NCBI GenBank assembly: GCA_041666225.1
Contig: JBAYHJ010000005.1
Span: 2,320 to 66,319 of the forward strand
DNA from: Minisyncoccota bacterium
GTDB lineage: Bacteria > Patescibacteriota > Minisyncoccia > Phycocordibacterales > UBA9973
Length of the DNA: 64,000 nt
Reading direction: 5' to 3'
In this document: positions 1 through 64,000 of the stretch, in pieces
Numbering within the stretch: the first letter of the stretch is position 1
How the letters are laid out: each line of letters opens with the position of its first letter
Made by a program: the position numbers and the translations under genes
Notes under the pieces: model-generated
What the model saw: the letters and a program-made list of their open reading frames with translations, nothing else
Told to the model about the DNA's origin: nothing
Databases searched by the model: none

Positions 1-909
1 TCTGCCGATGGGCCTATGGGGGGTGGAAATTATGGAGGTCAAGGCGGATTCGGTGGTGGATTTGAAGGTTTTGATTTTTCCGGTTTTCAAAATGGACAAG
101 GTTTTGACATGGGTGATATTGGAGATATTGGAGATATTTTTGGTGACTTTTTTGGTGGCGGAATGGGTAGGGGGACAAAAAATTCTCGTCAAGGCCGAGA
201 TATTCAAACTGAAATTGAATTAACATTTTCCGAATCTATTTTTGGAGTTAAAAAAAGTGTATCGCTAAACAAACAATCAACTTGTGATATTTGTAAAGGT
301 ACCGGAGGAAAAGTTGGAACCAAAATGAATACTTGTAAAACTTGTAATGGTCAAGGTAAGATTCACGAAGTCCGCCGATCAATTCTTGGTTCATTTCAAA
401 CAACAAAAACTTGTGAAGAATGTCTAGGGTCTGGTAAGATTCCATCAGAGAAATGTTCAAACTGTAAAGGGCTTGGAGTTGTTCGAAAACAAAATGAAGT
501 TGAATTAAATATTCCGAGCGGAATAAATAATGGGGAGATGCTAAAAATGTCTGGTGGTGGGGAAGATATTCAAGGAGGCCAATCGGGCGATTTATATATA
601 AAAGTAAAAGTTAAAACTCATGATATTTACAAGCGTGATGGTTTAAATTTAACGATGGATTTACCGATTAAATTAACCGACGCACTTTTGGGAATAACCT
701 ATAATTTAAAAACACTCGAAGGTAACAACATTGAAATTAAAATTCCTGAAGGAATAAATCACAATGAACAACTACGTGTTCGAGGCAAGGGTGTACCATC
801 AACTCGAGGCCGTGGCGATATAATTATTCGTATCCAAGTTAAAATGCCGACAAAACTTTCACGTCGTGAAAAAGAACTTATAGAACAACTCAAAAAAGAA
901 GGGATTTAA
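1..909 (+). CDS. dnaJ: Chaperone DnaJ, C-terminal part (5' end lies outside window; reading frame 1)
   Basis: Gly/Phe-rich linker (GGGFEGFDFSGFQNGQGF), four CxxCxGxG zinc-finger repeats (CDICKGTG, CKTCNGQG, CEECLGSG, CSNCKGLG), DnaJ C-terminal domain; ORF open to position 1. Confidence 0.85.
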   Translation, partial: SADGPMGGGNYGGQGGFGGGFEGFDFSGFQNGQGFDMGDIGDIGDIFGDFFGGGMGRGTKNSRQGRDIQTEIELTFSESIFGVKKSVSLNKQSTCDICKGTGGKVGTKMNTCKTCNGQGKIHEVRRSILGSFQTTKTCEECLGSGKIPSEKCSNCKGLGVVRKQNEVELNIPSGINNGEMLKMSGGGEDIQGGQSGDLYIKVKVKTHDIYKRDGLNLTMDLPIKLTDALLGITYNLKTLEGNNIEIKIPEGINHNEQLRVRGKGVPSTRGRGDIIIRIQVKMPTKLSRREKELIEQLKKEGI

Positions 910-1015
910 AATCTTTACAAATATTGAGTTTTTGATACAATTGTCACTATTATTACTTATTGCAGGTCGTAGATACTGAGAGTAAACTCGAAGTACAGAT
1001 ACCTGATATAAAGAG

Positions 1016-2392
1016 ATGAATAAAAGTTCTAAAGCTGGAAAAAAGCTATGGAAAATTGGTTCTAAGGATTTCAATACTCAATATTTTGATTTTAATAAAG
1101 AAGGAGATCTAATTATTAAAGAAGGACACAATATTTACAACGTTAAGTATTTAGCTGAAAAATTTGGGACATCTCTCGAAATTTTCATGCCTTTTATTAT
1201 TGAAGAAAGACTTGAAGACTTACTTGATATTGCTCAAGCATATTCAAAAAAGATTGGTTATAAGGGTAAATTTTTCTATCATTTCCCAATGAAAGTTAAT
1301 CAGAATAAGGAAGCTATAATGGCACTCGTGGGTGAAGGTGCTCATCTTGAAACTTCTTCCTATACTGATTTATATCTTATAAAAAAAATGCTTGAGCAAG
1401 AATCTTTTAATCCAAACATTCGCATTCTTTGTAATGGTCCAAAGACAGATAAATATATGAATCTGATAGATGAACTTCAACATCGGGGAGTTAAAATTTT
1501 TCCAATTATTGAGGCACCTAATGAATTATCATTTCTCCAGCACTCTCGTTATGACGTTGGTATTCGTCTAGATATGCCTGTAAAAGCTGAATCTTATTGG
1601 AACAAAACGATTGATCGTTTTGGTTTTTCTGCGAAGGAAATTTTACAAATGGGTAGTTTTAAAAATCTTAAAATATTACACTATCATATTGGTTCACAAA
1701 TAGAAAAATTATCTGATGTTATAGTACCTATTAAATATGCACTTGACGTTTATTTTAAATTAAAAGAAAAAAATCCTTCCCTTGATACACTCGACATTGG
1801 TGGAGGAATGCCTATTCCTTATGAGAGAAAAAAGAGTTATCCAGTTGATAAATTGATGGAAAAAATTTTTGAAGTTCTCAAATCCGAATCTGAGAAAAGG
1901 GGTGTTCCTCATCCAAATTTAATTTGTGAATGGGGTCGTTATATTGTAGCCCCAGCTCAAATAAATATCTATAAAGTTATTGATACAAAAATAATTAATA
2001 ACAAAAAAGCTGATGCTAATAAATGGTATGTTATTGATGGTAGTTTTATGAATGACCTTTGTGATACTTGGGCTATTGGTCAAAAATGGGCTATAATTCC
2101 TGTAAACATTAAGCAAGACAAAAATCTAACTAAAACATGGCTTGCTGGTTCAACCTGTGATTCAGATGATGTATATAGAGGAACAGAAGGTTTTGTCACT
2201 TTGCCTGATTATGAAGCCAATGGACATCCAATGTATATTGCAGTATTGGATACAGCAGCATATGAAGATGCACTTGTTATGCATCATTGTCTACTTGCAG
2301 GGCCAATGAAAATAATAGTTGAAAATGGTCATATTGTTGTTGCTCGTAAACGTGATACTCCAGAAGATATTGGTAAAGTTTTTGGCTGGTAG
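1016..2392 (+). CDS. speA: PLP-dependent Orn/DAP/Arg decarboxylase family; by N-terminal similarity and context a short biosynthetic arginine decarboxylase
   Basis: HIGSQ and DIGGGMPIPY PLP-fold motifs, CDSDD and AAYEDAL C-terminal motifs; N-terminal FPMKVNQNKEAI resembles SpeA; followed by aguB/aguA. Confidence 0.65.
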   Translation: MNKSSKAGKKLWKIGSKDFNTQYFDFNKEGDLIIKEGHNIYNVKYLAEKFGTSLEIFMPFIIEERLEDLLDIAQAYSKKIGYKGKFFYHFPMKVNQNKEAIMALVGEGAHLETSSYTDLYLIKKMLEQESFNPNIRILCNGPKTDKYMNLIDELQHRGVKIFPIIEAPNELSFLQHSRYDVGIRLDMPVKAESYWNKTIDRFGFSAKEILQMGSFKNLKILHYHIGSQIEKLSDVIVPIKYALDVYFKLKEKNPSLDTLDIGGGMPIPYERKKSYPVDKLMEKIFEVLKSESEKRGVPHPNLICEWGRYIVAPAQINIYKVIDTKIINNKKADANKWYVIDGSFMNDLCDTWAIGQKWAIIPVNIKQDKNLTKTWLAGSTCDSDDVYRGTEGFVTLPDYEANGHPMYIAVLDTAAYEDALVMHHCLLAGPMKIIVENGHIVVARKRDTPEDIGKVFGW

Positions 2393-2483
2393 ATGAATTA
2401 GGGACTAGTAATTAGTTTCTAGGTTCTAGTATTGAAAATTACAAGTGGTATAATAAAAATAATTAATAATTTAGAAAAATATT

Positions 2484-3506
2484 ATGGATACAAAATTACC
2501 AACATTAGAATTTATTTTAAGAAATTTTAAAAATTTTAACTCTCGTGCTACTCGCGATGCAACAATCGCATATTGGAAGCACGTAGAAAAGGGCGGCAAA
2601 ATGTTTTGGGCTGTTGGTGGAGCAATGTCTTCTGCTCAGCTTGGAATTACACTTGCTCCTGCAATTCGTAAGGGTCTTATCTCTGGTATGTCAGTAACAG
2701 GTGCAAATTTAGAAGAATCACTTTTCCGACTTGTTGCTCACAACAGTTATAAAGATTTTCCGGATTATCGATATTTTACAAAAGAAGATGACACAAAAAT
2801 CTTAGAAGACCGCATGCGTCGAGTGACAGACACAAGTATTCCAGAGGATGAAGCATTCCGTGCAGTTGAACAGCAAATCGTTCCTACTTGGAAGAAAGCA
2901 ACAGAAGAAGGAACAAGAAAATTTTGGCATGAATATTTTTACGATTTAATAAAGAGTGTTGAAGAAGAAAAACACGAAGGAAAGAAAGAAGAATGTTGGT
3001 TGCTTGCAGCCGCTGAGAATAATATTCCAATCGTTGTTCCAGGGCACGAAGATTCAACCTTTGGAAATATTTTTGCTTCATATGTAAAAAATAATGAATG
3101 TAGTCCAAACATTGTTAAATCTGGTATTGAATATATGGCCGCTTTTTATGATCAATATCAAACTCTTTCAGAGGGTGAAGGAATTGGATTTTTTCAAATT
3201 GGAGGAGGTATTTCAGGAGATTTTCCTATTTGTGTAGTTCCATCACTTAAATACGATATGCAAATTGACAATGTAAAACCTTGGGCATATTTTTGTCAGA
3301 TTTCTGATTCTACAACTTCATATGGTTCATACTCAGGTGCTACTCCAAACGAAAAAATTACTTGGGATAAACTTACCAAAGATACTCCAATGTTTGTTAT
3401 TGAGTCAGACGCAACTATTGTCGTACCACTAATACTTGAAGCTCTTATGGAGTGTCTTGAAAGTCCAATAGAGGCAAATAGATTAATAGAAAAATATACA
3501 GCTTAA
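2484..3506 (+). CDS. Deoxyhypusine synthase-like protein (bacterial DHS/homospermidine-synthase-like family)
   Basis: GGAMSSAQLG, SVTGANLEESL and VVPGHEDSTFGNIF match DHS family NAD-binding motifs; embedded in polyamine cluster. Confidence 0.6.
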   Translation: MDTKLPTLEFILRNFKNFNSRATRDATIAYWKHVEKGGKMFWAVGGAMSSAQLGITLAPAIRKGLISGMSVTGANLEESLFRLVAHNSYKDFPDYRYFTKEDDTKILEDRMRRVTDTSIPEDEAFRAVEQQIVPTWKKATEEGTRKFWHEYFYDLIKSVEEEKHEGKKEECWLLAAAENNIPIVVPGHEDSTFGNIFASYVKNNECSPNIVKSGIEYMAAFYDQYQTLSEGEGIGFFQIGGGISGDFPICVVPSLKYDMQIDNVKPWAYFCQISDSTTSYGSYSGATPNEKITWDKLTKDTPMFVIESDATIVVPLILEALMECLESPIEANRLIEKYTA

Positions 3507-3514
3507 TTTAGTAT

Positions 3515-3637
3515 AAGCTATACAAATTATAATAACAAAAAAGTCTGAATCAAGGAGGAGGACGAAGAGCCACCCAGTAGGTGATTCTCCTGAATCAGAC
3601 ACATTTCATAAAATAATTTGTTCCGCTTTAAAATCAC
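3515..3637. repeat. Intergenic repeat element copy 1: conserved AT-rich arms around a GC-rich imperfect hairpin core, ends at the ATG of aguB
   Basis: Left arm aagctatacaaattataataacaaaaaa and right arm cagacacatttcataaaataatttgttccgctttaaaatcaca are near-identical to 33230..33340; core gtctgaatcaaggagg...cctcctgaatcagac is self-complementary. Confidence 0.5.
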
Positions 3638-4525
3638 ATGAAAAAGAAAATGGTCACAGTTGGACTAGTTCAGAGTGCTGTTTCAGCTAACTTAAAATCA
3701 AATTTAAATAAAACTTTAAAAATGGTAGAAAATGCGGCGAAAAAAGGAGCTGAAATTATTTGCTTGCAAGAACTTTATAAAACACCATATTTCCCAAATA
3801 AGAAAAATGTTAAAATTGAAAGCTATCTTGAAACTATACCCGGTGAATCTACCTTGGCATTTAAGGATATTTCTAAGAAATATAAATGTTCAATAATTTT
3901 ACCAATTTATGAAAAAGCTAAAAATGGTAAACTTTACAATACAGTTGTTGTTATAAATGAAAAAGGGGAAATACAGCCAACATATCGTAAAATTCATATT
4001 CCCCATGATCCAAGTTTTTATGAGAAAGATTATTTTGCCGAAGGGAATAATGGTTATCAATTATTTAAACATAAAGATATTATTTACTCAGTATTAATAT
4101 GTTTTGACCAATGGTTCCCAGAAGCTGCTCGTATGGCCAAACTCTCTGGCACAGAAATGATTTTCTATCCGACAGCTATCGGAAATATAATTGGAGAAAA
4201 ACCAATAGAAGGAGATTGGCATGATGCATGGGAGACGGTTATGCGTGGGCATGCAATTGCCAATAGTTTGCCTGTAATTGCAGTCAATAGAACTGGAACT
4301 GAGGATAAATCAAGATTCTGGGGTCAATCATTTATTTGTGATGCGTTTGGTAAAATTCTCAAGAGAGCTAGTAATAAAAAAGATGAAACTATCGTTGCTA
4401 CTTTAGATTTATCAATGAATGAATATATTTCAGAGGGTTGGGGATTTTTAAGAAATAGAAGGGTAGATACTTATAAATTGATAACAAATAAAATTATTAA
4501 AAAGAAAAATGATAGAAATTCCTAA
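3638..4525 (+). CDS. aguB: N-carbamoylputrescine amidase (carbon-nitrogen hydrolase family)
   Basis: Nitrilase-superfamily fold with catalytic Cys in ICFDQWFPEAAR (typical of AguB), E in CLQELY, K in YRKIH. Confidence 0.75.
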   Translation: MKKKMVTVGLVQSAVSANLKSNLNKTLKMVENAAKKGAEIICLQELYKTPYFPNKKNVKIESYLETIPGESTLAFKDISKKYKCSIILPIYEKAKNGKLYNTVVVINEKGEIQPTYRKIHIPHDPSFYEKDYFAEGNNGYQLFKHKDIIYSVLICFDQWFPEAARMAKLSGTEMIFYPTAIGNIIGEKPIEGDWHDAWETVMRGHAIANSLPVIAVNRTGTEDKSRFWGQSFICDAFGKILKRASNKKDETIVATLDLSMNEYISEGWGFLRNRRVDTYKLITNKIIKKKNDRNS

Positions 4526-5561
4526 AGAATTAGGTTTTTATATGCCAGCAGAATGGGAAAAACATTCCGCTGTTTGGCTTGCTTGGCCATATGATGACAC
4601 TACTTTTCCAGGGATGGTTTCTGATATAGAAAAAATATATTGTCAGATTATAAAAGCAATAGAGGATAGTGAAAAAGTAAACTTAATAGTTTTAAATATT
4701 AAAACTCAAAATAAAGTAGAAATATTACTAAAAAGTTTTGGAGTTAATTTAAATAATGTAGTTTTTTATACACAAGAATATGCTGATGTTTGGGTTAGAG
4801 ATTATGCTCCTATAACTTTATTAAATAAAAAAAGCGACAATTTAGCGTTTGTAAAATGGAACTATAATGCCTATGGGAAAAAAGATGATCCCTTTTTTAC
4901 AGATTTATTAAAAGATGATGTTGTTTTTAATAATATTATAAGTGATATAAAATATAAAGTTTTTAAACCAGATATAGTATTGGAAGGCGGAGCAATAGAG
5001 TCTAATGGTGAAGGGGTACTCATGACCACAGAACAGTGCCTTCTTAATCCAAATAGAAACAATGAATTAGATAAAGGGCGTACTGAAATTTATCTAAAGG
5101 CTTATTTGGGGGTAGAGAATATAATTTGGCTTAAAGATGGATTAACTAATGATCATACTGATGGACATATTGATGAAATAGCTCGATTTGTTAGCCCGGA
5201 TACAATTGTTTGTGCTTATGAAAATGACAAAAAAGATTTAAATTTTAATATTTTAAATGATAATTTTAAAATATTAAAAAATGTAAAAGATCAAGGTGGT
5301 AATAAATTTAAAATAATCAAATTACCCATGCCCCATATGAATTATAATAATGGCGAAAAAGCTCCAGTCTCTTATACAAATTTTTATATTGGCAATTCTG
5401 TTATTTTAATGCCAATATTTAATGACCCAAATGACAAAAAGGCAGTAAAAATAATTAAGTCTTTGTTTAAAAATCACAAAATAGTAGAAATAGATTGTTC
5501 AAAAATTATATATGGCGGTGGGGGACTACATTGTATCACAATGCAACAACCTGAACTTTAA
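4509..5561 (+). CDS. aguA: Agmatine deiminase
   Basis: C-terminal GGGGLHCITMQQP (catalytic Cys motif of agmatine deiminase/PAD family), MPAEWEKHSAVWLAWPY N-terminal motif; overlaps aguB stop by 17 nt. Confidence 0.8.
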   Translation: MIEIPKELGFYMPAEWEKHSAVWLAWPYDDTTFPGMVSDIEKIYCQIIKAIEDSEKVNLIVLNIKTQNKVEILLKSFGVNLNNVVFYTQEYADVWVRDYAPITLLNKKSDNLAFVKWNYNAYGKKDDPFFTDLLKDDVVFNNIISDIKYKVFKPDIVLEGGAIESNGEGVLMTTEQCLLNPNRNNELDKGRTEIYLKAYLGVENIIWLKDGLTNDHTDGHIDEIARFVSPDTIVCAYENDKKDLNFNILNDNFKILKNVKDQGGNKFKIIKLPMPHMNYNNGEKAPVSYTNFYIGNSVILMPIFNDPNDKKAVKIIKSLFKNHKIVEIDCSKIIYGGGGLHCITMQQPEL

Positions 5562-5581
5562 TGTGATATAATCATAATTAT

Positions 5582-6508
5582 ATGACATGGTTTTTTATTG
5601 CATTACTAGCTCCAGTTTTTTGGAGTATTAGCACCCATTTTGATAAATATATACTCTCGAGATACAGCAAACGAGGGGGAATGGAATCTGTTTTTTTATT
5701 CTCAACTTTTTTCTCATTAATTTTTGCATTGTTTATATTTTCAATTAAATACAATGAAATTATTTCATATTCTGAATATCAAAATATTTTATTATTCGTT
5801 ATTCCTGGAATTTTAAATGCCTTAGGTTTATATTTTTATTTGAAATCACTAAAAAACGAAGAATCATCTATCGTGGTTGCACTTTTCCAAGTTTCTCCAG
5901 TTTTTGCTTATTTTTTAAGTTATTTAATTTTAGGTGAAATATTAACTAAAATTCAAATCTTTGCATCTATTATAATCTTGTTGGGTGCAACTATTTTATC
6001 TTTTAATATAGAGGAGAAAAGGAAAATTTTAGTAAAATGGGAAATGGTGAGATACATTTTACTCGCTGCTTTATTCTTTGCTCTCAACGATGTTATATTC
6101 AAAGAATTTACAATTTCCCATGGTTCCTTTATTACTTCACTTTTTTATCAGCATATTGGGATTTTTATTGTTGGGTTATTATTTTTTTTATTTAAAAAAC
6201 ATTATAAGGAAGATTTTATTTTATTATTAAAAAATAATAAAATAAAAATTTTTGTTTTAAATGGGGCAACAGAATTGTCTTATGTATTAGGCAATCTTAT
6301 AAGTAATTTTGTAATGCTGTCAGTTCCTGTAGCACTTGTTCTTATCGTTAATACCTACCAGACTGTTTTTACTTTCACTATAGGCTTATTATTAACGTTA
6401 TTTTTACCACACATTGTTACAGAAAAAATATCAAAACGTCATTTAATTCAAAAAATATTGGCCATTACTATCATTATTATAGGTAGCTATTTTCTTTACT
6501 TAAGTTAA
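5582..6508 (+). CDS. EamA/DMT-family membrane transporter (about 10 TM)
   Basis: Two repeated 5-TM hydrophobic halves typical of the EamA duplication; immediately downstream of the polyamine genes. Confidence 0.55.
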   Translation: MTWFFIALLAPVFWSISTHFDKYILSRYSKRGGMESVFLFSTFFSLIFALFIFSIKYNEIISYSEYQNILLFVIPGILNALGLYFYLKSLKNEESSIVVALFQVSPVFAYFLSYLILGEILTKIQIFASIIILLGATILSFNIEEKRKILVKWEMVRYILLAALFFALNDVIFKEFTISHGSFITSLFYQHIGIFIVGLLFFLFKKHYKEDFILLLKNNKIKIFVLNGATELSYVLGNLISNFVMLSVPVALVLIVNTYQTVFTFTIGLLLTLFLPHIVTEKISKRHLIQKILAITIIIIGSYFLYLS

Positions 6509-6669
6509 TTTTTTGATTATAATGATCTCATGGATAAAAAATCAAAAGCTTTGATAATAATTTTTCTGATTTTATTAATTATTTCTATGTCTTTTACGTA
6601 TTATCATTTTTTTATAATTCAAGATTTCAATATTTTGAATGATTAAGTTGGTTATTCAAAATAAATTCT

Positions 6670-7182
6670 ATGAAATATTATTTTTCTTGGTTAATCAAAA
6701 AAGCTCATAAAGAAAAAATGGCAAGTGGATTTGGTATTGTTGCTATTGAAAAAATAAAAAAAGGTGAAAAAGTTATAGTTTTTGGAGGTTATGTTTTTAC
6801 AAAAAAACAATTTGATACCCTTAGTAAAAAAATGAAAACATACCCTTTTCAATTAGATGATGAATTATATTTTGGGTTGTCAAAATATTCTGAAGTGGAA
6901 GAACCAGATTATTTAAATCATAGTTGTGAACCAAATTGTGGTTTTGTCGGTGAAATTACAATTGCTGCAATGAGAGATATAAATGTAGGTGAACAAATTA
7001 GTATTGATTACGCGATGTGTTCTACTCAAAAAAGATCGTTAACTTCAGACATGAAAAAATGTCTTTGTGGTTCTAACATTTGCCGTGGAAAAATTACATC
7101 AAATGATTGGAAAATAAAAAAATTACAAAAAAAATATAAAGGTTTTTTTCATCCATTTTTAGAAAAAAAATTTAAAATTTAA
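6670..7182 (+). CDS. SET-domain protein (putative protein-lysine methyltransferase) with post-SET Cys cluster
   Basis: NHSCEPNC SET signature, ELYFG-like motif, C-terminal CLCGSNIC (CxCx4C post-SET). Confidence 0.7.
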   Translation: MKYYFSWLIKKAHKEKMASGFGIVAIEKIKKGEKVIVFGGYVFTKKQFDTLSKKMKTYPFQLDDELYFGLSKYSEVEEPDYLNHSCEPNCGFVGEITIAAMRDINVGEQISIDYAMCSTQKRSLTSDMKKCLCGSNICRGKITSNDWKIKKLQKKYKGFFHPFLEKKFKI

Positions 7183-7194
7183 TTAAAAAATATT

Positions 7195-8865
7195 ATGTTA
7201 ACATGTCCATGGGAATCTACACAATACGTTTTCTTTTCAAGTAACGTTCCACCTTTATTTTATTATTCTCATGGTATTTCTATTATATCAGCATTACTTT
7301 TTGCTTTTATTCTATTCAAGGCCAGGAAGGAATTATCAGCAAAAATATTTATAATAATAATATCCTTATTTTCTATTTGGGTTCTACTTGACCAGTATTT
7401 GTGGGCAACAAATATCCCATCCAGTGTTATGTTTTTTTGGTCATTAGTTATACTTGTTGAGGTTTTGTTGTATATTTTTGCCATCTATTTTATAGATGTT
7501 TTTAATGAAAAAAAAGATATTTCTTTTAAAAAGAAATTATTATTGTTTATAATTTTATTACCTGTACTGCTCACACTCCCAACATCATTGAATCTTTCTG
7601 GTTTATATATTAATTCCTGTAATGCAGAAGAGGGATTTATCGCTAAATATTATACTTATATTGTTGAAATATTTTCGGCTTTATGGATTATATACTATAG
7701 CGTTAAATCATACAGAAGAACTAATGATTTTATAAAAAGAAAAAAAATAATGATATCAACTCTTGGTATTTTATTCTTTCTATTGGCTTTATCATCTGGT
7801 AATTTAATTGGTAGTTTTACTGAGCAGTGGGATTATTCACAGTTTGGCTTGTTTGTTATGCCAATTTTAATAGGTGCCTTAGCTTATCTTATTGTCAAAT
7901 ATAATGCTTTTAACGTTAAATTAATGGCGACACAAGTATTAATATGGGGACTTGTTATTTTAATCGGTTCTCAATTTTTCTTTATTAAGATAACGACCAA
8001 TTTTATTCTAAACGGTGTTACTTTTGTTGGTATTATTATATTTGGTCAATTCCTTATTAAATCTGTAAGAAAGGAAGTAGAACAACGAGAATTATTGGAA
8101 TCTTTGACATCAAAGTTGGAACAATCAAACTCAAATCTTGGAGAAGCTAATGAAAAACTTAAAGGATTAGATAAATTAAAAACGGAATTCGTTTCTTTAG
8201 CCTCTCATCAATTACGAAGTCCTCTGACTGCTATTAAGGGTTATACTTCTATGTTATTAGAAGGTGATTATGGAGATATAAACCCTGAGGCTAAAGATAA
8301 AATAGATAGAATAATGGAATCTAGCAATAATCTTACTTTAGTAGTTGAGGATTTATTAAATGTTGCAAAGATTGAACAAGGAGGGATGAAATATATAATG
8401 GTGAAATTTGATTTTGGAGAATTAATTGAAGATACTGTAAAAGATTTGTCTATTACTGCTGAAAAGAAGGGATTAAAATTAATTTTTAATCTTCCAGAAG
8501 ATAAAAAATATTTTGTAAATGGAGATAAAGAAAAGATTAGACAAATTATTATAAATTTGATAGATAATTCAATAAAATATACGACTAATGGAAGTATTGA
8601 GGTGAGTATGAATTCTAAAGATAATAAAATAATAATGGTAATCAAAGACACAGGAGTTGGAATTGAAAAAGGTAAAGAAGAGACTTTGTTTGATAAATTT
8701 ACTCGTGGTGAAGGATCAAAATTAAACACTTCTGGTTCTGGTCTTGGTTTATATCTAGTCAGAGAGATAGCAAAAGCCCATGGCGGGAGAGTTTGGGCTG
8801 AATCCGAAGGATTAGGTAAGGGATCAACCTTCTTTGTTGAGATAGCTGAAGCGAAAGATAATTAA
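7195..8865 (+). CDS. Sensor histidine kinase with multi-TM N-terminal sensor domain
   Basis: About 8 predicted TM helices, coiled-coil linker, HisKA H-box SHQLRSPLTAIKGY, HATPase N/G1/G2 boxes (IINLIDNSIKYT, DTGVGI, GSGLGL). Confidence 0.8.
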   Translation: MLTCPWESTQYVFFSSNVPPLFYYSHGISIISALLFAFILFKARKELSAKIFIIIISLFSIWVLLDQYLWATNIPSSVMFFWSLVILVEVLLYIFAIYFIDVFNEKKDISFKKKLLLFIILLPVLLTLPTSLNLSGLYINSCNAEEGFIAKYYTYIVEIFSALWIIYYSVKSYRRTNDFIKRKKIMISTLGILFFLLALSSGNLIGSFTEQWDYSQFGLFVMPILIGALAYLIVKYNAFNVKLMATQVLIWGLVILIGSQFFFIKITTNFILNGVTFVGIIIFGQFLIKSVRKEVEQRELLESLTSKLEQSNSNLGEANEKLKGLDKLKTEFVSLASHQLRSPLTAIKGYTSMLLEGDYGDINPEAKDKIDRIMESSNNLTLVVEDLLNVAKIEQGGMKYIMVKFDFGELIEDTVKDLSITAEKKGLKLIFNLPEDKKYFVNGDKEKIRQIIINLIDNSIKYTTNGSIEVSMNSKDNKIIMVIKDTGVGIEKGKEETLFDKFTRGEGSKLNTSGSGLGLYLVREIAKAHGGRVWAESEGLGKGSTFFVEIAEAKDN

Positions 8866-8905
8866 TAATTACTGATTACCAATTAATAATTAGAATAATT
8901 AAAAA

Positions 8906-8931
8906 ATACTAGGCCTTGCCTAGTATTTTTT
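8906..8931. terminator. Bidirectional rho-independent terminator between convergent histidine kinase and trpB
   Basis: atactaggc-cttg-cctagtat hairpin flanked by A-run upstream and T-run downstream. Confidence 0.55.
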
Positions 8932-8935
8932 AAAA

Positions 8936-10141
8936 TTACAATTTTAATAATTCTGCCACATAATCAATATCTTTATCTCCACGACCAGAGAGATTTACTA
9001 TTATTATTTTATCTTTATCTAATTTTGGTGCTAGTTTTATTGCATAAGCAATAGCATGAGCACTTTCAAGGGCTGGGATTATGCCTTCAACTTTAGATAA
9101 TTCAAGGAAAGCCTTAATCGTCTCATCATCAGAGGCAGAAGTATATTGAACCCTTCCTATATCTTTTAAATAAGCATGGATAGGTCCAACACCAGGGTAA
9201 TCTAATCCAGATGCAATAGAGTGAACACTATTAGGTTCTCCTTTTTCATTTTGTAATACAATAGTCTTCATACCATGTATTACACCCTCTGTCCCATAAG
9301 TAATAGTAGCTGCATGTTCACCAATACTTGAACCTTTGCCAGCTGGCTCTACTCCAATAAGTTTAACTTCGTCATCAAGAAATTCGTGGAATAATCCAAT
9401 GGCATTAGAACCACCACCAACACAACCAATTATATAATCTGGGAGTCTTTTTTCTTGTTTTAAGATTTGTTCTTTCGCTTCCTTTCCCACAATAGATTGA
9501 AAATCTCTTACTATCATTGGGTAAGGATGAGGTCCAACTACTGAACCTATGGCAAAGAAAGTAGTTTTATATTCTTCTATAAACTTAGCGAAGGCGCTAT
9601 CTACAGCATCTTTAAGACATTTACCCCCTGTATTAACTTCTACAACTTTCGCCCCTAGTAATTTCATGCGAATGACATTTGGTTGTTGTTTTTCTATGTC
9701 AATAGAACCCATATGAATTTCACATTCAAGACCAAGTAGAGCTGCTGCTGTGGCAAGAGCTACTCCATGTTGACCCGCTCCTGTTTCAGCTAGAACTTTT
9801 TTCTTACCCATTCTTTTTGCAAGTAATACTTCTCCAATACAATGATTTATCTTATGAGCACCAGTATGATTTAAATCTTCACGTTTAAGATAAATTTTTG
9901 CACCACCTAATTTTTCTGTTAGATTTTTTGCAAAATAGAGTGGGGAAGGACGACCAACATAATTTTTTAGTAAATCAGCGTATTCTTTTTGAAACTCTGG
10001 GTCATTTTTTGCTTTTAAATATTCTCTTTCTATTTCTTTTAATGGTCCTACTAATTGTGGTGGAACATAACTTCCTCCGAATTTTCCATAATACCCCTTT
10101 TCATCTGGTAAATTTTTCAATGATTTAATTTTGTTTTTCAT
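8936..10141 (-). CDS. trpB: Tryptophan synthase beta chain (TrpB1-like); start most likely at the internal ATG at 10141, the ORF track extends to 10237
   Basis: [29 protein letters not shown] (PLP lysine), [16 protein letters not shown] motifs. Confidence 0.85.
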
Positions 10142-10244
10142 ATAATTTGTATTTTTAAAATAGTAATGTAAAAACTTAGCGCTTTTTAAACTACGCCAGA
10201 ATTCAGTACAATGTTGTTTAAAAATAAATTTATTCATATGATTT

Positions 10245-10280
10245 TAAATTAAAAATAAAAAATCCCACAATTTTTGTGGG
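10245..10280 (-). terminator. Rho-independent terminator downstream of cysS on the minus strand
   Basis: cccacaa/ttgtggg hairpin at 10264..10280, followed on the minus strand by attttttatttttaattt. Confidence 0.45.
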
Positions 10281-10422
10281 TTGTCATGTATTATTTAAAA
10301 ATAATTATAAATACAATAAAAGACTACCCACTTATGTGAGTTGTCCACCATGCTGTATTAATATTAATACTCTTTATTAACATATTTTTATTGTAAACTA
10401 TTTATTCTATAAAAACAATATT

Positions 10423-11808
10423 TTAATCAATTTTAGATATTTCTGTTCTCAAATCAGTATCTTTTATTTCATACCCGAGTTCATTTATCTTTTTTCTTAA
10501 TTCATCACTTTTGCTCCAATCTTTTTGTTTGCGAGCCATTTCTCTCTCTTGTACTAATCCATTTATTTCACTTGGAATTATTTCTACTTCTATTTTACTT
10601 AAATTAAGACCGAGCACTTTATCAAAATCAAGTATAGTTGCGAGTTTGTCTTCATTTGAAATTCCATATTTAAATATCTCCCCAAGAGTTGCCAGAGCTT
10701 TGGGCATATTTAAATCATCATTAATATTATTTAAGAATCTTTCTTTGAGCTCTATATTCACAGTACCTATAGTAGTACCAAGAATTTTAATTTTATTTAT
10801 TAGATTATTGTAACCATTTAATGCAGCTCCCTCTATTTCAGAATTCCATTCCATATGTTTTCTATAATGGACTCCAAAAGTCGCGAAACGATAAACTAGA
10901 GGATTAATATTTTTATCAAGAAATTCACTTTTAAGAGTTAAAAAATTCCCTGTACTTTTAGCCATTTTTTCTCCATTTTTTATATTGAGAAAAAATCCGT
11001 GAATCCAATATTTGACCCAAGGTGATTTATCTGTAGCAGCTTCTGTTTGAGCTAGTTCATTTGTATGATGTAAATTAATGAAATCTTCTGCTCCACAATG
11101 TATATCAAACTGCTCTCCAAGGTATTTAACACTCATTGCAGAGCATTCTATATGCCAACCTGGGAATCCAGTACCCCAAGGACTTTTCCACTCCATTTGG
11201 CGTTTTGTGTCCAAGGGGGAGAACTTCCATAAAGCAAAGTCAGTAGGGTTTTTCTTCTCATCATTTATCTCAATTCGAGCACCTTCTTTTAATGATTCTA
11301 GTTTTTGATGTGAGAGTTTGGAGTAATCGCTAACTTTCGATGTATCAAAATATATACCATCACTGGTTTTATAAGTAAAACCTTTTTTCTCCAAAGTTTC
11401 TATCATTTGTATTTGTTCGGTAATATTGTCTGTGGCTTTACAAAAAACTTCAGGATAAATAATGTTTAAATTGGTTAAATCCTCTTTAAATTTAGTTGTA
11501 TAAAATTCTGCAATTTCCCACGCGGTTTTGTTTTCTTTAAGTGATTCTTTTTCAATTTTATCTTCACCCATATCACGGTCGCCAGTTAAATGACCAACAT
11601 CGGTAATATTCATAACATGTTTAACATTATATCCATTGTAAGCAAGGACTCGTTTTAATATATCTTCAAATATATAAGTACGCATATTACCCAAGTGAGC
11701 GTAGTTATAAACTGTAGGACCACAAGTATAAAGACCGACATCTTGGCCATTTATTGGAACAAATTCTTCTTTTTCCCTTGAAAGGGTATTAAATATGACT
11801 AAAGACAT
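10423..11808 (-). CDS. cysS: Cysteinyl-tRNA synthetase
   Basis: Class I HIGH motif in [21 protein letters not shown] variant KMAKSTGN, Zn-binding Cys in CGPT and HIECSAM. Confidence 0.9.
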
Positions 11809-12340
11809 ATATAGATATTAGCATTATTGCGCCCAATGAGACAAATGACAGTGTGGTTAATAATTTTAACTTCTTATTATTTTTCAATATCTGCTGTTTA
11901 AGATTTTCGGCTTTAATATTACTTAGTAATAATTCTTTTTGTGAACCTATAAACAAATTTTTTAACAAATGAGCAAATAGAACTTTATTATTACTTATAT
12001 CTAATTTTTGGCTTGAATTAATGTTTAATTCTATTTCTTTTATAAATGAAGATAAAGATGTAATTCGTTCATTATGAATACTTATAATAAAACTATCATT
12101 AACAATGAAAAATAATTTACTATTTTGAGTTGTTTTGTTTTGAGGAAAATCTATAGAAGTAAATAAATAATCATAATCAATACTTATTTCATCATTATTT
12201 CCTCTATTCTCTATCTTTTCTTTTATGTAGGAAGGTATTGAATACTCTTCTAAAATATAGTTAATTTCTTCTTCCTTGGGTGACTCTAAATCGATCCAAG
12301 TGAGTTCTTTGTGGCTATATTTTGATATCATAAAGATCAT
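11789..12340 (-). CDS. Hypothetical protein with C-terminal TM anchor
   Basis: 183-aa ORF overlapping the cysS start by 20 nt; C-terminal hydrophobic helix; no recognisable motif. Confidence 0.3.
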
Positions 12341-12353
12341 TATACAATCTAGC

Positions 12354-12382
12354 TTGCAATTTTGCCAACTTTTGTGTAATAT
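12354..12382 (+). promoter_or_regulatory. Candidate sigma70-type promoter for rplU
   Basis: TTGCAA then 16-17 nt then TAATAT, about 55 nt upstream of the rplU ATG. Confidence 0.35.
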
Positions 12383-12437
12383 GGTTCTTATCCATAGATT
12401 TCCGTATATTAAAGGATATCTTTAGATAAATTAAATT

Positions 12438-12809
12438 ATGCCTAAAACAACAACTACAACAAAAAAAGTCAAAACAACAGTTCCAGAAAGTAAGGAATTT
12501 GCGGTTATTTTCACGGGCGGAAAGCAATATAAAGTAGCTGTTGGGGATGTCTTAAAAATTGAAAAAATTGATGGTGAATTCAAACCAGGTGATAAGGTAG
12601 TATTTGATAAGGTTTTATTGGTAGATAATGGTACAGATACGACAATTGGAACACCTTATATATTAAACGCGAAAGTTGAATCTTTATTTCAAAAATTAGG
12701 TAAAGGAAAGACTGTAAAGGTAGTTAAATATAAACAAAAAAGTAGATATCTTAAAAGGAATGGTCATAGACAACCTTTTATAGAAGTTAAAATATCTTCA
12801 ATTAAATAA
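12438..12809 (+). CDS. rplU: 50S ribosomal protein L21 (with short Thr/Lys-rich N-terminal extension)
   Basis: FAVIFTGGKQYKVAVGDVLKIEKI core L21 motif, basic C-terminus. Confidence 0.85.
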   Translation: MPKTTTTTKKVKTTVPESKEFAVIFTGGKQYKVAVGDVLKIEKIDGEFKPGDKVVFDKVLLVDNGTDTTIGTPYILNAKVESLFQKLGKGKTVKVVKYKQKSRYLKRNGHRQPFIEVKISSIK

Positions 12810-12816
12810 ATTTAGA

Positions 12817-12840
12817 ACGGCCCGTAAGGGCTGTTTTTGT
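12817..12840 (+). terminator. Rho-independent terminator after rplU
   Basis: acggccc-gtaa-gggctgt hairpin followed by TTTTTGT. Confidence 0.5.
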
Positions 12841-12910
12841 ATTTGACTGGATATATAATATATTGTAATATAAAGAAAAAATTTACACTAAAATAATAGG
12901 AGATATAAAA

Positions 12911-13768
12911 ATGAAAAACGAGAATTTTGTATTAACGTTGGAGAACAATGAATCTCCAATTATAATAACTGTACCTCATGGAGGAATGCCAAATCGTTAT
13001 GCTTCCTGGTTGGATCCATTTTTTCAAAAACGAATTAAATCCGATAATCCTTCTGAAAATTTAATTACTGGAGAAAAAATTGTAGTTGGTAGTGATGGTC
13101 AAATAATGCACATTGTTGCTGATATCTTAAAAGAATATCCAGCAAATGCAATTATTGGTTTATTACCAAGGTCTTTTGTGGATTACAACCGCTTTGTCCC
13201 TGAAGTTGCTTACACGGATCAGAAAATTAAACCTTTTTATGGTGCGTATCACAATGCAATTATTGAAACGATTGAAAGACTTAAGAAAAACAAAAAAATA
13301 ATTTTTCTTTTTGATTTTCATGGTTTTGGGAAACAACCGATTGATGGCATGGAATTTGATGTTATTATCGGAACAGACGGAAAAACATCCCCGTTAAAAA
13401 CAGATAAATTTTTATATGATTATTTTGGGGATAAATACAAAGTATTTTGTGCTGGAATGAAAGGTTTACCCAAAAATGAAAGTGAATCTTATAGGGGAAA
13501 CACAACGAATCTTTGGTATTATCTTAAATATAAGAATATTTTGGATTCCATGTTAATAGAAATTTCTCCGAAATTTAGAAGTTCAAAAGGTGAAAATTCA
13601 AAAGAAAATGGAATTCAAATAGCTAGAGATTTCGCGTCATATTTTAAAAAAGTTGATGAAGAAGCTGGTTTAATGGAAGAGGATATTGAAGCTAATGATA
13701 TGTTCTATCATTCCTTATGGAGTTATCATAAAAATATATTTGGTGAAAAAATTAGTAGTGAAATTTAA
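12911..13768 (+). CDS. N-formylglutamate amidohydrolase (FGase) family protein
   Basis: IITVPHGG near N-terminus and FLFDFHGFG match the PHxG / DxH metal-binding motifs of the FGase fold. Confidence 0.45.
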   Translation: MKNENFVLTLENNESPIIITVPHGGMPNRYASWLDPFFQKRIKSDNPSENLITGEKIVVGSDGQIMHIVADILKEYPANAIIGLLPRSFVDYNRFVPEVAYTDQKIKPFYGAYHNAIIETIERLKKNKKIIFLFDFHGFGKQPIDGMEFDVIIGTDGKTSPLKTDKFLYDYFGDKYKVFCAGMKGLPKNESESYRGNTTNLWYYLKYKNILDSMLIEISPKFRSSKGENSKENGIQIARDFASYFKKVDEEAGLMEEDIEANDMFYHSLWSYHKNIFGEKISSEI

Positions 13769-13772
13769 GAAA

Positions 13773-13803
13773 GAGCTCTGTCAAATAATGGCAGAGCTTT
13801 TTA
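13773..13803. terminator. Bidirectional terminator between convergent FGase-family gene and recR
   Basis: agctctg-loop-cagagct hairpin with T-runs on both strands. Confidence 0.5.
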
Positions 13804-13805
13804 GT

Positions 13806-14420
13806 TTAGGCTCTATTTTTGAGGGCGTTTTTAATAGTTTCGCTATCTGAATATTCAAGCTCTGTTCCAGTAGAAAGCCCACGACCAAGTGAGACTATTT
13901 TAAAATTATATTTATCTTGAAGGGGAGATATCTTTTCTCGTAAATACATATCTGTATGTTCTCCTTGGGGATTTAATGATAGTGCAATTATTATTTCTTT
14001 TAGGTTATCTTTTTTTGCACGACTCTCAATTGTATTTAAAAGTTCTTTGAGTCTTAGAAAAATTGGTGTCTCTTTCGTAACTATCGGCGCAAGTCCTCCA
14101 AGTATAAAATACATACCAGAATAATTTTTACTTCTTTTTATATTTTCAAAATCAGCATCTTTTTCGATAATTAAAAGGGAAGTTTTGTCTGTTTTTAGAT
14201 CCTTGCATGTATTACATAGTTGGTCTTTGTCTCCTTGAAAAAAAAGAAAACAAGAGGGGCATTGATGAATTAGGTTTCTAATAGATAGAATGTCTTCTCC
14301 TAGCTCTTTTACATAATTGGGATTTTTATGAAGCAAAAAATACACAAACCTTTTTGATTGGCGTTCTCCAATTCCTGGAAATTCTTTAAAATATTGTGCT
14401 AATTTTTCAATTGGATCCAT
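13806..14420 (-). CDS. recR: Recombination protein RecR
   Basis: HhH motif FPGIGERQSKRF, C4 zinc finger CPSCFLFF...CNTCKD, Toprim domain. Confidence 0.85.
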   Translation of the reverse strand: MDPIEKLAQYFKEFPGIGERQSKRFVYFLLHKNPNYVKELGEDILSIRNLIHQCPSCFLFFQGDKDQLCNTCKDLKTDKTSLLIIEKDADFENIKRSKNYSGMYFILGGLAPIVTKETPIFLRLKELLNTIESRAKKDNLKEIIIALSLNPQGEHTDMYLREKISPLQDKYNFKIVSLGRGLSTGTELEYSDSETIKNALKNRA

Positions 14421-14425
14421 ATAAA

Positions 14426-15811
14426 TTAAAAACCATCTATCTCCGTGCCTCCAGATGAGCTGTAACTATTTGTATCTTTTTTATCTATCGACATAAAAGT
14501 TGTTGATTTTTCATCAAAGTATAGATCAACTTTTCCAACAGGGCCATTACGGTGTTTTTCTATTAAAATTTCGGCAATATTTGTCTTTTCACTTTCATCT
14601 TTTCCTTTATCTTCACGATGAATAAACATAACAATATCCGCATCTTGCTCGATTGATCCTGAATCACGAAGATCTGATAATCGAGGTCGTCCACCACGAG
14701 ACTCAACCGCACGAGAAAGTTGAGACAAAGCTAGAACTGGAACATCAAATTCTTTAGCCAAAGATTTAAGTGATCGAGATATTTCAGTAACTTGATTCAC
14801 CATATTATCATAATTTTTTGAAGTAGACATCAATTGTAAGTAATCAACAATTATTAACCCGATACCATGCTCAGCTCTTATTCTTCTACAAACAGAACGC
14901 ATACGAATAATAGAGTTACCAGCTAAATCATCTACAAAGATTGGGGCTTTCGATAAGCTATCAAGAGAGTCACGAATTTTAGCAAATTCTCCTTCAGAAG
15001 AAAGATTTCCAGTACGAAGATTCCACGCATTTACTTTTGATTGTGCAGCAAGCAACCTATCAACTAATTGTTGAGTACTCATTTCAAGAGAAAATATAAC
15101 AGTAGGGGTACCATTGTTGAGTGCGGCCTGACGAGCGATATCAAGAGCAAGAGTCGTCTTACCCATAGACGGACGTGCAGCTAAAATAACAAGATCTGAT
15201 TTTTGAAGCCCAGATAGATATTGATCAAGATCATGGAAGCCTGTAGGTACTCCACGAAGTTCACCTTTATTCTCGTGAAGTTTTTCTAATCTTTCCCAAG
15301 CCTCAGGTAAACTTTCTTTCAGGGAAGTAAATGCGTGCCCACCAGCATTACTATTTATTCCCATCATTCTTTTTTCAGCTTGGTCAAGAATATCAAAAAC
15401 ATCCTCAACTTCATCTTTAAAACCTAGTTCTGAAATATGATCACCAGCCTCAATTATTTTTCGAAGAATATGTTTTTTATTTACAACATCAGCGTAATAT
15501 TTGATATTTGTTGAAGCAGGTACGGAATTTGTAAGTTCACTCAAATAACTACTTCCACCCATCTGATCAAGTAATCCTTTTTCTTCAAGCTTATGAGAAA
15601 CTGACAAGATATCTATAGGATCTCCCTTACTTGAGAGCTCAAGCATTATCTTATAAACTTGTGCATGTTTTGAAGCATAAAAAGAGTCGGAATTTACGAT
15701 GTCATTTATTTCGTGTATTGCACCAGGACGCAACATTATTGAGCCCAAAATTGCTTTTTCTGAGTCCACGCTTTGTGGAGGCACTCGCAGTTTAGTTTTT
15801 TTGTCTTGCAT
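14426..15811 (-). CDS. dnaB: Replicative DNA helicase DnaB (start taken at internal ATG 15811; the ORF track extends to 15895)
   Basis: N-terminal DnaB domain, Walker A ARPSMGKTTLAL, IIVDYLQLM, RecA-like C-terminal domain. Confidence 0.9.
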   Translation of the reverse strand: MQDKKTKLRVPPQSVDSEKAILGSIMLRPGAIHEINDIVNSDSFYASKHAQVYKIMLELSSKGDPIDILSVSHKLEEKGLLDQMGGSSYLSELTNSVPASTNIKYYADVVNKKHILRKIIEAGDHISELGFKDEVEDVFDILDQAEKRMMGINSNAGGHAFTSLKESLPEAWERLEKLHENKGELRGVPTGFHDLDQYLSGLQKSDLVILAARPSMGKTTLALDIARQAALNNGTPTVIFSLEMSTQQLVDRLLAAQSKVNAWNLRTGNLSSEGEFAKIRDSLDSLSKAPIFVDDLAGNSIIRMRSVCRRIRAEHGIGLIIVDYLQLMSTSKNYDNMVNQVTEISRSLKSLAKEFDVPVLALSQLSRAVESRGGRPRLSDLRDSGSIEQDADIVMFIHREDKGKDESEKTNIAEILIEKHRNGPVGKVDLYFDEKSTTFMSIDKKDTNSYSSSGGTEIDGF

Positions 15812-15915
15812 GTTTCGTATTGTATCAGCAATAATGTAAGTCTCAAAATAGATATTTCTAATAAATATGTGTGTAATATGTGCAAAACTATTCATTTTTT
15901 GGTATTATTATACTT

Positions 15916-16923
15916 ATGGTAAAAGAACAAATAAATGTGCTTACAGGAGATCGTCCAACTGGGAAACTCCATCTTGGTCATTTTGTTGGATCTATTAAAA
16001 ATAGAATAAAGCTTCAAAATGAGGCAGATAATTCGTTTTATATGATTGCAGACATTCAAGGATTAACAGATAACGCAAATAATCCTCAAAAAGTTCGAGA
16101 TAATGTTATAGAAGTTGTTTTAGATAACTTGGCTTGTGGCTTGGATCCTAAAAAAACAACAATGTTTATTCAATCTGAGATTCCAGAAATAGCTGAGCTT
16201 ACTGTTATTTTTTTAAACCTAGTTACACTCGCACGACTCAAAAGAAATCCAACAGTTAAAGATGAAATGAAGCAAAAAGGTTTTGGAGAGGATGTTCCAG
16301 CTGGTTTTCTTTGTTATCCTATATCTCAAGCAGCTGATATATTATTTGCAAAGGCAAATTTAATTCCAGTTGGTGAAGATCAACTCCCAGTAATAGAACA
16401 AGTAAATGAAATTGTAGATACTTTCAATCGATATTATGGAGAAACATTTAGTCGTGTTAAACATTTAGTTGGAGATACACCAAGGCTAATTGGTACTGAT
16501 GGAAATGTTAAAATGGGTAAATCACTAAACAATGGAATCTATCTTTCTGATTCATTTGAAGAAATTTCTAAAAAAGTTATGAGTATGTATACTGACCCAA
16601 AACACATACACGTAGAAGACCCTGGACAAGTAGAAGGCAATGTAGTTTTTACTTATTTAGATATTTTTGATTCTGATAAAGATGTAGTTGAAGATTTAAA
16701 GAAAAAATATAAAATAGGTGGATTAGGTGATGTTATAATAAAAAAAAGATTAATTGATGTTCTTGAAAATATAATTAGTCCAATTAGAACAAAAAGAGAA
16801 GAATTATCAAGGCATCCAGAAGAAGTAATGAAGATTTTAGAAGAAGGTACAGCAAAAGCTAGATTAGTAGCACAAAAAACAATGGCCGAAGTGAGATTTG
16901 CATTAAAAATTAATTATTTTTAA
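15916..16923 (+). CDS. trpS: Tryptophanyl-tRNA synthetase (start at ATG 15916; the ORF track extends to 15880)
   Basis: TGDRPTGKLHLGHFVGS (HIGH region), KMGKS (KMSKS), divergent from dnaB. Confidence 0.9.
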   Translation: MVKEQINVLTGDRPTGKLHLGHFVGSIKNRIKLQNEADNSFYMIADIQGLTDNANNPQKVRDNVIEVVLDNLACGLDPKKTTMFIQSEIPEIAELTVIFLNLVTLARLKRNPTVKDEMKQKGFGEDVPAGFLCYPISQAADILFAKANLIPVGEDQLPVIEQVNEIVDTFNRYYGETFSRVKHLVGDTPRLIGTDGNVKMGKSLNNGIYLSDSFEEISKKVMSMYTDPKHIHVEDPGQVEGNVVFTYLDIFDSDKDVVEDLKKKYKIGGLGDVIIKKRLIDVLENIISPIRTKREELSRHPEEVMKILEEGTAKARLVAQKTMAEVRFALKINYF

Positions 16924-16926
16924 TTT

Positions 16927-17139
16927 ATGAAATATCTTTTTGCATTAATTGTCGTAATTTTGAATCTTGTAAATGTTCCACTGAACATGCTTTATATGAG
17001 AGTTCAAAAATGGTATTTACCAATGTGGAAAAAAGACAAAATTATATATTTTGCATTTGCTCCTTTTTATTGGATTTTAGTAGCCCTCACATTTATTTTT
17101 GGATATCCTTGTGAAAAGTTGGCACATTTAGCACATTAA
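16927..17139 (+). CDS. Small hypothetical membrane protein (70 aa, 2 TM)
   Basis: ORF fills the trpS-aspS gap; two hydrophobic helices; no motif. Confidence 0.3.
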   Translation: MKYLFALIVVILNLVNVPLNMLYMRVQKWYLPMWKKDKIIYFAFAPFYWILVALTFIFGYPCEKLAHLAH

Positions 17140-17168
17140 TAGTTTAATTATAATCACAAAAAGATTTT

Positions 17169-18590
17169 ATGAAAGAAAGAATATATATAAAAGATTTAAA
17201 TAATTTTATTAGTAAAGAAGTTTTAATTGCTGGATGGGTTGATGTTCGTCGCGATCAAGGGAAAATGATTTTCTTGGATTTTCGTGATATGACAGGAAAA
17301 GTACAAGGGGTTATTTTACCAAGTTATGTTGAAACACTTGAAGTTGGAAAAACACTCAGAAGTGAATTTGTGGTGAAAGTGAAAGGAAAAGTAAACAAAA
17401 GACCTGAACGAAATATTAAAGAAGGAGTTTTGAACGGTGATATCGAGCTTGAGATACTTGAGATAGAGGTATTAAATAAAGCAAACACACCTCCTTTTGA
17501 TGTAACAACTGATGGAAAAGAAATTGGAGAAGAAAATAGACTTAAGTATAGATATCTTGATTTACGACGACCTCGAATGCAAAAAAATATTCGTAATCGT
17601 CATTATCTTTCAAAATTTGTTAGAGATTTTCTTGATAATGAAAATTTTATTGAAATAGAAACACCTATTTTAACAAAGTCTACTCCTGAAGGGGCACGAG
17701 ACTATATTGTTCCATCAAGATTATATCCTGGAACTTTTTATGCTCTTCCGCAATCTCCTCAACAGTACAAACAACTCTTAATGGCAAGCGGAATGGAAAA
17801 ATATTTTCAAATTGCTAGATGTATGCGTGACGAAGATACAAGAGGTGATAGACAGCCAGAATTTACTCAACTTGATATGGAAATGAGTTTTGTGGAAAAG
17901 AACGATGTTATGGATGTTAACGAACGTCTTCTTATTGAATTAGTAACAAAATTATATCCACAAAAGAAAATCCAAGAAATTCCATTTCCTCATATTTCAT
18001 ACAAAGATGCCATGGAAAAATATGGTAATGACAGACCAGATTTACGCAAAGATAAAAATGATCCAGATCTACTTGCTTTTTGTTGGGTGGTTGATTTTCC
18101 GTTTTTTGAAAGAACTGATAAGTCAGACAACCCAAATACTGAGGGTGAATGGACATTTACACATAATCCATTTTCAGAACCCATAAGTAATCATAAAAAA
18201 ATGTTACTAGAAGGTAAAAATTTAGGAGAAATATTAACAACTCAATATGATATTATTTTAAATGGATATGAGATAGGTGGTGGAAGCATAAGAGCTCATG
18301 AGGCAAATACTCTTCGTAAGGTATTAAATATAATAGGACATAAAAATGAAGATATAGATAAAAATTTTGGACATATGTTGAATGCCTTTGAGACAGGTAC
18401 ACCTCCTCATGGTGGAATAGCTTGGGGTTTTGACCGATTGTTAATGCTTCTTGAAAATGAACCAAATATTCGTGAAGTTATTGCTTTTCCTAAAACGGGT
18501 GAAGGAAAAGATTTAATGATGGAATCTCCATCAGCAGTTTCAGCTGTTCAGTTAAAAGAATTAAATATAGAAATAACGAAGAAAAAATAG
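17169..18590 (+). CDS. aspS: Aspartyl-tRNA synthetase, short (archaeal/non-discriminating type) form
   Basis: Class II motifs; FQIARCMRDEDTRGDRQPEFTQLDMEMSF is diagnostic for AspRS; 473 aa lacks the bacterial insertion domain; gatB present at 27016. Confidence 0.85.
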   Translation: MKERIYIKDLNNFISKEVLIAGWVDVRRDQGKMIFLDFRDMTGKVQGVILPSYVETLEVGKTLRSEFVVKVKGKVNKRPERNIKEGVLNGDIELEILEIEVLNKANTPPFDVTTDGKEIGEENRLKYRYLDLRRPRMQKNIRNRHYLSKFVRDFLDNENFIEIETPILTKSTPEGARDYIVPSRLYPGTFYALPQSPQQYKQLLMASGMEKYFQIARCMRDEDTRGDRQPEFTQLDMEMSFVEKNDVMDVNERLLIELVTKLYPQKKIQEIPFPHISYKDAMEKYGNDRPDLRKDKNDPDLLAFCWVVDFPFFERTDKSDNPNTEGEWTFTHNPFSEPISNHKKMLLEGKNLGEILTTQYDIILNGYEIGGGSIRAHEANTLRKVLNIIGHKNEDIDKNFGHMLNAFETGTPPHGGIAWGFDRLLMLLENEPNIREVIAFPKTGEGKDLMMESPSAVSAVQLKELNIEITKKK

Positions 18591-18593
18591 ATT

Positions 18594-19049
18594 ATGAAAG
18601 ATTGTCTTTTTTGTAAAATTGTAAAAGGTGAGATGCCTTCATATAAAGTTTGGGAAGATGAAAAACATTTAGCTTTTCTTACTATTTTTCCTAATACAGA
18701 AGGAGTAACTGTTGTTATTACAAAAGAACATTTTACTAGTTATGCTTTTGACTTACCAGATGAGAATCTTTCTGATCTAGTTTTAGCTACAAAAAAGGTT
18801 GCTAAACTATTAGATTCAAAACTAGAAGACGTAGGGCGTACGGCGATGGTTTTTGAAGGTTATGGAATTGACCATATTCATGCAAAACTTTATCCAATGC
18901 ATGGAACTGCTGATTTAAAAGAATGGAAGCCAATTGAATCAAAGATTGATAAATATTTTTATAAATATGAGGGATATATTTCATCACATGATTACAAAAG
19001 AGCTGATAATAATTTATTAAAAAAAGTTGCAGAAAAAATAAGAAAATAA
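18594..19049 (+). CDS. HIT-family (histidine triad) hydrolase
   Basis: CLFCKIVKGE N-terminal motif, histidine triad region DHIHAKLYP. Confidence 0.75.
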   Translation: MKDCLFCKIVKGEMPSYKVWEDEKHLAFLTIFPNTEGVTVVITKEHFTSYAFDLPDENLSDLVLATKKVAKLLDSKLEDVGRTAMVFEGYGIDHIHAKLYPMHGTADLKEWKPIESKIDKYFYKYEGYISSHDYKRADNNLLKKVAEKIRK

Positions 19050-19050
19050 A

Positions 19051-19818
19051 ATGTCCGATATAATTTCACCATATCAAATAAAACAGGGAACTTTTGAGGG
19101 GCCACTTGAGCTTCTACTTTCTCTTATAGAACAAAAGAAACTATTTGTGAATGAGATATCACTTGCTGAAGTTACCAATGATTATATAACTTATATAAAA
19201 TCATTAAATGATGTTCCTTCAGATAAACACATCGCAGATGTGTCATATTTTATCCTCATTGCGGCAACTTTGATTTTAATTAAATCAAAATCATTGCTTC
19301 CAAACTTATCTTTAACTGATGATGAAACTGAAAAAATTACAGATCTTGAAACTAGACTTAAATTATTTAAAATAATTAAAAATGCCAGTATTGATATAAA
19401 TAATAATTTTGGAGTAAAAATAATTTTTATGCCGAATGAACGTATTTGGAGTGACCCACTGTTTTCTCCAGATGCTTTGATCACAGTAAACAATATGTTT
19501 TCCTCTATCAACGAAGTTCTTTCTCATATTCCTAAAAAAGCAGAAAAACTGCCTGAAATAGAAGTTAAAAAGATTATAAACATAGATGAAATAATAAATA
19601 GTCTCACAGATCGTATTCAAAATGCTATAAATTTATCTTTCCGAGAATTTACTCAAAATAGTGGAGCTGAAAATCAAGAAGAGGCAAAAGTACACGTTAT
19701 TATTTCATTCTTGGCTATGCTAGAATTGGTAAGAGAAGGAATAATTGATGTAATTCAAAATAATTCTTTCGGAGATATTGAAATTAACAAGCAGGAATTA
19801 ATTAAAAATTTGAATTAA
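19051..19818 (+). CDS. scpA: Segregation and condensation protein A
   Basis: N-terminal FEGPLELLLSLIEQKKL kleisin motif, conserved C-terminal winged helix. Confidence 0.8.
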   Translation: MSDIISPYQIKQGTFEGPLELLLSLIEQKKLFVNEISLAEVTNDYITYIKSLNDVPSDKHIADVSYFILIAATLILIKSKSLLPNLSLTDDETEKITDLETRLKLFKIIKNASIDINNNFGVKIIFMPNERIWSDPLFSPDALITVNNMFSSINEVLSHIPKKAEKLPEIEVKKIINIDEIINSLTDRIQNAINLSFREFTQNSGAENQEEAKVHVIISFLAMLELVREGIIDVIQNNSFGDIEINKQELIKNLN

Positions 19819-19862
19819 TAATTAATACTAGAAGCTAGAACCTAGCAACTAGAACCTAATCT

Positions 19863-20402
19863 ATGGAACTAGAATCAAAAATTGAAGGATTACTTTTTTA
19901 TAAGGGTGAAGATGTCCAAATAAAAAAATTGGCAGAACTTTTAAATGTAAATGACAATGATATAGAAGAAGCCTTAAAAAAATTAGAAATTTCTCTTTTA
20001 AATAGAGGGCTAGTTCTTGTCCGCAAAGATGATTCTGTGGTTTTGGGAATTACTGGAGAATTGAGTTCACTTATAGAGTCTATTCGAAAAGAAGAAATTA
20101 CAAAAGACTTGACGAAATCATCTCTTGAAACACTTTCTATTGTTTTATATAAAAATGGTGTTTCTCGTAGCGAGATAGATTATATTCGTGGAGTGAATTC
20201 AAGTTTTATATTGAGAAATTTAATTGTTCGAGGATTAATAGAAAAAATCACTGATCCTAAAGATAGTAGGCGTTTGCTATATCGTCCAACTTTTGATGCA
20301 TTATCTTTTATGGGAATCACTTCCATAGAACAACTTCCTAATTACAGTGAGGTTATAACTCAATTACAAGAAGTTATTAAACAAGAAGAAAAAAATGACT
20401 AA
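19863..20402 (+). CDS. scpB: Segregation and condensation protein B
   Basis: IEGLLFYKGEDVQIKKLAELL and tandem winged-helix pattern; follows scpA. Confidence 0.8.
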   Translation: MELESKIEGLLFYKGEDVQIKKLAELLNVNDNDIEEALKKLEISLLNRGLVLVRKDDSVVLGITGELSSLIESIRKEEITKDLTKSSLETLSIVLYKNGVSRSEIDYIRGVNSSFILRNLIVRGLIEKITDPKDSRRLLYRPTFDALSFMGITSIEQLPNYSEVITQLQEVIKQEEKND

Positions 20403-21453
20403 TGCTTTAAAAATATTTTTACCGGCAGTAATAAGTTTCATTGTTGGATTACTTCTAACTCCAGTTGCAACACATTATTTTTATAAATATAAAATGTGGC
20501 GTAGGGTTTCAAGAAACAATAATATTTCAGCAGAAAAATTAGAAGGATTTTCAAAGATTCATGACCATGTAGCTGAAGTCTCGACTCCACGTACGGGTGG
20601 TATGATAATTTGGATATCAGTCATCTTGACCGTTGCTGTTGTTTGGTTTATTGATATTTTATTTCAATATGATTCAATAAATAAATTTTATTTTATTAGT
20701 CGAGCTCAAACACTCTTGCCATTTTTTACACTAGTTGTGGCTTCACTCATTGGTTTAGGTGATGATTTTTTGCAAATTTTTGGACGAGGAAAATGGACAA
20801 CGGATCCAATTATTTTAAGATACATAAAAATAGGAATCATTTTAACACTTGGTCTTGTTATAGGACTTTGGTTTTATTTTAAACTAGGAGTTTCTGATTT
20901 ATATATTCCTTGGTATGGTTTTATAAATTTAGGTTATTTGTTTATTCCATTTTTTATTTTAATAATGCTTTCCTTATGGTCATCTAGTGTCATCGATGGA
21001 GTAGATGGTCTCTCAGGTGGAGTTCTTGCTTCAATCTTTATGGCTTATACACTTATAGCTTTCTTTAACAATCAAACAGATATTGCTACTTTTTGTGCGG
21101 TTATTACTGGAGCAATAATTGCTTTCTTGTGGTTCAATATTCCTCCTGCCCGTTTTTATATGGGTGAATCTGGAATGATTGGTCTTACTGTAACTCTCGC
21201 TGTTTTAGCCTTTATGACTGATACAGTTTTACTTCTTCCAATTATTGCTTTTCCGCTTTTTATCACATCACTTTCAGATGTTATTCAGATTACTTCACGA
21301 AAACTTAGAAATGGAAAAAAAGTATTCTTATTTGCTCCACTCCATCATCATTTTGAAGCTATGGGGTGGCCAAAATACAAAGTAACTATGCGTTACTGGA
21401 TCGTAGGAGTAATGACATCAATAATAGGAGTAATTATTTCTATTTTAAATTAA
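20395..21453 (+). CDS. mraY: Phospho-N-acetylmuramoyl-pentapeptide transferase (glycosyltransferase family 4)
   Basis: 10-TM protein with DDF, VIDGVDGLSGG and HHHFE motifs; followed by ftsW and murG. Confidence 0.75.
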   Translation: MTNALKIFLPAVISFIVGLLLTPVATHYFYKYKMWRRVSRNNNISAEKLEGFSKIHDHVAEVSTPRTGGMIIWISVILTVAVVWFIDILFQYDSINKFYFISRAQTLLPFFTLVVASLIGLGDDFLQIFGRGKWTTDPIILRYIKIGIILTLGLVIGLWFYFKLGVSDLYIPWYGFINLGYLFIPFFILIMLSLWSSSVIDGVDGLSGGVLASIFMAYTLIAFFNNQTDIATFCAVITGAIIAFLWFNIPPARFYMGESGMIGLTVTLAVLAFMTDTVLLLPIIAFPLFITSLSDVIQITSRKLRNGKKVFLFAPLHHHFEAMGWPKYKVTMRYWIVGVMTSIIGVIISILN

Positions 21454-21456
21454 ATA

Positions 21457-22572
21457 ATGAAAAAGTCCCCAATAGATAAAATTTTTTTTGGTATTGTTAT
21501 CACTCTAGTAGTGATAGGGTTAATTACTTTTACTTCGGCTTCTCTAGGAATACTTGCTAAAAATGAAGCAAAGTTTTATGGGGTAATTTTCAGTCAGTTT
21601 ATATTTGGATTTTTGGCCGGATTGATAGCTTTATATGTTGGATTAAAAATACCGTATAAATTTTTTAGACAATATTCTTTAATTTTATTTATTCTATCTA
21701 TTATTTTAACTGCACTTGTATTGATTCCAGGAATTGGACAGATTCACGGGGGGGCGCGTAGATGGATAAATATTTTAGGATACTCATTTCAGCCTGTTGA
21801 ATTTTTAAAAATTGGATTTATTATTTATTTTTCTGCTTGGTTATCTTGGGTAAAAGGGAAAGTTAAAGATCCGATGTTTAGTATTTTGCCACTTATTGTG
21901 TCTCTTGGTATTATCGCTGCTGTTTTATTAAAACAACCAGATACAAAAAGTATAATTCTTATATTTATAACTGCACTTACGATGCTGTTTGTTTCTGGCA
22001 CGCCAGTAAAATATATTTTAAGTTTTTTTGGTATAGCGATTGTTCTGGCTATAATTTTAGTTTCTTTTCAACCTTACCTAAGAGAACGAGTTAATACTTT
22101 TATTAATCCAAGTCAAAATAGCCAGGGTTCGTCATATCAATTACAACAATCATTAATCGCTGTTGGTTCAGGTGGGATTTTGGGTAGAGGTTTGGGGCAA
22201 AGTATTCAAAAATTTAATTATTTACCTGAACCACAAGGGGACTCTATCTTTGCAGTTATTGGAGAAGAAGTTGGATTTTTGGGTTGTGTTATTTTAATTA
22301 TTTTATATGTGGCATTTGCTTTACGCGGATATCGAATTGCTATTAGAAATGCCCCAGATTCATTTGCTAAATTACTTGTGATTGGTTTTATTACCATCAT
22401 AACAGCACAATCTTTCATGAATATCGCTTCTATTATTGGAGTTTTTCCACTTACTGGTGTACCTTTAGTTTTTATTTCTCAAGGGGGGACAGCCTTGCTT
22501 CTTTCACTAGGAATGATGGGTATTGTTCTGAATATTTCTCGTTTTCAAGGAAAGCCCATGCTGGAAAGATAG
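21457..22572 (+). CDS. ftsW: SEDS-family peptidoglycan polymerase FtsW/RodA
   Basis: QPDTKS, GSGGILGRGLGQS...LPEPQGDSIFAVIGEE SEDS signature; between mraY and murG. Confidence 0.8.
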   Translation: MKKSPIDKIFFGIVITLVVIGLITFTSASLGILAKNEAKFYGVIFSQFIFGFLAGLIALYVGLKIPYKFFRQYSLILFILSIILTALVLIPGIGQIHGGARRWINILGYSFQPVEFLKIGFIIYFSAWLSWVKGKVKDPMFSILPLIVSLGIIAAVLLKQPDTKSIILIFITALTMLFVSGTPVKYILSFFGIAIVLAIILVSFQPYLRERVNTFINPSQNSQGSSYQLQQSLIAVGSGGILGRGLGQSIQKFNYLPEPQGDSIFAVIGEEVGFLGCVILIILYVAFALRGYRIAIRNAPDSFAKLLVIGFITIITAQSFMNIASIIGVFPLTGVPLVFISQGGTALLLSLGMMGIVLNISRFQGKPMLER

Positions 22573-22599
22573 AACTAAATAATATATAATCAATAACAT

Positions 22600-23724
22600 A
22601 TGAAAATATTACTTACAGGAGGTGGAACAGGAGGACATTTTTATCCTCTTATTGCTATTGCAGAAAAACTTACAGAAATAGCTGACAAAGAAAAAATTAT
22701 TGATTTGAAACTTTATTATATGTCCGATAAGCCATACGACAAACGTTTGCTTTTTGAGAATAAAATTACTTTCGTACCGATTACTTCTGGTAAAATGCGA
22801 ACATATTTTTCTATAAATAATTTTTTTGATATTTTTAAAACAGCGACCGGTGCACTTTTTGGTCTCATTAGTATGTTTTTTATTTATCCAGATGTAGTTA
22901 TCTCAAAAGGAGGTTATGCTGCTTTTCCCGCAGTCTTTGCAGCAAAATTACTTCGAATTCCTGTTATTGTTCATGAATCAGATTCATTCCCGGGCAGACT
23001 CAATGTTTGGACAGCAAAATTTGCTTGGCATGTGGCTATATCGTGGCCAGAAGCAGCCGAATATTTACCAGAAGGTAAAACGGCTCTTACTGGTCAGCCA
23101 ATTCGTAAAGAGATATTGCACGGTGACCCAAATGGAGCCCATCAATTTTTTAAACTTAATCCCGATCTGCCTGTGATTCTTGTTGTGGGTGGTTCTCAAG
23201 GAGCTCAGATGATAAATGATATTATCGTAGACACACTTCCTGAATTACTTTCTAGATATCAGATTATTCATCAGGCCGGAATAAACAATATTGATAGTGT
23301 TAGTTCTCGAGCAAAATTATTAATGGAAAATAATCCCAACATGTCTAGGTATGCTCCTGTGTCTTATTTAAACAATCTTGCGACTCGTATGGCCGCTGGA
23401 TGTGCTGACCTAGTTATTTCACGTGCAGGTTCAGCAATATTTGAGATAGCATCATGGGGTGTACCTTCAATAATTATTCCGATTACAAATTCAAATGGAG
23501 ACCATCAAAGAAAAAATGCTTTCAATTATGCAAGAACTGGAGCGTGTGAAGTTATTGAAGAAAGTAATTTATCTTCCCATCTACTCGTTTCTGAAATAGA
23601 TAAAATTCTTTCCTCTTCTTCAAAACTAGCGAAGATGAAAGAAAGCGCTTTATCTTTTGCTTCACCAGAAGCCGCAGAGAAAATAGCTCAATCCGCAATA
23701 GACATAGCTCTGACTCATGAATAA
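22600..23724 (+). CDS. murG: UDP-N-acetylglucosamine--N-acetylmuramyl-(pentapeptide) pyrophosphoryl-undecaprenol N-acetylglucosamine transferase
   Basis: MKILLTGGGTGGHFYPLIAIAEKL N-terminal G-loop, GT-B C-terminal GGSQGA motif. Confidence 0.85.
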   Translation: MKILLTGGGTGGHFYPLIAIAEKLTEIADKEKIIDLKLYYMSDKPYDKRLLFENKITFVPITSGKMRTYFSINNFFDIFKTATGALFGLISMFFIYPDVVISKGGYAAFPAVFAAKLLRIPVIVHESDSFPGRLNVWTAKFAWHVAISWPEAAEYLPEGKTALTGQPIRKEILHGDPNGAHQFFKLNPDLPVILVVGGSQGAQMINDIIVDTLPELLSRYQIIHQAGINNIDSVSSRAKLLMENNPNMSRYAPVSYLNNLATRMAAGCADLVISRAGSAIFEIASWGVPSIIIPITNSNGDHQRKNAFNYARTGACEVIEESNLSSHLLVSEIDKILSSSSKLAKMKESALSFASPEAAEKIAQSAIDIALTHE

Positions 23725-25174
23725 TAATTATATGGATAAAAATACAAACACAAAAGTTATTACTCGTTTTGCTCCTTCACCGACTGGCTTTATGCATGTG
23801 GGAGGTATTCGCACTGCGCTTTATGCATATCTATGGGCAAAGAAAAATAATGGAACCTTTATTTTGCGTATTGAAGATACTGATAAAGCAAGAGAAGTTC
23901 CTGGTTCAATTGAACATATAATGAAAGCTCTCAAATGGATGGGCCTTGATTGGGATGAAGGTCCTGATATAGGAGGACCAAATGCTCCGTACAAACAATC
24001 TGAAAGACTAGAATCATATAAAAAATATGCACAAATTTTAATTAAAAAAGGCTTAGCTTATGCAGATCCTTACACAGAAGAAGAGGTTGAAGTTTTTCGT
24101 AAAAAAGCTGATGAAGAAAAAAGACCATTTTTATATAGAGAACATCGTCCCGATAACCCTCCTATTTGGGATGGATCTAAACCACTTCGTTTTAAAGTGC
24201 CTCTTATAAAACGTTATGAATGGAATGATTTGGTTTTTGGAAATCTTTCAGCTGGACCAGAAGCATTGGATGATTTTATCTTAATAAAAAGTGATGGCTA
24301 TCCTACTTATAATTTTGCTCATGTTATAGATGATCTTGAAATGCAAATAACTCATGTTATGCGGGGACAAGAATTTATTTCTTCTGTTCCTAAATATTTA
24401 TCTCTTTATGATGCTCTTGAAATAGAAAGGCCTCTTTTTGCAACATTACCACCTATAATGGGTAAGGACGGGAATAAAAAATTAGGAAAAAGAGATGGAG
24501 CAAAAGATGTACTTGATTATCCGAAAGAAGGATACTTGCCAGAAGCTATGATGAATTTCTTAGCATTTTTAGGATGGAATCCAGGTGGAGAAAAAGAAAT
24601 TTATACAAAGGATGAACTTATAAATGTTTTTGATATTTCGAGAATTGGACATTCTGGAGCTCAGTGGAATGATGATAAACTTGATTGGATTAATAAGGAA
24701 TATATTAAAAAACTTTCCACAAATGAATTAAAGGATAAAATTTTTGAATGGTTGCCAGAAGAATTAAAAATAGAAAAACTTATTTCGGTTATAACTGAGA
24801 GAATCTCAAAATTCGGAGATATTAAAACAATGGTAGATACTGGTGAGCTTGATTTTTATTATAAGAAACCAAATTATAATAAAGACAAATTAACTTATAA
24901 GAATTCTACAGAGACGGCACTTTCAAATAATTTAAATAATGCAGTTAGTAGTTTGTCCGAAATTGATGAGATTAATTTTAATAAAGAAACTGTAAAAGAT
25001 TCATTAAATAAAATTATAAGTGCTACTGGAATAAAAAGTGGAGAGATTTTGCACCCCGTACGTTTTGCATTATCTGGTTTAGATAAATCACCAGATCCAT
25101 TTATTTTGTCTGAGATTCTGGGTAAAAATGAAACTATTGAACGTTTAAATAATGCAATAAATTTCTTAAAATAG
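23717..25174 (+). CDS. gltX: Glutamyl-tRNA synthetase
   Basis: RFAPSPTGFMHVGGIRTALY (HIGH), KLGKRDG (KMSKS-like). Confidence 0.9.
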   Translation: MNNNYMDKNTNTKVITRFAPSPTGFMHVGGIRTALYAYLWAKKNNGTFILRIEDTDKAREVPGSIEHIMKALKWMGLDWDEGPDIGGPNAPYKQSERLESYKKYAQILIKKGLAYADPYTEEEVEVFRKKADEEKRPFLYREHRPDNPPIWDGSKPLRFKVPLIKRYEWNDLVFGNLSAGPEALDDFILIKSDGYPTYNFAHVIDDLEMQITHVMRGQEFISSVPKYLSLYDALEIERPLFATLPPIMGKDGNKKLGKRDGAKDVLDYPKEGYLPEAMMNFLAFLGWNPGGEKEIYTKDELINVFDISRIGHSGAQWNDDKLDWINKEYIKKLSTNELKDKIFEWLPEELKIEKLISVITERISKFGDIKTMVDTGELDFYYKKPNYNKDKLTYKNSTETALSNNLNNAVSSLSEIDEINFNKETVKDSLNKIISATGIKSGEILHPVRFALSGLDKSPDPFILSEILGKNETIERLNNAINFLK

Positions 25175-25188
25175 TATACTGTAAGGTA

Positions 25189-26466
25189 TTGATGAAAAAA
25201 TTAGTATTTTTTATTATTTTAATAGGTTTCTGCCTATATTTACTACCTATAGGAGTATTCGCTTTGACGGCAAGTGATGTCAGAAAACAGATTGATGATA
25301 CAAATAGCCAGATAGAGGCTCTGGATCGTGAGATTTTACAATATCAGTCTAAAATTACTAAAACTAGTACTGAGAAAAATACGCTTGCTAACGTAATCAA
25401 AGAACTAACTTTAACTAGAAGTAAATTAATAAAAGAACGTGAACAAATTCAGAAAAAAATTACAGCAACAGGGCTTGTGATAAATACACTTTCTAGTGAT
25501 ATAAAAGATAAGGAAAATTCTATTTCTATTTCTAAAAAATCATTAAGTCAGATGATAAAAGATTTAAATCAAAATGATGATATTCCTGTTGTAGAACGCC
25601 TTCTTACTGTAGATAATTTTTCTGATTTTAGTCGGGAATATAATAATTTACTTACATTAAATCAAAAAATTAAAGAAAATATCACAGAAGTATCTATTAA
25701 AAAAGAAGTTCTTTCCACAACAAAAAATCAAAAAGAAAGTGAGCAACAAAATTTAAATACTCTTAAAAATAATCTAGTTCAAAAAGAAAAAGTTGTTGCA
25801 ATTACTAAAAATGAAAAAGATACTCTATTAATTCAAACAAAAAATAAAGAAGCTGAATATCAAAAACTTCTTGCTGAAAAAATAAAAAAACGAGATGCTT
25901 TTGATAAGGCACTCGAGGATTATGAGGCTCAACTCAAATTTATTTTAAATCCTAAAATTTTACCAAAATCAGGTTCTGGTGTGTTGTCTTGGCCGCTTAG
26001 TTATGTATTAATAACTTCTCCGTTTGGTGAAAGATGGGGTAAATTTCATTATGGATTAGATTTTAGAGCTTCAGTTGGAACTCAAGTTATGGCTATGGCC
26101 TCTGGTGTTGTAGAGGGCACAGGGGATACAGATATCGCTTGTAAGGGTGCATCATTTGGTAAATGGGTTTTTATTAGATATAATAATGGTCTTTCTAGTA
26201 CTTATGGTCACTTATCAGTAATATCTGCAAAAGTTGGGCAGAAAGTAAAGGCTGGTGATATTGTAGGTCTATCTGGTAATACAGGTTCTTCTACTGGTCC
26301 ACATTTGCATGTAGGAATTTATGCTTCAACTGGAGTAAAAGTTGATACTGTACCAAGTAAAAGTTGTAATGGTAAAATATTTACTCAACCGATTGCAGCT
26401 CTAAATGCATACTTAGACCCAGCTCTTTATTTACCTAAAATAACTTCCGAAATGGTTAAAAAATAG
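25189..26466 (+). CDS. M23-family metallopeptidase with N-terminal signal peptide and long coiled coil (EnvC-like)
   Basis: HYGLDFRA...GNTGSSTGPHLHVGIY (HxxxD and HxH zinc motifs); N-terminal heptad-rich region. Confidence 0.8.
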   Translation: MMKKLVFFIILIGFCLYLLPIGVFALTASDVRKQIDDTNSQIEALDREILQYQSKITKTSTEKNTLANVIKELTLTRSKLIKEREQIQKKITATGLVINTLSSDIKDKENSISISKKSLSQMIKDLNQNDDIPVVERLLTVDNFSDFSREYNNLLTLNQKIKENITEVSIKKEVLSTTKNQKESEQQNLNTLKNNLVQKEKVVAITKNEKDTLLIQTKNKEAEYQKLLAEKIKKRDAFDKALEDYEAQLKFILNPKILPKSGSGVLSWPLSYVLITSPFGERWGKFHYGLDFRASVGTQVMAMASGVVEGTGDTDIACKGASFGKWVFIRYNNGLSSTYGHLSVISAKVGQKVKAGDIVGLSGNTGSSTGPHLHVGIYASTGVKVDTVPSKSCNGKIFTQPIAALNAYLDPALYLPKITSEMVKK

Positions 26467-26510
26467 TTTTTAATTTGCACAATATTTTAATTTAATGTTA
26501 TAATGTATTT

Positions 26511-26828
26511 ATGAATGATGACGAAAGAAAACCAAGATTACACATAAATATAGGAGGATTAATTATTCTTATAATAATCATTCTTATTTTATTTAAAGTT
26601 GACATTAAATCAAAAATAAAATCTCCTCAATTTCAAAAAAATGTGACTTACATAGAGGACACCGTAAAAGGTTTTTATGTAAAATACATCGCGAATCCTC
26701 TAAAAATAAAAGCTAGTGGTTTGTTTAGAGATGTTTCAAATGAGGGCGTAAAAAAGATGCAGGATAATTTTAATAATACTATTTTTAAAGTTCCAAGTAA
26801 TAAAGATATAGAAAAAGCCACCAATTAA
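26511..26828 (+). CDS. Small hypothetical protein with N-terminal TM helix
   Basis: 105-aa ORF, one TM segment (LIILIIIILILF), ends at a terminator. Confidence 0.35.
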   Translation: MNDDERKPRLHINIGGLIILIIIILILFKVDIKSKIKSPQFQKNVTYIEDTVKGFYVKYIANPLKIKASGLFRDVSNEGVKKMQDNFNNTIFKVPSNKDIEKATN

Positions 26829-26856
26829 AAAAACCTAGTTTATCTAGGTTTTTTTA
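26826..26856. terminator. Bidirectional rho-independent terminator
   Basis: aaaaaacctag-tttat-ctaggttttttt; lies between the + strand ORF and the minus-strand tRNA-Leu. Confidence 0.5.
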
Positions 26857-26860
26857 ATTG

Positions 26861-26942
26861 TGCCCGAGGTGGGAATCGAACCCACATCCCTTACGAGACA
26901 CGATTTTAAGTCGTGCGCGTATACCAGTTCCGCCACTCGGGC
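26861..26942 (-). tRNA. tRNA-Leu(TAA), class II with long variable arm, no encoded CCA
   Basis: Reverse complement folds as acceptor GCCCGAG/CTCGGGC, D-arm GCG-GAACTGGTATA-CGC, anticodon stem CACGA/TCGTG with loop CTTAAAA, 13-nt variable arm, T-arm GTGGG-TTCGATT-CCCAC. Confidence 0.85.
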
Positions 26943-27015
26943 ATATACAATAAATGGCTACAGAATTATAATTACATAATTTTCAAAAAATTACAAATTT
27001 TGTTATACTCAAAAT

Positions 27016-28434
27016 ATGTCTAAACAGTATTATACAACTATAGGTCTTGAAGTTCATGCCGAATTAAATACTAATTCAAAAATGTTTTGTGGCTGTATTA
27101 ATAACCCAGACGAGAAAACTCCAAATGTTAATATATGCCCAATATGTATGGCACACCCTGGAACTCTTCCTGTTATCAATAAAAAGGCCGTAGAGAGTGT
27201 CATCCGAGTTGGTCTTGCTATAGGTGCGAATATCGCCGACTTTACTGAATTCGATCGTAAGAATTATTTTTACCCAGATATACCAAAAGCATATCAGATT
27301 TCTCAATACAAATTCCCAATAGTTTCTGGGGGTAAGTTAAATGGAGTAGATATTACTCGCATACACCTAGAGGAAGATACTGCAACTTCAAAACACGATA
27401 AAGGAGACTATTCTTTAGTTGATTTTAACCGTGCGGGAGTACCTTTAATGGAACTTGTAACTGAACCAGTTATTCACTCGTCTAAAGAAGCGGGAGATTT
27501 TGGGAGAGAACTTCAATTACTTTTGAAATATTTAGGTGTCTCTGAAGCAAATATGGAAAAGGGTCAAATGCGAGTTGAGCTCAATATTTCAATTTCAGAA
27601 GATAAAGAAAAACTTGGAACTAAATGTGAAATAAAAAACATTAACTCTTTCCGAGCTGTTGAACGTGCCGCTGAATACGAAATCAAGCGAATGTCGAAAC
27701 TTTTAGACGAAGGAAGGGAGGATGAAATTGTTCAGGAAACTCGCGGTTGGGATGAAAATAAACAATCTACTTTTTCTCAGCGTTCAAAAGAAAATGCAAA
27801 TGATTATAGATATTTTCCAGACCCAGATTTACCAAAATTGTTTTTGAGTAAAGTTTTTGACTTAGAGTCATTAAAAAGTGAATTACCTGAACTACCTGAA
27901 GCTAAACGTACTCGATATCGAAGTGATTTTGGAATTAAAGATGAAGATATTGAAAGTTATATCACAGATCAAGAACTTGGTTTATGGTTTGAGGGAGTAG
28001 CTAATTTATTAAACAATAATAAAGAACTCATAAAAACCGCATCAAATTATATTACTTCCGACTATCTAGGGCTAAAAAAGACATTGTTGGAAGTCCGACT
28101 TCCAACAATTCGAAATTTTACTGAACTTATGAATATGGTCAGTGATAGTAAAATATCATCTCGTGTAGCAAAAGATATACTTGCGATTATTGTCTTGAAA
28201 GATGAATCACCAATGAAAATCGCCGAGGAAAAAGGACTAATACAAAACCACGACGAAGGAGCACTAAAAGAAATCGTTCAAAAAATTATCGACGCAAATC
28301 CTGAAGTCGTGGCAACATATAAAGGTGGCAAAGAAAATGCCATTATGTCTTTAGTTGGTCAAGTAATGAAAGAATCAAAGGGCTCAGCTAACCCACAACT
28401 TGTTCAAAAATTATTAAAAGAATTACTTGCATGA
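27016..28434 (+). CDS. gatB: Asp-tRNA(Asn)/Glu-tRNA(Gln) amidotransferase subunit B
   Basis: N-terminal YYTTIGLEVHAELNT...KMFCGC, conserved GatB core and C-terminal YqeY-like domain. Confidence 0.9.
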   Translation: MSKQYYTTIGLEVHAELNTNSKMFCGCINNPDEKTPNVNICPICMAHPGTLPVINKKAVESVIRVGLAIGANIADFTEFDRKNYFYPDIPKAYQISQYKFPIVSGGKLNGVDITRIHLEEDTATSKHDKGDYSLVDFNRAGVPLMELVTEPVIHSSKEAGDFGRELQLLLKYLGVSEANMEKGQMRVELNISISEDKEKLGTKCEIKNINSFRAVERAAEYEIKRMSKLLDEGREDEIVQETRGWDENKQSTFSQRSKENANDYRYFPDPDLPKLFLSKVFDLESLKSELPELPEAKRTRYRSDFGIKDEDIESYITDQELGLWFEGVANLLNNNKELIKTASNYITSDYLGLKKTLLEVRLPTIRNFTELMNMVSDSKISSRVAKDILAIIVLKDESPMKIAEEKGLIQNHDEGALKEIVQKIIDANPEVVATYKGGKENAIMSLVGQVMKESKGSANPQLVQKLLKELLA

Positions 28435-28666
28435 TATGAATAAAGTGAAGCTAGGTAAATATAGACATTACAAAGGAGGTATTTACGAAGTTATTGGAGT
28501 CGCTCGCCACAGTGAATATCCAGATCAAGAGCTAGTTATTTACACCCATCCAAATGAAGATGGCACAGAACAATTGTGGGCAAGACCAATTGAAATGTTT
28601 AAAGAAAACGTCGAAACAGAAAATTATAAGGGGGCTAGAGGTTTGAATACTTGGGTCAATAAGTAG
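28427..28666 (+). CDS. DUF1653-family small protein
   Basis: YRHYKGGIYEVIGVARHSE...LVIYT pattern characteristic of DUF1653. Confidence 0.55.
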   Translation: MHDMNKVKLGKYRHYKGGIYEVIGVARHSEYPDQELVIYTHPNEDGTEQLWARPIEMFKENVETENYKGARGLNTWVNK

Positions 28667-28678
28667 TATAATATTAAA

Positions 28679-29428
28679 ATGAATTTACTAAACAAAGTAG
28701 TATTAATTACAGGATCATCCAGTGGAATTGGGGAAGTTATTGCAAAAGCTTTTGCTAAAGAGGGATGCAAAGTAATAATTAACTGTAACAAAAATATAGA
28801 TAGTGCTAATAAAATCGTCCAAGATATTAACTCGTCTGGCGGTCAAGCCTTTTTCGTTCAAACTAATGTCTGGAAACAAAAAGATGTGGATGGCATGTTT
28901 AGAACAATTATTGATAAATTTGGAACATTAGATATTTTAATAAATAACGCTGGTGTAGCTAGAAGTAAAAAATTTTTAGAAACTAATTATGATGATTGGA
29001 TTCAAGAATTTAATGATAATTTTTTTGGTGCTGTTTTGTGTTCCCAAAAAGCCGCCCCAATTATGTTGAAGCAAAAATCTGGAGTAATTTTAAATACTTC
29101 TTCTATTAGGGGACTTTTGCAGACAGGAAGAGAGGGGATTATGCCATATTCAGCAGCCAAATCAGCTATAAATAATTTTACAAAAACTCTAGCAAAAGAA
29201 TTGGCACCAAATATACGAGTAAATGCAGTTGCTCCAGGTTTTACATATACACCAAATTATGATAAAAATTCTGCAGAAATGAATGATAGTTTTATCGAAA
29301 AAACATATATTAAACGATTTATAAAACCCATTGAAATAGCCGAGGCATTTATATATTTAGCAAAAGCAGATGCGGTTACGGGAGAAATACTAGTTGTTGA
29401 TGGAGGATTTACGTTAAAAGATGGTTAA
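28679..29428 (+). CDS. Short-chain dehydrogenase/reductase (FabG-like)
   Basis: TGSSSGIG Rossmann motif, NNAG, catalytic YSAAKSA (YxxxK). Confidence 0.8.
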   Translation: MNLLNKVVLITGSSSGIGEVIAKAFAKEGCKVIINCNKNIDSANKIVQDINSSGGQAFFVQTNVWKQKDVDGMFRTIIDKFGTLDILINNAGVARSKKFLETNYDDWIQEFNDNFFGAVLCSQKAAPIMLKQKSGVILNTSSIRGLLQTGREGIMPYSAAKSAINNFTKTLAKELAPNIRVNAVAPGFTYTPNYDKNSAEMNDSFIEKTYIKRFIKPIEIAEAFIYLAKADAVTGEILVVDGGFTLKDG

Positions 29429-29466
29429 AATATTATTCACTAATTTTATTAATTAAAAAATATACA

Positions 29467-30495
29467 ATGAATAAAAAAATAAAGGTAGCTATTAATGGTT
29501 TTGGAAGAATCGGTCGGGCATTTTTGAAAATTGTTTGGGATCGTGATGATATTGAAATTGTCGCCATTAATGACTTGGGTTCGATTGCAAGCTTATCATA
29601 TTTACTTCGTCACGATACTGTTTATCGTAACTGGGATCACAAAATAGAAGCAAATGGAACTGATTTAGTTATTGATGGAAAAGTTATTAAATATATCTCT
29701 GAGAAAGATACAACAAAACTCCCTTGGAAAGATTTAGATATTGATGTTGTTGTTGAATCAACAGGTCTCTTTACTTCGTTTGATAAAGCAAAATTCCATA
29801 TTGATTGCGGAGCCAAGAAGGTTGTCATCAGTGCTCCTTCAAAAGGAGCCGAGAGTACTATTCATGGTGAGACAATTCTTTTGGGTATAAATGAAGAAAA
29901 GTTTGGAACATGCGATATTACTTCCAATGCTTCTTGTACGACAAATGCAGCTTCGCCACTTATCGCTATAATGCACGAGAGTATTGGTATAGAGAAAGCC
30001 ATTTTAAATACTGTTCATGGATATACTGCGACTCAAGCCCTAGTTGATGGCCCAAGCAAGAAAGATCTTCGTGAGGGTCGTGCAGCAGCTCAAAACATCA
30101 TTCCTAGCTCTACAGGAGCCGCTATTGCCGTTACAGAAGCCTTTCCAGTATTGAAAGGTTTATTTGATGGTATATCTATACGTGTACCAGTTCCAGTAGG
30201 ATCAATCGTAGATATTACATTCATTGCTAAGAGAGATACAACAAAAGAAGAAGTAAATGAAATTATGAAAAAAGCCTCAGAAGATCCTTGCTGGGAAAAA
30301 TTATTTGCAGTTACAGAAGATCATCTAGTCTCAAGTGATATCCTTGGAGAGAGTCACCCTTGTATAGCTGACCTAGAAATGACTCGTGTCGTTGGTGGGA
30401 ACCTCGTCAAAGTTCTCGGCTGGTATGACAACGAAATGGGGTATACATATACACTAGTCGATCATGTAATTAAAACAGGTTTAACTATTAAATAA
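29467..30495 (+). CDS. gap: Glyceraldehyde-3-phosphate dehydrogenase
   Basis: VAINGFGRIGR NAD-binding motif, active-site SNASCTTN. Confidence 0.9.
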   Translation: MNKKIKVAINGFGRIGRAFLKIVWDRDDIEIVAINDLGSIASLSYLLRHDTVYRNWDHKIEANGTDLVIDGKVIKYISEKDTTKLPWKDLDIDVVVESTGLFTSFDKAKFHIDCGAKKVVISAPSKGAESTIHGETILLGINEEKFGTCDITSNASCTTNAASPLIAIMHESIGIEKAILNTVHGYTATQALVDGPSKKDLREGRAAAQNIIPSSTGAAIAVTEAFPVLKGLFDGISIRVPVPVGSIVDITFIAKRDTTKEEVNEIMKKASEDPCWEKLFAVTEDHLVSSDILGESHPCIADLEMTRVVGGNLVKVLGWYDNEMGYTYTLVDHVIKTGLTIK

Positions 30496-30496
30496 T

Positions 30497-31123
30497 ATGA
30501 AAAAAATTATTAAAAATATATTTATTGTTATTGGTATCATAGTATTATTTTTATATTTGTTAATTTTTTTTATTGCAGAATCTATTAATAAAAGTTCTCG
30601 CATAGAAAGTGAAAATTATAAAAAAAATATGGATTTAATACAAAATAGAGATAAATATCTAGAATCTGATAATAATTTATTTAAGGAACCACAATTAATT
30701 GTAGATGTTGGATTAACTAAATACAATGATTTTTATTTAATAACGGATAAAAATTATGTCATTCTTCCTTACGGAAGACAACTAATAGATTCAAGAGGAA
30801 ATTATTACAGTCGAATGTTAATGACAAACCAAATAAGATTATCAAATCTTAAAAAATTATTAAATAAAGAAATAAAGATTAAAGTTCGTGCTACTAAAAA
30901 TTTACCGTATGGTTATAAAATAAATGAAAATAATCTAACAGATGTTTATCCTCTTAATCAGAGTACATATTATATGGCAGATATAATATTTGATAATTAT
31001 TATTTAGACATGAATTTTAATCCTTGTAATGAAAATTACAGTACAATTGATGGTTATTATTGTAAACAAGATGAACAGACAATATATCCTAGACAAAAAG
31101 AGTGGGAGGGTGAAAAAAATTAA
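30497..31123 (+). CDS. Hypothetical membrane-anchored protein
   Basis: N-terminal TM helix then Asn/Tyr-rich soluble domain; no motif recognised. Confidence 0.35.
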   Translation: MKKIIKNIFIVIGIIVLFLYLLIFFIAESINKSSRIESENYKKNMDLIQNRDKYLESDNNLFKEPQLIVDVGLTKYNDFYLITDKNYVILPYGRQLIDSRGNYYSRMLMTNQIRLSNLKKLLNKEIKIKVRATKNLPYGYKINENNLTDVYPLNQSTYYMADIIFDNYYLDMNFNPCNENYSTIDGYYCKQDEQTIYPRQKEWEGEKN

Positions 31124-31956
31124 ATAATCTCTCCTTTAAATACAAAAATCGCGGGACCACGAAGGATTATTTCTTCGTGGTTTTTTGATACATAAAGTTT
31201 TCCACCAGGGAATTCTAAGGTAATTTCTTCTGGTCCTAAGCATTGCTTAGGACTAAGTTTATTTAAGATTGCGTAAACTGCACAAGCACCAGTACCACAG
31301 GCAAGAGTTTCTCCACATCCACGTTCCCATACTTTAACTTTATAATTTGTATCATCAATTTTTTCTACAAATTCAACATTTATTTTATTTGGGAAATGAT
31401 AGTCATTTTCTATTTCTGGCCCAATGGTTTTTATATTAAAATTATTTAAACTATCTACTATTACAACAGCATGAGGATTACCCATTGAAACACATTCCAT
31501 TTCTAACTCTTCTAAATTCAAAACCCCATTAGGAAAATCATCATGTTCGAATACAGGAATTCCCATATTCACAGAATATGTATCATCTTCATTGCATATA
31601 ATTTTTTTTATTCCAGCTCTAGTATCGATATATATTTCAGAATTGTTGGAAGTCCGACTTCCAACAATTTGACTAAGATAGAATTTTGCGGTACATCTGA
31701 CTCCATTACCACACATTTCAGCTTGCGTTCCGTCAGAATTATAATAATTCATAAAACAATCCGCCTTCGCTTGGCTTCGGCGAGACAAGTCTGCATTGTC
31801 TGATTTTTCTATAAGGATTAGTCCATCAGCTCCAACACCAAAATGCCTATCACAAATTAACTTAATATAATCTGGTTTAAGATCAATATCTCCCTCAAGA
31901 TTATTAATCATAATAAAATCATTCCCAGCACCGTGATATTTATAGAAATTAATCAT
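31120..31956 (-). CDS. dapF: Diaminopimelate epimerase
   Basis: FYKYHGAGNDFIMI, CGNGVRC and ERGCGETLACGTGACA (two catalytic Cys). Confidence 0.85.
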   Translation of the reverse strand: MINFYKYHGAGNDFIMINNLEGDIDLKPDYIKLICDRHFGVGADGLILIEKSDNADLSRRSQAKADCFMNYYNSDGTQAEMCGNGVRCTAKFYLSQIVGSRTSNNSEIYIDTRAGIKKIICNEDDTYSVNMGIPVFEHDDFPNGVLNLEELEMECVSMGNPHAVVIVDSLNNFNIKTIGPEIENDYHFPNKINVEFVEKIDDTNYKVKVWERGCGETLACGTGACAVYAILNKLSPKQCLGPEEITLEFPGGKLYVSKNHEEIILRGPAIFVFKGEII

Positions 31957-32008
31957 ATTTTCTATTATACCCTGTAGTAGAATTTATTAAAAATGTTATA
32001 CTTAATAT

Positions 32009-32461
32009 ATGATTTATATAGGAAGTGACCATGCTGGTTACGAATTAAAAGAAAAATTAAAAATATTTTTAGCTGAGTTAAGCTATAAGGTTATTGATAA
32101 GGGAGCATTTAAAAAAAATAGTGATGACGATTATCCTGACTTTGTTATTCCTGTTGCAGAATCTGTGGCTCAAGACCTTGGAAGTTTTGGAATAGTTATA
32201 GGTGGAAGTGGACAAGGAGAAGCAATGTCCGCAAATAAAATAGATGGAGTTAGAGCAACAGAATACTACGGTGGCGATCCTGAAATTGTAAAAGTATCAC
32301 GCTTACACAACGATGCAAATATTTTATCGCTTGGGGCTCGTTTTGTATCAGAAGAAGAAGCGAGAGAAGTAGTTACTCTATTTTTAGAAACAAAATTTAG
32401 TGGAGAAGAAAGACATATTAGAAGACTCAACGAAATTAAAGAAGAAGAAATTAATAATTAA
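32009..32461 (+). CDS. rpiB: Ribose-5-phosphate isomerase B (RpiB/LacAB family)
   Basis: MIYIGSDHAGYELKEKL N-terminal motif, GxGxGE motif. Confidence 0.85.
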   Translation: MIYIGSDHAGYELKEKLKIFLAELSYKVIDKGAFKKNSDDDYPDFVIPVAESVAQDLGSFGIVIGGSGQGEAMSANKIDGVRATEYYGGDPEIVKVSRLHNDANILSLGARFVSEEEAREVVTLFLETKFSGEERHIRRLNEIKEEEINN

Positions 32462-32503
32462 TTAAACTAGTCACTAAAAACTAGATACTAGAACCTAATC
32501 TAT

Positions 32504-33190
32504 ATGACCGAAATAACCCCAGCTATACTCGTAAGAGATTTCAATGAATTAAATGAAAAATTAGCAAAATTTGTAAACATATCAAATATAGTACAAATAG
32601 ATATTTGTGATGGTAATTTTGTTTCAACTATTTCATGGCCAATGAATCCTCGCGATCGAGAAAGTGTTCAATCAGTGTTGGATGAGGAAAATGGATTACC
32701 ATTTTGGGAACAATTGGATTTTGAATTTGATCTCATGGTCTTAAATGCTCACAAACAATTTGATTTTTTCGCTCGACTTGGAGCAAAGAGAATTGTTTTT
32801 CACTTAGAGGCGGAAACAGAAACAGATTTTAAAGAATTCCTAGAATCACTTGATCCATATTTTAAAGATAATATTGAAATTGGAATTGCTATAAACACAA
32901 TAACTAATATAAGTAAACTTGAACCATTTATAAACTATGTAGATTTTGTTCAATGTATGGGCATAGAACATATCGGACATCAAGGAGAAGAATTTGACGA
33001 AAGAGTCCTTATTCAAATAAAAAATTTAAAAACAATATATCCAGAGCTAAAGATAAGCGTAGATGGCTCTGTTAATGAAAATACAGCTCCCAAACTTATT
33101 GAAGCTGGTGCAACTAGGTTAGTAATTGGCTCAGCATTGCGTCAAAGTTATGACATACGAGAAACTTTTAAAGAATTTCAAAATTTATAA
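32504..33190 (+). CDS. rpe: Ribulose-phosphate 3-epimerase-like TIM-barrel protein
   Basis: ITPAILVRDF...IDICDGNFV resembles the Rpe S-x-D-x...D-x-MDG-x-FV motif; PPP context. Confidence 0.65.
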   Translation: MTEITPAILVRDFNELNEKLAKFVNISNIVQIDICDGNFVSTISWPMNPRDRESVQSVLDEENGLPFWEQLDFEFDLMVLNAHKQFDFFARLGAKRIVFHLEAETETDFKEFLESLDPYFKDNIEIGIAINTITNISKLEPFINYVDFVQCMGIEHIGHQGEEFDERVLIQIKNLKTIYPELKISVDGSVNENTAPKLIEAGATRLVIGSALRQSYDIRETFKEFQNL

Positions 33191-33229
33191 TTCATAAAGA
33201 AAAATGATACAATAATTGTGAGAGAATAA

Positions 33230-33340
33230 AAGCTACACAAATTATAATAACAAAAAACTCCTCGGATCTCCTCGCCGAATCCCTTAAGAAGCTCGGCCAG
33301 ACATTTTTTCATAAAATAATTTGTTTCACTTAAAATAACA
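33230..33340. repeat. Intergenic repeat element copy 2 (same conserved arms as 3515..3637, different GC-rich core), ends at the ATG of the transketolase N-subunit
   Basis: aagctacacaaattataataacaaaaaa ... cagacattttttcataaaataatttgtttcacttaaaataaca. Confidence 0.5.
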
Positions 33341-34177
33341 ATGGAAAATTTAACTGACGAAAAAATTAAAGAATTAAAAATAATAGCAAATAATATCCGC
33401 AAAAGTATTATTGAAATGCTTCTTGAGGCAGGTTCTGGTCACACAGCAGGAGCATTGGGAATGGCAGATATTTTTACTTCACTTTATTTTCATATACTAA
33501 AACATAAACCCAAAGAACCACTATGGGTAAATCGTGATAGATTAGTCCTTTCAAATGGTCATATTTGCCCTGTTTTATATGCATCCATGGCTGAAGCTTC
33601 CTATTTTCCAAAGGAAGAATTAAAAACTTTAAGACAATTTGGCTCGCGTCTACAAGGACATCCACATCGTGAATTTATGCCATGGTTAGAAACTTCCTCG
33701 GGACCACTCGGATCTGGACTTTCACAAGCTGTTGGAATGGCTATCGCAGATAAAATATATGGTGGAGATAAAACAATATACGCACTATTATCTGATGGGG
33801 AACATGATGAAGGAAATACTTGGGAAGCAATAATGCTTGCCAATAAAGAAAAACTTTCAAACTTAATCGTAATCGTTGATAGAAATAGTATTCAAATAGG
33901 TGGAAATACAGAAAAGGTTATGCCTCTTGGTAATTTAAAAGAAAAATACCAATCATTTGGATGGAATATTTTTGAAGTGGACGGTCATGATTTTTGGGAA
34001 ATTAATAATGCGATTTATAATGCTAAAAAAAATAAAGACAAACCATCTGTAATAATTGCACATACAATACCAGGGAAAGGAGTCCGAGAATGGGAAAATG
34101 ATTACCGTTGGCATGGTAAAGCTCCTAATAAAGAAGAAGCAGAAATGGCATTGCGCGGATTAGGAGCTAGTTTATAG
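33341..34177 (+). CDS. Transketolase, N-terminal (TPP-binding) subunit of a split enzyme
   Basis: GSGHTAGALGMADIF, GDG...E TPP-binding motif (SDGEHDEGNTWE). Confidence 0.85.
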   Translation: MENLTDEKIKELKIIANNIRKSIIEMLLEAGSGHTAGALGMADIFTSLYFHILKHKPKEPLWVNRDRLVLSNGHICPVLYASMAEASYFPKEELKTLRQFGSRLQGHPHREFMPWLETSSGPLGSGLSQAVGMAIADKIYGGDKTIYALLSDGEHDEGNTWEAIMLANKEKLSNLIVIVDRNSIQIGGNTEKVMPLGNLKEKYQSFGWNIFEVDGHDFWEINNAIYNAKKNKDKPSVIIAHTIPGKGVREWENDYRWHGKAPNKEEAEMALRGLGASL

Positions 34178-34207
34178 TGATTGGTTTCTATATAACAATA
34201 AAAATAC

Positions 34208-35206
34208 ATGTTAAATCAAAATTTAAAACTTAATACAAAAATATTCAATACTGATTTGGAAAAAATTTCAACACGCCAAGGTTTTGGTGAGGGGTTACTT
34301 AAAGCAGGAAGTGAAAATGAAAATATTGTTGTGTTAAGTGCAGACTTAGAAGAATCAACAAAAGTAAATATTTTCGCTGAGAAATTTCCTGATAGATTTA
34401 TTGAGCTAGGCGTAGCAGAACAAAATTTAGCATCAGTTGCAAGTGGAATGGCTTCTATGAGAAAAATTCCGTTTATTGCTTCTTATGGAATATTTAGTCC
34501 AGGTAGAAACTGGGAACAAATTCGTACAACTATTTGTTACAACAATCAACCAGTAAAAATTATTGGTTCACACACCGGCCTTTCTGTAGGACCCGATGGA
34601 GGAAGCCATCAAGCATTGGAAGACATAGCTATAACCCGCGTGATACCAAATATGGTTGTAATATCACCTTGTGACGCCATTGAAGCAAAAAAAGCAACAA
34701 TAGCATGCTCTTTAACAAAAGATCCTACTTACATTCGTTTAACTAGAAATAATACGCCCATAATAACTACGAATGAAACTCCATTTGAGATAGGAAAAGC
34801 TCAAATAGTTTTTATTCCTGAAATAGGTCTTGCTCATGTTGGAATAATTGCCACAGGCCCAATATTATATAAAGCGATTGTAGCTGCACGTGAATTAGAA
34901 AAGAAGGGAATTAAGGTCAAGGTTATGAATTTGTCGACTATTAAACCATTAGATAATGATGCTGTAATAGCACTAGCAAAAGAAACTAGAGCCATAGTGA
35001 CAGTAGAAGACCACCAAATTGCTGGAGGTATGGGAAGTGCTGTTGCAGAATGTATCGCACAAAATTATCCTATACCAATAGAATTTGTTGGAGTAAAAGA
35101 TAAATTTGGCCAATCAGGAAAGCCCGAGGAATTAGAAAAATATTATAAAATTGATGATTTAAATATAATTGAGAGTGTTAAGAAAGTAATTAAAAGAAAA
35201 GTCTAA
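34208..35206 (+). CDS. Transketolase, C-terminal (pyrimidine-binding) subunit
   Basis: FIELGVAEQNLASVASGMA, HTGLSVGPDGGSHQALEDIA. Confidence 0.85.
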   Translation: MLNQNLKLNTKIFNTDLEKISTRQGFGEGLLKAGSENENIVVLSADLEESTKVNIFAEKFPDRFIELGVAEQNLASVASGMASMRKIPFIASYGIFSPGRNWEQIRTTICYNNQPVKIIGSHTGLSVGPDGGSHQALEDIAITRVIPNMVVISPCDAIEAKKATIACSLTKDPTYIRLTRNNTPIITTNETPFEIGKAQIVFIPEIGLAHVGIIATGPILYKAIVAARELEKKGIKVKVMNLSTIKPLDNDAVIALAKETRAIVTVEDHQIAGGMGSAVAECIAQNYPIPIEFVGVKDKFGQSGKPEELEKYYKIDDLNIIESVKKVIKRKV

Positions 35207-35208
35207 AA

Positions 35209-35520
35209 TTAATTTTCTTTCTTAATTTTTGCAATTTTATCTTTTAGAATTTGTATTGATCTTTCAACCTCTAATATTTCGAACGAGATATCTATTGTAT
35301 CTTTTTGGCTAGTATAATCATTAAGAGAATCAATCAAATTAATTTTTTCTTTTTCTTTTTTTTCTAGTTCAGAAATATAGAAAAAAGCATTTTCAGGTTT
35401 GTTCTCAAGCATTTTCTTATATTCCTCAAAACTTACTTTATTAAATACTTTTTTCACTTCGAGCCCCTTAGGAATGTTATTTTCTGGCTCATTTTTTCCA
35501 ATTTTATTAAAGTCTTCCAT
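35209..35520 (-). CDS. Hypothetical coiled-coil protein
   Basis: 103-aa ORF, heptad-rich, no motif. Confidence 0.3.
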   Translation of the reverse strand: MEDFNKIGKNEPENNIPKGLEVKKVFNKVSFEEYKKMLENKPENAFFYISELEKKEKEKINLIDSLNDYTSQKDTIDISFEILEVERSIQILKDKIAKIKKEN

Positions 35521-35526
35521 ATATAT

Positions 35527-36531
35527 TCAATTTATTTTACTTGGCTTATAATCCTCAGGTAAATTTTTTACCAATTCTTCAATTTGTTCTCTGTTTAATA
35601 AACCTTTATGTGGGCCAACTTCTGACACTACTGACATTGAATTTATTGCTCCCCACATTAGCGCAACAGAAGGTTCTTTCTCTAAAGATAAAGCCGATAT
35701 AAAAGCAGATGAAAATGCATCTCCAGCTCCTGTGCTTTCTATAGAATTTTTAATAACAGCTTTCATAAATAAAGTTTGCTCTCCATCATATAAATAAGAA
35801 CCATTTATATCATCAGTAATTATTACCATTTTGGGACCTAAATCGTATATCATCTTTAATAATTTAGAAATATCTTTTTCTTCTGTTTCTAATATCTTTC
35901 TAGCTTCCTCGTGGTTACATAAAAATACATCGGTCCGATTATAAATATCTTTAAGTTGCTCGTGTCCTAACTTAATCTGAAAAGTTCCTGGCTGAAAAGC
36001 AAGCTTAACTTTTATATGTCTTTTTAAATAATTAACTATTTCATCATGAAAACGTAATGAATTCTCTCCAAGTGAACTTAAATAAATCCAAGCAGGGGAT
36101 TGATATTCTTTTGATTCTTCAGTCTTTGTCCATTCATAATTATATTTTTCATGTTTTACTAAAATAGTACGTTCTTTTTCATACCAAAGAACATAATGAT
36201 AATTTGTAGGCTTACCTAATTCTATCTTTATAAAATTAGTGTCAACATTTTCTTTTTGTAATACATTCAAACAATCAATTCCAATCTGATCATCACCAAT
36301 ATTTGTCATCAGTGCTGATTTAAGCCCAAGCCTACTTGCAGAAACTGCCACATTGGAACTGTTCCCGGTAGCATGACAAATTTCAGCTGATTCATAAGGA
36401 ATTTTACCGCCATAATTAAGACATAGTTTGCAGTGATTGCCTTCTAAATCACATTTTTCTTCAGCATCTTTAATTTTAATAAAAACGTCTGTTGCTATGT
36501 CACCTATAGCTAAAATATCGATTTGTTTCAT
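35527..36531 (-). CDS. PfkB-family carbohydrate kinase (ribokinase-like)
   Basis: N-terminal GD motif (ILAIGDIATD), C-terminal TGAGDAFSSAF anion-hole motif. Confidence 0.75.
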   Translation of the reverse strand: MKQIDILAIGDIATDVFIKIKDAEEKCDLEGNHCKLCLNYGGKIPYESAEICHATGNSSNVAVSASRLGLKSALMTNIGDDQIGIDCLNVLQKENVDTNFIKIELGKPTNYHYVLWYEKERTILVKHEKYNYEWTKTEESKEYQSPAWIYLSSLGENSLRFHDEIVNYLKRHIKVKLAFQPGTFQIKLGHEQLKDIYNRTDVFLCNHEEARKILETEEKDISKLLKMIYDLGPKMVIITDDINGSYLYDGEQTLFMKAVIKNSIESTGAGDAFSSAFISALSLEKEPSVALMWGAINSMSVVSEVGPHKGLLNREQIEELVKNLPEDYKPSKIN

Positions 36532-36561
36532 TTACTTATTATATCATGATATAATATTTTT

Positions 36562-37431
36562 ATGAAAACATTACGTGAATATATAAAAGAAGCAGAAGAG
36601 AAAGGTGTTGCTATTGGACATTTTAATATTTCTAATATTGAAGCACTTCATGGTATCTATGATGCAGCAAAAAAATTAAATCTTCCTATTATTATTGGAG
36701 TTTCTGAAGGTGAGGAAGAATTTATCGGTAGAAATGAAGTAGCCTCACTTGTAAAAATGATTCGTGAGAAAGATAATTATCCTATTTTCTTAAATGCTGA
36801 TCATCATTATACATTTGAATCTGTTAAAGGTGCACTCGACGCAGGATATGATGCTGCAATTATAGATGCTGTTAAATTACCACTTGAAGAAAATATTGCC
36901 CTTACAAAGAAATGTGTTGACTATGCAAAAGAATTAGGTGAAAAAGAGGGAAGAGATATTCTAATTGAAGCAGAGCTTGGTTTTATCGGCCAATCATCAA
37001 AACTTCTTGATGTTATCCCAGAAGGTATTAGTGAGGCTACAATGACCAAACCAGACGATGCAAAAACTTTTGTAGAACAAACTGGAATCAACTTGCTTGC
37101 TCCATCTGTGGGCAACATTCATGGAATGGTAAAAGGAGGGAACCCAAGACTAGATATAAATAGAATTAAAGAAGTTCGCCTTGCTTCTGGTGTGCCATTA
37201 GTACTACACGGTGGCTCTGGAATCGCTGATGAGGATTTTGTTAATGCAATTAAAGCTGGAATTTCAATTATCCATATTAATACAGAAATCCGTGTAGCTT
37301 ATAAAAAAGCACTCGAGAAGTATTTAAAAGAAAATCCAAATGAAGTTGCTCCGTATAAAATTCTCAAACCAGCAGTAGAAGCTATAGAGAAAGTAGTGGA
37401 ACAAAGATTAAAACTATTTAATAATCTATAA
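36562..37431 (+). CDS. fba: Class II fructose-bisphosphate aldolase
   Basis: GVAIGHFNISNIEAL, His ligands in LNADHH and LHGGSG. Confidence 0.85.
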   Translation: MKTLREYIKEAEEKGVAIGHFNISNIEALHGIYDAAKKLNLPIIIGVSEGEEEFIGRNEVASLVKMIREKDNYPIFLNADHHYTFESVKGALDAGYDAAIIDAVKLPLEENIALTKKCVDYAKELGEKEGRDILIEAELGFIGQSSKLLDVIPEGISEATMTKPDDAKTFVEQTGINLLAPSVGNIHGMVKGGNPRLDINRIKEVRLASGVPLVLHGGSGIADEDFVNAIKAGISIIHINTEIRVAYKKALEKYLKENPNEVAPYKILKPAVEAIEKVVEQRLKLFNNL

Positions 37432-37453
37432 AAAGTTCGAACCCTAGTGGAGG

Positions 37454-37573
37454 AGCCATATAGACAAATCTACATTTATATGTTATTGTATGAACAATAA
37501 TAGTTTTTTTGACATCTGGTTTTATTGGTTCTCAGAGAAGATAAATTATTGTCTTTTGTGGGAACCAATTAAA
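37454..37573. repeat. About 120-bp intergenic unit (segment A + spacer + imperfect-palindrome segment B), copy 1, ends 11 nt before the ATG at 37585
   Basis: A = gagccatatagacaaatctacatttatatgttattgtatgaacaataatagttt; B = ggttctcagagaagataaattattgtcttttgtgggaaccaattaaa; second copy at 38115..38168 plus 39272..39318 split by IS30. Confidence 0.5.
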
Positions 37574-37584
37574 ATTATATAGCC

Positions 37585-37956
37585 ATGCCAAGCATTACAC
37601 TGAAACTTCAATTCGTCGAAGATGGTATTATGAGTCAGAAATTGATTACAGAAATACGATCAGCGTTCATTCATGTGAAGGAATTAAACCTACAAGGGAA
37701 AGATCAAGCCATATTTATTAATGTTGTGTATACTCACAACGATCCAGTTTTCCCCGAAGGATTATTTGAAGCTGAAATAATTCTCAAAAAGAAACCCGAC
37801 AGAACAAAGAATGTCCTTGATCAGTTGGCCAAGAATGTTTATGGTGCAATTTCTGGTGTATTAAATCAGTATGAGTACCATGGATTTTTCGGCAGAGTGA
37901 GAACAATAACATTTCACCAAGACGAAGAAGGGTACGTTAGCTCAAAAAGTTTATGA
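37585..37956 (+). CDS. Hypothetical 123-aa protein starting Met-Pro (possible tautomerase-superfamily-like)
   Basis: MPSITLKLQF...LITEIRSAF weakly resembles 4-OT/MIF Pro-1 enzymes; low confidence. Confidence 0.3.
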   Translation: MPSITLKLQFVEDGIMSQKLITEIRSAFIHVKELNLQGKDQAIFINVVYTHNDPVFPEGLFEAEIILKKKPDRTKNVLDQLAKNVYGAISGVLNQYEYHGFFGRVRTITFHQDEEGYVSSKSL

Positions 37957-38019
37957 GATTTCAAAATCACGTATGAAGGTGACAGGTTAAGTTGATTTAC
38001 CTGAATTAAAGAACCAACA

Positions 38020-38050
38020 CATGAGCCACTGAATAAAGGTGGCTTTTTTA
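38020..38050 (+). terminator. Candidate rho-independent terminator
   Basis: agccac-tgaataaag-gtggct followed by TTTTTTAT. Confidence 0.4.
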
Positions 38051-38114
38051 TTTCCCCACAATACTTATTCAAACTTCATCCCACCCAGTAGTTCATTTGG
38101 GTAAATGAAGTTCG

Positions 38115-38168
38115 GAGCCAACTAGACAAATCTATATTTATATGTTATTGTAAACATAATAATAGTTT
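38115..38168. repeat. Segment A' of the second copy of the A-B unit (about 90% identical to 37454..37506)
   Basis: gagccaactagacaaatctatatttatatgttattgtaaacataataatagttt. Confidence 0.5.
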
Positions 38169-38184
38169 CCTATTAAGAGCCCCC

Positions 38185-39234
38185 AAGCAGAACACTAACT
38201 AGTTAATAATGACTCCCTTAATAATACCACACTTTGTGGTCTTTTTTGTTTTTGTAACTCTCTATCAAATTCTTCTTGTGGTGTTTTAAAATTAAGACAG
38301 GTCATGTATTTGTTTCTAAGTTTCTCTTCAACCATTTTAAAATGAGATAGTGGAAAGGAAGACAAATCAGATTTTTTCTTAACATATCTTCGTATAGCTT
38401 TGTTTCTGTTCTCGACTGTACCTTTTTCATTAGGTGATTGAGGATGACAGAAATACACTGTTGCATCCAATAATTCAGAAAGTTCTTGATGTTTTTGAAA
38501 CGAAATATCATTATCTAACGTCAAACTTTTAACTGGAATATCAAATAGTAATTCTTCTATCAATCTATTCACATTTCTATTACTCCTATCCTCTAAATAT
38601 ACAAGGAATGGATATCTTGTTTTCCTCTCTACAAGCACAAGAAGTGATCCTTTACCATCTTTCCCGCTTTCAATGAAATCACCCTCGAAATGACCAAATT
38701 CTATTCGTTTTTCAATATGTTTTGGTCTTTTATCAATGAATACTCTTCCATCTATTCCTACACTTGTTCCTCTTTTCTTTCCAGTCTTTTTCTTAACAGC
38801 ATTACTATACAAACACTTCTCTATCTGTCTTCCATGAGGACTTTCTACGAACTTGTATATTGCCTTAGAACTGGCATATTCAATTCCTTTTTCTACATAT
38901 TTTAATCTTCCAGATATACCTTCAGGAGACTGATGATCTTTTATATTATCTACAACAAACTTTTGTAATTCTTTATTCATTGCTACCTTCAAGCAATCTC
39001 TCTTAGATTTCTCTCTTTTTACATCTGCCTTATGCTGTGCTTTTTTTGCATTGTAGATTCCACTTACACTATTGTTCTTAACCTCATTTGATATATTTGA
39101 AACACTTCTTTTTAATACTCTTGCAATCTCTCGCAAGCTTTTTCTTTGTCTCAAAAATCTTTCAATTTTCTTTCTATCGCCGAAACACAAATGCATATAT
39201 ATTCTCATAATTCTATTTTACAAGTGTTCTGCTT
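38185..39234 (-). mobile_element. IS30-family insertion sequence (about 1050 bp) with 12-bp perfect terminal inverted repeats
   Basis: IRs aagcagaacact (38185..38196) and agtgttctgctt (39223..39234) bracket a single 337-aa transposase ORF. Confidence 0.75.
38195..39208 (-). CDS. IS30-family DDE transposase, intact
   Basis: N-terminal HTH (SLREIARVLKRSVSNISNEV), DDE domain (LTLDNDISF ... HPQSPNEKGTVENRNKAIRRY). Confidence 0.85.
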   Translation of the reverse strand: MRIYMHLCFGDRKKIERFLRQRKSLREIARVLKRSVSNISNEVKNNSVSGIYNAKKAQHKADVKREKSKRDCLKVAMNKELQKFVVDNIKDHQSPEGISGRLKYVEKGIEYASSKAIYKFVESPHGRQIEKCLYSNAVKKKTGKKRGTSVGIDGRVFIDKRPKHIEKRIEFGHFEGDFIESGKDGKGSLLVLVERKTRYPFLVYLEDRSNRNVNRLIEELLFDIPVKSLTLDNDISFQKHQELSELLDATVYFCHPQSPNEKGTVENRNKAIRRYVKKKSDLSSFPLSHFKMVEEKLRNKYMTCLNFKTPQEEFDRELQKQKRPQSVVLLRESLLTS

Positions 39235-39271
39235 CAAAGGTAAATCTTCATTTTTCGACATGTGTTTTAGT

Positions 39272-39318
39272 GGTTATCAGAGCAGACAATACTTTTGTCT
39301 CTTGTGGTAACCATTAAA
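39272..39318. repeat. Segment B' of the second copy of the A-B unit
   Basis: ggttatcagagcagacaatacttttgtctcttgtggtaaccattaaa, imperfect palindrome like B at 37527..37573. Confidence 0.5.
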
Positions 39319-39416
39319 CAATATAATTATGAGAGCTCTAATAAGCAAAGCAAGAAAAGTAATTTTTCTTCATGCAGTTAAAGCTGCAGGAATTGAAGAA
39401 AGGAAAAACTATGAAG

Positions 39417-39447
39417 GAGAATTGGGGTCAGAGAATTGGGGTCAGCC
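39417..39447. repeat. Left inverted doublet of the 11-mer attggggtcag flanking the Y1 transposase gene
   Basis: gagaattggggtcagagaattggggtcagcc; reverse complement of the right flank. Confidence 0.6.
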
Positions 39448-39470
39448 ACTATTAATGATATAATATTACT

Positions 39471-40145
39471 ATGCCAAGAATAAAAAGAATTAATGTTGGA
39501 GGATATATATATCATGTTTTAAATAGAGCAAACGCTCGTGTACAAATTTTTGATAACAAAGAAGATTATAAACTTTTTGAAAATATTTTAGAAGAAGCTA
39601 TTAAGAAATTTAATGTAAAGATTTTAGCTTATTGTATTATGCCAAACCACTGGCATATGGTTTTGTATCCAGAAAATGAAGGTGATCTATCTATGTTTAT
39701 GGGATGGCTTACAAACACCCACACAAGAAGATGGCATACAAAAAAGGGAACTGTGGGACAAGGCCATCTCTATCAAGGAAGATATAAATCATTTATTTGT
39801 CAGGATGATAATCATTTTCTCACTTTAGTTAAATATGTTGAACAAAATGCAATGAAGGCTAATCTAGTTAAAAAAGCAGAAGATTGGGAATGGTCTAGTG
39901 TCTGGAGAAGAGAAAATGGAACAATTAAACAGAAAGAAATTTTATCAGCATGGCCAGTATTTAGACCAAAAGATTATTTATCTTGGTTAAATACAATTTT
40001 ACCACAAGAAAAAGGAGAAATTATTGAAAAATCTATCATTAAGAGTATCCCTTTTGGAGAAGATGTTTGGGTTAATAATACTGTAAAGAAATTTGGATTA
40101 GAACAAACACTAAGGAAAGTTGGAAGACCTAAAAATGGTGGCTGA
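39471..40145 (+). CDS. Y1/HUH tyrosine transposase (IS200-like / REP-associated tyrosine transposase-like)
   Basis: HUH motif in IMPNHWHMVLY, catalytic Tyr region KYVEQNAMKANL, 224 aa. Confidence 0.75.
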   Translation: MPRIKRINVGGYIYHVLNRANARVQIFDNKEDYKLFENILEEAIKKFNVKILAYCIMPNHWHMVLYPENEGDLSMFMGWLTNTHTRRWHTKKGTVGQGHLYQGRYKSFICQDDNHFLTLVKYVEQNAMKANLVKKAEDWEWSSVWRRENGTIKQKEILSAWPVFRPKDYLSWLNTILPQEKGEIIEKSIIKSIPFGEDVWVNNTVKKFGLEQTLRKVGRPKNGG

Positions 40146-40184
40146 CCCCAATATCCTGACCCCAATATCCAATATCCAATATCT
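40140..40184. repeat. Right inverted doublet ctgaccccaat x2 plus aatatcc repeats
   Basis: ggctgaccccaatatcctgaccccaatatccaatatccaatatc; ggctgaccccaat is the exact reverse complement of 39435..39447. Confidence 0.6.
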
Positions 40185-40280
40185 CGAACCTATTGACTTT
40201 TTTGTGTAGTTTACGATATAATATAAACATAAATACGAAAAGGGATCCGAACGGTTAACTACCTAAGGAGCCCTTTTCTT

Positions 40281-40793
40281 TTATATGGAGATCTTATTTT
40301 TTATGTCTTTATTATCGAGATAATCAAACAACTCTCCTCCTAGACTTTTGTATAGAGATGAAGCAAATTTTTTATTTGGAAATAGTATTTTTTTAAGTTT
40401 GTTTTCTTCTATTAAAAAATCAACTAATAATTTATAATCACCATCTCCCGAAACTAAAACTATTTTATTAAAATCATTTTTTCTATATATTTTTTTCATT
40501 ATCTCAAAAACAATATCAGTATCAACATTACCTTTCTTTTTGCCGAGCATCGCTGGGTTGTGCTGTTTAAAGACTAAAATAAACCCGGCTTTTTGAATTT
40601 CTGAATATATTTCTTGATTTACTTCCTGTACATAACCTAGAAAATAATAAGCTTCTTTTACTCTATATTTTTTCTCTAAATAAACCTTGAATTTAAATAA
40701 ATTTACTTTCCATGAATTATCACTTAAGGTTGTTCCTAAATGTAAATTTTGACCATCTATAAAAGCTATATTATTTGTTTCAATATTTTCCAC
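40281..40793 (-). CDS. NYN-domain (LabA-like) predicted ribonuclease
   Basis: IDGQNLH ... GNVDTD ... LVSGDGDY acidic motifs of the NYN/PIN-like fold. Confidence 0.65.
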   Translation of the reverse strand: MENIETNNIAFIDGQNLHLGTTLSDNSWKVNLFKFKVYLEKKYRVKEAYYFLGYVQEVNQEIYSEIQKAGFILVFKQHNPAMLGKKKGNVDTDIVFEIMKKIYRKNDFNKIVLVSGDGDYKLLVDFLIEENKLKKILFPNKKFASSLYKSLGGELFDYLDNKDIKNKISI

Positions 40794-40932
40794 ATTTTTA
40801 TTATATCACATCATTTTAATTATTTATTATTTCCATCCGAACATCATCCCAAGTTTGGGACAAAATTAAGTGCTGTGAAAATAGGGTTATTTCTACTTGC
40901 AAATTTGGCTTTTTGGTGTTATTATTTCACCC

Positions 40933-41598
40933 ATGAATACATTAACCGCAATAAAGCGAAGTAAGGCAGATAAGCTTGCATCCGTACGAAGTAACGGTAT
41001 GGTACCAGCTGTTGTCTATGGCGCTCGTGTGGAAAACACTATGATTTCCGTGCCGAGTGTAGACTTCGTAAAAATATTAAAAATCGCAGGTGAATCAAGT
41101 ACAATAATTCTTGAATTAAAAGGCGATGAGACAAAAAAAGAAGCTGTTCAAAAGATAGATGTTCTTATTCACGATATGCAAGTCGACCCAATAAAAGGAT
41201 TTCCAATTCACGTTGACTTCCTTGCTATTGATATGAATAAGCCAGTTGAAGTAACTATTCCAGTAGAATTTATTGGAGTTGCTCCTGCTGAGAAAAATAG
41301 TCTTGGAGTATTAGTAAAAGTTATGCACGAAATTGAAATTGAAGCTCTTCCAAAAGATCTTCCTCATAATGTAACAATAGATGTATCTATACTTGAAGTT
41401 TTAGATGCTCAAATTCACATTAAAGATATCAAACTACCAAAAGGAGTAAAAATGATAACAGATGGAGAAGAAGTTATTGCTCTTATTTCTGCTATTAAAG
41501 AAGAAGTTGTTGAAACCGCTCCTGTAGATCTTTCTGCTATTGAAGTAGAAAAGAAAGGAAAGAAAGATGAAGTAGTGGATGAAGAAAAAGCTGCTTAA
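40933..41598 (+). CDS. rplY: 50S ribosomal protein L25 (Ctc form); start at ATG 40933, the ORF track extends to 40897
   Basis: LTAIKRSKADKLASVRSNGMVPAVVYG N-terminal L25 motif plus Ctc C-terminal domain and acidic tail. Confidence 0.8.
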   Translation: MNTLTAIKRSKADKLASVRSNGMVPAVVYGARVENTMISVPSVDFVKILKIAGESSTIILELKGDETKKEAVQKIDVLIHDMQVDPIKGFPIHVDFLAIDMNKPVEVTIPVEFIGVAPAEKNSLGVLVKVMHEIEIEALPKDLPHNVTIDVSILEVLDAQIHIKDIKLPKGVKMITDGEEVIALISAIKEEVVETAPVDLSAIEVEKKGKKDEVVDEEKAA

Positions 41599-41620
41599 TA
41601 TTAAAATATATTAAATAAAA

Positions 41621-41653
41621 GCCCCATTCTGATTTATCAGAATGGGGCTTTTA
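41621..41653 (+). terminator. Rho-independent terminator after rplY
   Basis: gccccattctga-tttat-cagaatggggc followed by TTTTAT. Confidence 0.55.
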
Positions 41654-41669
41654 TGATACAATAGAGTTT

Positions 41670-43046
41670 ATGAGTTTTCATTTTAAAAAAGGTTTTTCGA
41701 TTGTAATTATTGCCATCTTTATACTTGGAGCTATATCCTATCATATACCAGTGATCAGGGCCGATGTTGTATTGGATAATGCTCAAGCAGATAAGGCTAG
41801 ACTTGAAGCAGAATTATCTAAATTAGAACAAGAAATAGCTGCAAAGCAAAAAGAATTAGAGGGTCAAAAAGGTAAATCTGTTTCGATTTCTCGAGATATT
41901 TCTATCCTCACTGCTCAAATTCAAAAATCTAAACTAGATATTAAGGCAAAAAATTTAGTAATTCAAAAATTAGGAGGTGAGATTAATGCAAAAAGTAAAA
42001 AAATTGAAGCATTATCTACTAAAATAGATAGAGAAAAGGAATCATTAGCTCAATTAATAAGAAAAGAAAGACAAATAGATGATAAGTCTATTCTTTCCTT
42101 GATTTTATCTCAAGACAACATTTCAGATGCTTATGGAGATATTGATACTTTTGCCTCTATCAAGCAAGGTATTCAAGATTCAGTTAATGAAATTCGTGGA
42201 GTTAGAGTTCTTACACAATCAGAGAGAAAAAATCTTGAAGAAAAAAGGAATCAGGAAACAGATACTAAATATGAACTTGAAAGTGCTAAGGCAAAAGTAG
42301 AACTTAGTGAAGCAGAAAAAAAGACACTTTTAAGTATTAGTAAAAACAAAGAATCAGAATACCAAAAAGTTCTGACCGAAAAAGCAAAAAGGCGTACTGA
42401 AATACTTGCTGCAATATTCAATCTTGTGGGGGGCTCAACAAAAATCAATTTTGAAACTGCACTTATCTATGCAAAAGAAGCTCAAAAACTATTTGGTATT
42501 GATCCAGCATTTTTGCTTGCAATATTAACTCAAGAGACAAATCTTGGTTCTAATGTTGGTCAATGTTATCTTACTGATATAAAGACTGGGGCAGGAGTTG
42601 GTATGAATACTGGTAAAGCATTTCCAAATGTGATGAAGCCAATGGGACTGGCAGGAAGAAAAGGTGATATCGATGATTTCTTTGCAATAACAACAGCACT
42701 AGGAAGAGATCCATTTAAAACCAGGGTATCTTGTCCTATTGCTGGAGTAGGAGGTTATGGTGGAGCTATGGGGCCCGCCCAATTCATTCCTTCTACTTGG
42801 GGTGGATATAAGAGTAGATTAAAATCTCTATTGGGGCACGATGCAGACCCATGGAATCCAAAAGATGCATTTATGGCTTCAGCAATGCTTCTTACAGACA
42901 AGGGAGCTATTGGTAATAATGCAAGTGTACAACACATAGCAGCGTGTAAATATTACGGAACAGGAGGCTCTACTTGTTCTTATAGTAACAGTGTGATGAA
43001 ATTAAAGATTGGAATTCAAAATAATATAGATCTATTGCAAGATTAA
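41670..43046 (+). CDS. Lytic transglycosylase (MltB-like C-terminal domain) with signal peptide and long N-terminal coiled coil
   Basis: C-terminal AMGPAQFIPSTW motif of MltB-family lytic transglycosylases; N-terminal heptad region homologous to that of the M23 peptidase at 25189. Confidence 0.7.
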   Translation: MSFHFKKGFSIVIIAIFILGAISYHIPVIRADVVLDNAQADKARLEAELSKLEQEIAAKQKELEGQKGKSVSISRDISILTAQIQKSKLDIKAKNLVIQKLGGEINAKSKKIEALSTKIDREKESLAQLIRKERQIDDKSILSLILSQDNISDAYGDIDTFASIKQGIQDSVNEIRGVRVLTQSERKNLEEKRNQETDTKYELESAKAKVELSEAEKKTLLSISKNKESEYQKVLTEKAKRRTEILAAIFNLVGGSTKINFETALIYAKEAQKLFGIDPAFLLAILTQETNLGSNVGQCYLTDIKTGAGVGMNTGKAFPNVMKPMGLAGRKGDIDDFFAITTALGRDPFKTRVSCPIAGVGGYGGAMGPAQFIPSTWGGYKSRLKSLLGHDADPWNPKDAFMASAMLLTDKGAIGNNASVQHIAACKYYGTGGSTCSYSNSVMKLKIGIQNNIDLLQD

Positions 43047-43073
43047 TAAATTCATGATAATATCACAAAACAT

Positions 43074-43292
43074 ATGAAAAAAGATATACACCCAAAATAT
43101 AATAATAAATCAGAAGTAACTTGCGCATGTGGAGCAACTTTCCCAGTTGGTTCAACAATGGATAAAATTAATGTTGAAATATGCAGTCAATGTCATCCTT
43201 TCTATACCGGAAATGAAAAAGTTCTAGATACAGCCGGACGTGTTGATCGCTTCAAAAAGCGTGCCGCAGCAGGTGCAAAAGCAAAGAAATAA
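43074..43292 (+). CDS. rpmE: 50S ribosomal protein L31
   Basis: MKKDIHPKY...CxC...CxxCHPFYTG zinc ribbon. Confidence 0.85.
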
Positions 43293-43302
43293 CTTTCACA
43301 AA

Positions 43303-43332
43303 ACCTCCTCCTTTTAAGGGGGGAGGTTTTTT
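43303..43332 (+). terminator. Rho-independent terminator after rpmE
   Basis: aacctcctcc-tttta-aggggggaggtt followed by TTTTTT. Confidence 0.5.
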
Positions 43333-43340
43333 GGATTAAT

Positions 43341-43420
43341 TCCTCCCCTCCTTACCAAGGAGGGGAATGAGGGGAGGTCAATTAATTAAGAGACCCCCTC
43401 CCCTTGTTAAGGGGAGGGGG
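43341..43420 (+). promoter_or_regulatory. GC-rich polypurine/polypyrimidine hairpin pair with alternative pairing potential, upstream of prfA
   Basis: cccctcctt-acc-aaggagggg (43345..43365), competing gaggggagg (43369..43377), perfect ccccctcccc-ttgttaa-ggggaggggg (43394..43420). Confidence 0.4.
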
Positions 43421-43448
43421 AATACAAACCTTGTGCTATAATATTTTT

Positions 43449-44417
43449 ATGCAACTAGACTTAGAACAATTAAAAAAAGACCACAAAACTAGTTACTTTG
43501 CTATGGAGTACGAGCGTCTTTTGAGTGAAGAGAAAAAAGTTAATGATATGCTAACTGAAGACGAAAGTTTACGAGATCTAGCAGAAGAAGAAATTCAAAA
43601 TATAAAATTTCAAAAAGAAGCCATCGAAAGACAATTAGAAGAAATGTCAAAAAGAGAAGAGGAAGAAGAGGAATTTCCAAATGAAATTATTCTTGAAGTT
43701 CGTGCTGGTGCAGGAGGCGATGAAGCATCTCTCTTTGCATGGGAACTCGCACATATGTATGAAAGATTTGCAGAAAAAAATAAATGGAACTGGAAAATAC
43801 TAAATGAATCTCTAAGTAGTGCTGGTGGTTACAAAGAAGCTTCAATCGAAATAAAAGGGAAAGATGTTTACAAACTTCTCAGATATGAGACAGGTGTTCA
43901 TCGGGTTCAACGTATTCCTGCTACAGAAAAAAATGGCAGAATTCATACTTCGACAGCTTCTGTCGCAGTACTTCCTTTAAAAAAGAAAACTACAATTATT
44001 ATAAATCCTGCAGATTTAGAAATAGAATACTCACGTTCAGGTGGAGCTGGTGGCCAAAATGTGAATAAAGTCGAAACAGCTGTTCGTCTTATTCATAAAC
44101 CAACAGGTGAGGATGTTCGCTGTACCACAGAAAGAACTCAACTTGGTAATAGAGAAAAAGCCATGATGATGCTCACTTCAAAACTTCAAATGATTAAAGA
44201 TGAAGAAGATGCAAAGAAATATTCAGGCGATAGAAAGGCGCAAATCGGCACAAACGACCGAAGTGAAAAAATCCGTACCTATAATTTTCCCCAAGATAGA
44301 ATCACTGATCATCGTATTAAACAGTCTTGGTCAAATATCCCAATCATAATGGAAGGGAACATAAATAAAATCATTGAAGCACTTTCTTCTGGAGTAATGG
44401 GGGAAGAGGAAGAATAA
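43449..44417 (+). CDS. prfA: Peptide chain release factor 1 (start at ATG 43449; the ORF track TTG-extended to 43404)
   Basis: GGQ motif ([10 protein letters not shown]), RF1-type tripeptide PAT in [15 protein letters not shown]. Confidence 0.85.
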
Positions 44418-44418
44418 C

Positions 44419-44443
44419 ATCGTGAGGCAAGACCTCACGATTT
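44419..44443 (+). terminator. Candidate terminator hairpin after prfA (weak U-tract)
   Basis: atcgtgagg-caaga-cctcacgat then ttt. Confidence 0.4.
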
Positions 44444-44467
44444 AACGTTGAATCTACCCCAGCAAAT

Positions 44468-44496
44468 ATTGACAAATATGTTGTAATATGCTATAC
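44468..44496 (+). promoter_or_regulatory. Near-consensus sigma70 promoter with extended -10, reading rightward into IS30 copy 2
   Basis: TTGACA (44468..44473), 17-nt spacer, tgc-TATACT (44488..44496). Confidence 0.5.
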
Positions 44497-44530
44497 TATA
44501 TAGAGTAGTATAGTTCCTACAGGACGGGCT

Positions 44531-45563
44531 CAATCCGAACACTCACATTTCTCCATTAAGGAGTTTTTTTTGTTTTAAATACTCTTGTAGTACTTCATAT
44601 GGGGTCTTGTAATTCAAGCATTTCATAGATCTTCTATTAAGTTTCTCTTCTAAGGAATGAATTTGTTCATCGGAATATTTAGAAAGGTCTTTACCCTTAG
44701 GAATATCTCGACGAATGTATTTATTCGCATTCTCAACCGTTCCTTTCTCCCATGAATGATATGGATGACAGAAATACAAAGGAACATTTAAAAGATTAGA
44801 AAGTTCTTTATGTTTTCTAAATAATATATCATTATCAAGAGTTATACTTTTCATATATGGATATTGTTTCTGTATCCCCATTAATGCATCATGAACATTT
44901 AAAATATTTACAACTTTAATTAATGCCAAAAATGCCATTCGACTCCTCCTATCAACCACTACAAGTAGAATTCCACTACCTCCTTTCCCTGAAACAACAA
45001 AGTCTGCTTCCATATCACCAAATCTAATTCTATCATTGATATATTTAGGTCTTTCATCAATGAAAACTCGATCAAGTAGTGTTGGATGAATTACAATTCT
45101 CTTCCGTCTTCTTTGTTTCTTCTTCTGTCTATATACCTCAATTTTTCTTCCATATATACTATTAATATATCGATAGATACTATCTTTAGAAACTGATATA
45201 TCAAATGACTCTTGAGTGTTAATTCTTCCAGCAATTACTTCTGGTGATTGATCATCATACAATTTGTTATCTACAAAGGATTGTATCTCTTTATTCGATA
45301 CTATCTTCATTCCTTGATACTTACTATCCTTTCTTCTAACATATGCCTTATGATTTGCTTTCCTAGCATCATATATTCCTTCAATTGAATTTCTCTTTAA
45401 TTCATCACTGATACTTGAAACACTTCGTCCGAGTGTTTTCGAGATGTCTCTTAAAGAATATCCTTTTTCTTTTAACAGGAATATTTCATCCCTTTCACTT
45501 TTAGAAAGATGCGAGAACTTTTTGTTTTTTTCATTTGTTTATTATATCAAAGTGTTCGGATTC
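44531..45563 (-). mobile_element. Second, divergent IS30-family element (about 1030 bp) with 12-13-bp inverted repeats
   Basis: IRs caatccgaacact (44531..44543) and agtgttcggatt (45551..45562); core GAACACT shared with copy 1. Confidence 0.7.
44543..45534 (-). pseudogene. IS30-family transposase split by a frameshift: ATG 45534 with HTH segment is -1 out of frame with the 255-aa DDE ORF (44543..45310) at an A7 run
   Basis: Minus-strand atgaaaaaaacaaaaagttctcgc; adding one A gives MKKNKKFSHLSKSERDEIFLLKEKGYSLRDISKTLGRSVSSISDELKRNSIEGIYDARKANHKAYVRRKDSKYQG continuous with MKIVSNKE...; aligns with N-terminus of the intact copy. Confidence 0.7.
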
Positions 45564-45688
45564 AGATGAGAAGTTAGGGTTCTTTAATATTTTGATTTGA
45601 TTGTTTAATTTTATTAGGTTTTCTTAGTTTCTTTATGGAAATTGAGAAAACCTAATAAATAATTTATAAACAATTAATACTTAGAAAA

Positions 45689-46192
45689 ATGGAAAAGTTA
45701 GAAAATGTAATAACAGAAAAAGCCCTAACAGAACAAGAAGTCATTAATTTGATAAAAGAATTTTCTGAAAAATCATCTGCAGTAATTAACTATGATAAAT
45801 CATTACTTCAAACGATTCATGGAAAAAGACTCCGGATAAACGACGTGGATATTAATGACGAAAATTTTCCAAGTGAGCAATCATTAAAAGGAGAAGTTGT
45901 AATCCTAACTAAACTATTCGCCCGAAAAGATGCGGGGGAAAGTTGTTCTCAAATGATAGAGAGAATGAAAGAAGACGGGTATCATCCCGCAAGTATTATT
46001 GAACTTATTTCATTAAATATATCTGAATACCATAGGCAATTTCATATATATGCGTATGGGTCTGTATTTAAAAACAGGAGACAATATTATGTCTACCCGT
46101 TTATACAGTTAAATGAAGTAGGATTAACGAACCTCTCAACATATTTAAGCGAAAATGATCGTTTGCTGGGAGTTTGCAGGATAATAAAATAA
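45689..46192 (+). CDS. Hypothetical protein, 167 aa
   Basis: Clean ORF with terminator downstream; no motif recognised. Confidence 0.4.
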   Translation: MEKLENVITEKALTEQEVINLIKEFSEKSSAVINYDKSLLQTIHGKRLRINDVDINDENFPSEQSLKGEVVILTKLFARKDAGESCSQMIERMKEDGYHPASIIELISLNISEYHRQFHIYAYGSVFKNRRQYYVYPFIQLNEVGLTNLSTYLSENDRLLGVCRIIK

Positions 46193-46211
46193 ATACCACT
46201 AATTAATAAAC

Positions 46212-46245
46212 AATGGGAGACTCATAAAAGTCTCCCATTTTTATT
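46212..46245 (+). terminator. Rho-independent terminator
   Basis: aatgggagact-cataaaa-agtctcccatt followed by TTTTATTT. Confidence 0.55.
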
Positions 46246-46296
46246 TATCTAAAATACTCATTCGAACTTCCATTCAAATTCAGAGGAAAATTTTTC

Positions 46297-46325
46297 TTGC
46301 ATTATATTTATATATCTGTTATAAT
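46297..46325 (+). promoter_or_regulatory. Candidate sigma70 promoter with extended -10 for the RRM protein gene (about 155-nt leader)
   Basis: TTGCAT, 17-nt spacer, tgt-TATAAT. Confidence 0.4.
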
Positions 46326-46486
46326 TTCGCCAGTAGTTAGCTTATGTTTTGGTATTAATTTCATCCTTCGTTGTGTTAAACATTGAGGTATGTAAATGAA
46401 ATCGAGCTTTGCGATTACATTTATAAATTAGTTTTCTTCAATTAGTGGATATGAAAGTATCGCTAAAAGAAGCACAATTGTCATAT

Positions 46487-46765
46487 ATGGCAAAAAAGTT
46501 ATATGTTGGTGGTCTTCCTTATAAGACTACAAACGATGAGCTCAAAGCTCATTTCAGTGCTGCAGGAGCGGTTGCTTCAGCAACAATTATCATGGATAAG
46601 ATGACAGGTCGTTCTAAAGGTTTCGGTTTCGTAGAAATGGAAAACGATGCTGATGCAACAACTGCTATCTCAATGTTTGATGGTAAAGATTACGATGGTC
46701 GCAATCTTACTGTAAATGAAGCTCGTCCAATGGAAGAACGCCCACGTGGTAGTTTCCAAAGATAA
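46487..46765 (+). CDS. RRM-type RNA-binding protein (start at ATG 46487)
   Basis: RNP2 LYVGGL and RNP1 KGFGFVEM; 92 aa, glycine-poor C-tail. Confidence 0.8.
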   Translation: MAKKLYVGGLPYKTTNDELKAHFSAAGAVASATIIMDKMTGRSKGFGFVEMENDADATTAISMFDGKDYDGRNLTVNEARPMEERPRGSFQR

Positions 46766-46783
46766 TCTATCTTAATTAAATTA

Positions 46784-46810
46784 AAAAACTCCCCAAAAGG
46801 GAGTTTTTTA
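46784..46810 (+). terminator. Rho-independent terminator after the RRM gene
   Basis: actcccc-aaaa-gggagt followed by TTTTTTAAT. Confidence 0.55.
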
Positions 46811-46868
46811 ATTGCAATAACTCAATATTTTTGATATAGTCTATCTGTATTATTACGTATAACCATAT

Positions 46869-46941
46869 GCGTGTGTAGTTCAGTGGTAGAACGCTGTCCT
46901 GATAAGACAGAGGTCCTTGGTCCGATTCCAAATACCGTTGC
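46869..46941 (+). tRNA. tRNA-Ile(GAT)-like sequence: canonical acceptor-5', D-arm and anticodon arm, but T-arm/acceptor-3' do not fold (probable truncated tRNA / attachment-site remnant)
   Basis: GCGTGTG-TA-GTTC-AGTGGTA-GAAC-G-CTGTC-CTGATAA-GACAG then AGGTC CTTGG TCCGATT CCAAA TACCGTT; no CACACGC acceptor complement; immediately upstream of integrase. Confidence 0.45.
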
Positions 46942-47063
46942 GAACAAAGGCGTTTCTAAACATTAAAAGGGAGATAGGACACACTTCCGCAGAACAGTGT
47001 TCCGCGGCTCAGCTCAAAATTCGTTAAAAATTTAAAAAAACACTACATAAAATAGGAGTGTTT

Positions 47064-47957
47064 ATGGACATTAAAATGTTAGCAGAGAGGTTTTATAATC
47101 ACTCGTTACACATCCGTGGTTTCTCTAAGAATACGGTAAATAGATATAAAAGTATTATAGATCCGTATTGTGAATATTCTAATATATCAGAAATAGAACA
47201 GGTTTCAGAAAAAAACATAAGACAGATGTTTTTTTATGGTCGCACAGAGAGGAAGTGGTGCTCAGGAACTTTTATTTGCAACTACAAGGCACTTAAGGTG
47301 TTTTTTGACTGGTGTATCAAGGAAGGACATATCAAAAATAATCCTATGAAGTGTTTGGAGTTGCCCAAGCTAGAGAAACGATTACCACTAAAGTTAACAA
47401 AACAAGAGTCATCAAAATTATTGGAAGTAGTTTTTAATTATCCTTATGATTATGAATATTTAAGATATAGGAATTACGCAATTTTCTCACTTTTTTTATT
47501 TGCTGGACTTAGAAGGGCTGAGTTATTAAAATTGAAATTAACGAATATCGATATTGAGAATCAGACTATCTATATATCTCTAGGAAAGGGCAACAAGGAC
47601 AGGATTATTCCAATGAACTTTACTCTTACTGAAACCTTAAAAAGATATTTAGTGGAACGCAAAAGATTAAACAAAACATGCCCAGAGTTCTTTTGTTCTC
47701 TAAATCGTAACATGGGATATACAAATAATGGACTCAGGCGATTAGTAAAACAAATAAGAGAAGCATCTGGAATTAACTTCGCATGTCATAAACTTCGTCA
47801 TACTTTTGCTACGCTCCTTTTAGAAAATGGGTCAGATATTTATAGTATTTCTCGACTAATGGGCCATAGTGATATAAAGACGACTACAATCTATTTATAT
47901 GCCTCTGTAGAGCATTTAAGGGCACAGATGAGTAAACATCCACTAAACACAATATGA
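47064..47957 (+). CDS. int: Tyrosine recombinase / phage-type integrase (ATG 47064 preceded by aggag; track GTG at 47058)
   Basis: C-terminal catalytic HKLRHTFATLLLENGSDIYSISRLMGHSDIKTTTIYLY (H..R..H..Y), upstream R in LLFAGLRRAEL. Confidence 0.85.
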   Translation: MDIKMLAERFYNHSLHIRGFSKNTVNRYKSIIDPYCEYSNISEIEQVSEKNIRQMFFYGRTERKWCSGTFICNYKALKVFFDWCIKEGHIKNNPMKCLELPKLEKRLPLKLTKQESSKLLEVVFNYPYDYEYLRYRNYAIFSLFLFAGLRRAELLKLKLTNIDIENQTIYISLGKGNKDRIIPMNFTLTETLKRYLVERKRLNKTCPEFFCSLNRNMGYTNNGLRRLVKQIREASGINFACHKLRHTFATLLLENGSDIYSISRLMGHSDIKTTTIYLYASVEHLRAQMSKHPLNTI

Positions 47958-48117
47958 ATACGAAAATACCCCCTTTTACGTTAAGGAGGTATTCGTTCGA
48001 AGAAAACACAGGGGGGATAAGAGGGTAAATTTCTATTCATATGTCAGAATTTTTATATTTATATATAAAATATTTAATTATTGTATATAGTAGTTTAAAA
48101 TTACCTTCTTATCCATC

Positions 48118-50337
48118 TTATTCAGTTTCTTCTTTTCTGCCTTTAATCTTCACATTTCTCCAGCCCTGAATCTGTTTCTTGTCTATTGCTTTAGTTCCGT
48201 CAATGATATAACCACTATGATTAGGCAATTTTCTACCTAAAAATTTCTTATCAACAATTGGCAAATTATAGAATTTCGCGTATCGCGCGCACTCTTCGTA
48301 CATCGCATCTTTACTTACCCAAGCACTCGTTTCTTCTTCTAGGCAATCTTTAACAAAGTTAGCTACCATAGAGCCAGAAAGTAACATTTCTTTCTTTACT
48401 TCTTCTGGAGTTTTACCATAGCTAAAATCTTGCTTTTGTAAGATTTCACTTAATCCAAACAGTGATAAATTCAATAATCCAGATAATTCTTCTTTAGTTG
48501 TCATTTTATCTGTAAGGAATTTATCCACTCTTGTAATTTCCGCTAGGAACGGAACAATGATCCATCTGCTGAAATAGGCATCGTCATTGGTATCTTTTAC
48601 GTCTGGAATCTTATTACAAGCAAATGTTAATTTAGCGAAGTTCTGAAACTGAAATTGTTCTCCAAACTTCTTTTCACCGCTAATAATTCCACCACCAGTA
48701 GCTATCTTAAACAATCCATTGTCATTAATATCGCTGAAAGAAAGATCATCATATACATTTATATGTTTGTTATATAAGTGAGAAGATGCAAATTTGTCAG
48801 AGACTATCTTTTGTAGACTAATTCCTGAGACATTTTCTTTCCCTATAAATCTTTCGAACAATTTTATTAAGGTAGATTTTCCTGTATCTTTCTCTCCTAC
48901 AAAGATAATGGCTTTCTTAATGAAGTAATTTCTGTAGAGACAAAACCCGAACCATTCTAGAATTATTTTTTGATCCTCTGGCAAAATCTCATTCAGAAAG
49001 TTACTAATTACTGGACACATTGCATTCACATTGTAATTAACAGGAACCTTAGTGAAGAATAAGTATTCAGGACTATGTGGCATAAATTCTTTATTTTTAA
49101 TGTTAAATATTCCATTATTAAGATTAATGAAATTCTTATTAACATTAAAATCTTCTAAATCTGCCAAGGTTGAATCCTTAATCATTTCAATGATATTATT
49201 CTTGTTAGTAGTTGTCGTAAGCTCTTCTAATATTTCTTGAATTTCTGCCTTTATATTATTTAAGCCTAAAACGTAGATGCCATCTTTGTAGATGTAAATA
49301 TCGCGTATTCTTTCCCCGATGGTTTTAATGTGATATTTCTTAATGAGATATTTGGCAATTTCATATGATGTTTCTTTAGGGTGATTCAAGAAGTTACTCT
49401 TGAAATTTACATCTTCCGATATTTTTAGTACTAGATCTTTCTTCTTTTCCTGCTGGGATTGAATAGCAACCATAATTGTGTGTTCTCTATAATCCTTTCT
49501 TATCTGTGTTTTAACTCTTGCCCCAAGTGGTGAACTAAGCCATAGACGTTCCATTTGTTCTGCGTTGCAATCTGTCCAATAAGCTAGGTGCGAACATAAA
49601 GCTAAATCAGCCACAGAGTCATCGTTATTATGTGCAGTTGTATCACCGTTATACAGTAATTTAATTTTATCTCCTATTTTAGATGCGAACATTTTGGAAA
49701 GAATGATCTCATCGTCAATTGATGGAATAGCAACTGGAAATATGGCGGTTTGTTGCACTCCTTGCTTGCCCCATGGATAACCAATAATTGAGAGTAGTGC
49801 TATTGCTTCCTCTGGAGTAACTGTGCGGACAGGTAACGCTTCTTCAAGAGGGTTATTTGTCACAGTGAAATAACGACCTGATGTATAAGCTTCAAATGGG
49901 CCTTTCCTATTTGCTATAAGCTTAAGCGGTGCTGTAAGCGATAAATAAAGATGCAGTCCACTTTCAGACGGACTAATCTCTGTGTAAGTTCCTGCTTCCT
50001 TAATAAGCTTAAGAATATTCTCTCTTTCTTCATGCATGATTTCATTACCATCTAAACAATGATCTATATCAATTCCAAGAAGTAGTTGGTCTGGCGTAAA
50101 GACTATTCCAATACCTTGCGATACATTTACTACTTCTTCATACATGTTCCAAGTTGATGGGTTATCTGTTGATGCAGTTCTTCCATCTAAACCAATTGGC
50201 AACTTTGTAACTCGACCATCTTCTCCTGTTTCTTCATACCTCCAATTAACCCAGCACTTTTGTTCGCCAAAGGTTGATGCAAGTATGTTTTCATCTTCTT
50301 TTTTTTCTGTTTTTACTAATTCTTCTTCTATACTCAT
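48118..50337 (-). CDS. Bifunctional primase-polymerase (PrimPol N-domain) fused to D5/P4-alpha-like SF3 helicase
   Basis: N-terminal PrimPol motifs (GIGIVFTP...LGIDIDHC), Walker A FVGEKDTGKSTLIKLF, Walker B-like HINVYDD. Confidence 0.8.
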   Translation of the reverse strand: MSIEEELVKTEKKEDENILASTFGEQKCWVNWRYEETGEDGRVTKLPIGLDGRTASTDNPSTWNMYEEVVNVSQGIGIVFTPDQLLLGIDIDHCLDGNEIMHEERENILKLIKEAGTYTEISPSESGLHLYLSLTAPLKLIANRKGPFEAYTSGRYFTVTNNPLEEALPVRTVTPEEAIALLSIIGYPWGKQGVQQTAIFPVAIPSIDDEIILSKMFASKIGDKIKLLYNGDTTAHNNDDSVADLALCSHLAYWTDCNAEQMERLWLSSPLGARVKTQIRKDYREHTIMVAIQSQQEKKKDLVLKISEDVNFKSNFLNHPKETSYEIAKYLIKKYHIKTIGERIRDIYIYKDGIYVLGLNNIKAEIQEILEELTTTTNKNNIIEMIKDSTLADLEDFNVNKNFINLNNGIFNIKNKEFMPHSPEYLFFTKVPVNYNVNAMCPVISNFLNEILPEDQKIILEWFGFCLYRNYFIKKAIIFVGEKDTGKSTLIKLFERFIGKENVSGISLQKIVSDKFASSHLYNKHINVYDDLSFSDINDNGLFKIATGGGIISGEKKFGEQFQFQNFAKLTFACNKIPDVKDTNDDAYFSRWIIVPFLAEITRVDKFLTDKMTTKEELSGLLNLSLFGLSEILQKQDFSYGKTPEEVKKEMLLSGSMVANFVKDCLEEETSAWVSKDAMYEECARYAKFYNLPIVDKKFLGRKLPNHSGYIIDGTKAIDKKQIQGWRNVKIKGRKEETE

Positions 50338-50339
50338 AT

Positions 50340-50609
50340 TTATTCGGTCTTCGAAAAATTTCTAGTTACAAATTTTAAGAACATTTCTGATAACTTAAAT
50401 GCACCTTCGAGACATTTTTCATTATCCACAATACGATTTACCGACTTTTCAACATCTTTAGCTGAAATAAATTTTGAGGATAATACTAACGTCAATGCCA
50501 TCAGAAGATCCTCCTTTGAATACTTATCAGCAAAGTTCGTATATTTGTGTCCTATCATAATGTTTTCAACTCCTACTTTTGCCTTTTTAGGGCTATTTTT
50601 TTTACTCAT
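50340..50609 (-). CDS. Hypothetical small protein immediately upstream of the PrimPol gene
   Basis: 89-aa ORF; stop 2 nt before PrimPol start, same strand. Confidence 0.35.
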   Translation of the reverse strand: MSKKNSPKKAKVGVENIMIGHKYTNFADKYSKEDLLMALTLVLSSKFISAKDVEKSVNRIVDNEKCLEGAFKLSEMFLKFVTRNFSKTE

Positions 50610-50695
50610 ATTTTTTAATATATTATTTAATAATTGCAGGATGTTCCTTGCTTACTATTTCGTAAGCAAGGTTATCCCACATGGGGGGGCACTAT

Positions 50696-50869
50696 TTAGT
50701 TTTTACGATTACATTTCTCACAAAATGTAAGACTTCGAAGAATATCAAGAGATTCGAAAGCATTTTTCATAATCACTTGGCATACATCATCCATTGTCAC
50801 AACTTCTTCACAGAAGTTATCTATTTCTTCTTTGAGCACCTTGGGCTCTTTTGTTTTCTTTTTTAACAT
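50696..50869 (-). CDS. Possible 57-aa Cys-containing small protein (below the ORF-track length cut-off)
   Basis: Minus-strand ATG at 50869 to TAA at 50696: MLKKKTKEPKVLKEEIDNFCEEVVTMDDVCQVIMKNAFESLDILRSLTFCEKCNRKN. Confidence 0.25.
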   Translation of the reverse strand: MLKKKTKEPKVLKEEIDNFCEEVVTMDDVCQVIMKNAFESLDILRSLTFCEKCNRKN

Positions 50870-51042
50870 GTGTTTTTATAGTTAGGCTATTAATCTTCCT
50901 CTCGACTGAGGATTCCTTCTATTATTTCAAATCCTCTTTTCAGACTTTGATTTTTTTTGAATTAGTGGAAAACATAAAAAAAAGAGCCCTATTTTTAAGG
51001 ACTCTTTTTAAATTTCCACTAAAATTTCGGAAATTTCTTCCA

Positions 51043-51882
51043 CTAACTCCCACTCTTTTCTCTTATTTTCATATAAACACTTTGATTTCCATCAGTAAAT
51101 TCAAGTGATATACTCAACCCTTTTTTTGAAGTTTTGCGTTGTAATTCTTTTAATCTATCTTTTAATATTTCTTTTTTTCTAGGCACTGTTAGATAATGGT
51201 CATTCTTTAATTTACTTGTTTTAGGAGTTGTTTGATCAAAAACAAACTCAATTCTCTTTGGTACTTCGATTGGCAAAAGGCATTCATATAATTTACTTGC
51301 AACATTATCAATTGCACCTATCTCAACGCTTTTTGAACCAAAATTTAGTAGTCTTCCTCCGTTTGCAGTTTGTAAAAGAGTTTCATTATTATTATTATTA
51401 TTCATACCCGTTCTTTTTTCTGTATTTGAACTTTTGAGATGCTTAATGTCTGTTATTGGTGATTGAGCAGTATTACTACTTGTTACATCTTCAAGCATTT
51501 GTTTTAACTCAAGATCTCTTATTCCAGTGTTTGGTTTGTATTCATCTCCCAGCAATTCAGCTCTCTTTTGTTCTGCTTTAGACACTAAATACCGAAGATT
51601 GGTTTCTGCTTTATATAAAACTTTTTTATCTTTTTCTTCTCTATATGGAAGATAAATAATATCCAAGGGGATCAAATATCCCTTATCTTTAAAATTTAAA
51701 TTTCCAGCGGGTATTTTTAATTCTCCTAATAAATTAAGTAAAATATTATATTTTTGATTAAGTTCTTTGTATTCTCCTGGATACTTAATAATTATTTTTA
51801 CTATTTGTAAAATATCAAAAGCACACTGTGAGAAATTATGTAGTGTAGTAGCTTTTACTTCTGTTAGTTTTGTCCTTGGCAT
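51043..51882 (-). CDS. Hypothetical protein, 279 aa, first gene of the minus-strand PrimPol module
   Basis: Clean ORF; poly-Asn tract (NNNNNN); no motif. Confidence 0.4.
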   Translation of the reverse strand: MPRTKLTEVKATTLHNFSQCAFDILQIVKIIIKYPGEYKELNQKYNILLNLLGELKIPAGNLNFKDKGYLIPLDIIYLPYREEKDKKVLYKAETNLRYLVSKAEQKRAELLGDEYKPNTGIRDLELKQMLEDVTSSNTAQSPITDIKHLKSSNTEKRTGMNNNNNNETLLQTANGGRLLNFGSKSVEIGAIDNVASKLYECLLPIEVPKRIEFVFDQTTPKTSKLKNDHYLTVPRKKEILKDRLKELQRKTSKKGLSISLEFTDGNQSVYMKIREKSGS

Positions 51883-52043
51883 GGTTGGATTATATCAAAA
51901 ATATACTTTATAACCCAATATTAGGATTCCAATCCCTACTTATTAAGCATCTTCTAAAATTCAGTTTTAAGTGGTATACTTTTGACAGTTTATACTTATC
52001 AAGTGACTAGTTAAAATAACCTATAATATTACACAAATAACCC

Positions 52044-53141
52044 ATGTATTTAATTAATAAAGACAAGAATGACATTGAACAGCTTGAAGAAGTAACTTTT
52101 AAATCAGCAGGTTTTAAAGAACGACAACATCTCCAAGAATGGATAGCAAAGAATCCTTTATCACTAGGTGAGGATTTTCTAATTATTCAAAAAGAATTTG
52201 CTGGTTTTGATGATACAAATGAAAGACTTGATCTTCTGGCTTTAGATAAAAAAGGCAATTTAGTAGTTATTGAAAACAAGCTAGATGATACAGGTAGGAA
52301 TGTCGTATGGCAATCACTAAAGTATGCTTCATATTGTTCAAGCTTAACTAGTGAAGGTATTGAAGATATTTTTGATGAGTATTTAAAAAAGAATGGAATA
52401 AAAGAAAGTGCTAAACAGTTACTAGAAGACTTCTTTGATGATGAAGATTTTAAAGAGAAATTAAATACTGGAAATAGTCAAAGACTAATAATGGTTGCTC
52501 ACGAATTTAGAAAAGAAGTAACCTCAACTGTTTTATGGCTCCTTAACTTTGGATTGAGAGTTCAATGTTTTAAAGTTACACCTTACAAGCTAGGAGAAAA
52601 GTTTCTTTTAGATTTTTCTCAGATTATTCCTATTAAAGAAGCTGAAGATTATATTATAAAAGTTGCATCAAAGAATAGAGAAGAAATTGGTAATCAAGAA
52701 GAACTAGAAAATAGATATTCAGTTAGATATGATTTTTGGACAGAATTCTTAAAAGAAGTAAATAAAAAGAATAGTTTATGTGCAAACTTAAGTCCTAGCA
52801 AAGATGCTTGGATTGGCATAGGTTCTGGAGTAAGTGGAATAAATATAAACTTAGTTGTTACTAGGTCCTACGCTAGAGTAGAAATATATATAAATAAAGG
52901 AGTAGCTCAAAATAAAGAAGTGTTTGATTATTTCTTTAAACAGAAGGAGCAGATAGAAAAAGACTTTGGAGCACCCCTAGATTGGGCAAGAATGGATGAT
53001 AAGGTTACTTGTAGAATTAAGTGGCAATTAGATAGTGTTAGCATCTTTGAAGAAGCAGATCATAAGAAAATGAATGACTTCTTGATTGACGGACTAGAAA
53101 GAATGAAGAAAGCATTTACTGAACCAATAAAAAACTTATAA
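52044..53141 (+). CDS. PD-(D/E)XK nuclease-fold protein, probably DUF4268-like, preceding hsdR
   Basis: RLDLLALDKKGNLVVIENKLD (D...ExK), C-terminal domain of the kind often found beside type I R-M genes. Confidence 0.45.
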   Translation: MYLINKDKNDIEQLEEVTFKSAGFKERQHLQEWIAKNPLSLGEDFLIIQKEFAGFDDTNERLDLLALDKKGNLVVIENKLDDTGRNVVWQSLKYASYCSSLTSEGIEDIFDEYLKKNGIKESAKQLLEDFFDDEDFKEKLNTGNSQRLIMVAHEFRKEVTSTVLWLLNFGLRVQCFKVTPYKLGEKFLLDFSQIIPIKEAEDYIIKVASKNREEIGNQEELENRYSVRYDFWTEFLKEVNKKNSLCANLSPSKDAWIGIGSGVSGININLVVTRSYARVEIYINKGVAQNKEVFDYFFKQKEQIEKDFGAPLDWARMDDKVTCRIKWQLDSVSIFEEADHKKMNDFLIDGLERMKKAFTEPIKNL

Positions 53142-53157
53142 TAATTAAAATAAATTT

Positions 53158-56157
53158 ATGGCTTTCAATGAAAATACAAGAGTAAAGATTCCAGCAATAT
53201 TACATCTATCCAAATTAGGATATGATTATATTTCTCTTTCAAATGCAAAGATAGATGAGAATACAAATATCTTCACTGATATATTTAGAGAGAGTCTTTT
53301 AAAAATAAATAAAGATGTTGAAGAACATGATATAAAGAAAACTTTTGATGAAGTTTCTCTTACTCTTGATAATGATGATCTCGGACAAGAATTTTATAAT
53401 AAGTTGATAGCAACATCTGGAATAAAACTTATTGATTTTAAAGATTTTAGTAATAACACCTTTAATGTAGTCACTGAACTTACCTACAAGAATGGAGATG
53501 ATGAATTCCGTCCAGACATTACGCTTCTTATTAACGGTATGCCTCTTGTATTTATAGAAGTTAAAAAACCTAATAATCAAGAAGGAATACTCGCAGAAAG
53601 AAATAGAATAAATGTAAGATTTAAGAATAAGAAGTTTAAAAAGTTTATAAACATTTCTCAGATCTTGGTATTTTCCAATAACATGGAATACGACTCTGAA
53701 TCAATCGTTCCTATCCAAGGAGCATTTTATGGGACACCATCATATCAAAATGCGAACTTTAATTGTTTTAGAGAAGAAGAAAAAATTGATTTAGCTAGGA
53801 TTTTAAAAGAAGAAGATGAAGATATTGAGAATATTGTATTGAAAGATAACAATTTATTGACAATAAAACATTCCCAAGAATTTATTACTAATAAAGATAA
53901 CAATACTCCCACAAATCGGATTTTAACTTCGTTATTTAGCAAAGAAAGAATAGCATTGCTTTTGAGATACAGTATTGCTTATGTTCAAGAAAAGAACGGA
54001 CTTGAAAAACACATAATGCGTTATCCTCAATTGTTTGCAACAAAGGCAATTGAAAATAAACTAGAAAATGGAATAACTAAAGGTATCATTTGGCACACAC
54101 AAGGTAGTGGCAAAACAGCACTTGCTTATTATAATGTAAATTATTTAACTGACTATTATCAGAAGAAAGAAATAATCCCAAAATTCTATTTCATTGTAGA
54201 TAGAATTGATCTAATGATTCAAGCTAAGAACGAGTTTGTAAATCGTGGTCTTACCGTGCATATAGTTAATTCTAAGGAAGAGCTTACGAAAGACTTTAAT
54301 TTATTAACAGCAATTCATAACCTCTCAGGCAAAAGAGAAATTACTGTTGTTAATATTCAAAAGTTTAAGGATGATACGGATGTATTAAAAACAATTGATT
54401 ATAATATAAATACACAGAGAGTTTATTTCTTAGACGAAGTACATAGAAGTTACAATCCTACAGGAAGTTTCTTGGCTAACCTTTTTAATTCAGATCGCAA
54501 AGCTATCATGATAGGGTTAACAGGAACTCCACTTATAACAAAAGATAGATTCTCCAGAGAAATCTTTGGAGACTACATTCATAAATATTATTACAATTCG
54601 TCTATTGCAGATGGATATACTTTAAAATTAATTAGAGAAGGTATAGAAAATAATTATAAAATTCAACTCGAAAAAACCTTAAAAGAGGTTGAAGTGATGA
54701 GTGGAGATGTAGAAAAACGAGTTATATATTCACATGAAAAATTTGTAGAGCCGATGCTTGAATATATAGTTGAAGATTTTATTAAAAGTAGAATAAGATT
54801 TGCTGACAATAATATTGGTGGAATGGTTGTCTGTGATAGTTCTGATCAAGCTAAGAAGATGTCTGAAATTTTCGAAAGAAAATATAAAGACACTGATAAA
54901 AATTTAACATCAGCTCTTATTCTCCATGATGTTGGAGACAAGGAAGAAAGAAAAAAAGAAATTGAAGATTTTAAAGCTGGTAAAATAGACCTCTTGTTTG
55001 TATACAATATGTTACTTACAGGATTTGATGCTAAACGACTTAAAAAACTTTATATAGGTAGAATAATCAAAGACCATAACTTACTCCAAACACTTACTAG
55101 AGTAAACAGACCATATAAAGAATTTAGATATGGATATGTTGTAGATTTTGCAGATATTCGTAAGGAATTTGATTCTACAAATAAGGCATATTTTGATGAA
55201 CTGCAACTAGAACTTGGAGATGAGATGAAGACATACTCTGGATTGTTTGCTTCCCAAGAAGAAATTGAGCAAGATATACAAGATATTAAAGAAATGTTGT
55301 ATCACTATGACTTAAATAATGCTGAAACTTTCTCTCAACAAATCAATCAAATAGAAGATCGTAGTGTTATATTAGAGCTAAAAAAGGCCTTAGAAAAAGC
55401 AAGAAATTTATATAATATCATTCGCTTACAAGGAAACTATGAATTATTAGAAAAAATTGATTTTAAAAAACTCAATCAGCTTTATAGTGAAACTTCTCAT
55501 CGTTTAGATTTACTTAATCTTAAGGATTCTCTTGCAAATAGTACTGATACAACAAATCTTTTAAATATTGCACTTGAAGACATAGTTTTCATGTTTCGTA
55601 AGGTATCAGAAGAAGAACTTATAATTGCAGATCAACTTAAAAACATGCTTCGAAAAACTCGTGAAGCACTTGGTGGAAATTTTGATCCAAAGGACCCACA
55701 CTTTGTTTCTTTATATGATGAATTAAAAAGATTATTTAATAAAAAGAATCTAGATGAAATTACACAAGAAGAGATGACTCAAAATATTGGTTCATTACAG
55801 CAAATCTACGACAAAGTAACAGAACTAAACCGCAGGAATAATTTATTAAAAGCAAAATATGAGAATGATGCGAAGTATGCTCGAATTCATAAGCGAATAT
55901 TAGAAAAAGGAAACATTACTACACGAGAGAGTGAAATAGGAGAAACTCTTTTAGATATTAAGAAACAAGCTGATGAGAAGGTATTACTTAACGCTAAATT
56001 ATTAAACAATGAAAGTTACTTTGATGGATTAATGATGCAAATGGTAATTGGAGGTTTTGAGAAAACAAATATTAAACTTGATTCTGAGTCAGCTAAATAT
56101 ATAAATAAATGCGTCGTAAGTGAGTACATTAATGAATTTCAAGGCACAATAGCATAA
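53158..56157 (+). CDS. hsdR: Type I restriction enzyme R subunit
   Basis: N-terminal HsdR nuclease domain, helicase motif I IWHTQGSGKTALAYY, DEAH box FLDEVHRS, motif VI QTLTRVNR. Confidence 0.9.
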   Translation: MAFNENTRVKIPAILHLSKLGYDYISLSNAKIDENTNIFTDIFRESLLKINKDVEEHDIKKTFDEVSLTLDNDDLGQEFYNKLIATSGIKLIDFKDFSNNTFNVVTELTYKNGDDEFRPDITLLINGMPLVFIEVKKPNNQEGILAERNRINVRFKNKKFKKFINISQILVFSNNMEYDSESIVPIQGAFYGTPSYQNANFNCFREEEKIDLARILKEEDEDIENIVLKDNNLLTIKHSQEFITNKDNNTPTNRILTSLFSKERIALLLRYSIAYVQEKNGLEKHIMRYPQLFATKAIENKLENGITKGIIWHTQGSGKTALAYYNVNYLTDYYQKKEIIPKFYFIVDRIDLMIQAKNEFVNRGLTVHIVNSKEELTKDFNLLTAIHNLSGKREITVVNIQKFKDDTDVLKTIDYNINTQRVYFLDEVHRSYNPTGSFLANLFNSDRKAIMIGLTGTPLITKDRFSREIFGDYIHKYYYNSSIADGYTLKLIREGIENNYKIQLEKTLKEVEVMSGDVEKRVIYSHEKFVEPMLEYIVEDFIKSRIRFADNNIGGMVVCDSSDQAKKMSEIFERKYKDTDKNLTSALILHDVGDKEERKKEIEDFKAGKIDLLFVYNMLLTGFDAKRLKKLYIGRIIKDHNLLQTLTRVNRPYKEFRYGYVVDFADIRKEFDSTNKAYFDELQLELGDEMKTYSGLFASQEEIEQDIQDIKEMLYHYDLNNAETFSQQINQIEDRSVILELKKALEKARNLYNIIRLQGNYELLEKIDFKKLNQLYSETSHRLDLLNLKDSLANSTDTTNLLNIALEDIVFMFRKVSEEELIIADQLKNMLRKTREALGGNFDPKDPHFVSLYDELKRLFNKKNLDEITQEEMTQNIGSLQQIYDKVTELNRRNNLLKAKYENDAKYARIHKRILEKGNITTRESEIGETLLDIKKQADEKVLLNAKLLNNESYFDGLMMQMVIGGFEKTNIKLDSESAKYINKCVVSEYINEFQGTIA

Positions 56158-56160
56158 TAT

Positions 56161-57783
56161 ATGACACAAGATTTTACAATTCAAACAAAACAATTAATTG
56201 ATAACCTTAAGGGTATTTGTTCCTCTTATGGTTTAGGAAATGATGGTAATGAATTTAAAATCATTACTCAAGTGTTCTTGTATAAGTTTATGAACGATAA
56301 GTTTGGGTATGAAGTAAAACAGATTGATAATAGATTGCAAAAGGCTGAAAACTGGGAACAAGAAATATCTAAATATACTAACAAGGAGTATGATATGTTA
56401 CTTCTAAAAATGAATCCAGATAGTGCTAAACTTAAAAGAGAGCATTTTTTATCTAGTCTTCATAACAGACAAAACGATGAGGAGTTTGCTAAAATATTTG
56501 ATGATACATTGCTTGATATTTCTATTTTCAATAAAGATATCTTCTCTGTTAAGACTGAGACTGGAGCTAAAATAAAACTTTTTGATGAATTAAGTAATTT
56601 TATTACAGATAGTTCAAAGAGAGATGATTTTGCAAGAGCACTTATTAATCAACTTATTAATTTCAGTTTTGAGAAAACATTTAATCAAAAGTTTGATTTC
56701 TTTTCTACAATATTTGAATATCTTATTAAAGATTACAATAAAGATGGTGGAGGAAAATATGCTGAGTATTACACTCCTCATGTAGTATCAAAAATAATGG
56801 CTTCTATTTTAGTAGATAGTCCTGTAAAAAATGTAACTTGTTATGATCCATCTGCTGGTTCTGGAACTCTCCTTATGAATTTAGCACATGCTATCGGTGT
56901 GGATCGTTGTACTATTTACTCGCAAGATATTTCACAGAAGTCATCTAGTTTACTTCGTCTTAATCTAATTTTAAATAATCTAGTACATTCTATTCAAAAT
57001 ATTATTCAAGGTGATACTTTACTTGCTCCATATCATAAAACTGGTGATAAACTAATGACCTTTGATTATATAGTCTCGAACCCCCCATTCAAACTAGATT
57101 TTAGTAAAGAAAGAGATGATATCGAGTCTAAACAGAGTTATGGTCGTTTTTTTGCAGGAGTTCCTAAGGTTACACCTAAAAATCCAGACAAGATGGCAAT
57201 TTATTTGCTTTTTATTCAGCATATTATGTTTTCTTTAGCTTCTAATGGGAAAGCCGCTATTGTTGTTCCTACTGGATTTATCACTGCACAAAGTGGTATT
57301 GAAATGAAAATTAGAGAGAAATTAATTAATAAAAAAATGTTACGAGGAGTAGTTTCTATGCCGAGTAATATATTTGCGACTACTGGTACAAATGTATCTA
57401 TTTTATTTATTGATAAAACTAATACAGATGGTGATGTAATTCTCATGGATGCTTCTAGTTTAGGAACGAGTGTAAAAGAGGGTAAAAATAAAAAAACATT
57501 ACTTTCCCCAGAAGAAGAACAATTGATTATTAGTACTTTTAATAAACGTAAAGTAGAAGAAGATTTTTCTGTGGTTGTTTCGTATGACCAGATAAAAGAG
57601 AAGGGCTATTCTTTTAGTGCTGGGCAATATTTTGAGGTAAAAATTGAGTATATTAATATAACTCAAAAAGAATTTGGAACAAAAATGAGCAGATATAAAT
57701 TAAACCTTGCAGAATATTTCAAACAATCTCATGAGTTAGAACAAGAAATTAAAAAACAGTTGGAATTGTTAAAATATGAATAA
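56161..57783 (+). CDS. hsdM: Type I R-M N6-adenine DNA methyltransferase subunit
   Basis: HsdM N-terminal domain, AdoMet motif DPSAGSGTLL, catalytic NPPF (VSNPPFKLDF). Confidence 0.9.
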   Translation: MTQDFTIQTKQLIDNLKGICSSYGLGNDGNEFKIITQVFLYKFMNDKFGYEVKQIDNRLQKAENWEQEISKYTNKEYDMLLLKMNPDSAKLKREHFLSSLHNRQNDEEFAKIFDDTLLDISIFNKDIFSVKTETGAKIKLFDELSNFITDSSKRDDFARALINQLINFSFEKTFNQKFDFFSTIFEYLIKDYNKDGGGKYAEYYTPHVVSKIMASILVDSPVKNVTCYDPSAGSGTLLMNLAHAIGVDRCTIYSQDISQKSSSLLRLNLILNNLVHSIQNIIQGDTLLAPYHKTGDKLMTFDYIVSNPPFKLDFSKERDDIESKQSYGRFFAGVPKVTPKNPDKMAIYLLFIQHIMFSLASNGKAAIVVPTGFITAQSGIEMKIREKLINKKMLRGVVSMPSNIFATTGTNVSILFIDKTNTDGDVILMDASSLGTSVKEGKNKKTLLSPEEEQLIISTFNKRKVEEDFSVVVSYDQIKEKGYSFSAGQYFEVKIEYINITQKEFGTKMSRYKLNLAEYFKQSHELEQEIKKQLELLKYE

Positions 57784-59035
57784 GAAATATAAATTAAAAG
57801 AATTATGTGAAATTACTTCAAGTAAGCGAATATTTGCACATGAATACGTAGAAAAAGGTATATCATTTTTTCGAAGTAAAGAAATTATTGAATTAGCTAA
57901 TGAACAAAAAATAGATGAGCCATTATTCATTAGTGAAGAAAGATATAATGAGATAAAGAAAAAATTTAACATTCCTAAAAATGGAGATATTTTACTTTCT
58001 GCAATAGGAGCTAATCTCGGAATCCCTTATTGGGTTAATTTGGATTTTGAATTTTATTTTAAAGATGGAAATGTTATTTGGTTTAGAAACTTTTCATCAA
58101 AATTAGACAGTGAGTATTTGTTTTGGTGGATGAATACAAATTATTTTTTTAAACAATTTACAGATAAAGCAATTGGAGCTGCACAAAAAGCTCTCACTAT
58201 TGATTCATTAAATGAATATTTAGTTGAAGTTCCAAGTTTAAAAGAGCAAAGAGATGCTATAAAAATTTTTAGAGCAATATCAAAAAAAATTATAGTAAAC
58301 AACAAAATCAACGCTGAACTAGAAGTAATGGCAAAAACCTTATATGATTACTGGTTTATACAATTTGATTTTCCAAATAAAAATAATAAACCTTATAAAA
58401 ATAGTGGGGGTAAAATGATTTACAGTAATGAATTAAAAAAAGAAATCCCTGAAGGATGGGAAGTTGATAGAATAAATAAAAAGATTAAAATCGAATCAGG
58501 CTTTCCTTTTAATTCTGATGATTATTGCGAAAATGGAAAATATCAAATTATAACAATTAAGAACGTACAAGATGGATATTTAGATACTTCAACAGTAGAT
58601 AAAATTGACCTTATTCCTGATAATATATCAGATTTTTGTGTATTGGAAATTGGTGATGTCTTAATGTCTCTTACAGGCAATGTTGGAAGGATGTGTTTTG
58701 TGGATAAAGAAAATCTACTTCTAAACCAAAGAGTTGGTAAGTTGCTTGGAGAAAAAGAATTTATAATTTATACTTATTTATTTTTTAAGAGACCAGAAAA
58801 TCAAAAGAGGTTAGAAAAAATAGCTGGTGGAAGCTCACAGTCAAATTTAAGCCCAATAAATGCAGTAAAAGATTTTTTCATTATACCTTCACAAAATATA
58901 TTAAATGATTTTTCAAAAATTATCATCCCTATTTTTGAACAAATAATAAGAAATAAAAAAGAAAACAGAGAACTCTCAGAACAACGAGATTGGCTCCTTC
59001 CAATGCTAATGAACGGACAAGTAACCGTTAAATAA
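57776..59035 (+). CDS. hsdS: Type I R-M specificity subunit with two target-recognition domains
   Basis: Duplicated TRD architecture with conserved central and C-terminal coiled-coil repeats; overlaps hsdM by 8 nt. Confidence 0.85.
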   Translation: MNKKYKLKELCEITSSKRIFAHEYVEKGISFFRSKEIIELANEQKIDEPLFISEERYNEIKKKFNIPKNGDILLSAIGANLGIPYWVNLDFEFYFKDGNVIWFRNFSSKLDSEYLFWWMNTNYFFKQFTDKAIGAAQKALTIDSLNEYLVEVPSLKEQRDAIKIFRAISKKIIVNNKINAELEVMAKTLYDYWFIQFDFPNKNNKPYKNSGGKMIYSNELKKEIPEGWEVDRINKKIKIESGFPFNSDDYCENGKYQIITIKNVQDGYLDTSTVDKIDLIPDNISDFCVLEIGDVLMSLTGNVGRMCFVDKENLLLNQRVGKLLGEKEFIIYTYLFFKRPENQKRLEKIAGGSSQSNLSPINAVKDFFIIPSQNILNDFSKIIIPIFEQIIRNKKENRELSEQRDWLLPMLMNGQVTVK

Positions 59036-59040
59036 CAAAT

Positions 59041-59724
59041 ATGAACCCACTTAAAACAAATGGCTTAATAATTCAAAATTTTCCACAAAAGGAGTATGAG
59101 GCCATTCATTCAATTTTAAGTAGTAAGTATGCAGAAAGAAAAGAATATGAGCATTTTGCAGGAGCTTGGAATGCTGTGGCGTACAGATATAAAGCTGCTG
59201 TTGATCACGGACAAGATTTCATTGAATTATTCAAATTACATGGAACAGCACCACAACCAGAAAAAAGATATCTACAAGAAAAAGCTCTTTTTGATCACTT
59301 CAGCTCTTGCTTTTCTGTTTTTGAATCAATATGCTATGGATTTTTTGCTATAGGGTCTATTATTAAACCAGAATATTTTTCTATTATTGATCCAGTAGAT
59401 CAACGAAAAATATCCCCAGAGACAACTAAGAGAATCTTTCAAGGTGCATTTCCAGATGAGCAAATTACTAAAACGTTAATAGAGTTAACTTCTGATCCAG
59501 AATTTGAAAATATTAGGAATACTAGAAATATTCTTACTCACAGAACAGCACCAGGAAGAAAGATTTATCTTAATATAGGAAAGGATGAATCACCGCCAAC
59601 TGAATGGAAATTGAATAATAAACCCTTAGATGAATTTATAGTTAAATCAAACGAAGAAAATATGAAAAGACTTTTAAATAATTTATTAAATACAGGTGAA
59701 GAATTTTGTAAATCATATCTATAA
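59041..59724 (+). CDS. Hypothetical protein with HEPN-like Rx4H motif, directly downstream of hsdS
   Basis: All-alpha composition; NIRNTRNILTHR contains R-x4-H; 6 nt after the hsdS stop. Confidence 0.4.
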   Translation: MNPLKTNGLIIQNFPQKEYEAIHSILSSKYAERKEYEHFAGAWNAVAYRYKAAVDHGQDFIELFKLHGTAPQPEKRYLQEKALFDHFSSCFSVFESICYGFFAIGSIIKPEYFSIIDPVDQRKISPETTKRIFQGAFPDEQITKTLIELTSDPEFENIRNTRNILTHRTAPGRKIYLNIGKDESPPTEWKLNNKPLDEFIVKSNEENMKRLLNNLLNTGEEFCKSYL

Positions 59725-59728
59725 TTAT

Positions 59729-60691
59729 ATGGCACATAAAAATATTATAAAAATACCAAATAAGATAAAAGAGCAATTAGAAACATTTAGTCAGGATGAT
59801 GTTGTTGTAGCTTGTGTAAAATATATTCCTAATGAAGAAATTAATAAATATAAACACTTAAACATACAATACATTAATGGAGAACTTATTGTTCCTCCTT
59901 CAGATACCCCAGATCCTAATGCTGGAAAATTCTCTCGTGCTAATTTAGAGGGATTTGAAAAGAAAAGAACAGATTTACCAAAAATTTCAAAAGATTTTAG
60001 TTTTGATGCTCCCAATTGGGGTGGGTATGGGACTCATGAGGTTTCTCACACACGAGAAGTATTTCAAAAAGATTTTTATCCACCAAAAGAAGTTGAACTA
60101 AAAATTGAACAAGTAGAAAAAAGAGAGAATGGTTTTAAAATTAAATTTTCCATAGAACAAGTAATCAATCGTCGTACTCCAAATTTTGAGAAAGAACTGC
60201 TTTATAACCTAAATTTATTACAAGAAAATGTTGGGATGATAGATGTATTTCCAAGTATTGCTACCCTAGCAGATTATGCAAAGACCGTTTATATAGATTG
60301 GGAAATATTACCACCTGGAACTGTTGATGAAATCATAGAAGCTTTATTAAAAAATCAAAGAACAGGAAGTATTACACCTGATCAGATAAAAATAACGAGA
60401 GAAAGAATAGCTGTTATGGCAAAATTGAAACCTACTGTATATATAAAAGGTATGACTGGTTTTTTAAGGTATTTTGGTGCAAAGTTTGGAGAGGATTTTG
60501 TTGTTTTTGAAAATATAAAATATGGAAATGCTTTATATATAATGTATGATTCTTGGGAGAAGTTAAGTAAGAAGAGTAGAACAGAGTTATTAAGTGGACC
60601 AAGAGAAGGATTTGATCGTATAGAACATAAAAATGGATGGGAAAATAATTTAGCAAAATTTGTTAGAGAATATAGGTATAAAAATAAATAG
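59729..60691 (+). CDS. Hypothetical protein, 321 aa (start at ATG 59729)
   Basis: Clean ORF starting 5 nt after the preceding stop; no motif. Confidence 0.4.
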   Translation: MAHKNIIKIPNKIKEQLETFSQDDVVVACVKYIPNEEINKYKHLNIQYINGELIVPPSDTPDPNAGKFSRANLEGFEKKRTDLPKISKDFSFDAPNWGGYGTHEVSHTREVFQKDFYPPKEVELKIEQVEKRENGFKIKFSIEQVINRRTPNFEKELLYNLNLLQENVGMIDVFPSIATLADYAKTVYIDWEILPPGTVDEIIEALLKNQRTGSITPDQIKITRERIAVMAKLKPTVYIKGMTGFLRYFGAKFGEDFVVFENIKYGNALYIMYDSWEKLSKKSRTELLSGPREGFDRIEHKNGWENNLAKFVREYRYKNK

Positions 60692-60698
60692 TAATTAG

Positions 60699-61448
60699 AT
60701 GTCTGAATTTTATAATCCAAATAGAACAAGAAATATATATGACCCTAAAAGCAAGGAGCCTTTTAAACTATCTCGTTCAAAGATAGAGAACTTTATGCAT
60801 TGTAAAAAATGCTTTTACTTGGACCGTAGATTAGGAATTGGACAACCACCAGGATATCCTTTTAATTTAAACACCGCTGTGGATACCTTGCTTAAGAAAG
60901 AATTTGATATACATAGAGCCAAACACAAGACACATCCTCTAATGAAGGCGTATGGACTCAATGAGGTGCCTTTTAGTCATGAAATGATAGATGAATGGAG
61001 GGAGAATTTTAAAGGAGTGCAGTATCTTCACAAGCCTACTAATTTTATCGTTACTGGAGCAGTGGATGATTTATGGCAAGATGAAAATGGAGAAATTATT
61101 GTAGCAGACTATAAAGCTACAAGCAAAACTTCGCAGGTTACACTTGATGCTGATTGGCAGGATGGATACAAAAGACAAATGGAAATATATCAATGGCTAC
61201 TTCGTCACAATGGATTAAAAGTTTCAAATACTGGTTACTTTGTATATTGTAATGGAAAGACTGATAGAGAAGCATTTGATGGAAAGCTAGAATTTGATAT
61301 TGATCTATTGCCATACACAGGAGATGATTCATGGGTGGAAGGAACACTTAATGAGATTAAAGAATGCCTTGATGGACCTATGCCAGAGCCAGATTCTGAA
61401 TGTGATTTGTGTAATTATAGGAAAGCAGTTAGTGAAGTTGAAAAATAA
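60699..61448 (+). CDS. Cas4-like / RecB-family PD-(D/E)XK nuclease with Cys cluster (no CRISPR array nearby)
   Basis: N-terminal CKKCFYL, GAVDDL (motif II), EIIVADYKATSK (E-x-K with DYK), QMEIYQW (QxxxY), C-terminal CLDG...ECDLCNY. Confidence 0.6.
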   Translation: MSEFYNPNRTRNIYDPKSKEPFKLSRSKIENFMHCKKCFYLDRRLGIGQPPGYPFNLNTAVDTLLKKEFDIHRAKHKTHPLMKAYGLNEVPFSHEMIDEWRENFKGVQYLHKPTNFIVTGAVDDLWQDENGEIIVADYKATSKTSQVTLDADWQDGYKRQMEIYQWLLRHNGLKVSNTGYFVYCNGKTDREAFDGKLEFDIDLLPYTGDDSWVEGTLNEIKECLDGPMPEPDSECDLCNYRKAVSEVEK

Positions 61449-61452
61449 AATT

Positions 61453-61683
61453 ATGCATATCCCAGATGAAAAATTCGTTAGATTTAAAGAAATCTTTAAA
61501 GAAGAATTTGGAGAGGATGAATTTAATAAAATGACTAATAAACAATTATTTGAAAGTGCAACAAAACTTATAACTTTAATGGAGGCTGTTTACAAACATC
61601 AAAATTCTCATAATAATAAGGAAAGGATAGATAAAGCTTTTGATGTTTTATTTGATGAAACATTAAAAAATTATCGTAAATAA
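61453..61683 (+). CDS. Small hypothetical protein, 76 aa
   Basis: ATG 61453 five nt after the nuclease stop; helical; no motif. Confidence 0.35.
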   Translation: MHIPDEKFVRFKEIFKEEFGEDEFNKMTNKQLFESATKLITLMEAVYKHQNSHNNKERIDKAFDVLFDETLKNYRK

Positions 61684-61735
61684 TATCACTAAATTAATGA
61701 TTTATTAAAATGTATTTAAGTGATACAATACCAAT

Positions 61736-62839
61736 ATGTCAATTCGAGACAGTATAGGGTCATATAAAATTCAAAATCTTGGTGGCACAAGAGCCAGTAA
61801 AGGTTTCTCATATCAAAATCATTGGGCGATTAAGAAAATTATAGAATTACATACCTCCGAAAAAGATTATGTTGTTTTATTTGAAGTATATGATGATGTA
61901 AGTGTTCTTGATAGTGAATCAAATCCTAGTAAAATTGATATTTATCAAGTTAAAAGTACCCAAAACCAAACCCCTGTAACTCTTTCAAAATTATGTCAAA
62001 AAACTAAACAAGAAAAATCAATTTTAGCAAAATTATTTTTAACTAAGGTGCAATTGCCAAAAGAATTAAATAACATTGTTGAAAAAATGTTTATTGTATC
62101 AAACTCATCTTATCAATGCAAAACTAAATTTCATTCATCTACTAGCTCTGAAATATCAGTAGGAGATCATTATAGATCTGAGTTAAAAAGTAAAAAAATT
62201 GATGAACTATCAAAGCAATCTGGAATACAAAATTTAGAAATACAGAAATTATTAAATATTACATTTTTAATAAAATCTCCTATATCTTTTGATGAACCAT
62301 ATAGACAAATAAGAGATATGCTCCAAGACTTTTTTAAGACAAAATTTAAAGAATTTTTTGATGTTACACCTTTTTATAATCAGTTATTGGTTGAAATTGA
62401 GAATAGATGTGAATCAGAGAAAATTGATGGATACGATGAAACAATAAAAAGTAAAGCTATTACAAAAAAATGGTTAGATGGTATACTAAAAGAAATAACT
62501 CCTGATCTTAAACAACAATTAAGAATGATAGAACAGGAATTAAGTAAAGAGGGTTGGGGTCCAGAAAAGATCATTAAACTAGGAGAAGGGTGGCGGCAAA
62601 TGGAAATAGATAATTTTAGCGATAAGGAATATTTTAATGGTAAACTAATAACAGTGTTAGATACTTTGATTGTAAAATTTAATTTAAATTATAAAAAATA
62701 TAGTGATATCACCGATATTATTTTAAAAGAACTAAAAGATAATTATTATGATATTATTGAAAATAGAGAAGATTATTATATAAAAGCATTAATATTATGG
62801 AGAACCTTAGATCATCGCATAAAAACCTTAGAAAATTAG
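61736..62839 (+). CDS. Protein with N-terminal Cap4/DUF4297-like nuclease domain (Lamassu LmuA-like effector candidate)
   Basis: KGFSYQNHWAIKKIIEL, DYVVLFEVYDDVSVLD and IDIYQVKST resemble the GFxYQ ... D ... QxK signature. Confidence 0.45.
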   Translation: MSIRDSIGSYKIQNLGGTRASKGFSYQNHWAIKKIIELHTSEKDYVVLFEVYDDVSVLDSESNPSKIDIYQVKSTQNQTPVTLSKLCQKTKQEKSILAKLFLTKVQLPKELNNIVEKMFIVSNSSYQCKTKFHSSTSSEISVGDHYRSELKSKKIDELSKQSGIQNLEIQKLLNITFLIKSPISFDEPYRQIRDMLQDFFKTKFKEFFDVTPFYNQLLVEIENRCESEKIDGYDETIKSKAITKKWLDGILKEITPDLKQQLRMIEQELSKEGWGPEKIIKLGEGWRQMEIDNFSDKEYFNGKLITVLDTLIVKFNLNYKKYSDITDIILKELKDNYYDIIENREDYYIKALILWRTLDHRIKTLEN

Positions 62840-62863
62840 TAAAAAGTTTAAGTAAAAAAGAAC

Positions 62864-64000
62864 ATGAAAAAATTCGTATTGGAAGAAATAAAACTAATAT
62901 CACAGAAAGAACAAAGAGCAAATAATTTTATCTTTGATAAAGGATTTAATGTTATAACTGGGCAGAATGGTGTTGGGAAGTCTCATTTGATAAAAAGTAT
63001 TCCGTGGGCTTTTGGGGCTGAACCATCAACTTTACATCCCAATTGGATAAAAGCTGATATAAGTGTTATTGTTAAATTTTCAATTAATAAAGTGCGTTAT
63101 AAAATATTAAGGACAAATAAAACTTTCTTAGTTTTTGATGATGAAAATAATTTAATTAATCAATCTGTTAGTAGTATAACTAAAGAATTATCTCCTTTTT
63201 TATCAGAATTATTTGATTTTGATTTGAAGCTTCCATTAAAGGAAGGAGAGAAAAAATTAACACAGCTTACACCAGCCTACTATTTTTCACCTTTTTATGT
63301 TGATCAAGATAGTGGCTGGACAAATTTATGGCAAAGTTTTAAGAATCTTCAAATGTTTTCGAACTGGAGAAGACCGTTGCTTGATACTTTTACAAATATT
63401 TTATCTTTAGAACTACAAAAAACAAAAAACAGTATTAGTGAGGAGAAAATGAGATTAAAAGAGTTCGAGAATAGGCAAGATTTATTTAATAAGACCTTTG
63501 AAAACACCGAAGAGGAAATTGTTAATTTAAATTTTAATATTAATTTTGATAATTATAAAAAAGAAATTGATGAATTAATAATAAAACTAGATGGTTTGCA
63601 AAAAAAAGAATTTGAATATAAAGAATCAATAAGAAATTTGTCAAACAAAAAGGTTATTCTCGAAAATCAAGTTAATATAGTTGAATCGTCTATAAACTCT
63701 TTAAACAAAGAACACAATTTAATTAATAAAATAAAAGATCATATATTAGAATGTCCCACCTGTGGTGCTGAGTATGAAAATTCTTTTATTGATAAGTTCA
63801 ACATAGCTCAAGATTTATATACTGCACAAGAATTATTGGTTGATTTAAGAGAGGACCTTAATAAAATTAATAATAATATATTGGAAATTAAAAATATAGA
63901 TATTGATAATTCAAAAGAAATAAATAAATTAAATGATATTTTAAATAAAAAAAATCATAAAGTAACTATAAATGAAATAATTAAGAAGGAAGGAGAAAAA
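62864..64000 (+). CDS. P-loop SMC/Rad50-like ATPase with coiled coil and CPTC zinc-hook-like motif; 3' end beyond window (LmuB-like candidate)
   Basis: Walker A GQNGVGKS near N-terminus, long heptad region, CPTCGAEY in mid coiled coil; no stop before 64000. Confidence 0.6.
   Translation, partial: MKKFVLEEIKLISQKEQRANNFIFDKGFNVITGQNGVGKSHLIKSIPWAFGAEPSTLHPNWIKADISVIVKFSINKVRYKILRTNKTFLVFDDENNLINQSVSSITKELSPFLSELFDFDLKLPLKEGEKKLTQLTPAYYFSPFYVDQDSGWTNLWQSFKNLQMFSNWRRPLLDTFTNILSLELQKTKNSISEEKMRLKEFENRQDLFNKTFENTEEEIVNLNFNINFDNYKKEIDELIIKLDGLQKKEFEYKESIRNLSNKKVILENQVNIVESSINSLNKEHNLINKIKDHILECPTCGAEYENSFIDKFNIAQDLYTAQELLVDLREDLNKINNNILEIKNIDIDNSKEINKLNDILNKKNHKVTINEIIKKEGEK

Follow-up and report, generated by a model that had tools for sequence, protein, structure and literature searches.

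That proteobacteria and firmicutes have small palindromic repeats is well established, and our literature search found no description of them in bacteria of the candidate phyla radiation (CPR). The known kinds closest to the element reported here are the Correia/NEMIS MITEs of Neisseria and the Rickettsia palindromic elements (RPEs). Correia elements lie upstream of genes, give RNA that is cut by RNase III and can carry promoters, and RPEs insert in-frame in open reading frames (ORFs) (PMC10969869). ERIC and REP-REPIN sequences are palindromic repeats which can affect the stability of flanking mRNA. A different kind of repeated hairpin is found in phage T7, whose RNase III signals (R0.3, R0.5 and R1.1) are homologous to each other, have conserved internal loops and are located between cistrons shortly before the next start.

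The element described here occurs twice in the 64-kb window (the whole stretch of DNA that was analysed), before aguB and before tkt, and belongs to a family with many copies in related genomes. Like Correia elements (about 100-150 bp), it is a short repeat with long terminal inverted repeats that forms a hairpin when transcribed, is dispersed in many copies, most of them directly before genes or between genes that are transcribed together, and shows presence/absence polymorphism and internal length variants. Correia elements, in contrast, have a duplicated TA target and an IHF site, whereas in our element the GC-rich apex is the part most conserved across subfamilies, whole stems are replaceable, and the position is much more tightly fixed, at 7-11 nt before an ATG, in a CPR host that does without Shine-Dalgarno (SD) motifs. 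The features by which MITEs are recognised are present, namely a non-coding sequence of less than about 300 bp, terminal inverted repeats, multiple dispersed copies and polymorphism at orthologous sites, and we stop short of strict membership because no target-site duplication could be demonstrated and no transposase was found in the short flanks around the matches.

With RPEs the element shares its occurrence as a palindromic repeat in a reduced genome, both in intergenic regions and in-frame in housekeeping ORFs that are left intact, as well as the absence of a known transposase and the existence of several families. It differs from them in that the window copies are intergenic, the frames of the copies in ORFs differ, and the main subfamily is strongly tied to start codons. 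We know of no sequence relationship between the two, and homology is not expected between different phyla. ERIC and REP-REPIN sequences are, like our element, imperfect palindromes in transcribed intergenic regions, in either orientation, with size variants from internal insertions at fixed sites. REPINs are, however, doublets of GC-rich REPs mobilised by RAYT transposases, whereas the conserved stems of the element are AT-rich and no RAYT was seen in the short flanks around the matches; ERICs are known only from enterobacteria and vibrios and show no link to start codons. The T7 signals, unlike the element, are not mobile and are absent from ORFs, and the likeness to them is a functional analogy only.

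Two copies of one palindrome in the window

Pairwise alignment of positions 3480-3660 with 33195-33365 gave a common left arm of 28 nt in which one base differs, AAGCTA[T/C]ACAAATTATAATAACAAAAAA (3515-3542 and 33230-33257), and a common right arm of about 30 nt, CAGACA..TTTCATAAAATAATTTGTT[C/T]C[G/A]CTT (about 3596-3628 and 33296-33331). Between them lie GC-rich cores (3543-3600 and 33258-33302; peak of 57-60% in 40-nt windows vs 31% for the whole window), for which pairwise comparison found no alignment to each other. The left-arm 21-mer ACAAATTATAATAACAAAAAA had exactly 2 occurrences in the 64 kb, compared to 0.10 expected, and the near-identical arms around differing GC-rich cores that an earlier note had pointed out are thus real. 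Exact matches to the 16-mer CATAAAATAATTTGTT were found in the window at the two copies only, and with 3 mismatches allowed its count equalled chance. The covariance model of the family, run on the 64 kb, returned only these 2 copies at 73 and 56 bits, with the next match at 19 bits. Rfam 15 gave no match at the gathering threshold for the whole window, and none at E <= 10 for either copy.

Copy 1 lies on the plus strand between the co-directional genes of deoxyhypusine synthase (DS) and aguB. Its left arm (3515..3542, AAGCTATACAAATTATAATAACAAAAAA) consists of the outer helix strand AAGC, the 9-nt helix strand ACAAATTAT and an A6 tract, and its right arm (3601..3628, ACATTTCATAAAATAATTTGTTCCGCTT) is the inverted repeat of the left one. 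The GC-rich apical core (3543..3600) has GTC...GAC closing pairs and contains a diverged family motif, AGGAGGAGGACGAAGAGCCA (about 3553-3572), an extra 24-nt hairpin module, CCAGTAGGTGATTCTCCTGAATCA (3574-3597), and a direct repeat, TGAATCA (3546-3552 and 3591-3597). This core had been called self-complementary, and folding agreed: GTCTGAATCA pairs with TGAATCAGAC, at -21 kcal/mol and z = -2.9. A 9-nt A/U-rich linker, TAAAATCAC, leads to the ATG of aguB (3629..3640 with the ATG; CN_hydrolase, ORF 3638-4525), and there is no SD motif before this ATG.

Copy 2, on the same strand, lies between rpe and tkt, which are also co-directional, and an extended -10 box, TGATACAAT (33205..33213), precedes it as a promoter. 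The left arm (33230..33257, AAGCTACACAAATTATAATAACAAAAAA) is followed by a core of the family type B (33258..33302, CTCCTCGGATCTCCTCGCC-[variable hairpin GAATCCCTTAAGAA]-GCTCGGCCAGAC), the right arm (33303..33331, ATTTTTTCATAAAATAATTTGTTTCACTT), and the 9-nt linker AAAATAACA with the ATG of tkt (33332..33343; N-terminal subunit of transketolase, ORF 33341-34177). The plus strand of this core folded no better than shuffles (z = -0.2).

When either strand is folded, AAGC...ACAAATTAT pairs with ATAATTTGT...GCTT. The arms are thus inverted repeats of each other, and each copy is one long imperfect palindrome with a GC-rich apex cap. Of the earlier description of a right arm running to the start codon, the shared arm was confirmed and its reach to the ATG was not: the conserved sequence stops 9 nt before the ATG, and the two linkers are only loosely alike. 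The TATAAT reported for the left arms is present at 3528-3533 and 33243-33248; both window copies also have the left-arm variant AATAAC, compared to ATTCTG in the family consensus, a variant of this lineage by which the copies of one genome resemble each other.

A dispersed family with a conserved apex and exchangeable stems

More than 45 further copies were found in metagenome and MAG contigs of related Paceibacteria/Nomurabacteria (L numbers below), and the arms are conserved there. The right-arm 19-mer had at least 119 matches in metagenome contigs; about 45 among the matches listed were full elements and the rest were chance. When GTDB genome contigs were scanned with the left-arm 20-mer, 30 of 32 matches were chance hits in unrelated organisms, leaving L026 and L037 as the real ones. 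The covariance model R1 collected 38 high-scoring copies, along with copies that carry the same core on different stems. The arm search proposed in the earlier note was thus positive in related genomes, and its view of a portable module rather than a chance likeness is supported by a repeat that is dispersed in dozens of copies across them. Several genomes hold multiple copies: 2 in the 64-kb window, 3 in 20 kb of L159, 2 in 16 kb of L160, and 2 in L058. One Logan contig, L002, ends inside an element, which is an assembly break.

In viral contigs (IMG/VR) the core motif is absent and the 23 matches to the right-arm 19-mer were all chance; a phage origin was rejected on this ground. Rfam searches with ten consensus-type loci (E <= 1) and five further loci returned only tRNAs and noise, and no paper describing the element was found by searching for CPR repeats, for leaderless and SD work in Patescibacteria, or for the sequence strings. 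With no Rfam model and no describing paper found, we consider the family previously undescribed.

The element is about 65-125 bp long and has no ORF of its own. An ATG...TAA frame in type A cores was considered as a leader peptide and rejected, because the ATG is unconserved (ACG or AGG in other copies). The family consensus is AGCT[A/T]CACAAATTATATTCTGAAAAAA-GTCCTCGGATGAGGGAGGACGAGGAGCCAGAC-ATTTTTTCATAAAATAATTTGTT[C/T]CGCT, with GTCCTCGGAYGAGGGAGGACGAGGRGCCAGAC as the conserved apical motif, and the cores are variants of this motif, not arbitrary sequences. Type A is the 32-nt motif of the consensus. Type B, a common type of which copy 2 is typical, is GTCCTCGGATCTCCTCGCC-[variable hairpin]-GCTCGGCCAGAC, and type C is type A with a GC hairpin of 30-34 nt inserted after GTCCTCG. 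Type C occurs at orthologous atpD and frr loci at which close relatives have plain type A (L105 vs L147, L094 vs L058). Copy 1 has a diverged type A core (AGGAGGAGGACGAAGAGCCA) with the 24-nt hairpin module, and the module CCAGTAGGTGATTCTCCTGAATCA is found alone in the speA|DS spacer of a close relative (L158). These cases show that the apex is a hot spot for the gain and exchange of extra hairpins, which accounts for the core that had appeared to be swapped between the two window copies (type B in copy 2, type A plus the 24-nt hairpin in copy 1).

Stems are exchanged as well, since the same core was found with R1 on entirely different, still complementary stems (L095 9200-9289, L070 4891-4982, and L126), and mini versions (L064, L070) keep the outer helix and its spacing. 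Within the main subfamily, however, it is the apex that varies while the stem formed by the arms is almost invariant, the reverse of the variable stem proposed before. Loci with 63-73% identity in their coding sequences have arms that are 92-100% identical.

Pairing and covariation of the hairpin

From the outside in, the hairpin consists of a 4-bp outer helix, a 3x3 internal loop, the 9-bp helix ACAAATTAT/ATAATTTGT, an imperfect helix containing the A6/T6 tracts, the GTC/GAC closing pairs, and the GC-rich apical module carrying GTCCTCGGAYGAGGGAGGACGAGGRGCCAGAC. In the 38 copies aligned to R1, 95% of stem cells are standard pairs, and 9 of 26 stem pairs (27 cells) show changes on both sides. 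None of 500 shuffles matched the observed pairing and covariation, pairing in slid controls (partner shifted by 1-3 columns) was 44-53%, and a MAFFT alignment gave a similar result. Whole-arm compensatory variants were found at L058 9590-9702 (TTTTGCAAATTAT/ATAATTTGCAAAA), in L095 (ATGCTAAC/GTTAGCAT), at L160 9903-9993 (ATCCCGAAAAAAGG/..TTTTTTCAGGAAAT), and in L133.

Among the stem mismatches, G.U (7) and A.C (9) are equally common, so no strand-specific selection on RNA is visible, and the covariation could also reflect symmetrisation of the palindrome at the DNA level. Folding energies gave an inconsistent outcome as to the functional strand. Two hairpins in the type A core, GUCCUC/GAGGAC and CCUCG/CGAGG, were rejected because substitutions there are uncompensated; for a small CCUC-GGAN-GAGG hairpin in the same core there is one compensatory example (L126).

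Rapid turnover at orthologous junctions and copies inside ORFs

The tkt site is filled in the window and is without the element in L004, the closest tkt ortholog locus, whose TktN is 88% identical. L004 reads TGATACAATAAACAAAGATG, and the window reads TGATACAATAA, about 120 bp, and AATAACAATG; in this element-free ortholog the same TGATACAAT box is found 8 nt before the tkt ATG. The aguB site is empty in L158 (92% identity) and in L159 (87%), which comes from the same sample as the window, with 15-18 nt between DS and aguB, and it is filled in L160 (GCA_964563715.1; 86% identity). Across the conserved cluster paaX-dnaK-dnaJ-speA-DS-aguB-aguA, the window has a copy at DS|aguB only, L159 has copies at paaX|dnaK, dnaK|dnaJ, and speA|DS, L160 has copies at speA|DS and DS|aguB, and L158 has no copy in the cluster. 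This shows that the element is gained and lost quickly at differing junctions of conserved clusters.

A k-mer test of the flanks showed no distinct target-site duplication, the best result being a 3-mer with 8 observed against 1.7 expected, among about 2000 tests. The comparison of filled and empty sites, whose flanks have diverged, allows a duplication of at most 1-5 nt (T/TA, AAC or AATAA). No transposase or autonomous partner was found in the short flanks around the matches.

Some copies are located inside ORFs, all in related genomes and none within the window; they have the family core on other stems, and they are in-frame with the genes intact. Residues 440-475 of UvrB in L037 are an insert compared to all solved UvrB structures, with chain residue 428 aligning on both sides of it, and UvrB of L026 has the orthologous insert in a diverged form. 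A SAM methyltransferase in L058 has a 24-residue insert (residues about 113-136) compared to PDB 2igt, exactly at the element. The reading frame differs among these copies, so a conserved peptide is not apparent. The inserts that the element adds to proteins are 24-36 residues long.

The family is thus a dispersed, hairpin-forming, and palindromic one, with high turnover, tolerated in-frame in ORFs and tied to start codons. It behaves as mobile palindromic DNA rather than as a gene-specific regulatory leader. The alternative of a gene-specific structured cis-regulatory RNA, raised in the earlier note, does not agree with the patchy occurrence at orthologous sites, the use of either orientation, the in-frame copies in ORFs, or the counts of G.U and A.C mismatches given above.

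Placement before start codons and transcription of the element

Bacteria of the CPR have small, streamlined genomes in which rnc (RNase III), rnj, and pnp are retained (PMC12641178). Genes were tightly packed in the fetched contigs. The proteins encoded beside the two copies place the window in a Candidatus Paceibacterota (Nomurabacteria-like) MAG (contig ENA ERZ27249449 k141_1670229). In the window, only 2 of 56 long ORFs are preceded by an SD-like motif, which agrees with a report that one Parcubacteria subgroup has no anti-SD motif (PMC9297842). TGnTAnAAT was found 6-7 nt before the start codon of 11 of the 56 ORFs, and plain TATAAT before 2 more; TGnTAnAAT at this distance is the signature of leaderless mRNAs.

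Flanks were readable for 37 intergenic copies, and in about 33 of these a long ORF begins 7-11 nt past the outer helix, or 13-21 nt past the 9-bp helix. The remaining four are L046 and L128 (39 nt), L125 (52 nt), and L057 (no ORF of at least 50 aa within reach). The arm next to the start is usually the right one, and in six cases it is the left arm on the other strand, so that either orientation occurs; L043 may sit between divergent genes. Most of the downstream genes are housekeeping genes (dnaK, atpD, atpF, frr, ileS, tkt, aguA/aguB, rplL, rbfA, recR, dapA, eno).

On the other side, 18 of 31 copies follow a co-directional gene whose stop is 0-40 nt away, and 8 of 31 have a TGnTAnAAT promoter 25-55 nt upstream, about 10 times the chance expectation. 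Because these canonical promoters are enriched upstream of the element and are conserved between orthologous frr loci, read-through into the element is implied. At the ileS loci the element lies downstream of an atypical T-box leader and terminator (T-box 32 bits, E = 2.7e-5, AGGUGGUACCACG motif), and must therefore be transcribed into the leader; at dnaK it is found at the end of a leader of at least 200 nt. The constant distance to the start is only partly trivial, since tiny spacers explain some of it and it holds in long leaders too. The window copies, located between co-directional genes and ending 9 nt before the ATG, would thus be transcribed in leader or intercistronic RNA. Of the promoter/5'-leader that had been suggested for this sequence, the leader holds as a location, between a co-directional gene or upstream promoter and the ATG, and the TATAAT promoter does not hold as a family feature: the consensus at that place is TATATT, and promoters of the host are of the form TGnTAnAAT, 6-7 nt before the ATG, and are located upstream of the element where they accompany it.

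Alternative explanations

It is conceivable, though we judge it unlikely, that the element is a portable promoter module resembling Correia elements, which carry promoters (PMC10969869); an outward promoter in each arm would drive the adjacent gene, and the GC hairpin with its A/T tracts would insulate it from upstream transcription. A consensus scan found TTCATA-N17/18-TAAAAT with 9 of 12 matches in the right arm and linker of both window copies, both arms have outward TTTTCA and TATAAT/AATAAT-like hexamers, the facing arm keeps a fixed short distance to the adjacent gene start in either orientation, and the possible location of L043 between divergent genes would suit such a module. The scanned promoter is, however, unlike the TGnTAnAAT of the host, is without the TG extension, and has its TAAAAT box just 2-6 nt from the ATG. 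The enriched upstream promoters, conserved at frr, speak for read-through instead, a constitutive promoter at ileS would bypass the control by T-box and terminator, and copies are found within operons and within ORFs.

A hairpin selected for genes that cannot be leaderless, because they are operon-internal or have a long leader, is a second possibility to which we give little weight. Such a hairpin would cut the RNA, or position the ribosome, about 10 nt before the AUG. The scarcity of SD-like motifs, the many leaderless-type promoters, and the loss of the anti-SD in a Parcubacteria subgroup (PMC9297842) fit this idea, as does the 7-11 nt spacing, which holds behind the ileS T-box, within the dnaK leader of 200 nt and in the mini versions. 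Most genes that follow the element are housekeeping genes with high expression (dnaK, atpD, atpF, rplL, frr, eno, tkt, ileS), and conservation is much higher in the arms than in the coding sequence next to them. On the other hand, close relatives without the element express the same genes, other operon-internal genes of the window start without such an element, either orientation occurs, there is no excess of G.U over A.C on the sense strand, and the copies inside ORFs are unable to serve this role.

A further reading is a mobile "start-site cassette", a transposable hairpin that homes to, or is selected at, a site about 10 nt before starts in an SD-less lineage relying on leaderless mRNAs, and there makes a processing or ribosome-entry point, either as an RNase III cut or as a helix in the place of the SD duplex. 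We regard this as a speculative reading with a small chance of being right. If true, it would let operon-internal genes and genes with long leaders (dnaK, atpD, rplL, ileS behind its T-box, tkt, and aguB) be translated efficiently, and would be a bacterial counterpart of the tRNA punctuation by which mitochondria generate leaderless mRNAs.

An ordinary bidirectional intrinsic terminator of the upstream gene, duplicated by happenstance, is very improbable. The layout of A6 tract, GC-rich hairpin, and T6 tract is suggestive of one, as is the minus strand of type A and C copies, in which the GC stem is directly followed by TTTTTT, and the element follows a co-directional gene in most cases. A terminator scan of both window copies, however, was negative, 6-12 nt separate the stem from the U-tract on the sense strand, and copies are found between a promoter or T-box and the gene it serves as well as inside ORFs. 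Transcription of the element into the leader excludes efficient termination on the sense strand, and AT-rich flanks of about 30 nt that are identical across loci and genomes are not expected of terminators.

A structure-specific recombination site of a gene-cassette system, similar to attC, is largely refuted: an imperfect palindrome (65-125 bp) whose outer ends are conserved and whose centre varies, located between the stop of one gene and the very close ATG of the next and in some copies ending ...GAAAC / GTTTC... (L133, L037), would agree with it, but the consensus ends are GCTTCAC / GTTYCGC and not RYYYAAC / GTTRRRY, the flanking genes are syntenic housekeeping genes in all relatives rather than cassettes, the fetched loci contain no integrase, and the copies in ORFs do not fit. 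An archaeal promoter or C/D-box sRNA, prompted by the upstream deoxyhypusine synthase and the split transketolase, was dropped, the proteins being those of Candidatus Paceibacterota/Nomurabacteria, and CRP, DnaA, or parS half-sites, hammerhead- or HDV-like ribozymes, and a CsrA GGA loop were further ideas that no test supported.

Discussion

We believe that the element is probably a palindromic repeat of Paceibacteria of the Correia/RPE kind, co-transcribed as a hairpin in 5' leaders or between cistrons. From their context, the window copies are likely to be leader or intercistronic hairpins of the aguB and tkt mRNAs. When transcribed, they may fold into an AU-rich hairpin of about 26 bp, and by analogy with Correia elements the most likely consequence would be double-stranded RNA that is cut by RNase III, or that insulates or stabilises the flanking cistrons. 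On this reading, the element is not a ligand- or factor-specific regulator of aguB or tkt. A neutral selfish element would not explain why the outer helix lies 7-11 nt before the ATG in most intergenic copies, even inside long leaders, or why the arms are so much better conserved than the coding sequences of the same loci. This placement, together with the conservation of the arms, hints at a function or at a very specific mechanism of insertion.

In kind, the element belongs with the bacterial palindromic repeats of the MITE, RPE, and ERIC type, and what sets it apart is a GC-rich apex that stays conserved on exchangeable stems, together with a near-obligatory placement 7-11 nt before starts in an SD-less lineage. 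In genomes this small and tightly packed, a repeat with fast turnover that is tolerated in essential genes and sits just before starts is a useful marker of genome evolution. It is also a practical nuisance, as it breaks assemblies (as in L002) and adds inserts to proteins. If its placement at start codons reflects a function, the element would offer a direct handle on how genes that are not leaderless are expressed in a lineage without SD motifs.

Reduced forms of the element and its core module

The palindromic repeat also occurs in reduced form among the related contigs. Mini elements, in which the outer arms AGCTACACAAAT and TTTCATAAAATAATTTGTTTCGC are directly fused without a core, were found in L064 (1937-1975) and L070 (3900-3938), and arm-like scraps, ATAAAATATTTGT and AATTATATT, each followed by ATG, are present at the "empty" aguB sites of two relatives (L159, 8975-8996; L158, 9651-9662). 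Together, these mini and remnant versions suggest that the element is lost by internal deletion and not by precise excision. The 24-nt hairpin module CCAGTAGGTGATTCT[C/A]CTGAATCA, located at 3574-3597 within the core of the copy upstream of aguB, is solitary at 8573-8596 of L158, a 92%-related genome, in the adjacent spacer, between speA and the deoxyhypusine synthase gene. An independent assembly of the locus, the Logan contig L002 (SRR6484324), is broken within the core of the same window copy, at contig position 1, as would be expected where a repeat or a hairpin interferes with assembly.

In L037 UvrB, the protein with an in-frame copy of the element, there is a second insert of 11 residues (SARRSLSEGGA, encoded at about 3764-3800), found neither in UvrB of L026, the relative with the orthologous insert, nor in solved UvrB structures.

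Other palindromes and structured leaders

A second palindromic family (L043, 3203-3288; L037, 6976-7062; L124, 1693-1777) has the same outer termini as the element, AGCTTCAC...GTTTCGCT, and differs from it in the core, TTTACCCCAAAGGGGCCCTAC, and in the stems. The dnaK and dnaJ leaders, adjoining a divergent PaaX-like regulator gene, carry a third long palindrome containing ATAAAATAGCTCTTCTT ... AAGACTATTTTAT (L158, about 3720-3840 and 5840-5950; L160, about 2020-2130; L159, 1787-1900), which may be a heat-shock control element. Upstream of ileS, an atypical T-box leader with a terminator was observed at 2549-2731 of L106 and in the corresponding region of L079; its score of 32 bits is far under the Rfam gathering score of 93, and the AGGUGGUACCACG box is present.

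Start signals in the window

In the window itself, three C-run/G-run hairpins, AACCTCCTCCTTTTAAGGGGGGAGGTTTTTT, TTCCTCCCCTCC..GGAGGGGAATGAGGGGAGG and GACCCCCTCCCCTTGTTAAGGGGAGGGGG, occupy the rpmE-prfA spacer (43293-43430), and the segment 43320-43450, which takes in the second and third hairpins and part of the first, has a folding energy of -56 kcal/mol (z = -2.8). Because TGCTATAAT lies 7 nt upstream of the prfA ATG at 43450, the TTG start listed for this gene at 43404 is probably wrong.

Shine-Dalgarno motifs are nearly absent from the whole window (2 of 56 long ORFs), and many of its genes have TGnTAnAAT 6-7 nt upstream of ATG. Transcripts of this genome would thus seem to be leaderless as a rule. 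Both features fit the loss of the anti-Shine-Dalgarno sequence reported in some Parcubacteria (PMC9297842).

Follow-up and report, generated by a model that had tools for sequence, protein, structure and literature searches.

A probable TIRtron of Patescibacteria, with terminal inverted repeats on either side of a RAYT-related HUH/Y1 transposase gene

Organization of the locus

The window (the whole 64-kb stretch of Minisyncoccota DNA that was analysed) contains an ORF of 224 residues at 39471-40145 that matches the Pfam family Y1_Tnp (3.6e-20), in agreement with the earlier note, which had placed an HUH/Y1 transposase gene at these positions. Short repeats bracket the gene and make up with it an element of about 718 bp (39435-40152) and a few further bases at the termini; with the partial copies of the ends it covers 39417-40183. 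The features are as follows.

39417-39434, plus strand: left terminus, outer partial tandem copy (GAGAATTGGGGTCA unit; 11-mer at 39421-39431), without the inner GCCAC
39435-39453, plus strand: left terminal inverted repeat, inner full copy ATTGGGGTCAGCCACTATT, containing GGGGTCAG
39456-39464, plus strand: extended -10-like box TGATATAAT, part of the block CCAC(Y)ATT(W)AT(R)ATA that is conserved at the left end
39471-40145, plus strand: HUH/Y1 transposase gene, probably of TIRYT type, 224 aa
40134-40152, plus strand: right terminal inverted repeat, inner full copy AATGGTGGCTGACCCCAAT, encoding N-G-G and the TGA stop codon (40143-40145)
40156-40169, plus strand: right terminus, outer partial tandem copy CTGACCCCAATATC
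40162-40183, plus strand: decaying run of the heptamer CCAATAT (3.1 copies), still shorter copies of the extreme terminus, with similar arrays in relatives

The 11-mer ATTGGGGTCAG is present twice on the plus strand to the left of the gene (39421-39431 and 39435-39445) and its reverse complement twice to the right (40142-40152 and 40156-40166), so that the inverted doublets reported earlier are present as described. These four are the only matches in the window at up to one mismatch (0.61 are expected from shuffled sequence, and none of 100 shuffles reached four), and the motif was not found outside the element in the 64 kb even when three mismatches were allowed. Tandem Repeats Finder (TRF) reports a perfect 14-nt unit repeated 2.1 times on each side (GAGAATTGGGGTCA at 39417-39445 on the left and CTGACCCCAATATC at 40142-40170 on the right) and, further out on the right, the heptamer CCAATAT repeated 3.1 times at 40162-40183, which is the tandem run of aatatcc noted previously. 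The longest perfectly inverted stretch is GTGGCTGACCCCAAT (39435-39449 on the minus strand and 40138-40152 on the plus strand); the perfect inversion that had been claimed is therefore real, but it is 15 nt long rather than 13. The whole inverted repeat spans 33 nt with 88% complementarity (39421-39453 and 40134-40166) and leaves 680 nt between the arms. Its core is GGGGTCAGCCAC on the left and GTGGCTGACCCC on the right, and it includes GGGGTCAG at 39438-39445, with the complement at 40142-40149, which fits GGGGWSAS exactly. On the right, the arm extends over the stop codon of the transposase gene.

The identity of these arms was assessed by folding. Single arms gave a dG of about -2 kcal/mol with z between -1 and +1, which is no significant hairpin, and no GT[AG]G-tagged palindrome was detected at the arms. 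Because single arms form no significant hairpin, we treat them as terminal inverted repeats (TIRs) and not as REPs. The REP identity of the repeats was thereby ruled out; the locus had earlier been read as a minimal REP-RAYT unit, and this part of that reading fails, as the arms are also not dispersed in the window. A search of 38500-41000 against Rfam at E<=1 gave no match.

The A/T-rich block at the left end keeps a constant spacing to the ATG across homologous loci. TTGGGG (39436-39441), within the left arm, lies 17 nt upstream of the -10-like hexamer, and together with TGATATAAT it forms a plausible candidate promoter. The combination TTGGGG-17-TATAAT was not called in a scan with the sigma-70 consensus, and its -35 element matches at three of six positions, so the promoter stays a sequence-level proposal backed by conservation.

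The element lies between an IS30-family transposase gene on the left (38195-39208, minus strand) and an NYN-domain gene on the right (40281-40793, minus strand). The IS30-family gene is intact (196 bits with the NCBIfam model transpos_IS30; HTH_38 and rve domains), and its start codon (39208) and the left end of the element (39417) are about 210 nt apart, making this a small cluster of mobile elements. A near-consensus sigma-70-like site lies on the plus strand just beyond the right end of the element (TTGACT-18-TATAAT, 11 of 12 positions, 40193-40222), and an imperfect 31-nt inverted repeat (40218-40248 and 40267-40297) separates the element from the convergent NYN gene. The left doublet had also been assigned to a 44-aa ORF. 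It does overlap such an ORF, at 39329-39463 rather than 39328-39462; however, we regard the ORF as spurious: it has no Pfam match, and the homologous loci, whose left flanks are unrelated, do not share its sequence.

The transposase

The protein is an intact HUH/Y1 enzyme that is nearer to TnpA_REP than to IS200 TnpA in both sequence and fold, which upholds its earlier description as RAYT-like. With the NCBIfam model REP_Tyr_transpos (NF047646) it scores 76.5 bits against a cut-off of 80, a near miss that does not pass, whereas the IS200/IS605 TnpA model (NF033573) gives 22 bits against a cut-off of 55. In a sequence search of the PDB the sole significant relative of solved structure was Escherichia coli TnpA_REP (4ER8). 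A full-length AlphaFold2 model built with 32 homologues (mean pLDDT of 81.6, pTM of 0.82) returned the same entry as the best Foldseek match (E of 1.3e-8, TM of 0.71 on the target), followed by the transposases of ISDra2, IS608 and IS200 at about 1e-4.

The key motifs are NHWH, YQ, YVEQNA and WEWSS. HWH (residues 60-62), Tyr122 (in YVEQNA) and W139-x-W-S-S (WEWSS, 139-143) are invariant in the 32 homologues, and on this basis the gene looks intact; the Y motif invariably ends in NA and not in NP. Residues ~130-214 form a helical C-terminal extension of ~90 aa, for which modelling reached high confidence only with the full-length protein. No HTH or Bac_DnaA_C match was obtained for residues 126-224 in a Pfam search at E<=10, and a profile search of the PDB with the C-terminal region (97 aa) found no match; a model of this region by itself had a pLDDT of 60 and was judged too poor for a structure search.

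Gene and ends in related genomes

Homologous loci were fetched by protein identity and thus without bias to any DNA motif. The loci obtained in this way, with proteins 66-85% identical to that of the window (L001-L005 and L228-L248), have no neighbours in common with the window, and all of them carry the same two ends. The left end reads GGGGTCAGCCAC(Y)ATT..ATG, in its fuller form (A)ATTGGGGTCAGCCAC(Y)ATT(W)AT(R)ATA....ATG, and the right end reads AATGGTGGCTGACCC(C), in its fuller form AATGGTGGCTGA|CCCC(A)AT. These ends are found at 79-85% protein identity (L001-L005) and again at 69-71%, in a complete Nomurabacteria genome, a Falkowbacteria genome, an Omnitrophota MAG and contigs from Hainich groundwater. 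The trait conserved across relatives is a single TIR of 16-19 bp containing GGGGTCAG. The earlier note had counted against its own reading an 11-mer found nowhere else together with a symmetry missing from homologous loci; the 11-mer is indeed absent elsewhere in the 64 kb, but the flanking symmetry is present at every homologous locus examined.

In most lineages the right arm encodes the final residues (N-G-G) and the stop codon. In the lineage of protein P0065 the stop codon lies upstream of the TIR and the right arm is still kept; because it persists beyond the stop, the arm is conserved as DNA and not as coding sequence.

The P0065 protein is found in identical form with at least five different left flanks and the P0060 protein with four. 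Identical proteins in several sequence contexts suggest recent mobility of the whole unit of gene and TIRs. In one complete genome of 1.09 Mb the element is single-copy, as counted for the exact protein encoded there. Empty sites were sought by flank-to-flank BLAST among all fetched loci and by look-up of the neighbouring NYN protein, and none was found; comparison of L208 with L189 reveals a single junction, as the contig stops within the element. Since the fetched loci yielded no empty site, excision product or target-site signature, transposition is deduced from the distribution only.

The Falkowbacteria loci with P0060 (L243-L248) present a further arrangement, in which the identical gene with its four left flanks is followed, past a degenerate right arm (GGCTGACCCATTT), by a common sequence that includes a 48-aa ORF. 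This lineage may have either a longer mobile unit or a decayed right end combined with one-ended movement. Two of these loci, L245 and L246, carry the element with a common left flank, and in L245 an RVT_1 reverse-transcriptase gene lies ~475 nt upstream.

Partial duplication of the termini

The number of end copies per side varies from one in L001 through two in the window to as many as five in L003 and L004, and the ends are multiplied in ten of the 15 distinct full-length loci. The extra copies are partial: the outermost bases are always kept, and the copies reach 7, 9, 14 or 26 to 55 nt into the element. The result is a nested array that decays outwards; examples are CCAATATC-CAATATC-CAATATC in the window and the long arrays of CATTTAC type in L233-L240. 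Contigs that share an insertion site differ in their arrays (L146 and L209; L234 and L240), which shows that these are generated in situ with a fast turnover. In the window, the 11-mer doublets are thus tandem duplications of part of each terminus, specific to the lineage and anchored at the outer boundary; they are not a conserved trait and do not define a REP-doublet architecture.

Long, hypervariable arrays were seen in the P0065 loci from Hainich groundwater (L233-L242). They consist of degenerate units of 7-8 nt, of the kind GATAAT.. to the left and CATTTAC.. to the right, reach 60-120 nt past both TIRs and differ between L234 and L240, which have a common outer flank.

Non-autonomous derivatives and copy number

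A scan of metagenomes with the 19-mer AATRGTGGCTGACCCCAAT returned 102 stretches, comprising full-length elements, a family of ~208 bp, TIR pairs, units with other cargo and many solo ends. The full-length elements encode proteins with 62-87% identity to that of the window. Many of the matches lie at contig ends, as is expected of repeats, which break assemblies; short metagenome contigs could also hold mis-joins within repeats.

In the ~208-bp family, which is MITE-like, the left end and ~25 codons are joined to ~25 codons and the right end. One deletion junction is common to all members, which occupy at least 12 different flanks in hosts that include named Paceibacterota and Peribacteria MAGs. 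No consistent target-site duplication was apparent in the MITE flanks inspected, only three or four semi-conserved terminal bases. Members are found at L016 1681-1891, L017 1592-1812 and L019 187-395, and in L145, L146, L154, L209 and others; two copies share a 2.5-kb Paceibacterota contig, and one lies in a MAG labelled Bacteroidetes that is possibly mis-binned.

The TIR pairs are smaller still (46-124 nt). Four of them (46-74 nt) were folded and all gave stable hairpins, with energies of -17 to -27 kcal/mol and z of -7 to -12. One tiny element (L190 3034-3130) has two left arms separated by a 22-nt spacer from two right arms, folds into a 21-bp hairpin and begins 7 nt past a tRNA-Arg(CCG) gene (2953-3027). 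In L214 (992-1187) the TIRs bound a 196-bp unit with an interior that is unrelated to the transposase gene and is itself a long G+C-rich palindrome; TIRs can therefore bracket foreign cargo. Among the mini-elements in L151, L161, L164 and L169 there are some with the same right flank and left flanks that differ (L151 against L169), and pairs of mini-elements 1.5 kb apart recur in several samples. These arrangements suggest either that copies have recombined or that assemblies were joined through the repeat.

Contigs of 0.28-1.03 Mb carry one exact copy of the 19-mer each, and many host genomes may therefore hold a single, possibly inactive or domesticated, copy. A scan of 596 Gb of genome contigs was made with the 15-mer GTGGCTGACCCCAAT, which is too short a pattern for a collection of this size; the matches listed were mostly chance matches in unrelated phyla, and those that were relevant among them were L016, L017, L019 and L100.

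Probable membership of the TIRtron class

Di Nocera et al. (2013; PMC3733652) described RAYT-like genes that have long TIRs on their flanks in place of REPs, and named them TIRtrons, encoding TIRYTs. Many, or the majority, of these TIRs carry GGGGWSAS, some overlap the ends of the gene, and they form moderately abundant families with copies that are single, dimeric or grouped (PMC3733652). In the classification of Quentin et al. (2018; PMC6006769) the TIRYTs are subclass 2.1 of TnpA_Y1, the second largest subclass of that survey (PMC6006769, Table 1), and correspond to RAYT Group 1 of Bertels. Proteins of subclass 2.1 have a median length of 238 aa, the motifs NHVH/NH[YF]H, W[EQ]/FQ and YIELNP/Y[IV]HLNP, an SS tail motif and a C-terminal HTH-like domain with similarity to Bac_DnaA_C, HTH_23 or HTH_28, and are not associated with REPs (PMC6006769). 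Bertels et al. (2017; PMC5581495) counted Group 1 among the most IS-like of the RAYT groups. The TIRYT literature found (PMC3733652, PMC6006769) describes no function, mechanism, IS-like behaviour or nested terminal arrays.

As an independent test, distant homologues were fetched from proteobacterial plasmids. A protein encoded on a Pseudomonas aeruginosa plasmid is 28% identical to that of the window over its full length (E of 5e-32) and carries the exact subclass 2.1 motifs NHVH, WE, YIELNP and WSS. Its gene is bounded by a 38-nt TIR (95%) that includes GGGGACAG. The stop codon is covered by the right arm, and on the left there are two tandem copies of the arm and one partial copy. A homologue on a Legionella plasmid has the same layout, with a 26-nt TIR containing GGGTCAG over the stop codon, and its protein shows weak matches to Bac_DnaA_C and HTH models.

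The architecture is thus common across phyla, and the element of the window accordingly belongs with the TIRtrons. We consider it probable that the locus is a TIRtron, that is, a RAYT-related HUH/Y1 gene of TIRYT type (subclass 2.1-like) bounded by TIRs; membership is read from the TIR motif, the layout and pairwise homology, and the protein deviates from the class in NHWH, in Y---NA and in having no HTH match.

Mobile element or domesticated gene

The gene could instead be immobile and domesticated, with repeats that serve as operator- or iteron-like sites for autoregulation or another host function and a likeness to transposon ends that is historical. The left repeats do cover a -35-like position, which precedes the conserved TGnTATAAT-like box by 17 nt, the gene is single-copy both in the window and, for the exact protein encoded there, in the complete 1.09-Mb genome, and RAYT groups have been argued to be largely domesticated (Bertels et al., 2017; PMC5581495). 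We nevertheless find this account unlikely. The unit is present in unrelated neighbourhoods of related bacteria and, as identical copies, in several contexts; ends-only deletion derivatives have multiplied to at least 12 sites; and an operator role is not obvious for the right arm at the 3' end.

A strict REPtron, in which a domesticated single-copy RAYT lies between inverted REP doublets (a minimal REPIN) and disperses REPs but not itself, is very unlikely, since the gene moves with its repeats into new contexts, at least five of them with identical copies. The 64 kb is devoid of dispersed copies, the GT[AG]G-tagged hairpin is absent and the single arms are neither palindromic nor folding. 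It would agree with such an arrangement that the gene has inverted repeats on both sides, that large contigs carry few copies of it and that related genomes contain small hairpin-forming TIR pairs, which are formally REPIN-like. The protein, too, is nearer to TnpA_REP than to IS200 TnpA, but it scores under the curated REP_Tyr_transpos cut-off (76.5 against 80 bits), and the motif fits the TIRYT consensus instead.

An ordinary IS of the IS200/IS605 family would carry subterminal hairpins and insert by peel-and-paste transposition at a target of four or five nucleotides. Such an IS would account for the IS200-like size (about 0.7 kb), the Y1_Tnp domain and the absence of an obvious target-site duplication, but can be dismissed almost entirely given the 22 bits against a cut-off of 55 with the IS200 model, the motif Y---N(A) in place of Y---Q (PMC6006769, Table 1), ends that are true inverted repeats without hairpins of their own and the C-terminal extension of about 90 aa.

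We therefore favour the reading of the locus as a TIRtron, and the comparative sequence data suggest that its Patescibacteria clade is IS-like, active and selfish rather than domesticated. More tentatively, and with somewhat less than even confidence, we propose that the TIRYT elements of Patescibacteria are active autonomous ISs with TIRs that spawn MITEs and hairpin mini-elements and in which nested arrays mark the nick sites.

Proposed mechanism

By analogy with the chemistry of TnpA_REP and IS200/IS605 TnpA, the enzyme would nick single-stranded DNA through a 5'-phosphotyrosine intermediate. The nicks would fall at or near the outer boundary of the TIRs, a few bases past CCCCAAT, on opposite strands, where the arrangement of the TIRs would place equivalent sites. 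The two arms may be presented to the enzyme paired together; in the mini-elements they make up one hairpin, which is perhaps the recognised form.

The outer boundary is proposed as the nick site because the partial copies are all anchored outwards, which is best explained in this way. Synthesis or repair would repeatedly run to the end and re-anneal a few bases inside it, leaving nested copies; these would be by-products of repeated nicking followed by repair or template re-annealing at the boundary. Protein bound at the left arm could in addition repress its own promoter. Both the position of cleavage and the way in which the nested copies arose are put forward here as hypotheses.

Implications

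The TIRtron class is already known and is poorly understood; this member comes from a phylum, Patescibacteria, outside those sampled in PMC3733652 and PMC6006769. The clade offers unusually clean comparative evidence, in the form of a near-invariant TIR, joint movement of gene and ends, MITEs and polymorphic end copies, and this evidence points to where the enzyme probably acts. If the elements are active ISs as proposed, they would represent a type of Y1/HUH transposon that relies on terminal inverted repeats rather than on subterminal hairpins, and would provide a tractable system for studying the mechanism of TIRYTs. TnpA_Y1 subclasses other than 1.1 have been stated to be without typical IS features (PMC6006769); activity of this kind would contradict the view that this holds for all non-IS200 subclasses. 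For annotation, such elements explain short repeats bearing GGGGTCAGCCAC and contig breaks in CPR metagenome assemblies.

Comparison with known systems

With the IS200/IS605 family (IS200, IS608 and ISDra2) the element shares HUH/Y1 chemistry, a very small size and the lack of an evident target duplication. Members of that family have no TIRs, however, and use subterminal hairpins on one strand, a Y---Q motif and a TnpA of about 130-150 aa without the C-terminal extension. The ~208-bp derivatives resemble the MITEs of classical DDE ISs, in that both TIRs and short subterminal segments are retained at many sites; the presumed mobiliser differs in being an HUH tyrosine nuclease, and no target-site duplication was seen.

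The REPtron of E. coli TnpA_REP (4ER8) provides the best match for the catalytic core, and there too the gene is bracketed by inverted copies and accompanied by small non-autonomous derivatives that form hairpins. In a REPtron each REP is palindromic by itself, GTAG-tagged and one of tens to hundreds of dispersed copies, and the RAYT gene is immobile, whereas the arms described here are non-palindromic TIRs of low copy number that move with the gene.

The closest likeness is to the TIRtrons and their TIRYTs: a RAYT-like Y1 gene between terminal inverted repeats, GGGGWSAS within the TIR (GGGGTCAG here), a TIR over the 3' end of the gene, TIR copies that are single, dimeric or grouped, and a protein of about 225-240 aa that has an SS tail motif as well as a C-terminal extension. 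The window protein departs from them in its HuH motif (NHWH), in a Y motif that ends in NA rather than NP and in having no detectable Pfam similarity to Bac_DnaA_C or HTH. The host phylum, Patescibacteria, was sampled in neither PMC3733652 nor PMC6006769, and the elements found in it differ from described TIRtrons in having IS-like relatives, with identical copies in several contexts and MITEs that keep both ends of the gene, and nested terminal arrays.

What the first reader, a model, noticed from the sequence alone, without database searches (positions are those of the whole stretch)
46869..47057. Half-degenerate tRNA-Ile(GAT) plus GAACA-G-TGTTC palindrome directly upstream of an integrase: island junction
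Positions 1-48 form a textbook tRNA-Ile(GAT) 5' part. The T-loop (TCCGATT) and the acceptor-3' region cannot pair with the 5' acceptor. Fifty nt downstream lies the palindrome ccgcagaacaGtgttccgcgg (46987..47007); the int gene then starts at 47064. This is the classic tRNA / att / int arrangement, but here the tRNA appears not to be reconstituted. Either the intact 3' half sits at the far end of the island beyond the window, or the organism has another tRNA-Ile copy.
Basis: seen in the sequence. Interest (0 to 1): 0.6.

Follow-up and report, generated by a model that had tools for sequence, protein, structure and literature searches.

The report
Defence island inserted in tRNA-Ile gene
This is the left edge of a mobile defence-gene island that inserted into an isoleucine tRNA gene of an uncultured Patescibacteria bacterium and left the tRNA with a broken end. 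This is a classic arrangement, made by a little-studied, very widespread family of small integrases.

Summary
Window 46869-46931 (63 nt) is identical to an intact tRNA-Ile(GAU) allele found in other metagenome contigs. The 'odd' T-loop TCCGATT is normal for this lineage. Only the last T-stem base and the 3' acceptor strand (46932-46940) are wrong, so no acceptor stem is predicted.

The gene at 47064 encodes a catalytically complete, Xer-like 297-aa tyrosine recombinase. Its relatives (57-95% identity; Patescibacteria, Bacteroidota, Myxococcota and others) nearly always sit beside a tRNA gene. Two complete small elements are bounded by direct repeats of a tRNA 3' half that start exactly at the anticodon loop.

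The window therefore holds the attL junction of an island of at least 19.6 kb. It carries int, a P4-type primase, PDC-S11, a type I R-M system and Lamassu. Its far end lies beyond the contig.

The palindrome is this lineage's version of a conserved ~35-nt dyad motif (GACC-N17-GGTC) upstream of int. The motif mimics a tRNA anticodon arm and is probably an integrase-binding site, not the crossover site.

A sister branch leaves an orphan host tRNA-Thr 5' half and carries its own complete tRNA-Thr, which is often intron-containing.

Verdict: an ordinary kind of feature, in an interesting family.

The parts
46812..46840 (+). Sigma-70-like promoter match (TTGCAA-17-TATAGT, with an extended TG) 28 nt upstream of the tRNA. 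This is host DNA.
   Evidence: Consensus scan only; not tested further.
46869..46898 (+). Host-derived 5' part of tRNA-Ile(GAU): acceptor 5' strand GCGTGTG, D-arm, anticodon stem 5' strand.
   Evidence: Identical to the intact allele in L172/L181/L191. The stretch from position 5 to the end of the anticodon loop is retained unchanged in L024 and L168, where the 3' parts differ.
46899..46905 (+). Anticodon loop CTGATAA (anticodon GAT at 46901-46903). Inferred overlap/crossover region of attL.
   Evidence: Inferred by analogy. The direct repeats of complete family elements begin exactly at the anticodon loop (L062, L060). L024 breaks right after this loop. At least 19 loci carry an orphan tRNA-Thr 5' half that ends at the loop. 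Not shown for the window itself.
46906..46940 (+). tRNA-Ile 3' half, probably supplied by the element. It is correct through 46931. The segment 46932-46940 (A-TACCGTT-G) replaces G-CACACGC-A, so the acceptor stem is lost.
46946..46970 (+). Weak copy of the conserved 'block' (family consensus aaGGnTATTTTGGAAAA) that precedes the motif.
   Evidence: Aligned with L024 and L168. 23 loci match the block consensus with at most 4 mismatches. Function unknown.
46976..47011 (+). The window's copy of the family dyad motif (consensus GACC-N3-T...A-N3-GGTC; here GGACAC...GTGTTCC). It mimics a tRNA anticodon arm and is a candidate integrase-binding site.
   Evidence: nhmmer profile hit at 46976-47011. One hit with E<0.01 in each of 37 other related loci plus two in L060, all on the + strand upstream of int. 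Dyad statistics.
46987..47007 (.).
   Evidence: Shared with L168, not with L024.
47039..47062 (+). Hairpin AACACT-N12-AGTGTT whose 3' arm overlaps the ribosome-binding site GGAG (47055-47058), directly before the ATG.
   Evidence: Read from the sequence. The same AACACTGCA...GGAGTGTTTT hairpin precedes int in many loci of other phyla. The role in translation control or termination is inferred.
47064..47960 (+). int: a 297-aa Xer-like tyrosine recombinase with the full catalytic set (R, K, HxxR, H, Y).
   Evidence: Pfam. NCBIfam hits to XerA, XerD and XerC are all below their cut-offs. PDB alignments. Homologues.
48118..50337 (-). P4-family primase/helicase (prim-pol HBD + D5_N + DUF5906). Together with int it forms the core module of the element.
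   Evidence: A 76%-identical copy lies next to int in L024.
50340..64000 (.). Island cargo, continuing to the contig end at window coordinate 66590. Small ORFs; PDC-S11 (52044-53141); type I R-M hsdR/M/S (53158-59035); two unknown ORFs; a Cas4-like PD-(D/E)XK nuclease (60699-61448); Lamassu LmuA (61736-62839) and LmuB (62864-64585).
   Evidence: No similarity to the DNA downstream of tRNA-Ile in relatives.

Best explanation
Window 46869-47063 is the left junction (attL) of an integrated genomic island of at least 19.6 kb in the host's tRNA-Ile(GAU) gene.

The host is an uncultured Patescibacteria bacterium whose native gene order is prfB ... RRM-protein gene, tRNA-Ile. The island is driven by a small Xer-like tyrosine recombinase (47064-47960). 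It has a P4-type primase as its second core gene and carries anti-phage systems: PDC-S11, a type I R-M system and Lamassu.

In this integrase family, recombination takes place in the anticodon loop of a tRNA gene. The anticodon arm, together with the flanking GAGC/GAAC (D-stem) and GGTC (variable loop), forms a natural dyad site. The element normally brings its own copy of the tRNA 3' half, so a chimeric tRNA is rebuilt at attL.

In the window that 3' half is correct up to the T-stem but has lost a usable 3' acceptor strand. This happened either by divergence of the element's copy or by a ~14-18 nt deletion relative to the 92% relative L168. The junction tRNA is therefore most likely a pseudogene, and the cell must get tRNA-Ile(GAU) from another gene.

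The palindrome is part of a ~35-nt dyad motif that every family member keeps just upstream of int, or upstream of an element-borne tRNA that precedes int. The motif looks like a tRNA anticodon arm with a different, shorter centre. It is most likely bound by the integrase as an accessory or autoregulatory site.

Shown: the tRNA identity and the defect; the family's tRNA linkage; direct repeats in two complete elements; empty sites in relatives; the cargo.
Inferred: the crossover position in this window; non-function of the tRNA; the role of the motif.
For: tRNA identity and defect:
- 63 nt are identical to intact alleles.
- Rfam scores fall from 71.1 bits (canonical) to 59.4 (L168), 44.3 (window) and no hit (L024).
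- The acceptor stem is predicted absent.
- All 109 intact relatives have 7/7 acceptor pairs and discriminator A.

Insertion:
- At least 16 related contigs have the RRM gene followed by an intact tRNA-Ile with no int. None of their downstream DNA matches window 48-66.6 kb.

Family:
- More than 2000 homologues.
- The 80 best genome loci come from several phyla at 54-87% identity, including two copies in one Myxococcota chromosome.
- In nearly all 80, a tRNA gene or tRNA fragment lies within ~500 nt upstream of int.

Crossover:
- L062 has a 43-nt direct repeat and L060 a 47-nt direct repeat. Each equals a tRNA 3' half starting at the anticodon loop, and they bound elements of 1.9 and 3.4 kb.
- L024 breaks just after the loop.

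L168:
- The tRNA is full length, but its 3' acceptor strand CAGACAC belongs to a different tRNA-Ile allele (L125 type) than its 5' strand GAGTGTG. This is what is expected if the element supplies the 3' half.

Core module:
- int plus primase are shared with L024.

Cargo:
-.

Motif:
- One hit with E<0.01 in each of 38 sources (37 related loci and the window) and two in L060, always upstream of int in the same orientation.
- GACC/GGTC and T/A dyad positions are conserved in 33-41 of 42 sequences; the outer arm positions pair in about half.
Against: - The right end (attR) and its repeat are not on the contig, so the island is not delimited and excision cannot be shown.
- The 63-nt identity with the host-type allele includes the clade-specific T-stem CTTGG. 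It fits a crossover near the 3' end just as well, unless the element came from a very close relative.
- The organism needs tRNA-Ile(GAU), and no second copy is seen in 66.6 kb.
- There is no composition shift at the junction.
- The motif's function is untested. RNAalifold finds no consensus fold, and the covariation of the outer arms is only modest.
Confidence: 0.75

Rival explanations
1. The junction tRNA is still a working tRNA-Ile(GAU) with an unusual acceptor stem (six pairs, one bulged U, two G-U). The island has reconstituted the gene well enough.
For: - The Rfam score of 44.3 is above the gathering score, with a full-length alignment.
- There is a promoter-like site upstream.
- 63 of 72 positions are canonical.
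- No other tRNA-Ile is present in 66.6 kb, and the tRNA is essential.
Against: - ARAGORN rejects it.
- Acceptor pair probability is <=0.02, and the cloverleaf energy is -11.5 kcal/mol against a non-cloverleaf minimum of -16.9.
- The discriminator is not A, whereas 109 of 109 intact genes have A and 7/7 pairs.
- The close relative L024 has lost the whole 3' half at the same locus, so this lineage tolerates loss of this copy.
Confidence: 0.12
2. The crossover is at the T-loop/3' end of the tRNA. Host DNA would then run to about 46931 and only the last ~9 nt would come from the element.
For: The identity with the host-type allele runs through the clade-specific T-stem CTTGG and the T-loop, up to 46931. 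T-loop and 3'-end crossovers are common among tRNA-targeting integrases (my own knowledge: Williams 2002, Nucleic Acids Res 30:866).
Against: - In complete elements of the same family the repeats start at the anticodon loop.
- L024 (int 87% identical, same locus) diverges immediately after the anticodon loop.
- At least 19 loci carry orphan 5' halves ending at the loop.
- In L168 the T-stem (GAAGG) differs from that of the one available allele with the same acceptor (L136, GATGG). This is weak evidence, resting on a single comparison.
Confidence: 0.3
3. The recombinase is the cell's own Xer chromosome-dimer resolvase and the palindrome is its dif site, placed next to the gene as in XerS/difSL or XerH/difH. 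In that case there is no island junction.
For: - The best profile and structure matches are XerA, XerD and XerC.
- There is no arm-binding domain.
- The protein is very strongly conserved at ~60% identity over more than 2000 proteins.
- Xer-related recombinases of candidate phyla have been grouped with cellular Xer proteins (PMC8138268).
- A dyad site lies directly upstream of the gene.
Against: - All Xer models score below their cut-offs.
- Family members are bounded by tRNA-half direct repeats.
- They occur twice in one chromosome and in unrelated phyla.
- They sit next to conjugation-type genes in Bacteroidota (a predicted ATPase and an ArdC-like protein, both recognised by eye from the translations and not searched against any library) and next to variable R-M genes in Patescibacteria.
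- Close relatives have the tRNA-Ile locus without the gene.
- The palindrome itself is not conserved in L024.
Confidence: 0.05
4. The motif/palindrome acts as RNA: a structured leader of the int (or tRNA-Thr-int) transcript that controls expression or processing, rather than a DNA site.
For: - It always lies on the int strand upstream of the first gene of the module.
- The outer arm positions show some compensatory changes (AACGACC/GGTCGTT, ATAGACC/GGTCTAT, GCCGACC/GGTCGGC; L024 GGCTA/TGGCC). Only 2-5 of 500 shuffles reach the observed values.
Against: - RNAalifold predicts no consensus structure.
- The outer positions pair in only ~45-60% of sequences, and a 17-nt 'loop' with conserved bases is atypical.
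- The same right arm, AAACAGGTC, is found fused to host tRNA 5' halves at recombination junctions. This points to a DNA site recognised by the recombinase.
- No Rfam family matches.
Confidence: 0.15

Closest known systems
Integrative islands and prophages that use a tRNA anticodon stem-loop as attB and duplicate the tRNA 3' part (the anticodon-loop sublocation class of Williams 2002; cited from my own knowledge, the paper is not in the library)
   Same: int lies next to a tRNA gene. The direct repeat equals the tRNA from the anticodon loop to the 3' end in complete family members. Foreign cargo lies downstream, and relatives have empty sites.
   Different: The integrase is a short Xer-like 'simple' recombinase without an arm-binding domain. 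In the window the rebuilt tRNA lacks an acceptor stem. A conserved tRNA-arm-like dyad motif sits inside the element next to int.
tRNA-dependent lysogeny of mycobacteriophages (Guerrero-Bustamante & Hatfull 2024, PMC10865867)
   Same: Integration into a tRNA gene that does not rebuild a functional tRNA. In the sister branch of this family (at least 19 loci) an orphan host tRNA-Thr 5' half lies upstream of a complete tRNA-Thr that sits next to int and appears to be element-borne.
   Different: These are non-phage islands in other phyla with a different integrase type. In the window no replacement tRNA-Ile is found within the 19.6 kb available. About half of the replacement tRNA-Thr genes contain a group I intron.
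P4-like satellites and primase-integrase defence islands
   Same: An integrase at a tRNA gene plus a P4-family primase/helicase (TIGR01613, 170 bits against a cut-off of 108.7), followed by a string of defence systems.
   Different: No capsid-hijacking or cos functions were recognised. The integrase is not of the P4/SXT type. The host is a Patescibacteria bacterium.
Single-recombinase Xer/dif systems (XerA, XerS/difSL, XerH/difH)
   Same: Protein size, domain layout and nearest structures (4a8e, 5hxy, 1a0p). A dyad site lies next to the gene.
   Different: Scores are below all Xer cut-offs. The family is bounded by tRNA repeats, is multi-copy, and is absent from the same locus in relatives.

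Membership tests
tRNA-targeting integrative genomic island (attL junction) | Tyrosine integrase gene directly beside a tRNA gene, reading away from it | tested here: met
   tRNA at 46869-46940 and int at 47064-47960, on the same strand.
tRNA-targeting integrative genomic island (attL junction) | Direct repeat of part of the tRNA at the two ends of the element | tested here: inconclusive
   No repeat up to the contig end at window coordinate 66590. The feature is met in family members L062 (43 nt) and L060 (47 nt).
tRNA-targeting integrative genomic island (attL junction) | Related genomes have the same tRNA locus without the element | tested here: met
   At least 16 contigs have the RRM gene followed by an intact tRNA-Ile and no int.
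tRNA-targeting integrative genomic island (attL junction) | Accessory or foreign cargo between the ends | tested here: met
   P4-type primase, PDC-S11, type I R-M, Cas4-like nuclease, Lamassu. There is no match to relatives' flanks.
Functional bacterial tRNA-Ile(GAU) | Seven-pair acceptor stem and discriminator A73 | tested here: not met
   At best six pairs with a bulge and two G-U pairs. Pair probability <=0.02. The discriminator is T or G, whereas 109 of 109 intact relatives have 7/7 pairs and A.
Functional bacterial tRNA-Ile(GAU) | D-arm, anticodon arm with GAU, and T-arm typical of the lineage | tested here: met
   Identical to the L172/L181/L191 allele for 63 nt. The T-loop TCCGATT is shared with 30 intact genes. 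One T-stem pair is broken (C49-A65).
tRNA-dependent (non-restoring) integration with a compensating element tRNA | Integration leaves no functional tRNA at the junction | tested here: inconclusive
   Predicted non-functional in the window and clearly so in L024. There is no expression data.
tRNA-dependent (non-restoring) integration with a compensating element tRNA | [quoted passage not shown] | tested here: not met
   No tRNA occurs in window 47000-64000 or the contig tail, although the island is incomplete. The feature is met for tRNA-Thr in the sister branch.
Xer/dif chromosome dimer resolution | Protein passes the XerC, XerD, XerA or XerS equivalog models | tested here: not met
   XerA 188 bits against a cut-off of 220; XerD 182 against 329.6; XerC 175.8 against 335; XerS 92 against 267.
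Xer/dif chromosome dimer resolution | Single chromosomal copy at a fixed locus, not bounded by repeats | tested here: not met
   Two copies occur in one Myxococcota chromosome (L061, L093). Some elements are bounded by repeats. The gene is absent from the tRNA-Ile locus of relatives.
Integron (IntI with attI) | Integron-integrase signature (the extra domain; TIGR02249 or PRK15417 above cut-off) | tested here: not met
   115.7 bits against a cut-off of 265, and 63 against 435. No cassette array was seen.
P4-like phage satellite | Integrase plus P4-family primase | tested here: met
   TIGR01613 at 170 bits against a cut-off of 108.7. The primase is also next to int in L024.
P4-like phage satellite | Helper-exploitation genes (capsid size redirection, psu/sid/delta-like) and a packaging site | tested here: inconclusive
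   The small ORFs have no PHROG, Pfam or NCBIfam match. Absence cannot be concluded from an incomplete island.

The most novel reading that the evidence does not exclude
This Xer-like recombinase family may be the 'Cand' group that has been filed with cellular Xer proteins (family membership was not tested here). The proposal is that it is in fact the integrase of a cross-phylum family of mobile elements with three properties:
- They use the universal dyad of a tRNA anticodon arm (D-stem GAGC ... variable-loop GGTC) as attB.
- They keep a tRNA-arm mimic next to int as a second integrase site.
- They come in two styles: 'restoring' (they carry a tRNA 3' half, as in the window) and 'replacing' (they carry a whole tRNA-Thr that is nearly identical across phyla and often has a group I intron, while an orphan host tRNA-Thr 5' half lies upstream).

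The window would be a restoring element caught in decay. The family would be a main route by which defence genes enter the tiny genomes of Patescibacteria, and possibly move between them and other phyla.
Probability: 0.35. Interest if true: 0.7.

Novelty: new variant of a known kind. Interest (0 to 1): 0.45.

Why it matters
Taken alone, the window shows a textbook island junction with a damaged tRNA.

The value lies in the family behind it. Mobile elements of Patescibacteria are hardly described, and their Xer-like recombinases have been taken for housekeeping enzymes. Here the same small integrase is found at 54-87% identity in the 80 best genome loci, from Patescibacteria, Bacteroidota, Myxococcota, Chlamydiota and Ignavibacteria, and in nearly all of them it lies at a tRNA gene. 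Repeats that start at the anticodon loop define its site. A branch of the family leaves an orphan host tRNA-Thr 5' half and carries its own complete tRNA-Thr gene.

This gives three things:
- a concrete, testable model for how defence systems are delivered to reduced genomes;
- a simple sequence signature (tRNA, block, dyad motif, int) for annotating such islands;
- a candidate compact recombinase whose target is a conserved tRNA feature.

Tried and rejected
1. My first genome-wide pattern returned nothing because I wrote six Ns instead of five between CTGATAA and AGGTC. That zero is my error and says nothing. The corrected, shorter pattern found at least 120 contigs.

2. I first suspected that int was the cell's own Xer and the palindrome its dif site, because of the many ~60% homologues named Patescibacteria. 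I rejected this after seeing the cross-phylum spread, the duplicates, the repeat-bounded elements and the empty sites.

3. I considered that the long conserved RNA upstream of int in ~21 loci was tmRNA or a new RNA. It is a tRNA-Thr(GGT) gene split by a group I intron. The evidence is a weak Rfam Intron_gpI match at the P7 region, plus exon sequences read directly in L044.

4. I tested the motif as a conserved hairpin. RNAalifold gives no structure. An inner CACC/GGTG stem is not supported. Only the GACC/GGTC dyad and partial outer pairing hold.

5. Searches for a second copy of the motif, of the C' arm TAAACAGGTCTAC or of any tRNA-Ile fragment in the window plus the contig tail found none.

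6. Viral contigs hold only distant relatives of int (<=34% over most of the protein), so no excised attP form was found.

7. Exact-protein look-ups of int and the RRM protein yielded no further contig with readable DNA.

8. The composition profile shows no GC or skew step at the junction.
Full report
**What is in the sequence**

The window is part of ENA metagenome contig ERZ27249449:k141_1670229 (69,112 nt; window position = contig position - 2522).

The Rfam tRNA model matches 46869-46939 on the + strand over its full length. The score is 44.3 bits against a gathering score of 29. ARAGORN does not call a tRNA there.

The cloverleaf reads:
- acceptor 5' strand GCGTGTG
- D-arm GTTC/GAAC
- anticodon arm CTGTC-CTGATAA-GACAG (anticodon GAT at 46901-46903)
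- variable loop AGGTC
- T-arm CTTGG-TCCGATT-CCAAA
- then TACCGTT-G.

The palindrome CCGCAGAACA-G-TGTTCCGCGG is at 46987-47007, with 9 of 10 arm positions complementary. GC-rich palindromes of this quality occur at six places in the window, against 0.13 expected in shuffles.

An ORF with Phage_integrase and SAM-like N-terminal domains starts at the ATG at 47064.

**The tRNA compared with its intact relatives**

My first genome-wide pattern search returned nothing because I mis-typed the spacing. That result is void.

A corrected pattern (D-arm plus CTGATAA) found at least 120 metagenome contigs. Of these, 113 hold the full-length region, and 109 are intact tRNA-Ile(GAU) genes with 7/7 acceptor pairs and discriminator A. 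Thirty of them have exactly the T-loop TCCGATT.

Three contigs (L172, L181, L191) carry the allele GCGTGTG...CTTGG-TCCGATT-CCAAG-CACACGC-A. This allele is identical to the window from 46869 to 46931 (63 nt). The window then has A-TACCGTT-G.

Rfam can pair this strand only by bulging U4 and using two G-U pairs. In a partition-function fold, the acceptor pairs have probability <=0.02, against ~1.0 for the canonical allele. The cloverleaf energy (-11.5 kcal/mol) is worse than a non-cloverleaf minimum (-16.9).

Rfam scores fall in a series: 71.1 bits (canonical), 59.4 (L168), 44.3 (window), no hit (L024).

**Is it an insertion?**

Upstream of the tRNA lie housekeeping genes: L25, a transglycosylase, L31, prfB and an RRM RNA-binding protein.

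In at least 16 related contigs the RRM gene is followed by an intact tRNA-Ile in the same orientation. In five others the tRNA is convergent with the RRM gene. Apart from L168 (described below), none of these contigs has the integrase, and none of their DNA beyond the tRNA matches anything in window 48-66.6 kb.

Downstream of the tRNA the window holds:
- int
- a P4-family primase/helicase on the opposite strand
- three small unknown ORFs
- PDC-S11
- a type I R-M system
- two unknown ORFs
- a Cas4-like nuclease
- Lamassu LmuA/LmuB.

There is no tRNA, no repeat of any part of the tRNA-Ile and no second copy of the motif up to the contig end. The island is therefore at least 19.6 kb long and its right end is not available.

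**The integrase family**

The protein has the full catalytic set (R in GLRRAEL, K in GKGNKDR, HKLR, GHS, Y in IYLY). It aligns best with XerA (4a8e, 5hxy) and XerD (1a0p), but it scores below every Xer and integron cut-off in NCBIfam.

It has more than 2000 homologues at E<=1e-20, mostly 60-67% identical and ~298 aa long. Eighty genome loci were fetched. They come from Patescibacteria of many classes and also from:
- Niastella populi
- Chitinophaga
- Mucilaginibacter
- Saprospiraceae
- Ignavibacteria
- a Simkania MAG
- Terriglobales
- a complete Myxococcota chromosome that has two copies with near-identical flanks.

This spread, the variable downstream genes (R-M systems in Patescibacteria), and the neighbours in Bacteroidota all speak for a mobile element rather than a cellular Xer. 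The Bacteroidota neighbours are a second integrase, a predicted conjugation-type ATPase and an ArdC-like protein. I recognised the last two by eye from their translations and did not search them against any library.

**What lies upstream of int in the family**

Three things recur.

(i) A ~35-nt motif with consensus nnnGACCaCcTCnnnnnnnrAAACAGGTCgnnGGcTc. An nhmmer profile finds one hit at E<0.01 in each of 37 related loci and in the window, and two in L060. All are on the int strand and upstream of int. A weaker conserved block (aaGGnTATTTTGGAAAA) lies ~12 nt before it.

(ii) A tRNA gene or tRNA fragment.

(iii) In many loci, a hairpin AACACTGCA...GGAGTGTTTT that overlaps the ribosome-binding site of int.

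The arrangements fall into classes:
- Class C: tRNA-Lys or tRNA-Ala, then block, motif, int. The window, with tRNA-Ile, has this layout.
- Classes A and B (about 43 loci): block, motif, a complete tRNA-Thr (mostly GGT), hairpin, int.
- In 21 of the A/B loci the tRNA-Thr is interrupted after GGT by a group I intron. This is seen directly in Niastella locus L044.
- In at least 19 of the A/B loci an orphan tRNA-Thr 5' half lies ~75-100 nt upstream of the motif. It ends precisely at the anticodon loop and is fused to TAAACAGGTC(TAC), which is the same sequence as the right arm of the motif.
- The complete tRNA-Thr next to int has the same acceptor (GCCGTTG/CAACGGC) in 18 loci from Myxococcota, Bacteroidota, Chlamydiota and Patescibacteria. 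The orphan halves are diverse. The complete gene therefore travels with the element.

**Where the family recombines**

Two loci contain whole small elements.
- In L062 the sequence CTTTTAAGGAGACGGTCGTAGGTTCGAATCCTACTGGGGGCAC (43 nt: tRNA-Lys from the first base of the anticodon loop to the 3' end) occurs within the intact tRNA upstream of int and again 1.9 kb downstream.
- In L060 a 47-nt repeat of tRNA-Ala, also starting at the anticodon loop, bounds a 3.4-kb element.

Other loci show the reciprocal junctions: tRNA 5' halves ending at the loop (L056, L063, L076, L098) and 3' halves beginning at the loop (L039, L051, L053, L073, L092).

So the crossover lies in the anticodon loop, and the 'restoring' elements bring a tRNA 3' half.

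**Applying this to the window**

Two close relatives sit at the same tRNA.
- L168 (int 92% identical) has a full-length tRNA-Ile. Its 3' acceptor strand CAGACAC belongs to another allele (as in L125), while its 5' strand is GAGTGTG. This gives two mismatches, which is the signature of a 3' half brought in by the element.
- L024 (int 87% identical; same RRM gene upstream; same primase downstream) keeps the 5' part up to CTGATAA and then diverges completely.

The window is intermediate. The 3' half is present, but the acceptor strand is gone. Relative to L168, the window has a 14-column gap at exactly this place, so a small deletion is as likely as divergence.

Because the 63-nt identity includes the clade-specific T-stem, a crossover near the 3' end cannot be excluded for the window. 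I give that alternative about 0.3.

Either way, the three relatives show three different states of decay at the same junction. This suggests that the junction tRNA is not under selection, and that tRNA-Ile(GAU) is supplied from elsewhere. That copy has not been found.

**The palindrome and the motif**

The palindrome lies inside the window's copy of the motif (nhmmer hit at 46976-47011). L168 shares it. In L024 the sequence is CGCAGAAGAGTGGCCCTCGG, which is not a palindrome. The palindromic form itself is therefore not the conserved property.

What is conserved is a dyad. GACC and GGTC lie 17 nt apart and are kept in 33-38 of 42 sequences. A T/A pair two bases from a 7-nt centre is kept in 41 of 42. 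The three outer positions are complementary in about half of the sequences, slightly more than in shuffles. RNAalifold finds no consensus fold.

The layout (13 + 7 + 13) is that of a simple tyrosine-recombinase site. It also resembles the tRNA region GAGC-N6-[loop]-N6-GGTC that the family uses as attB. The motif's arms match tRNA-Lys at 9 of 14 and 11 of 15 positions (read).

Its centre differs from the neighbouring anticodon loop, so it should not recombine with the tRNA. I infer that it is an integrase-binding site with an accessory or autoregulatory role. This is not tested.

**Comparison with known systems**

- The arrangement is the classical tRNA/att/int island of the anticodon-loop type (Williams 2002, cited from my own knowledge).
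- The branch that carries a whole tRNA-Thr, with an orphan host 5' half upstream, parallels tRNA-dependent lysogeny of mycobacteriophages (PMC10865867).
- The int-primase-defence layout recalls P4-like satellites.
- The protein resembles Xer recombinases. Xer-related proteins of candidate phyla have been listed with cellular Xer proteins (PMC8138268). Whether this family is that 'Cand' group was not tested.

**Verdict**

The T-loop claim and the role given to the palindrome are wrong. For the window itself the feature is an ordinary island junction with a decayed tRNA. The family-level picture is moderately novel and worth a dedicated study.

Noticed in passing
L026, L032, L034, L041, L042, L044 (about 3530-3965), L045, L047 and 13 more loci, within 420 nt upstream of int: The tRNA-Thr(GGT) gene next to int is split after the anticodon by a ~215-nt group I intron. 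This occurs in Patescibacteria, Niastella, Simkania and Ignavibacteria loci. Rfam gives only a weak Intron_gpI match at the P7 region.
   Followed up: partly
L031:5450-5567 (+), L043:7470-7588 (-), L047:2157-2278 (+): LOOT RNA (RF03000, 78-84 bits) lies 38 nt to 3.5 kb from the integrase homologue in 3 of 16 loci scanned. None is present in the window at the gathering threshold.
   Followed up: no
L037, L054, L065, L069, L074 (within 100-300 nt upstream of the intact tRNA-Lys); also L029 and L030: Tandem remnants of the first 12 nt of a tRNA (....TAGCT) are fused to GTTTTGGTAG(G/A). The remnant is repeated up to three times before the intact tRNA-Lys. It looks like the scar of another element family that recombines in the D-loop.
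   Followed up: no
L062:5761-5800 and L060:7230-7260; L035, L048, L057, L077, L096 at +920..+1040 from the int start: An inverted copy of the same tRNA, or of its 3' half, follows attR or the stop codon of int. For example, a tRNA-Lys lies on the minus strand 20-30 nt after int in five loci. This may result from inversion or from head-to-head elements.
   Followed up: no
PDB 9i5v chain 14: A 401-residue chain deposited as 'Ribosome-associated translation inhibitor RaiA' aligns over residues 24-295 with this recombinase (E=3e-26). It therefore contains a Xer-like domain.
   Followed up: no
L147 (RRM orientation, about 90 nt beyond the intact tRNA-Ile): A second, orphan tRNA-Ile 5' half ending inside the anticodon loop lies next to an intact tRNA-Ile. 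It is another scar of integration at this gene.
   Followed up: no
window 39421-40166: An IS200-like Y1 transposase ORF (39471-40145) is flanked by 33-nt inverted repeats (39421-39453 and 40134-40166, 88% complementary) that contain repeated ATTGGGGTCAG units.
   Followed up: no
window 28083-28120 and 31631-31668: The perfect 21-nt palindrome GTTGGAAGTCCGACTTCCAAC occurs twice, 3.5 kb apart, within a 38-nt inverted repeat.
   Followed up: no
window 38442-38530 and 44763-44851: An 89-nt direct repeat (75% identity) lies inside the 255-aa minus-strand ORF at 44543-45310 and in a second region 6.3 kb upstream. This is probably a pair of paralogous genes of unknown function between prfB and the RRM gene.
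   Followed up: no
window 43344-43418: Two GC-rich hairpins (TCCCCTCCTTACCAAGGAGGGGA and CCCTCCCCTTGTTAAGGGGAGGG) lie between the L31 gene and the start of prfB.
   Followed up: no
L128, L130, L147, L180, L181 versus the window: In five related contigs the tRNA-Ile is convergent with the RRM gene, not co-oriented as in the window and at least 16 other contigs. This group includes L181, whose RRM protein is 96% identical to the window's. The tRNA locus has therefore been inverted in some lineages.
   Followed up: partly

Follow-up and report, generated by a model that had tools for sequence, protein, structure and literature searches.

A probable integrative element with anti-phage cargo at a tRNA-Ile gene in a Parcubacteria lineage

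The final 17 kb of the window (the whole 64,000-nucleotide stretch of Minisyncoccota DNA analysed here) is a mobile island with a row of anti-phage systems. It is an element of an ordinary kind, and its only fresh piece is an uncharacterised HEPN gene pair, here called A and B. In our judgement it is quite likely a site-specific integrative element, at least 19.7 kb long and lodged in the T-arm of a tRNA-Ile(GAU) gene in a lineage of Parcubacteria. This size is a lower bound: the right boundary, which a preliminary description of the sequence had placed outside the window, lies outside the source contig as well, which ends 2,590 bp further on.

The tRNA-Ile junction and the empty site in relatives

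On its left (attL) side the island meets host DNA within a tRNA gene, at a junction that can be located to the nucleotide. The first 63 nt of a tRNA-Ile(GAT) gene, counted from its 5′-end and of host origin, are found at 46869..46931 on the plus strand (Rfam, alignment). Rfam reports a tRNA at 46869-46939 with 44.3 bits, and ARAGORN calls no tRNA in that interval. Alignment with the intact tRNA-Ile(GAT) of relatives matches from nucleotide 1 to ...GATTCCAA (63 nt at 98.4% identity in a blast comparison with the tRNA of locus L005), past which the relatives read GCACACGCA whereas the window reads ATACCGTTGCG. Identity stops inside the T-arm and the acceptor 3′ strand is lost. The final ~10 nt of the tRNA differ (ATACCGTT in the window versus GCACACGCA in the relatives), and the fold predicted for the window tRNA lacks an acceptor stem. 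The target tRNA is not regenerated by the island sequence, and integration has damaged a gene that one would expect the cell to need, so that a functional copy would have to be sought elsewhere.

The first island DNA, which replaces the 3′-end of the tRNA (ATACCGTTGCG...), occupies 46932..47063 on the plus strand (read from the sequence) and is not alignable with the corresponding region of relatives L087 and L088. It is a locally G+C-rich stretch with two copies of TTCCGC just 5′ of the integrase gene, which could possibly serve as recombinase or regulatory sites.

The empty counterpart of this site is directly observed in close relatives, in which an intact tRNA-Ile comes after the gene for an RRM protein, with the ATP-synthase operon immediately next. 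The left flank in the window is collinear with L087 up to the tRNA. L087 and L088 share the RRM protein of the window at 100% identity and the DNA of the region at 94.5%; the gene order is RRM, intact tRNA-Ile and, directly, atpI-atpB-atpE. The same arrangement is present in L005-L012 and L176-L179. No integrase homologue lies at the tRNA-Ile site of the relatives. Across the 187 loci compared, homologues of the primase, PDC-S11, Lamassu and contig-extension genes are absent, a distant integrase homologue (31%) is found in one locus (L121), and the restriction-modification (R-M), A, B and Cas4-like genes recur elsewhere.

The preliminary description had proposed an integrative island and had suggested comparing both composition and synteny. 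Composition proved uninformative. The core has a GC content of 31.5% and the island one of 29.7%, the tetranucleotide distances of the island overlap those of core windows, and neither codon-usage distance (p=0.55) nor GC3 (p=0.88) separates the two. As composition does not distinguish island from core, it is synteny that carries the case, and there the proposal was upheld: the segment starts inside a tRNA gene, a tyrosine recombinase gene begins 125 nt beyond the tRNA-like stretch, and none of the relatives examined has an insertion at the site.

Integrase, replication module and defence cargo

The genes to the left of the junction are housekeeping genes (encoding DnaB, CysS, aldolase, L25, L31, prfB and the RRM protein), and the switch from these to mobile and defence content at the tRNA, noted in the preliminary description, is borne out by gene annotation on both sides. 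Some IS elements are interspersed among the left-side housekeeping genes.

The island opens with a Xer-like tyrosine recombinase gene pointing into it (47064..47957, plus strand; Pfam Phage_integrase 5e-33), for which the NCBIfam matches are XerA/XerD/XerC-like and all below their cut-offs. The replication module that follows is on the minus strand. It contains a primase-polymerase/helicase fusion (48118..50337) with Pfam matches to NrS1-1_pol-like_HBD (3e-12), D5_N (3e-14) and DUF5906 (9e-18), and an NCBIfam match to the C-terminus of P4-family primases (TIGR01613, 4.7e-50). This protein shares 26-27% identity with phage primases, and a pattern scan of IMG/VR recovered no relatives. Read from the sequence, the catalytic motifs of both integrase and primase appear intact. 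Three further minus-strand gene calls, of 89 aa (50340-50609), 57 aa (50696-50869) and 279 aa (51043-51882), have no known function and no match in Pfam, NCBIfam or PHROGs. A terminator scan placed a strong terminator-like hairpin at 51009-50979.

From 52044 to 64000, ten plus-strand genes succeed one another with gaps of -17 to 52 nt, and the terminator scan detected no intergenic plus-strand terminator-like site among them. They form an operon-like row of defence genes of ~12.5 kb, which could be read as a single operon. The co-linear orientation and tight spacing previously ascribed to the whole segment hold for these ten genes and not for the replication module on the opposite strand. The first gene of the row (52044..53141) is the candidate defence gene PDC-S11 (PADLOC PDLC04913 1.1e-150, full length, 1-364), which combines a NucS-like nuclease N-terminal part with DUF4268 (Pfam DUF4268 3e-35, NucS_C 1e-4) and is listed in PADLOC as no more than a candidate system. 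A complete type I R-M system comes next, with HsdR, HsdM and HsdS adjacent and full length in both Pfam and PADLOC. HsdR (53158..56157) contains HSDR_N, ResIII/SWI2_SNF2 and T1R_D3 domains and matches PADLOC REase_I. HsdM (56161..57783) matches N6_Mtase (7e-64) and PADLOC MTase_I (9.5e-265, spanning 2-540 of 541 positions). HsdS (57776..59035) has two target-recognition domains, with Methylase_S matched in two stretches (PADLOC Specificity_I 1e-90).

Downstream of genes A and B lies a Cas4-like PD-(D/E)XK nuclease gene (60699..61448; PDDEXK_1 2.7e-13, Cas_Cas4 1e-4), the cysteine pattern of which is compatible with an Fe-S cluster. A role as a CRISPR-associated Cas4 was considered and rejected: the protein scores below the family cut-off (TIGR00372, 31.6 bits versus 65), and the gene is solitary, with no CRISPR array or neighbouring cas genes around it. 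It is therefore described as a PD-(D/E)XK nuclease of Cas4/AddB type only. The next gene call (61432..61683) is an 83-aa ORF of no known function and without family matches in Pfam, PADLOC or PHROGs. The row closes with a Lamassu system. LmuA (61736..62839), the effector, has an N-terminal Cap4 dsDNA nuclease domain (Pfam Cap4_nuclease 7e-29; PADLOC LmuA 2.1e-46, full length). Its stop codon is separated by 24 nt from the gene for the SMC-like ATPase LmuB, of which the N-terminal 379 codons are in the window (62864..64000; PADLOC LmuB 3.3e-106, covering 1-376 of 565 positions). LmuB is complete on the contig, where it is 573 aa long and ends at the window-equivalent position 64585 (L001 11129-12850). 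A third gene (LmuC) is absent, and by its sequence the system is classed as a two-gene, type I Lamassu (LmuA-Cap4, LmuB). At least three defence systems had been claimed for the island; two complete ones, type I R-M and Lamassu, are established, and a third is reached only by counting the candidate PDC-S11.

We consider the A-B pair, located between hsdS and the Cas4-like gene, a candidate new defence module and the most interesting part of the island. Gene A (59041..59724, plus strand) encodes a HEPN-like, all-alpha protein of 227 aa, an assignment made on its motif and an AF2 model. The residues R162-N163-x3-H167 are invariant in 48 homologues, and the model is all helical (pLDDT 90.8), so that the protein has the conserved Rx4-6H within a predicted all-alpha domain by which HEPN proteins are recognized. 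Its matches to HEPN_Cthe2314 are weak and below the cut-off (E 0.036 for the window protein, 2.6e-4 for the best family member, 6 of the 48 members matching), and HepT recurs among weak Foldseek matches (E ~0.3, probability at most 0.63). Gene B (59729..60691, plus strand) encodes a 320-aa alpha/beta protein of no known fold or function. It has 682 homologues and belongs to a family of roughly 320-aa proteins with 1,570 clusters at 50% identity, and searches of PDB and BFVD returned nothing significant. Pfam, PADLOC, NCBIfam and PHROGs contain no match for gene B and no model for the pair.

The conservation of the pair is directly observed. Gene A lies directly upstream of gene B in 43 of the 44 loci in which B is at least 46% identical, and the pair is conserved across phyla, often after type I R-M genes. 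An R-M-A-B cassette is found behind a serine recombinase in L099, where a 70% homologue of the Cas4-like gene is near the same cassette, and also in L094, L097, L098 and L100. As this cassette occurs on other backbones, the cargo is modular and mobile. Membership of the Cas4-like gene in the module was rejected, the gene not adjoining A-B in L091, L092 or L094. An obligate R-M link of A-B was likewise rejected, as R-M genes are not within reach of many A-B loci and are lacking in L092.

By analogy with PrrC and EcoprrI, A-B might be an abortive-infection or toxin module that acts as an RNase and serves as a backup to R-M, perhaps with a functional coupling between the two. Our specific proposal is tentative: A and B may together be a previously undescribed two-gene anti-phage or abortive-infection module that in one subclade became a fixed appendage of type I R-M and a PrrC-like second line. 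As a second line it would fire upon restriction failure, following the logic of PrrC. With this widespread pair, the locus supplies a specific candidate for a new defence module that is open to experiment.

Origin of the island

The arrangement is quite likely explained by site-specific integration of one element into the tRNA-Ile(GAU) gene, which in this lineage has the RRM-protein gene on one side and the ATP-synthase operon on the other. If it works as similar elements do, the Xer-like recombinase would both insert and excise it, and its circular excised form would be copied by the replication module; the island may still be mobile at present. Within the cargo, the type I R-M system would cut unmethylated DNA, while the SMC-like LmuB would sense DNA ends or replication intermediates and release the Cap4 nuclease of LmuA. 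Each of the defence systems is presumably active. At the far junction one would expect either the 3′-terminal piece of a tRNA-Ile (...GATTCCAAGCACACGCA) or a whole tRNA-Ile gene adjoining atpI. An attR or direct repeat was not found in the window or the 2,590-bp contig extension, and an att repeat search of 44-64 kb plus this extension returned chance-level matches only.

An alternative that we regard as possible, if distinctly less probable, is that the tRNA-Ile is a hot spot at which an integrase/primase backbone, R-M-A-B, PDC-S11 and Lamassu arrived separately in successive insertions that are now fixed, the damaged tRNA junction meaning that the whole segment can no longer excise. The unrestored 3′-end of the tRNA is consistent with this reading, as are partial tRNA copies in L087/L088, where a second copy of the tRNA 3′-end (GATTCCTACCACACGCACA) lies ~110 nt downstream and a copy of the first 11 nt lies upstream; both are scars that earlier events left here, and they fit the integration of one element at this tRNA as well. 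It is also favoured by the occurrence of the R-M-A-B cassette on other backbones without PDC-S11 or Lamassu, and by codon usage, in which only the integrase and the Cas4-like gene depart from the host pattern. However, the ten cargo genes constitute one tight co-directional array without intergenic terminators, no internal att-like repeats or additional recombinases were seen between the modules, and the integrase and primase catalytic motifs look intact, all of which counts against this reading.

The junction is known from one metagenome contig, a single MEGAHIT assembly product, and two contigs from another sample (L002, L004), which match it at 100% identity, do not extend across the junction and may not be independent support. 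It would be conceivable, though very improbable, that an episome (plasmid or satellite) with a tRNA-Ile-like attP was wrongly joined to a chromosome contig at the shared tRNA segment, no independent contig crossing the junction. For the right flank, exact-protein look-ups of LmuA, the integrase, the 167-aa ORF and RRM led to nothing beyond the same contig or island-free contigs. A search with AtpE recovered a 2.2-kb contig from the same sample (L186) that begins within a minus-strand tRNA-Ile gene adjoining atpI, as a chimera might predict, but it shares only 77% identity with L087 across atpB-atpF and is not assignable to the genome under study. Against a chimera, the shared segment is only 63 nt, far below the k-mer size that the contig name indicates (k=141). 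In addition, collinearity of the left flank with L087 extends all the way to the tRNA, and the codon usage of the island equals that of the host. That the segment is ancestral and was deleted in relatives is hardly credible despite its host-like composition, given that it is absent from all relatives, whatever the tRNA orientation and divergence, starts exactly within a tRNA gene beside an integrase and consists of typical mobile and defence genes.

Comparison with known systems

P4-like satellites combine an integrase at a tRNA gene, a P4-family primase-helicase and variable defence cargo. The island resembles them in its integrase at a tRNA, its P4-family primase-helicase (TIGR01613) and its defence cargo; unlike them, its host is not an enterobacterium, and psu, sid, delta and cos-type genes were not detected among its small ORFs in PHROGs. 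A capsid or terS gene was likewise not detected, the small island ORFs having no PHROGs matches. CPR/Patescibacteria have tiny genomes, mostly without CRISPR. An island of ~20 kb with four or five defence modules would take up ~3% of a genome as large as RAAC4_OD1_1 (contig 693 kb).

Individual parts of the cargo also have described counterparts. In Patescibacteria nzgw456, a genomic island found with IslandViewer encodes a full type I R-M system (PMC12455944). Both islands are horizontally acquired, encode type I R-M and reside in a CPR genome, whereas the one described here adds PDC-S11, the HEPN pair and Lamassu to its R-M genes and has a tRNA junction that is defined. LmuC-less Lamassu (clade S, "type I") is a described antiphage form, and the system here is like it in having LmuA-Cap4 directly followed by a short SMC-like LmuB (573 aa) with a CxxC hook-like motif and no LmuC, with no difference detected at the level of the sequences compared (PMC12663957). 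At least 16 HEPN clades are linked to R-M systems (PMC3710099). As in PrrC-EcoprrI, a gene for a HEPN-motif protein directly follows hsdRMS; unlike PrrC, gene A lacks an ABC-ATPase domain and has the 320-aa protein B as its obligate partner, and the A-B pair also occurs without R-M (L092) (PMC3710099).

As a whole, the island is like the tDNA-integrated (Islander-type) genomic islands in having a tyrosine integrase that adjoins a tRNA, a T-arm junction and an empty site in relatives (PMC4383910). It differs from them in that the acceptor 3′ strand is replaced and the tRNA is not regenerated; tDNA islands usually regenerate their target tRNA, and such a loss is atypical (PMC4383910). The displaced tRNA fragment that marks the far end of such islands was not seen here, as the contig stops within the island or shortly past it. 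With tycheposons and PICI-like elements it shares a streamlined genome, a tRNA site, an inward-facing tyrosine recombinase at one end, and a small primase/helicase module next to the recombinase, with cargo of ~10 kb or more after it; another shared trait is the build-up of partial tRNA copies at the site (bioRxiv 10.1101/2020.12.28.424599). Compared by gene order, its architecture fits the published definition of cargo-carrying tycheposon/PICI-like elements. Unlike tycheposons, its host belongs to the Parcubacteria and its cargo serves defence, whereas theirs serves nutrient acquisition. A tDNA island of tycheposon/PICI-like build with defence cargo is a kind already known, and islands with type I R-M have been described in Patescibacteria (PMC12455944). 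What the island shows is how cells with tiny genomes buy immunity in bulk, by way of an element whose build is that of the tycheposons known from marine bacteria with streamlined genomes.

An insertion at a broken tRNA-Ile gene

The segment from 46869 to the window end had been described from sequence as an integrative defence island, and this finding is correct; it is well supported by synteny, but not by composition. The source contig (ENA ERZ27249449:k141_1670229) is 69,112 bp long, with window position 1 at contig position 2,523 and 2,590 bp remaining past the window. The host has a G+C content of ~31% and is a CPR/Patescibacteria bacterium, since its prfB product shares 89%, 80%, and 76% identity with counterparts in uncultured Parcubacteria/Paceibacterota MAGs, among them RAAC4_OD1_1.

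An exact-sequence search with the protein of the RRM gene, which lies to the left of the tRNA, recovered contigs from other samples, including L087 (GCA_964449885.1) and L088. In both, the RRM protein is identical to that of the window, the regional DNA is 94.5% identical, and an intact tRNA-Ile comes after the RRM gene, with atpI-atpB-atpE-atpF-atpH-atpA-atpG immediately behind it. The order RRM, tRNA-Ile, atp likewise occurs in loci L006, L007, and L176–L179. Homologues of the island primase, PDC-S11, LmuA, LmuB, the small backbone ORFs, and the four ORFs of the contig extension were found in none of the 187 fetched loci, and a distant integrase homologue (31% identity) in only one (L121). 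These absences, together with the empty sites in relatives, identify the segment as an insertion. The preliminary description held that core-like composition and the same gene order in all relatives would speak against an island. The first was observed, as island and core are compositionally indistinguishable, and it counts against the claim; none of the relatives, however, has the island gene order. In this genome, composition marks islands poorly, as the core region 2500–10000 deviates as much as the island does. That region has the lowest G+C (25–29%), a tetranucleotide deviation as large as the island's, and ordinary gene content (agmatine deiminase, CN hydrolase, EamA transporter, SET-domain protein, and 7TM histidine kinase).

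Relatives carry an intact 73-nt tRNA-Ile(GAT) directly past prfB and the RRM gene. The window copy (46869–46939) is called by Rfam (44.3 bits) and not by ARAGORN. It aligns with the L005 and L006 copies from nucleotide 1 to ...GGTCCGATTCCAA (46869–46931), beyond which the window reads ATACCGTTGCG and the relatives GCACACGCA. This divergence means that the closing pair of the T-stem and the 3′ strand of the acceptor have been replaced in the window; the predicted fold accordingly lacks the acceptor stem that is present in the relatives' tRNAs. The break point falls in the T-loop/T-stem region, a classic crossover position of tyrosine integrases. The junction is seen in one contig; contigs from SRR6484324 are 100% identical without crossing it, and perhaps derive from the same data. 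In a genome so small and rich in A+T, tRNA-Ile(GAU) is presumably essential, so an intact copy should exist. A locally G+C-rich stretch (46960–47010), located between the tRNA remnant and the start of the integrase gene, contains two copies of TTCCGC and a short inverted repeat (ACACT/AGTGT), and may hold recombinase or regulator sites.

In L087 (709–719, 947–964; equivalent in L088), a copy of the first 11 nt of tRNA-Ile lies ~70 nt upstream of the tRNA, and a second copy of its 3′-end (GATTCCTACCACACGCACA, the last ~19 nt) ~110 nt downstream. These partial copies are scars left by past integration or excision events and mark the tRNA-Ile site as a recurrent hot spot of integration. The tRNA-Ile that separates the RRM gene from the atp operon is on the minus strand in L005 (8382–8454), L006 (12095–12167), and L176 (8660–8732), and on the plus strand in L007, L008, L010, L012, and L087, while the flanking genes keep their orientation across both groups. 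The truncated plus-strand tRNA of the window has the T-arm type (CCTTGG/CCAAG) of the minus-oriented copies in L005, L006, and L176; the T-arms of plus-oriented tRNAs in other relatives differ from it. L186 (ERZ27249449 k141_150256), a 2.2-kb contig from the sample that yielded the window, starts inside a minus-strand tRNA-Ile and continues into atpI-atpB-atpE; nucleotides 1–32 of its tRNA (L186 1–32) are identical to those of the window. L186 could be the far flank of the island or could belong to another Parcubacteria population. Hypothetically, the island may be flanked by inverted tRNA-Ile copies, an arrangement that could explain the orientation flips among relatives.

Two other insertions lie to the left of the island. 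Relative to L005, a 3.4-kb insertion (37585–40793) between the aldolase and L25 genes contains a 123-aa ORF, a full IS30-family transposase (38195–39208, minus strand), an IS200-like Y1 transposase (39471–40145), and an NYN-domain gene. Two 14-nt tandem duplications (39417–39445, 40142–40170), near-inverted copies of each other, flank the Y1 transposase in a layout that resembles a RAYT/REP arrangement. The second insertion (44543–46192), between prfB and the RRM gene, is absent from relatives and carries an IS30-like transposase without its N-terminal HTH (44% identical to the 38195 copy) and an ORF of 167 aa that matches no family.

Backbone and defence cargo

The backbone begins with a Xer-like tyrosine recombinase of ~300 aa (47064–47957, plus strand; Phage_integrase, 5e-33) oriented into the island, whose matches to the XerA, XerD, and XerC models fall below their cut-offs. 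It is followed on the minus strand by a 739-aa primase/helicase fusion (48118–50337), with an NrS-1-type primase-polymerase helix-bundle domain, D5_N, and a DUF5906/P4-type helicase (TIGR01613, 4.7e-50), and then by three ORFs without family assignment. The fusion protein is 26–27% identical to phage primases. No packaging or structural genes were detected in the island. Past lmuB come four small ORFs on the minus strand, a LOOT RNA, and the first part of a signal-peptide protein whose ORF runs off the contig; no tRNA fragment was found up to the contig end. The LOOT RNA (Rfam RF03000; 87.8 bits, E = 9e-17) lies just before the signal-peptide ORF, at 14536–14655 of the window's own contig as fetched (L001; window-equivalent 66271–66390), and one of the minus-strand ORFs encodes a weakly SymE/AbrB-like 62-aa product. 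If the island reaches the contig end, its length is at least 19.7 kb (46932 to window-equivalent 66590).

The co-linearity and tight spacing reported for the island hold for its cargo: ten plus-strand genes run from 52044 to the window end, spaced −17 to 52 nt apart, and plus-strand terminator-like hairpins are absent between them. First comes PDC-S11 (PADLOC, 1.1e-150), with DUF4268 and a NucS-like nuclease part, followed by full-length HsdR, HsdM, and HsdS. Genes A (59041–59724, 227-aa product) and B (59729–60691, 320 aa) are next, and then a PD-(D/E)XK nuclease of Cas4/AddB type that scores under the cut-off of the Cas4 equivalog and lies near neither a CRISPR array nor cas genes. An 83-aa ORF separates it from LmuA (Cap4 nuclease domain; PADLOC, 2e-46) and LmuB (PADLOC, 3e-106), the latter complete on the contig at 573 aa. 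LmuC is absent; the LmuA-LmuB pair thus has the LmuC-less architecture described as 'type I'/clade S Lamassu, for which antiphage activity has been reported (PMC12663957). Of the "at least three systems" first proposed, two are established (type I R-M and Lamassu), to which a PADLOC candidate (PDC-S11) and the uncharacterised A-B pair can be added.

The A-B gene pair

Neither A nor B has a significant match in Pfam, NCBIfam, PADLOC, or PHROGs. A has 112 homologues, and the HEPN Rx4-6H motif (R162-N163-x3-H167) is invariant in 48 of them. The AF2 model of A is confident (pLDDT 90.8) and all-helical, HEPN_Cthe2314 matches weakly over the motif region in 6 of 48 members, and HepT toxins recur among non-significant Foldseek matches. 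We therefore regard A as HEPN-like with moderate confidence. B is modelled as an alpha/beta protein (pLDDT 85.8), for which searches of the PDB and BFVD gave no significant match. It has 682 homologues at 90% clustering and 1,570 clusters at 50% identity, and the best 150 are all stand-alone proteins of ~320 aa or shorter fragments. Identities of 53–60% even in Sphingomonas, Dadabacteria, and Moranbacteria are a sign of wide horizontal transfer. An A homologue lies immediately upstream of B in 43 of 44 metagenomic loci with B at least 46% identical and upstream DNA available; in the 25 more distant B genes examined, the partner is a different one or is lacking.

The hsdRMS-A-B cassette recurs in L094 and L097–L100 (HsdM 59–80% identical). 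L099 (Ga0076259_102) carries the same R-M-A-B cargo on a different recombinase backbone; two genes beyond A-B lies a Cas4-like gene that is 70% identical to that of the island. Its island-like stack (739–15325) comprises a serine recombinase, HTH, M78 peptidase, hsdRMS, A, B, TspO, Cas4-like, PDDEXK_4, and other genes, ending at tRNA-Asp. In Sphingomonas mesophila, A-B follows a different type I operon (M-S-R order), and a Moranbacteria genome has the pair next to a serine recombinase and a terminase, with no R-M. N6_Mtase, Phage_integrase, Eco57I, ResIII, and Resolvase are the most frequent Pfam families among 122 neighbour proteins from 17 other A-B loci. Plasmid-borne distant B homologues adjoin genes annotated as Lit-family, AAA ATPase and helicase, ImmA/IrrE, and VapC. 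A could be a latent RNase toxin and B its putative regulator or sensor; in the subclade of the window, the pair might back up type I restriction.

Comparison with known systems

Two features merit further work: the tRNA that was not regenerated and the conserved HEPN-like A-B pair, which lacks annotation. HEPN proteins linked to R-M are already known from at least 16 clades; their paradigm is PrrC-EcoprrI (PMC3710099). Earlier work on Patescibacteria has reported genomic islands, one of them with type I R-M, as well as a gene fraction acquired by HGT and enriched in defence functions (PMC12455944). The architecture of the island is tycheposon/PICI-like, with the layout that defines cargo-carrying elements of this kind: a tRNA, an inward-facing integrase, a small replication module, and cargo (bioRxiv 10.1101/2020.12.28.424599).
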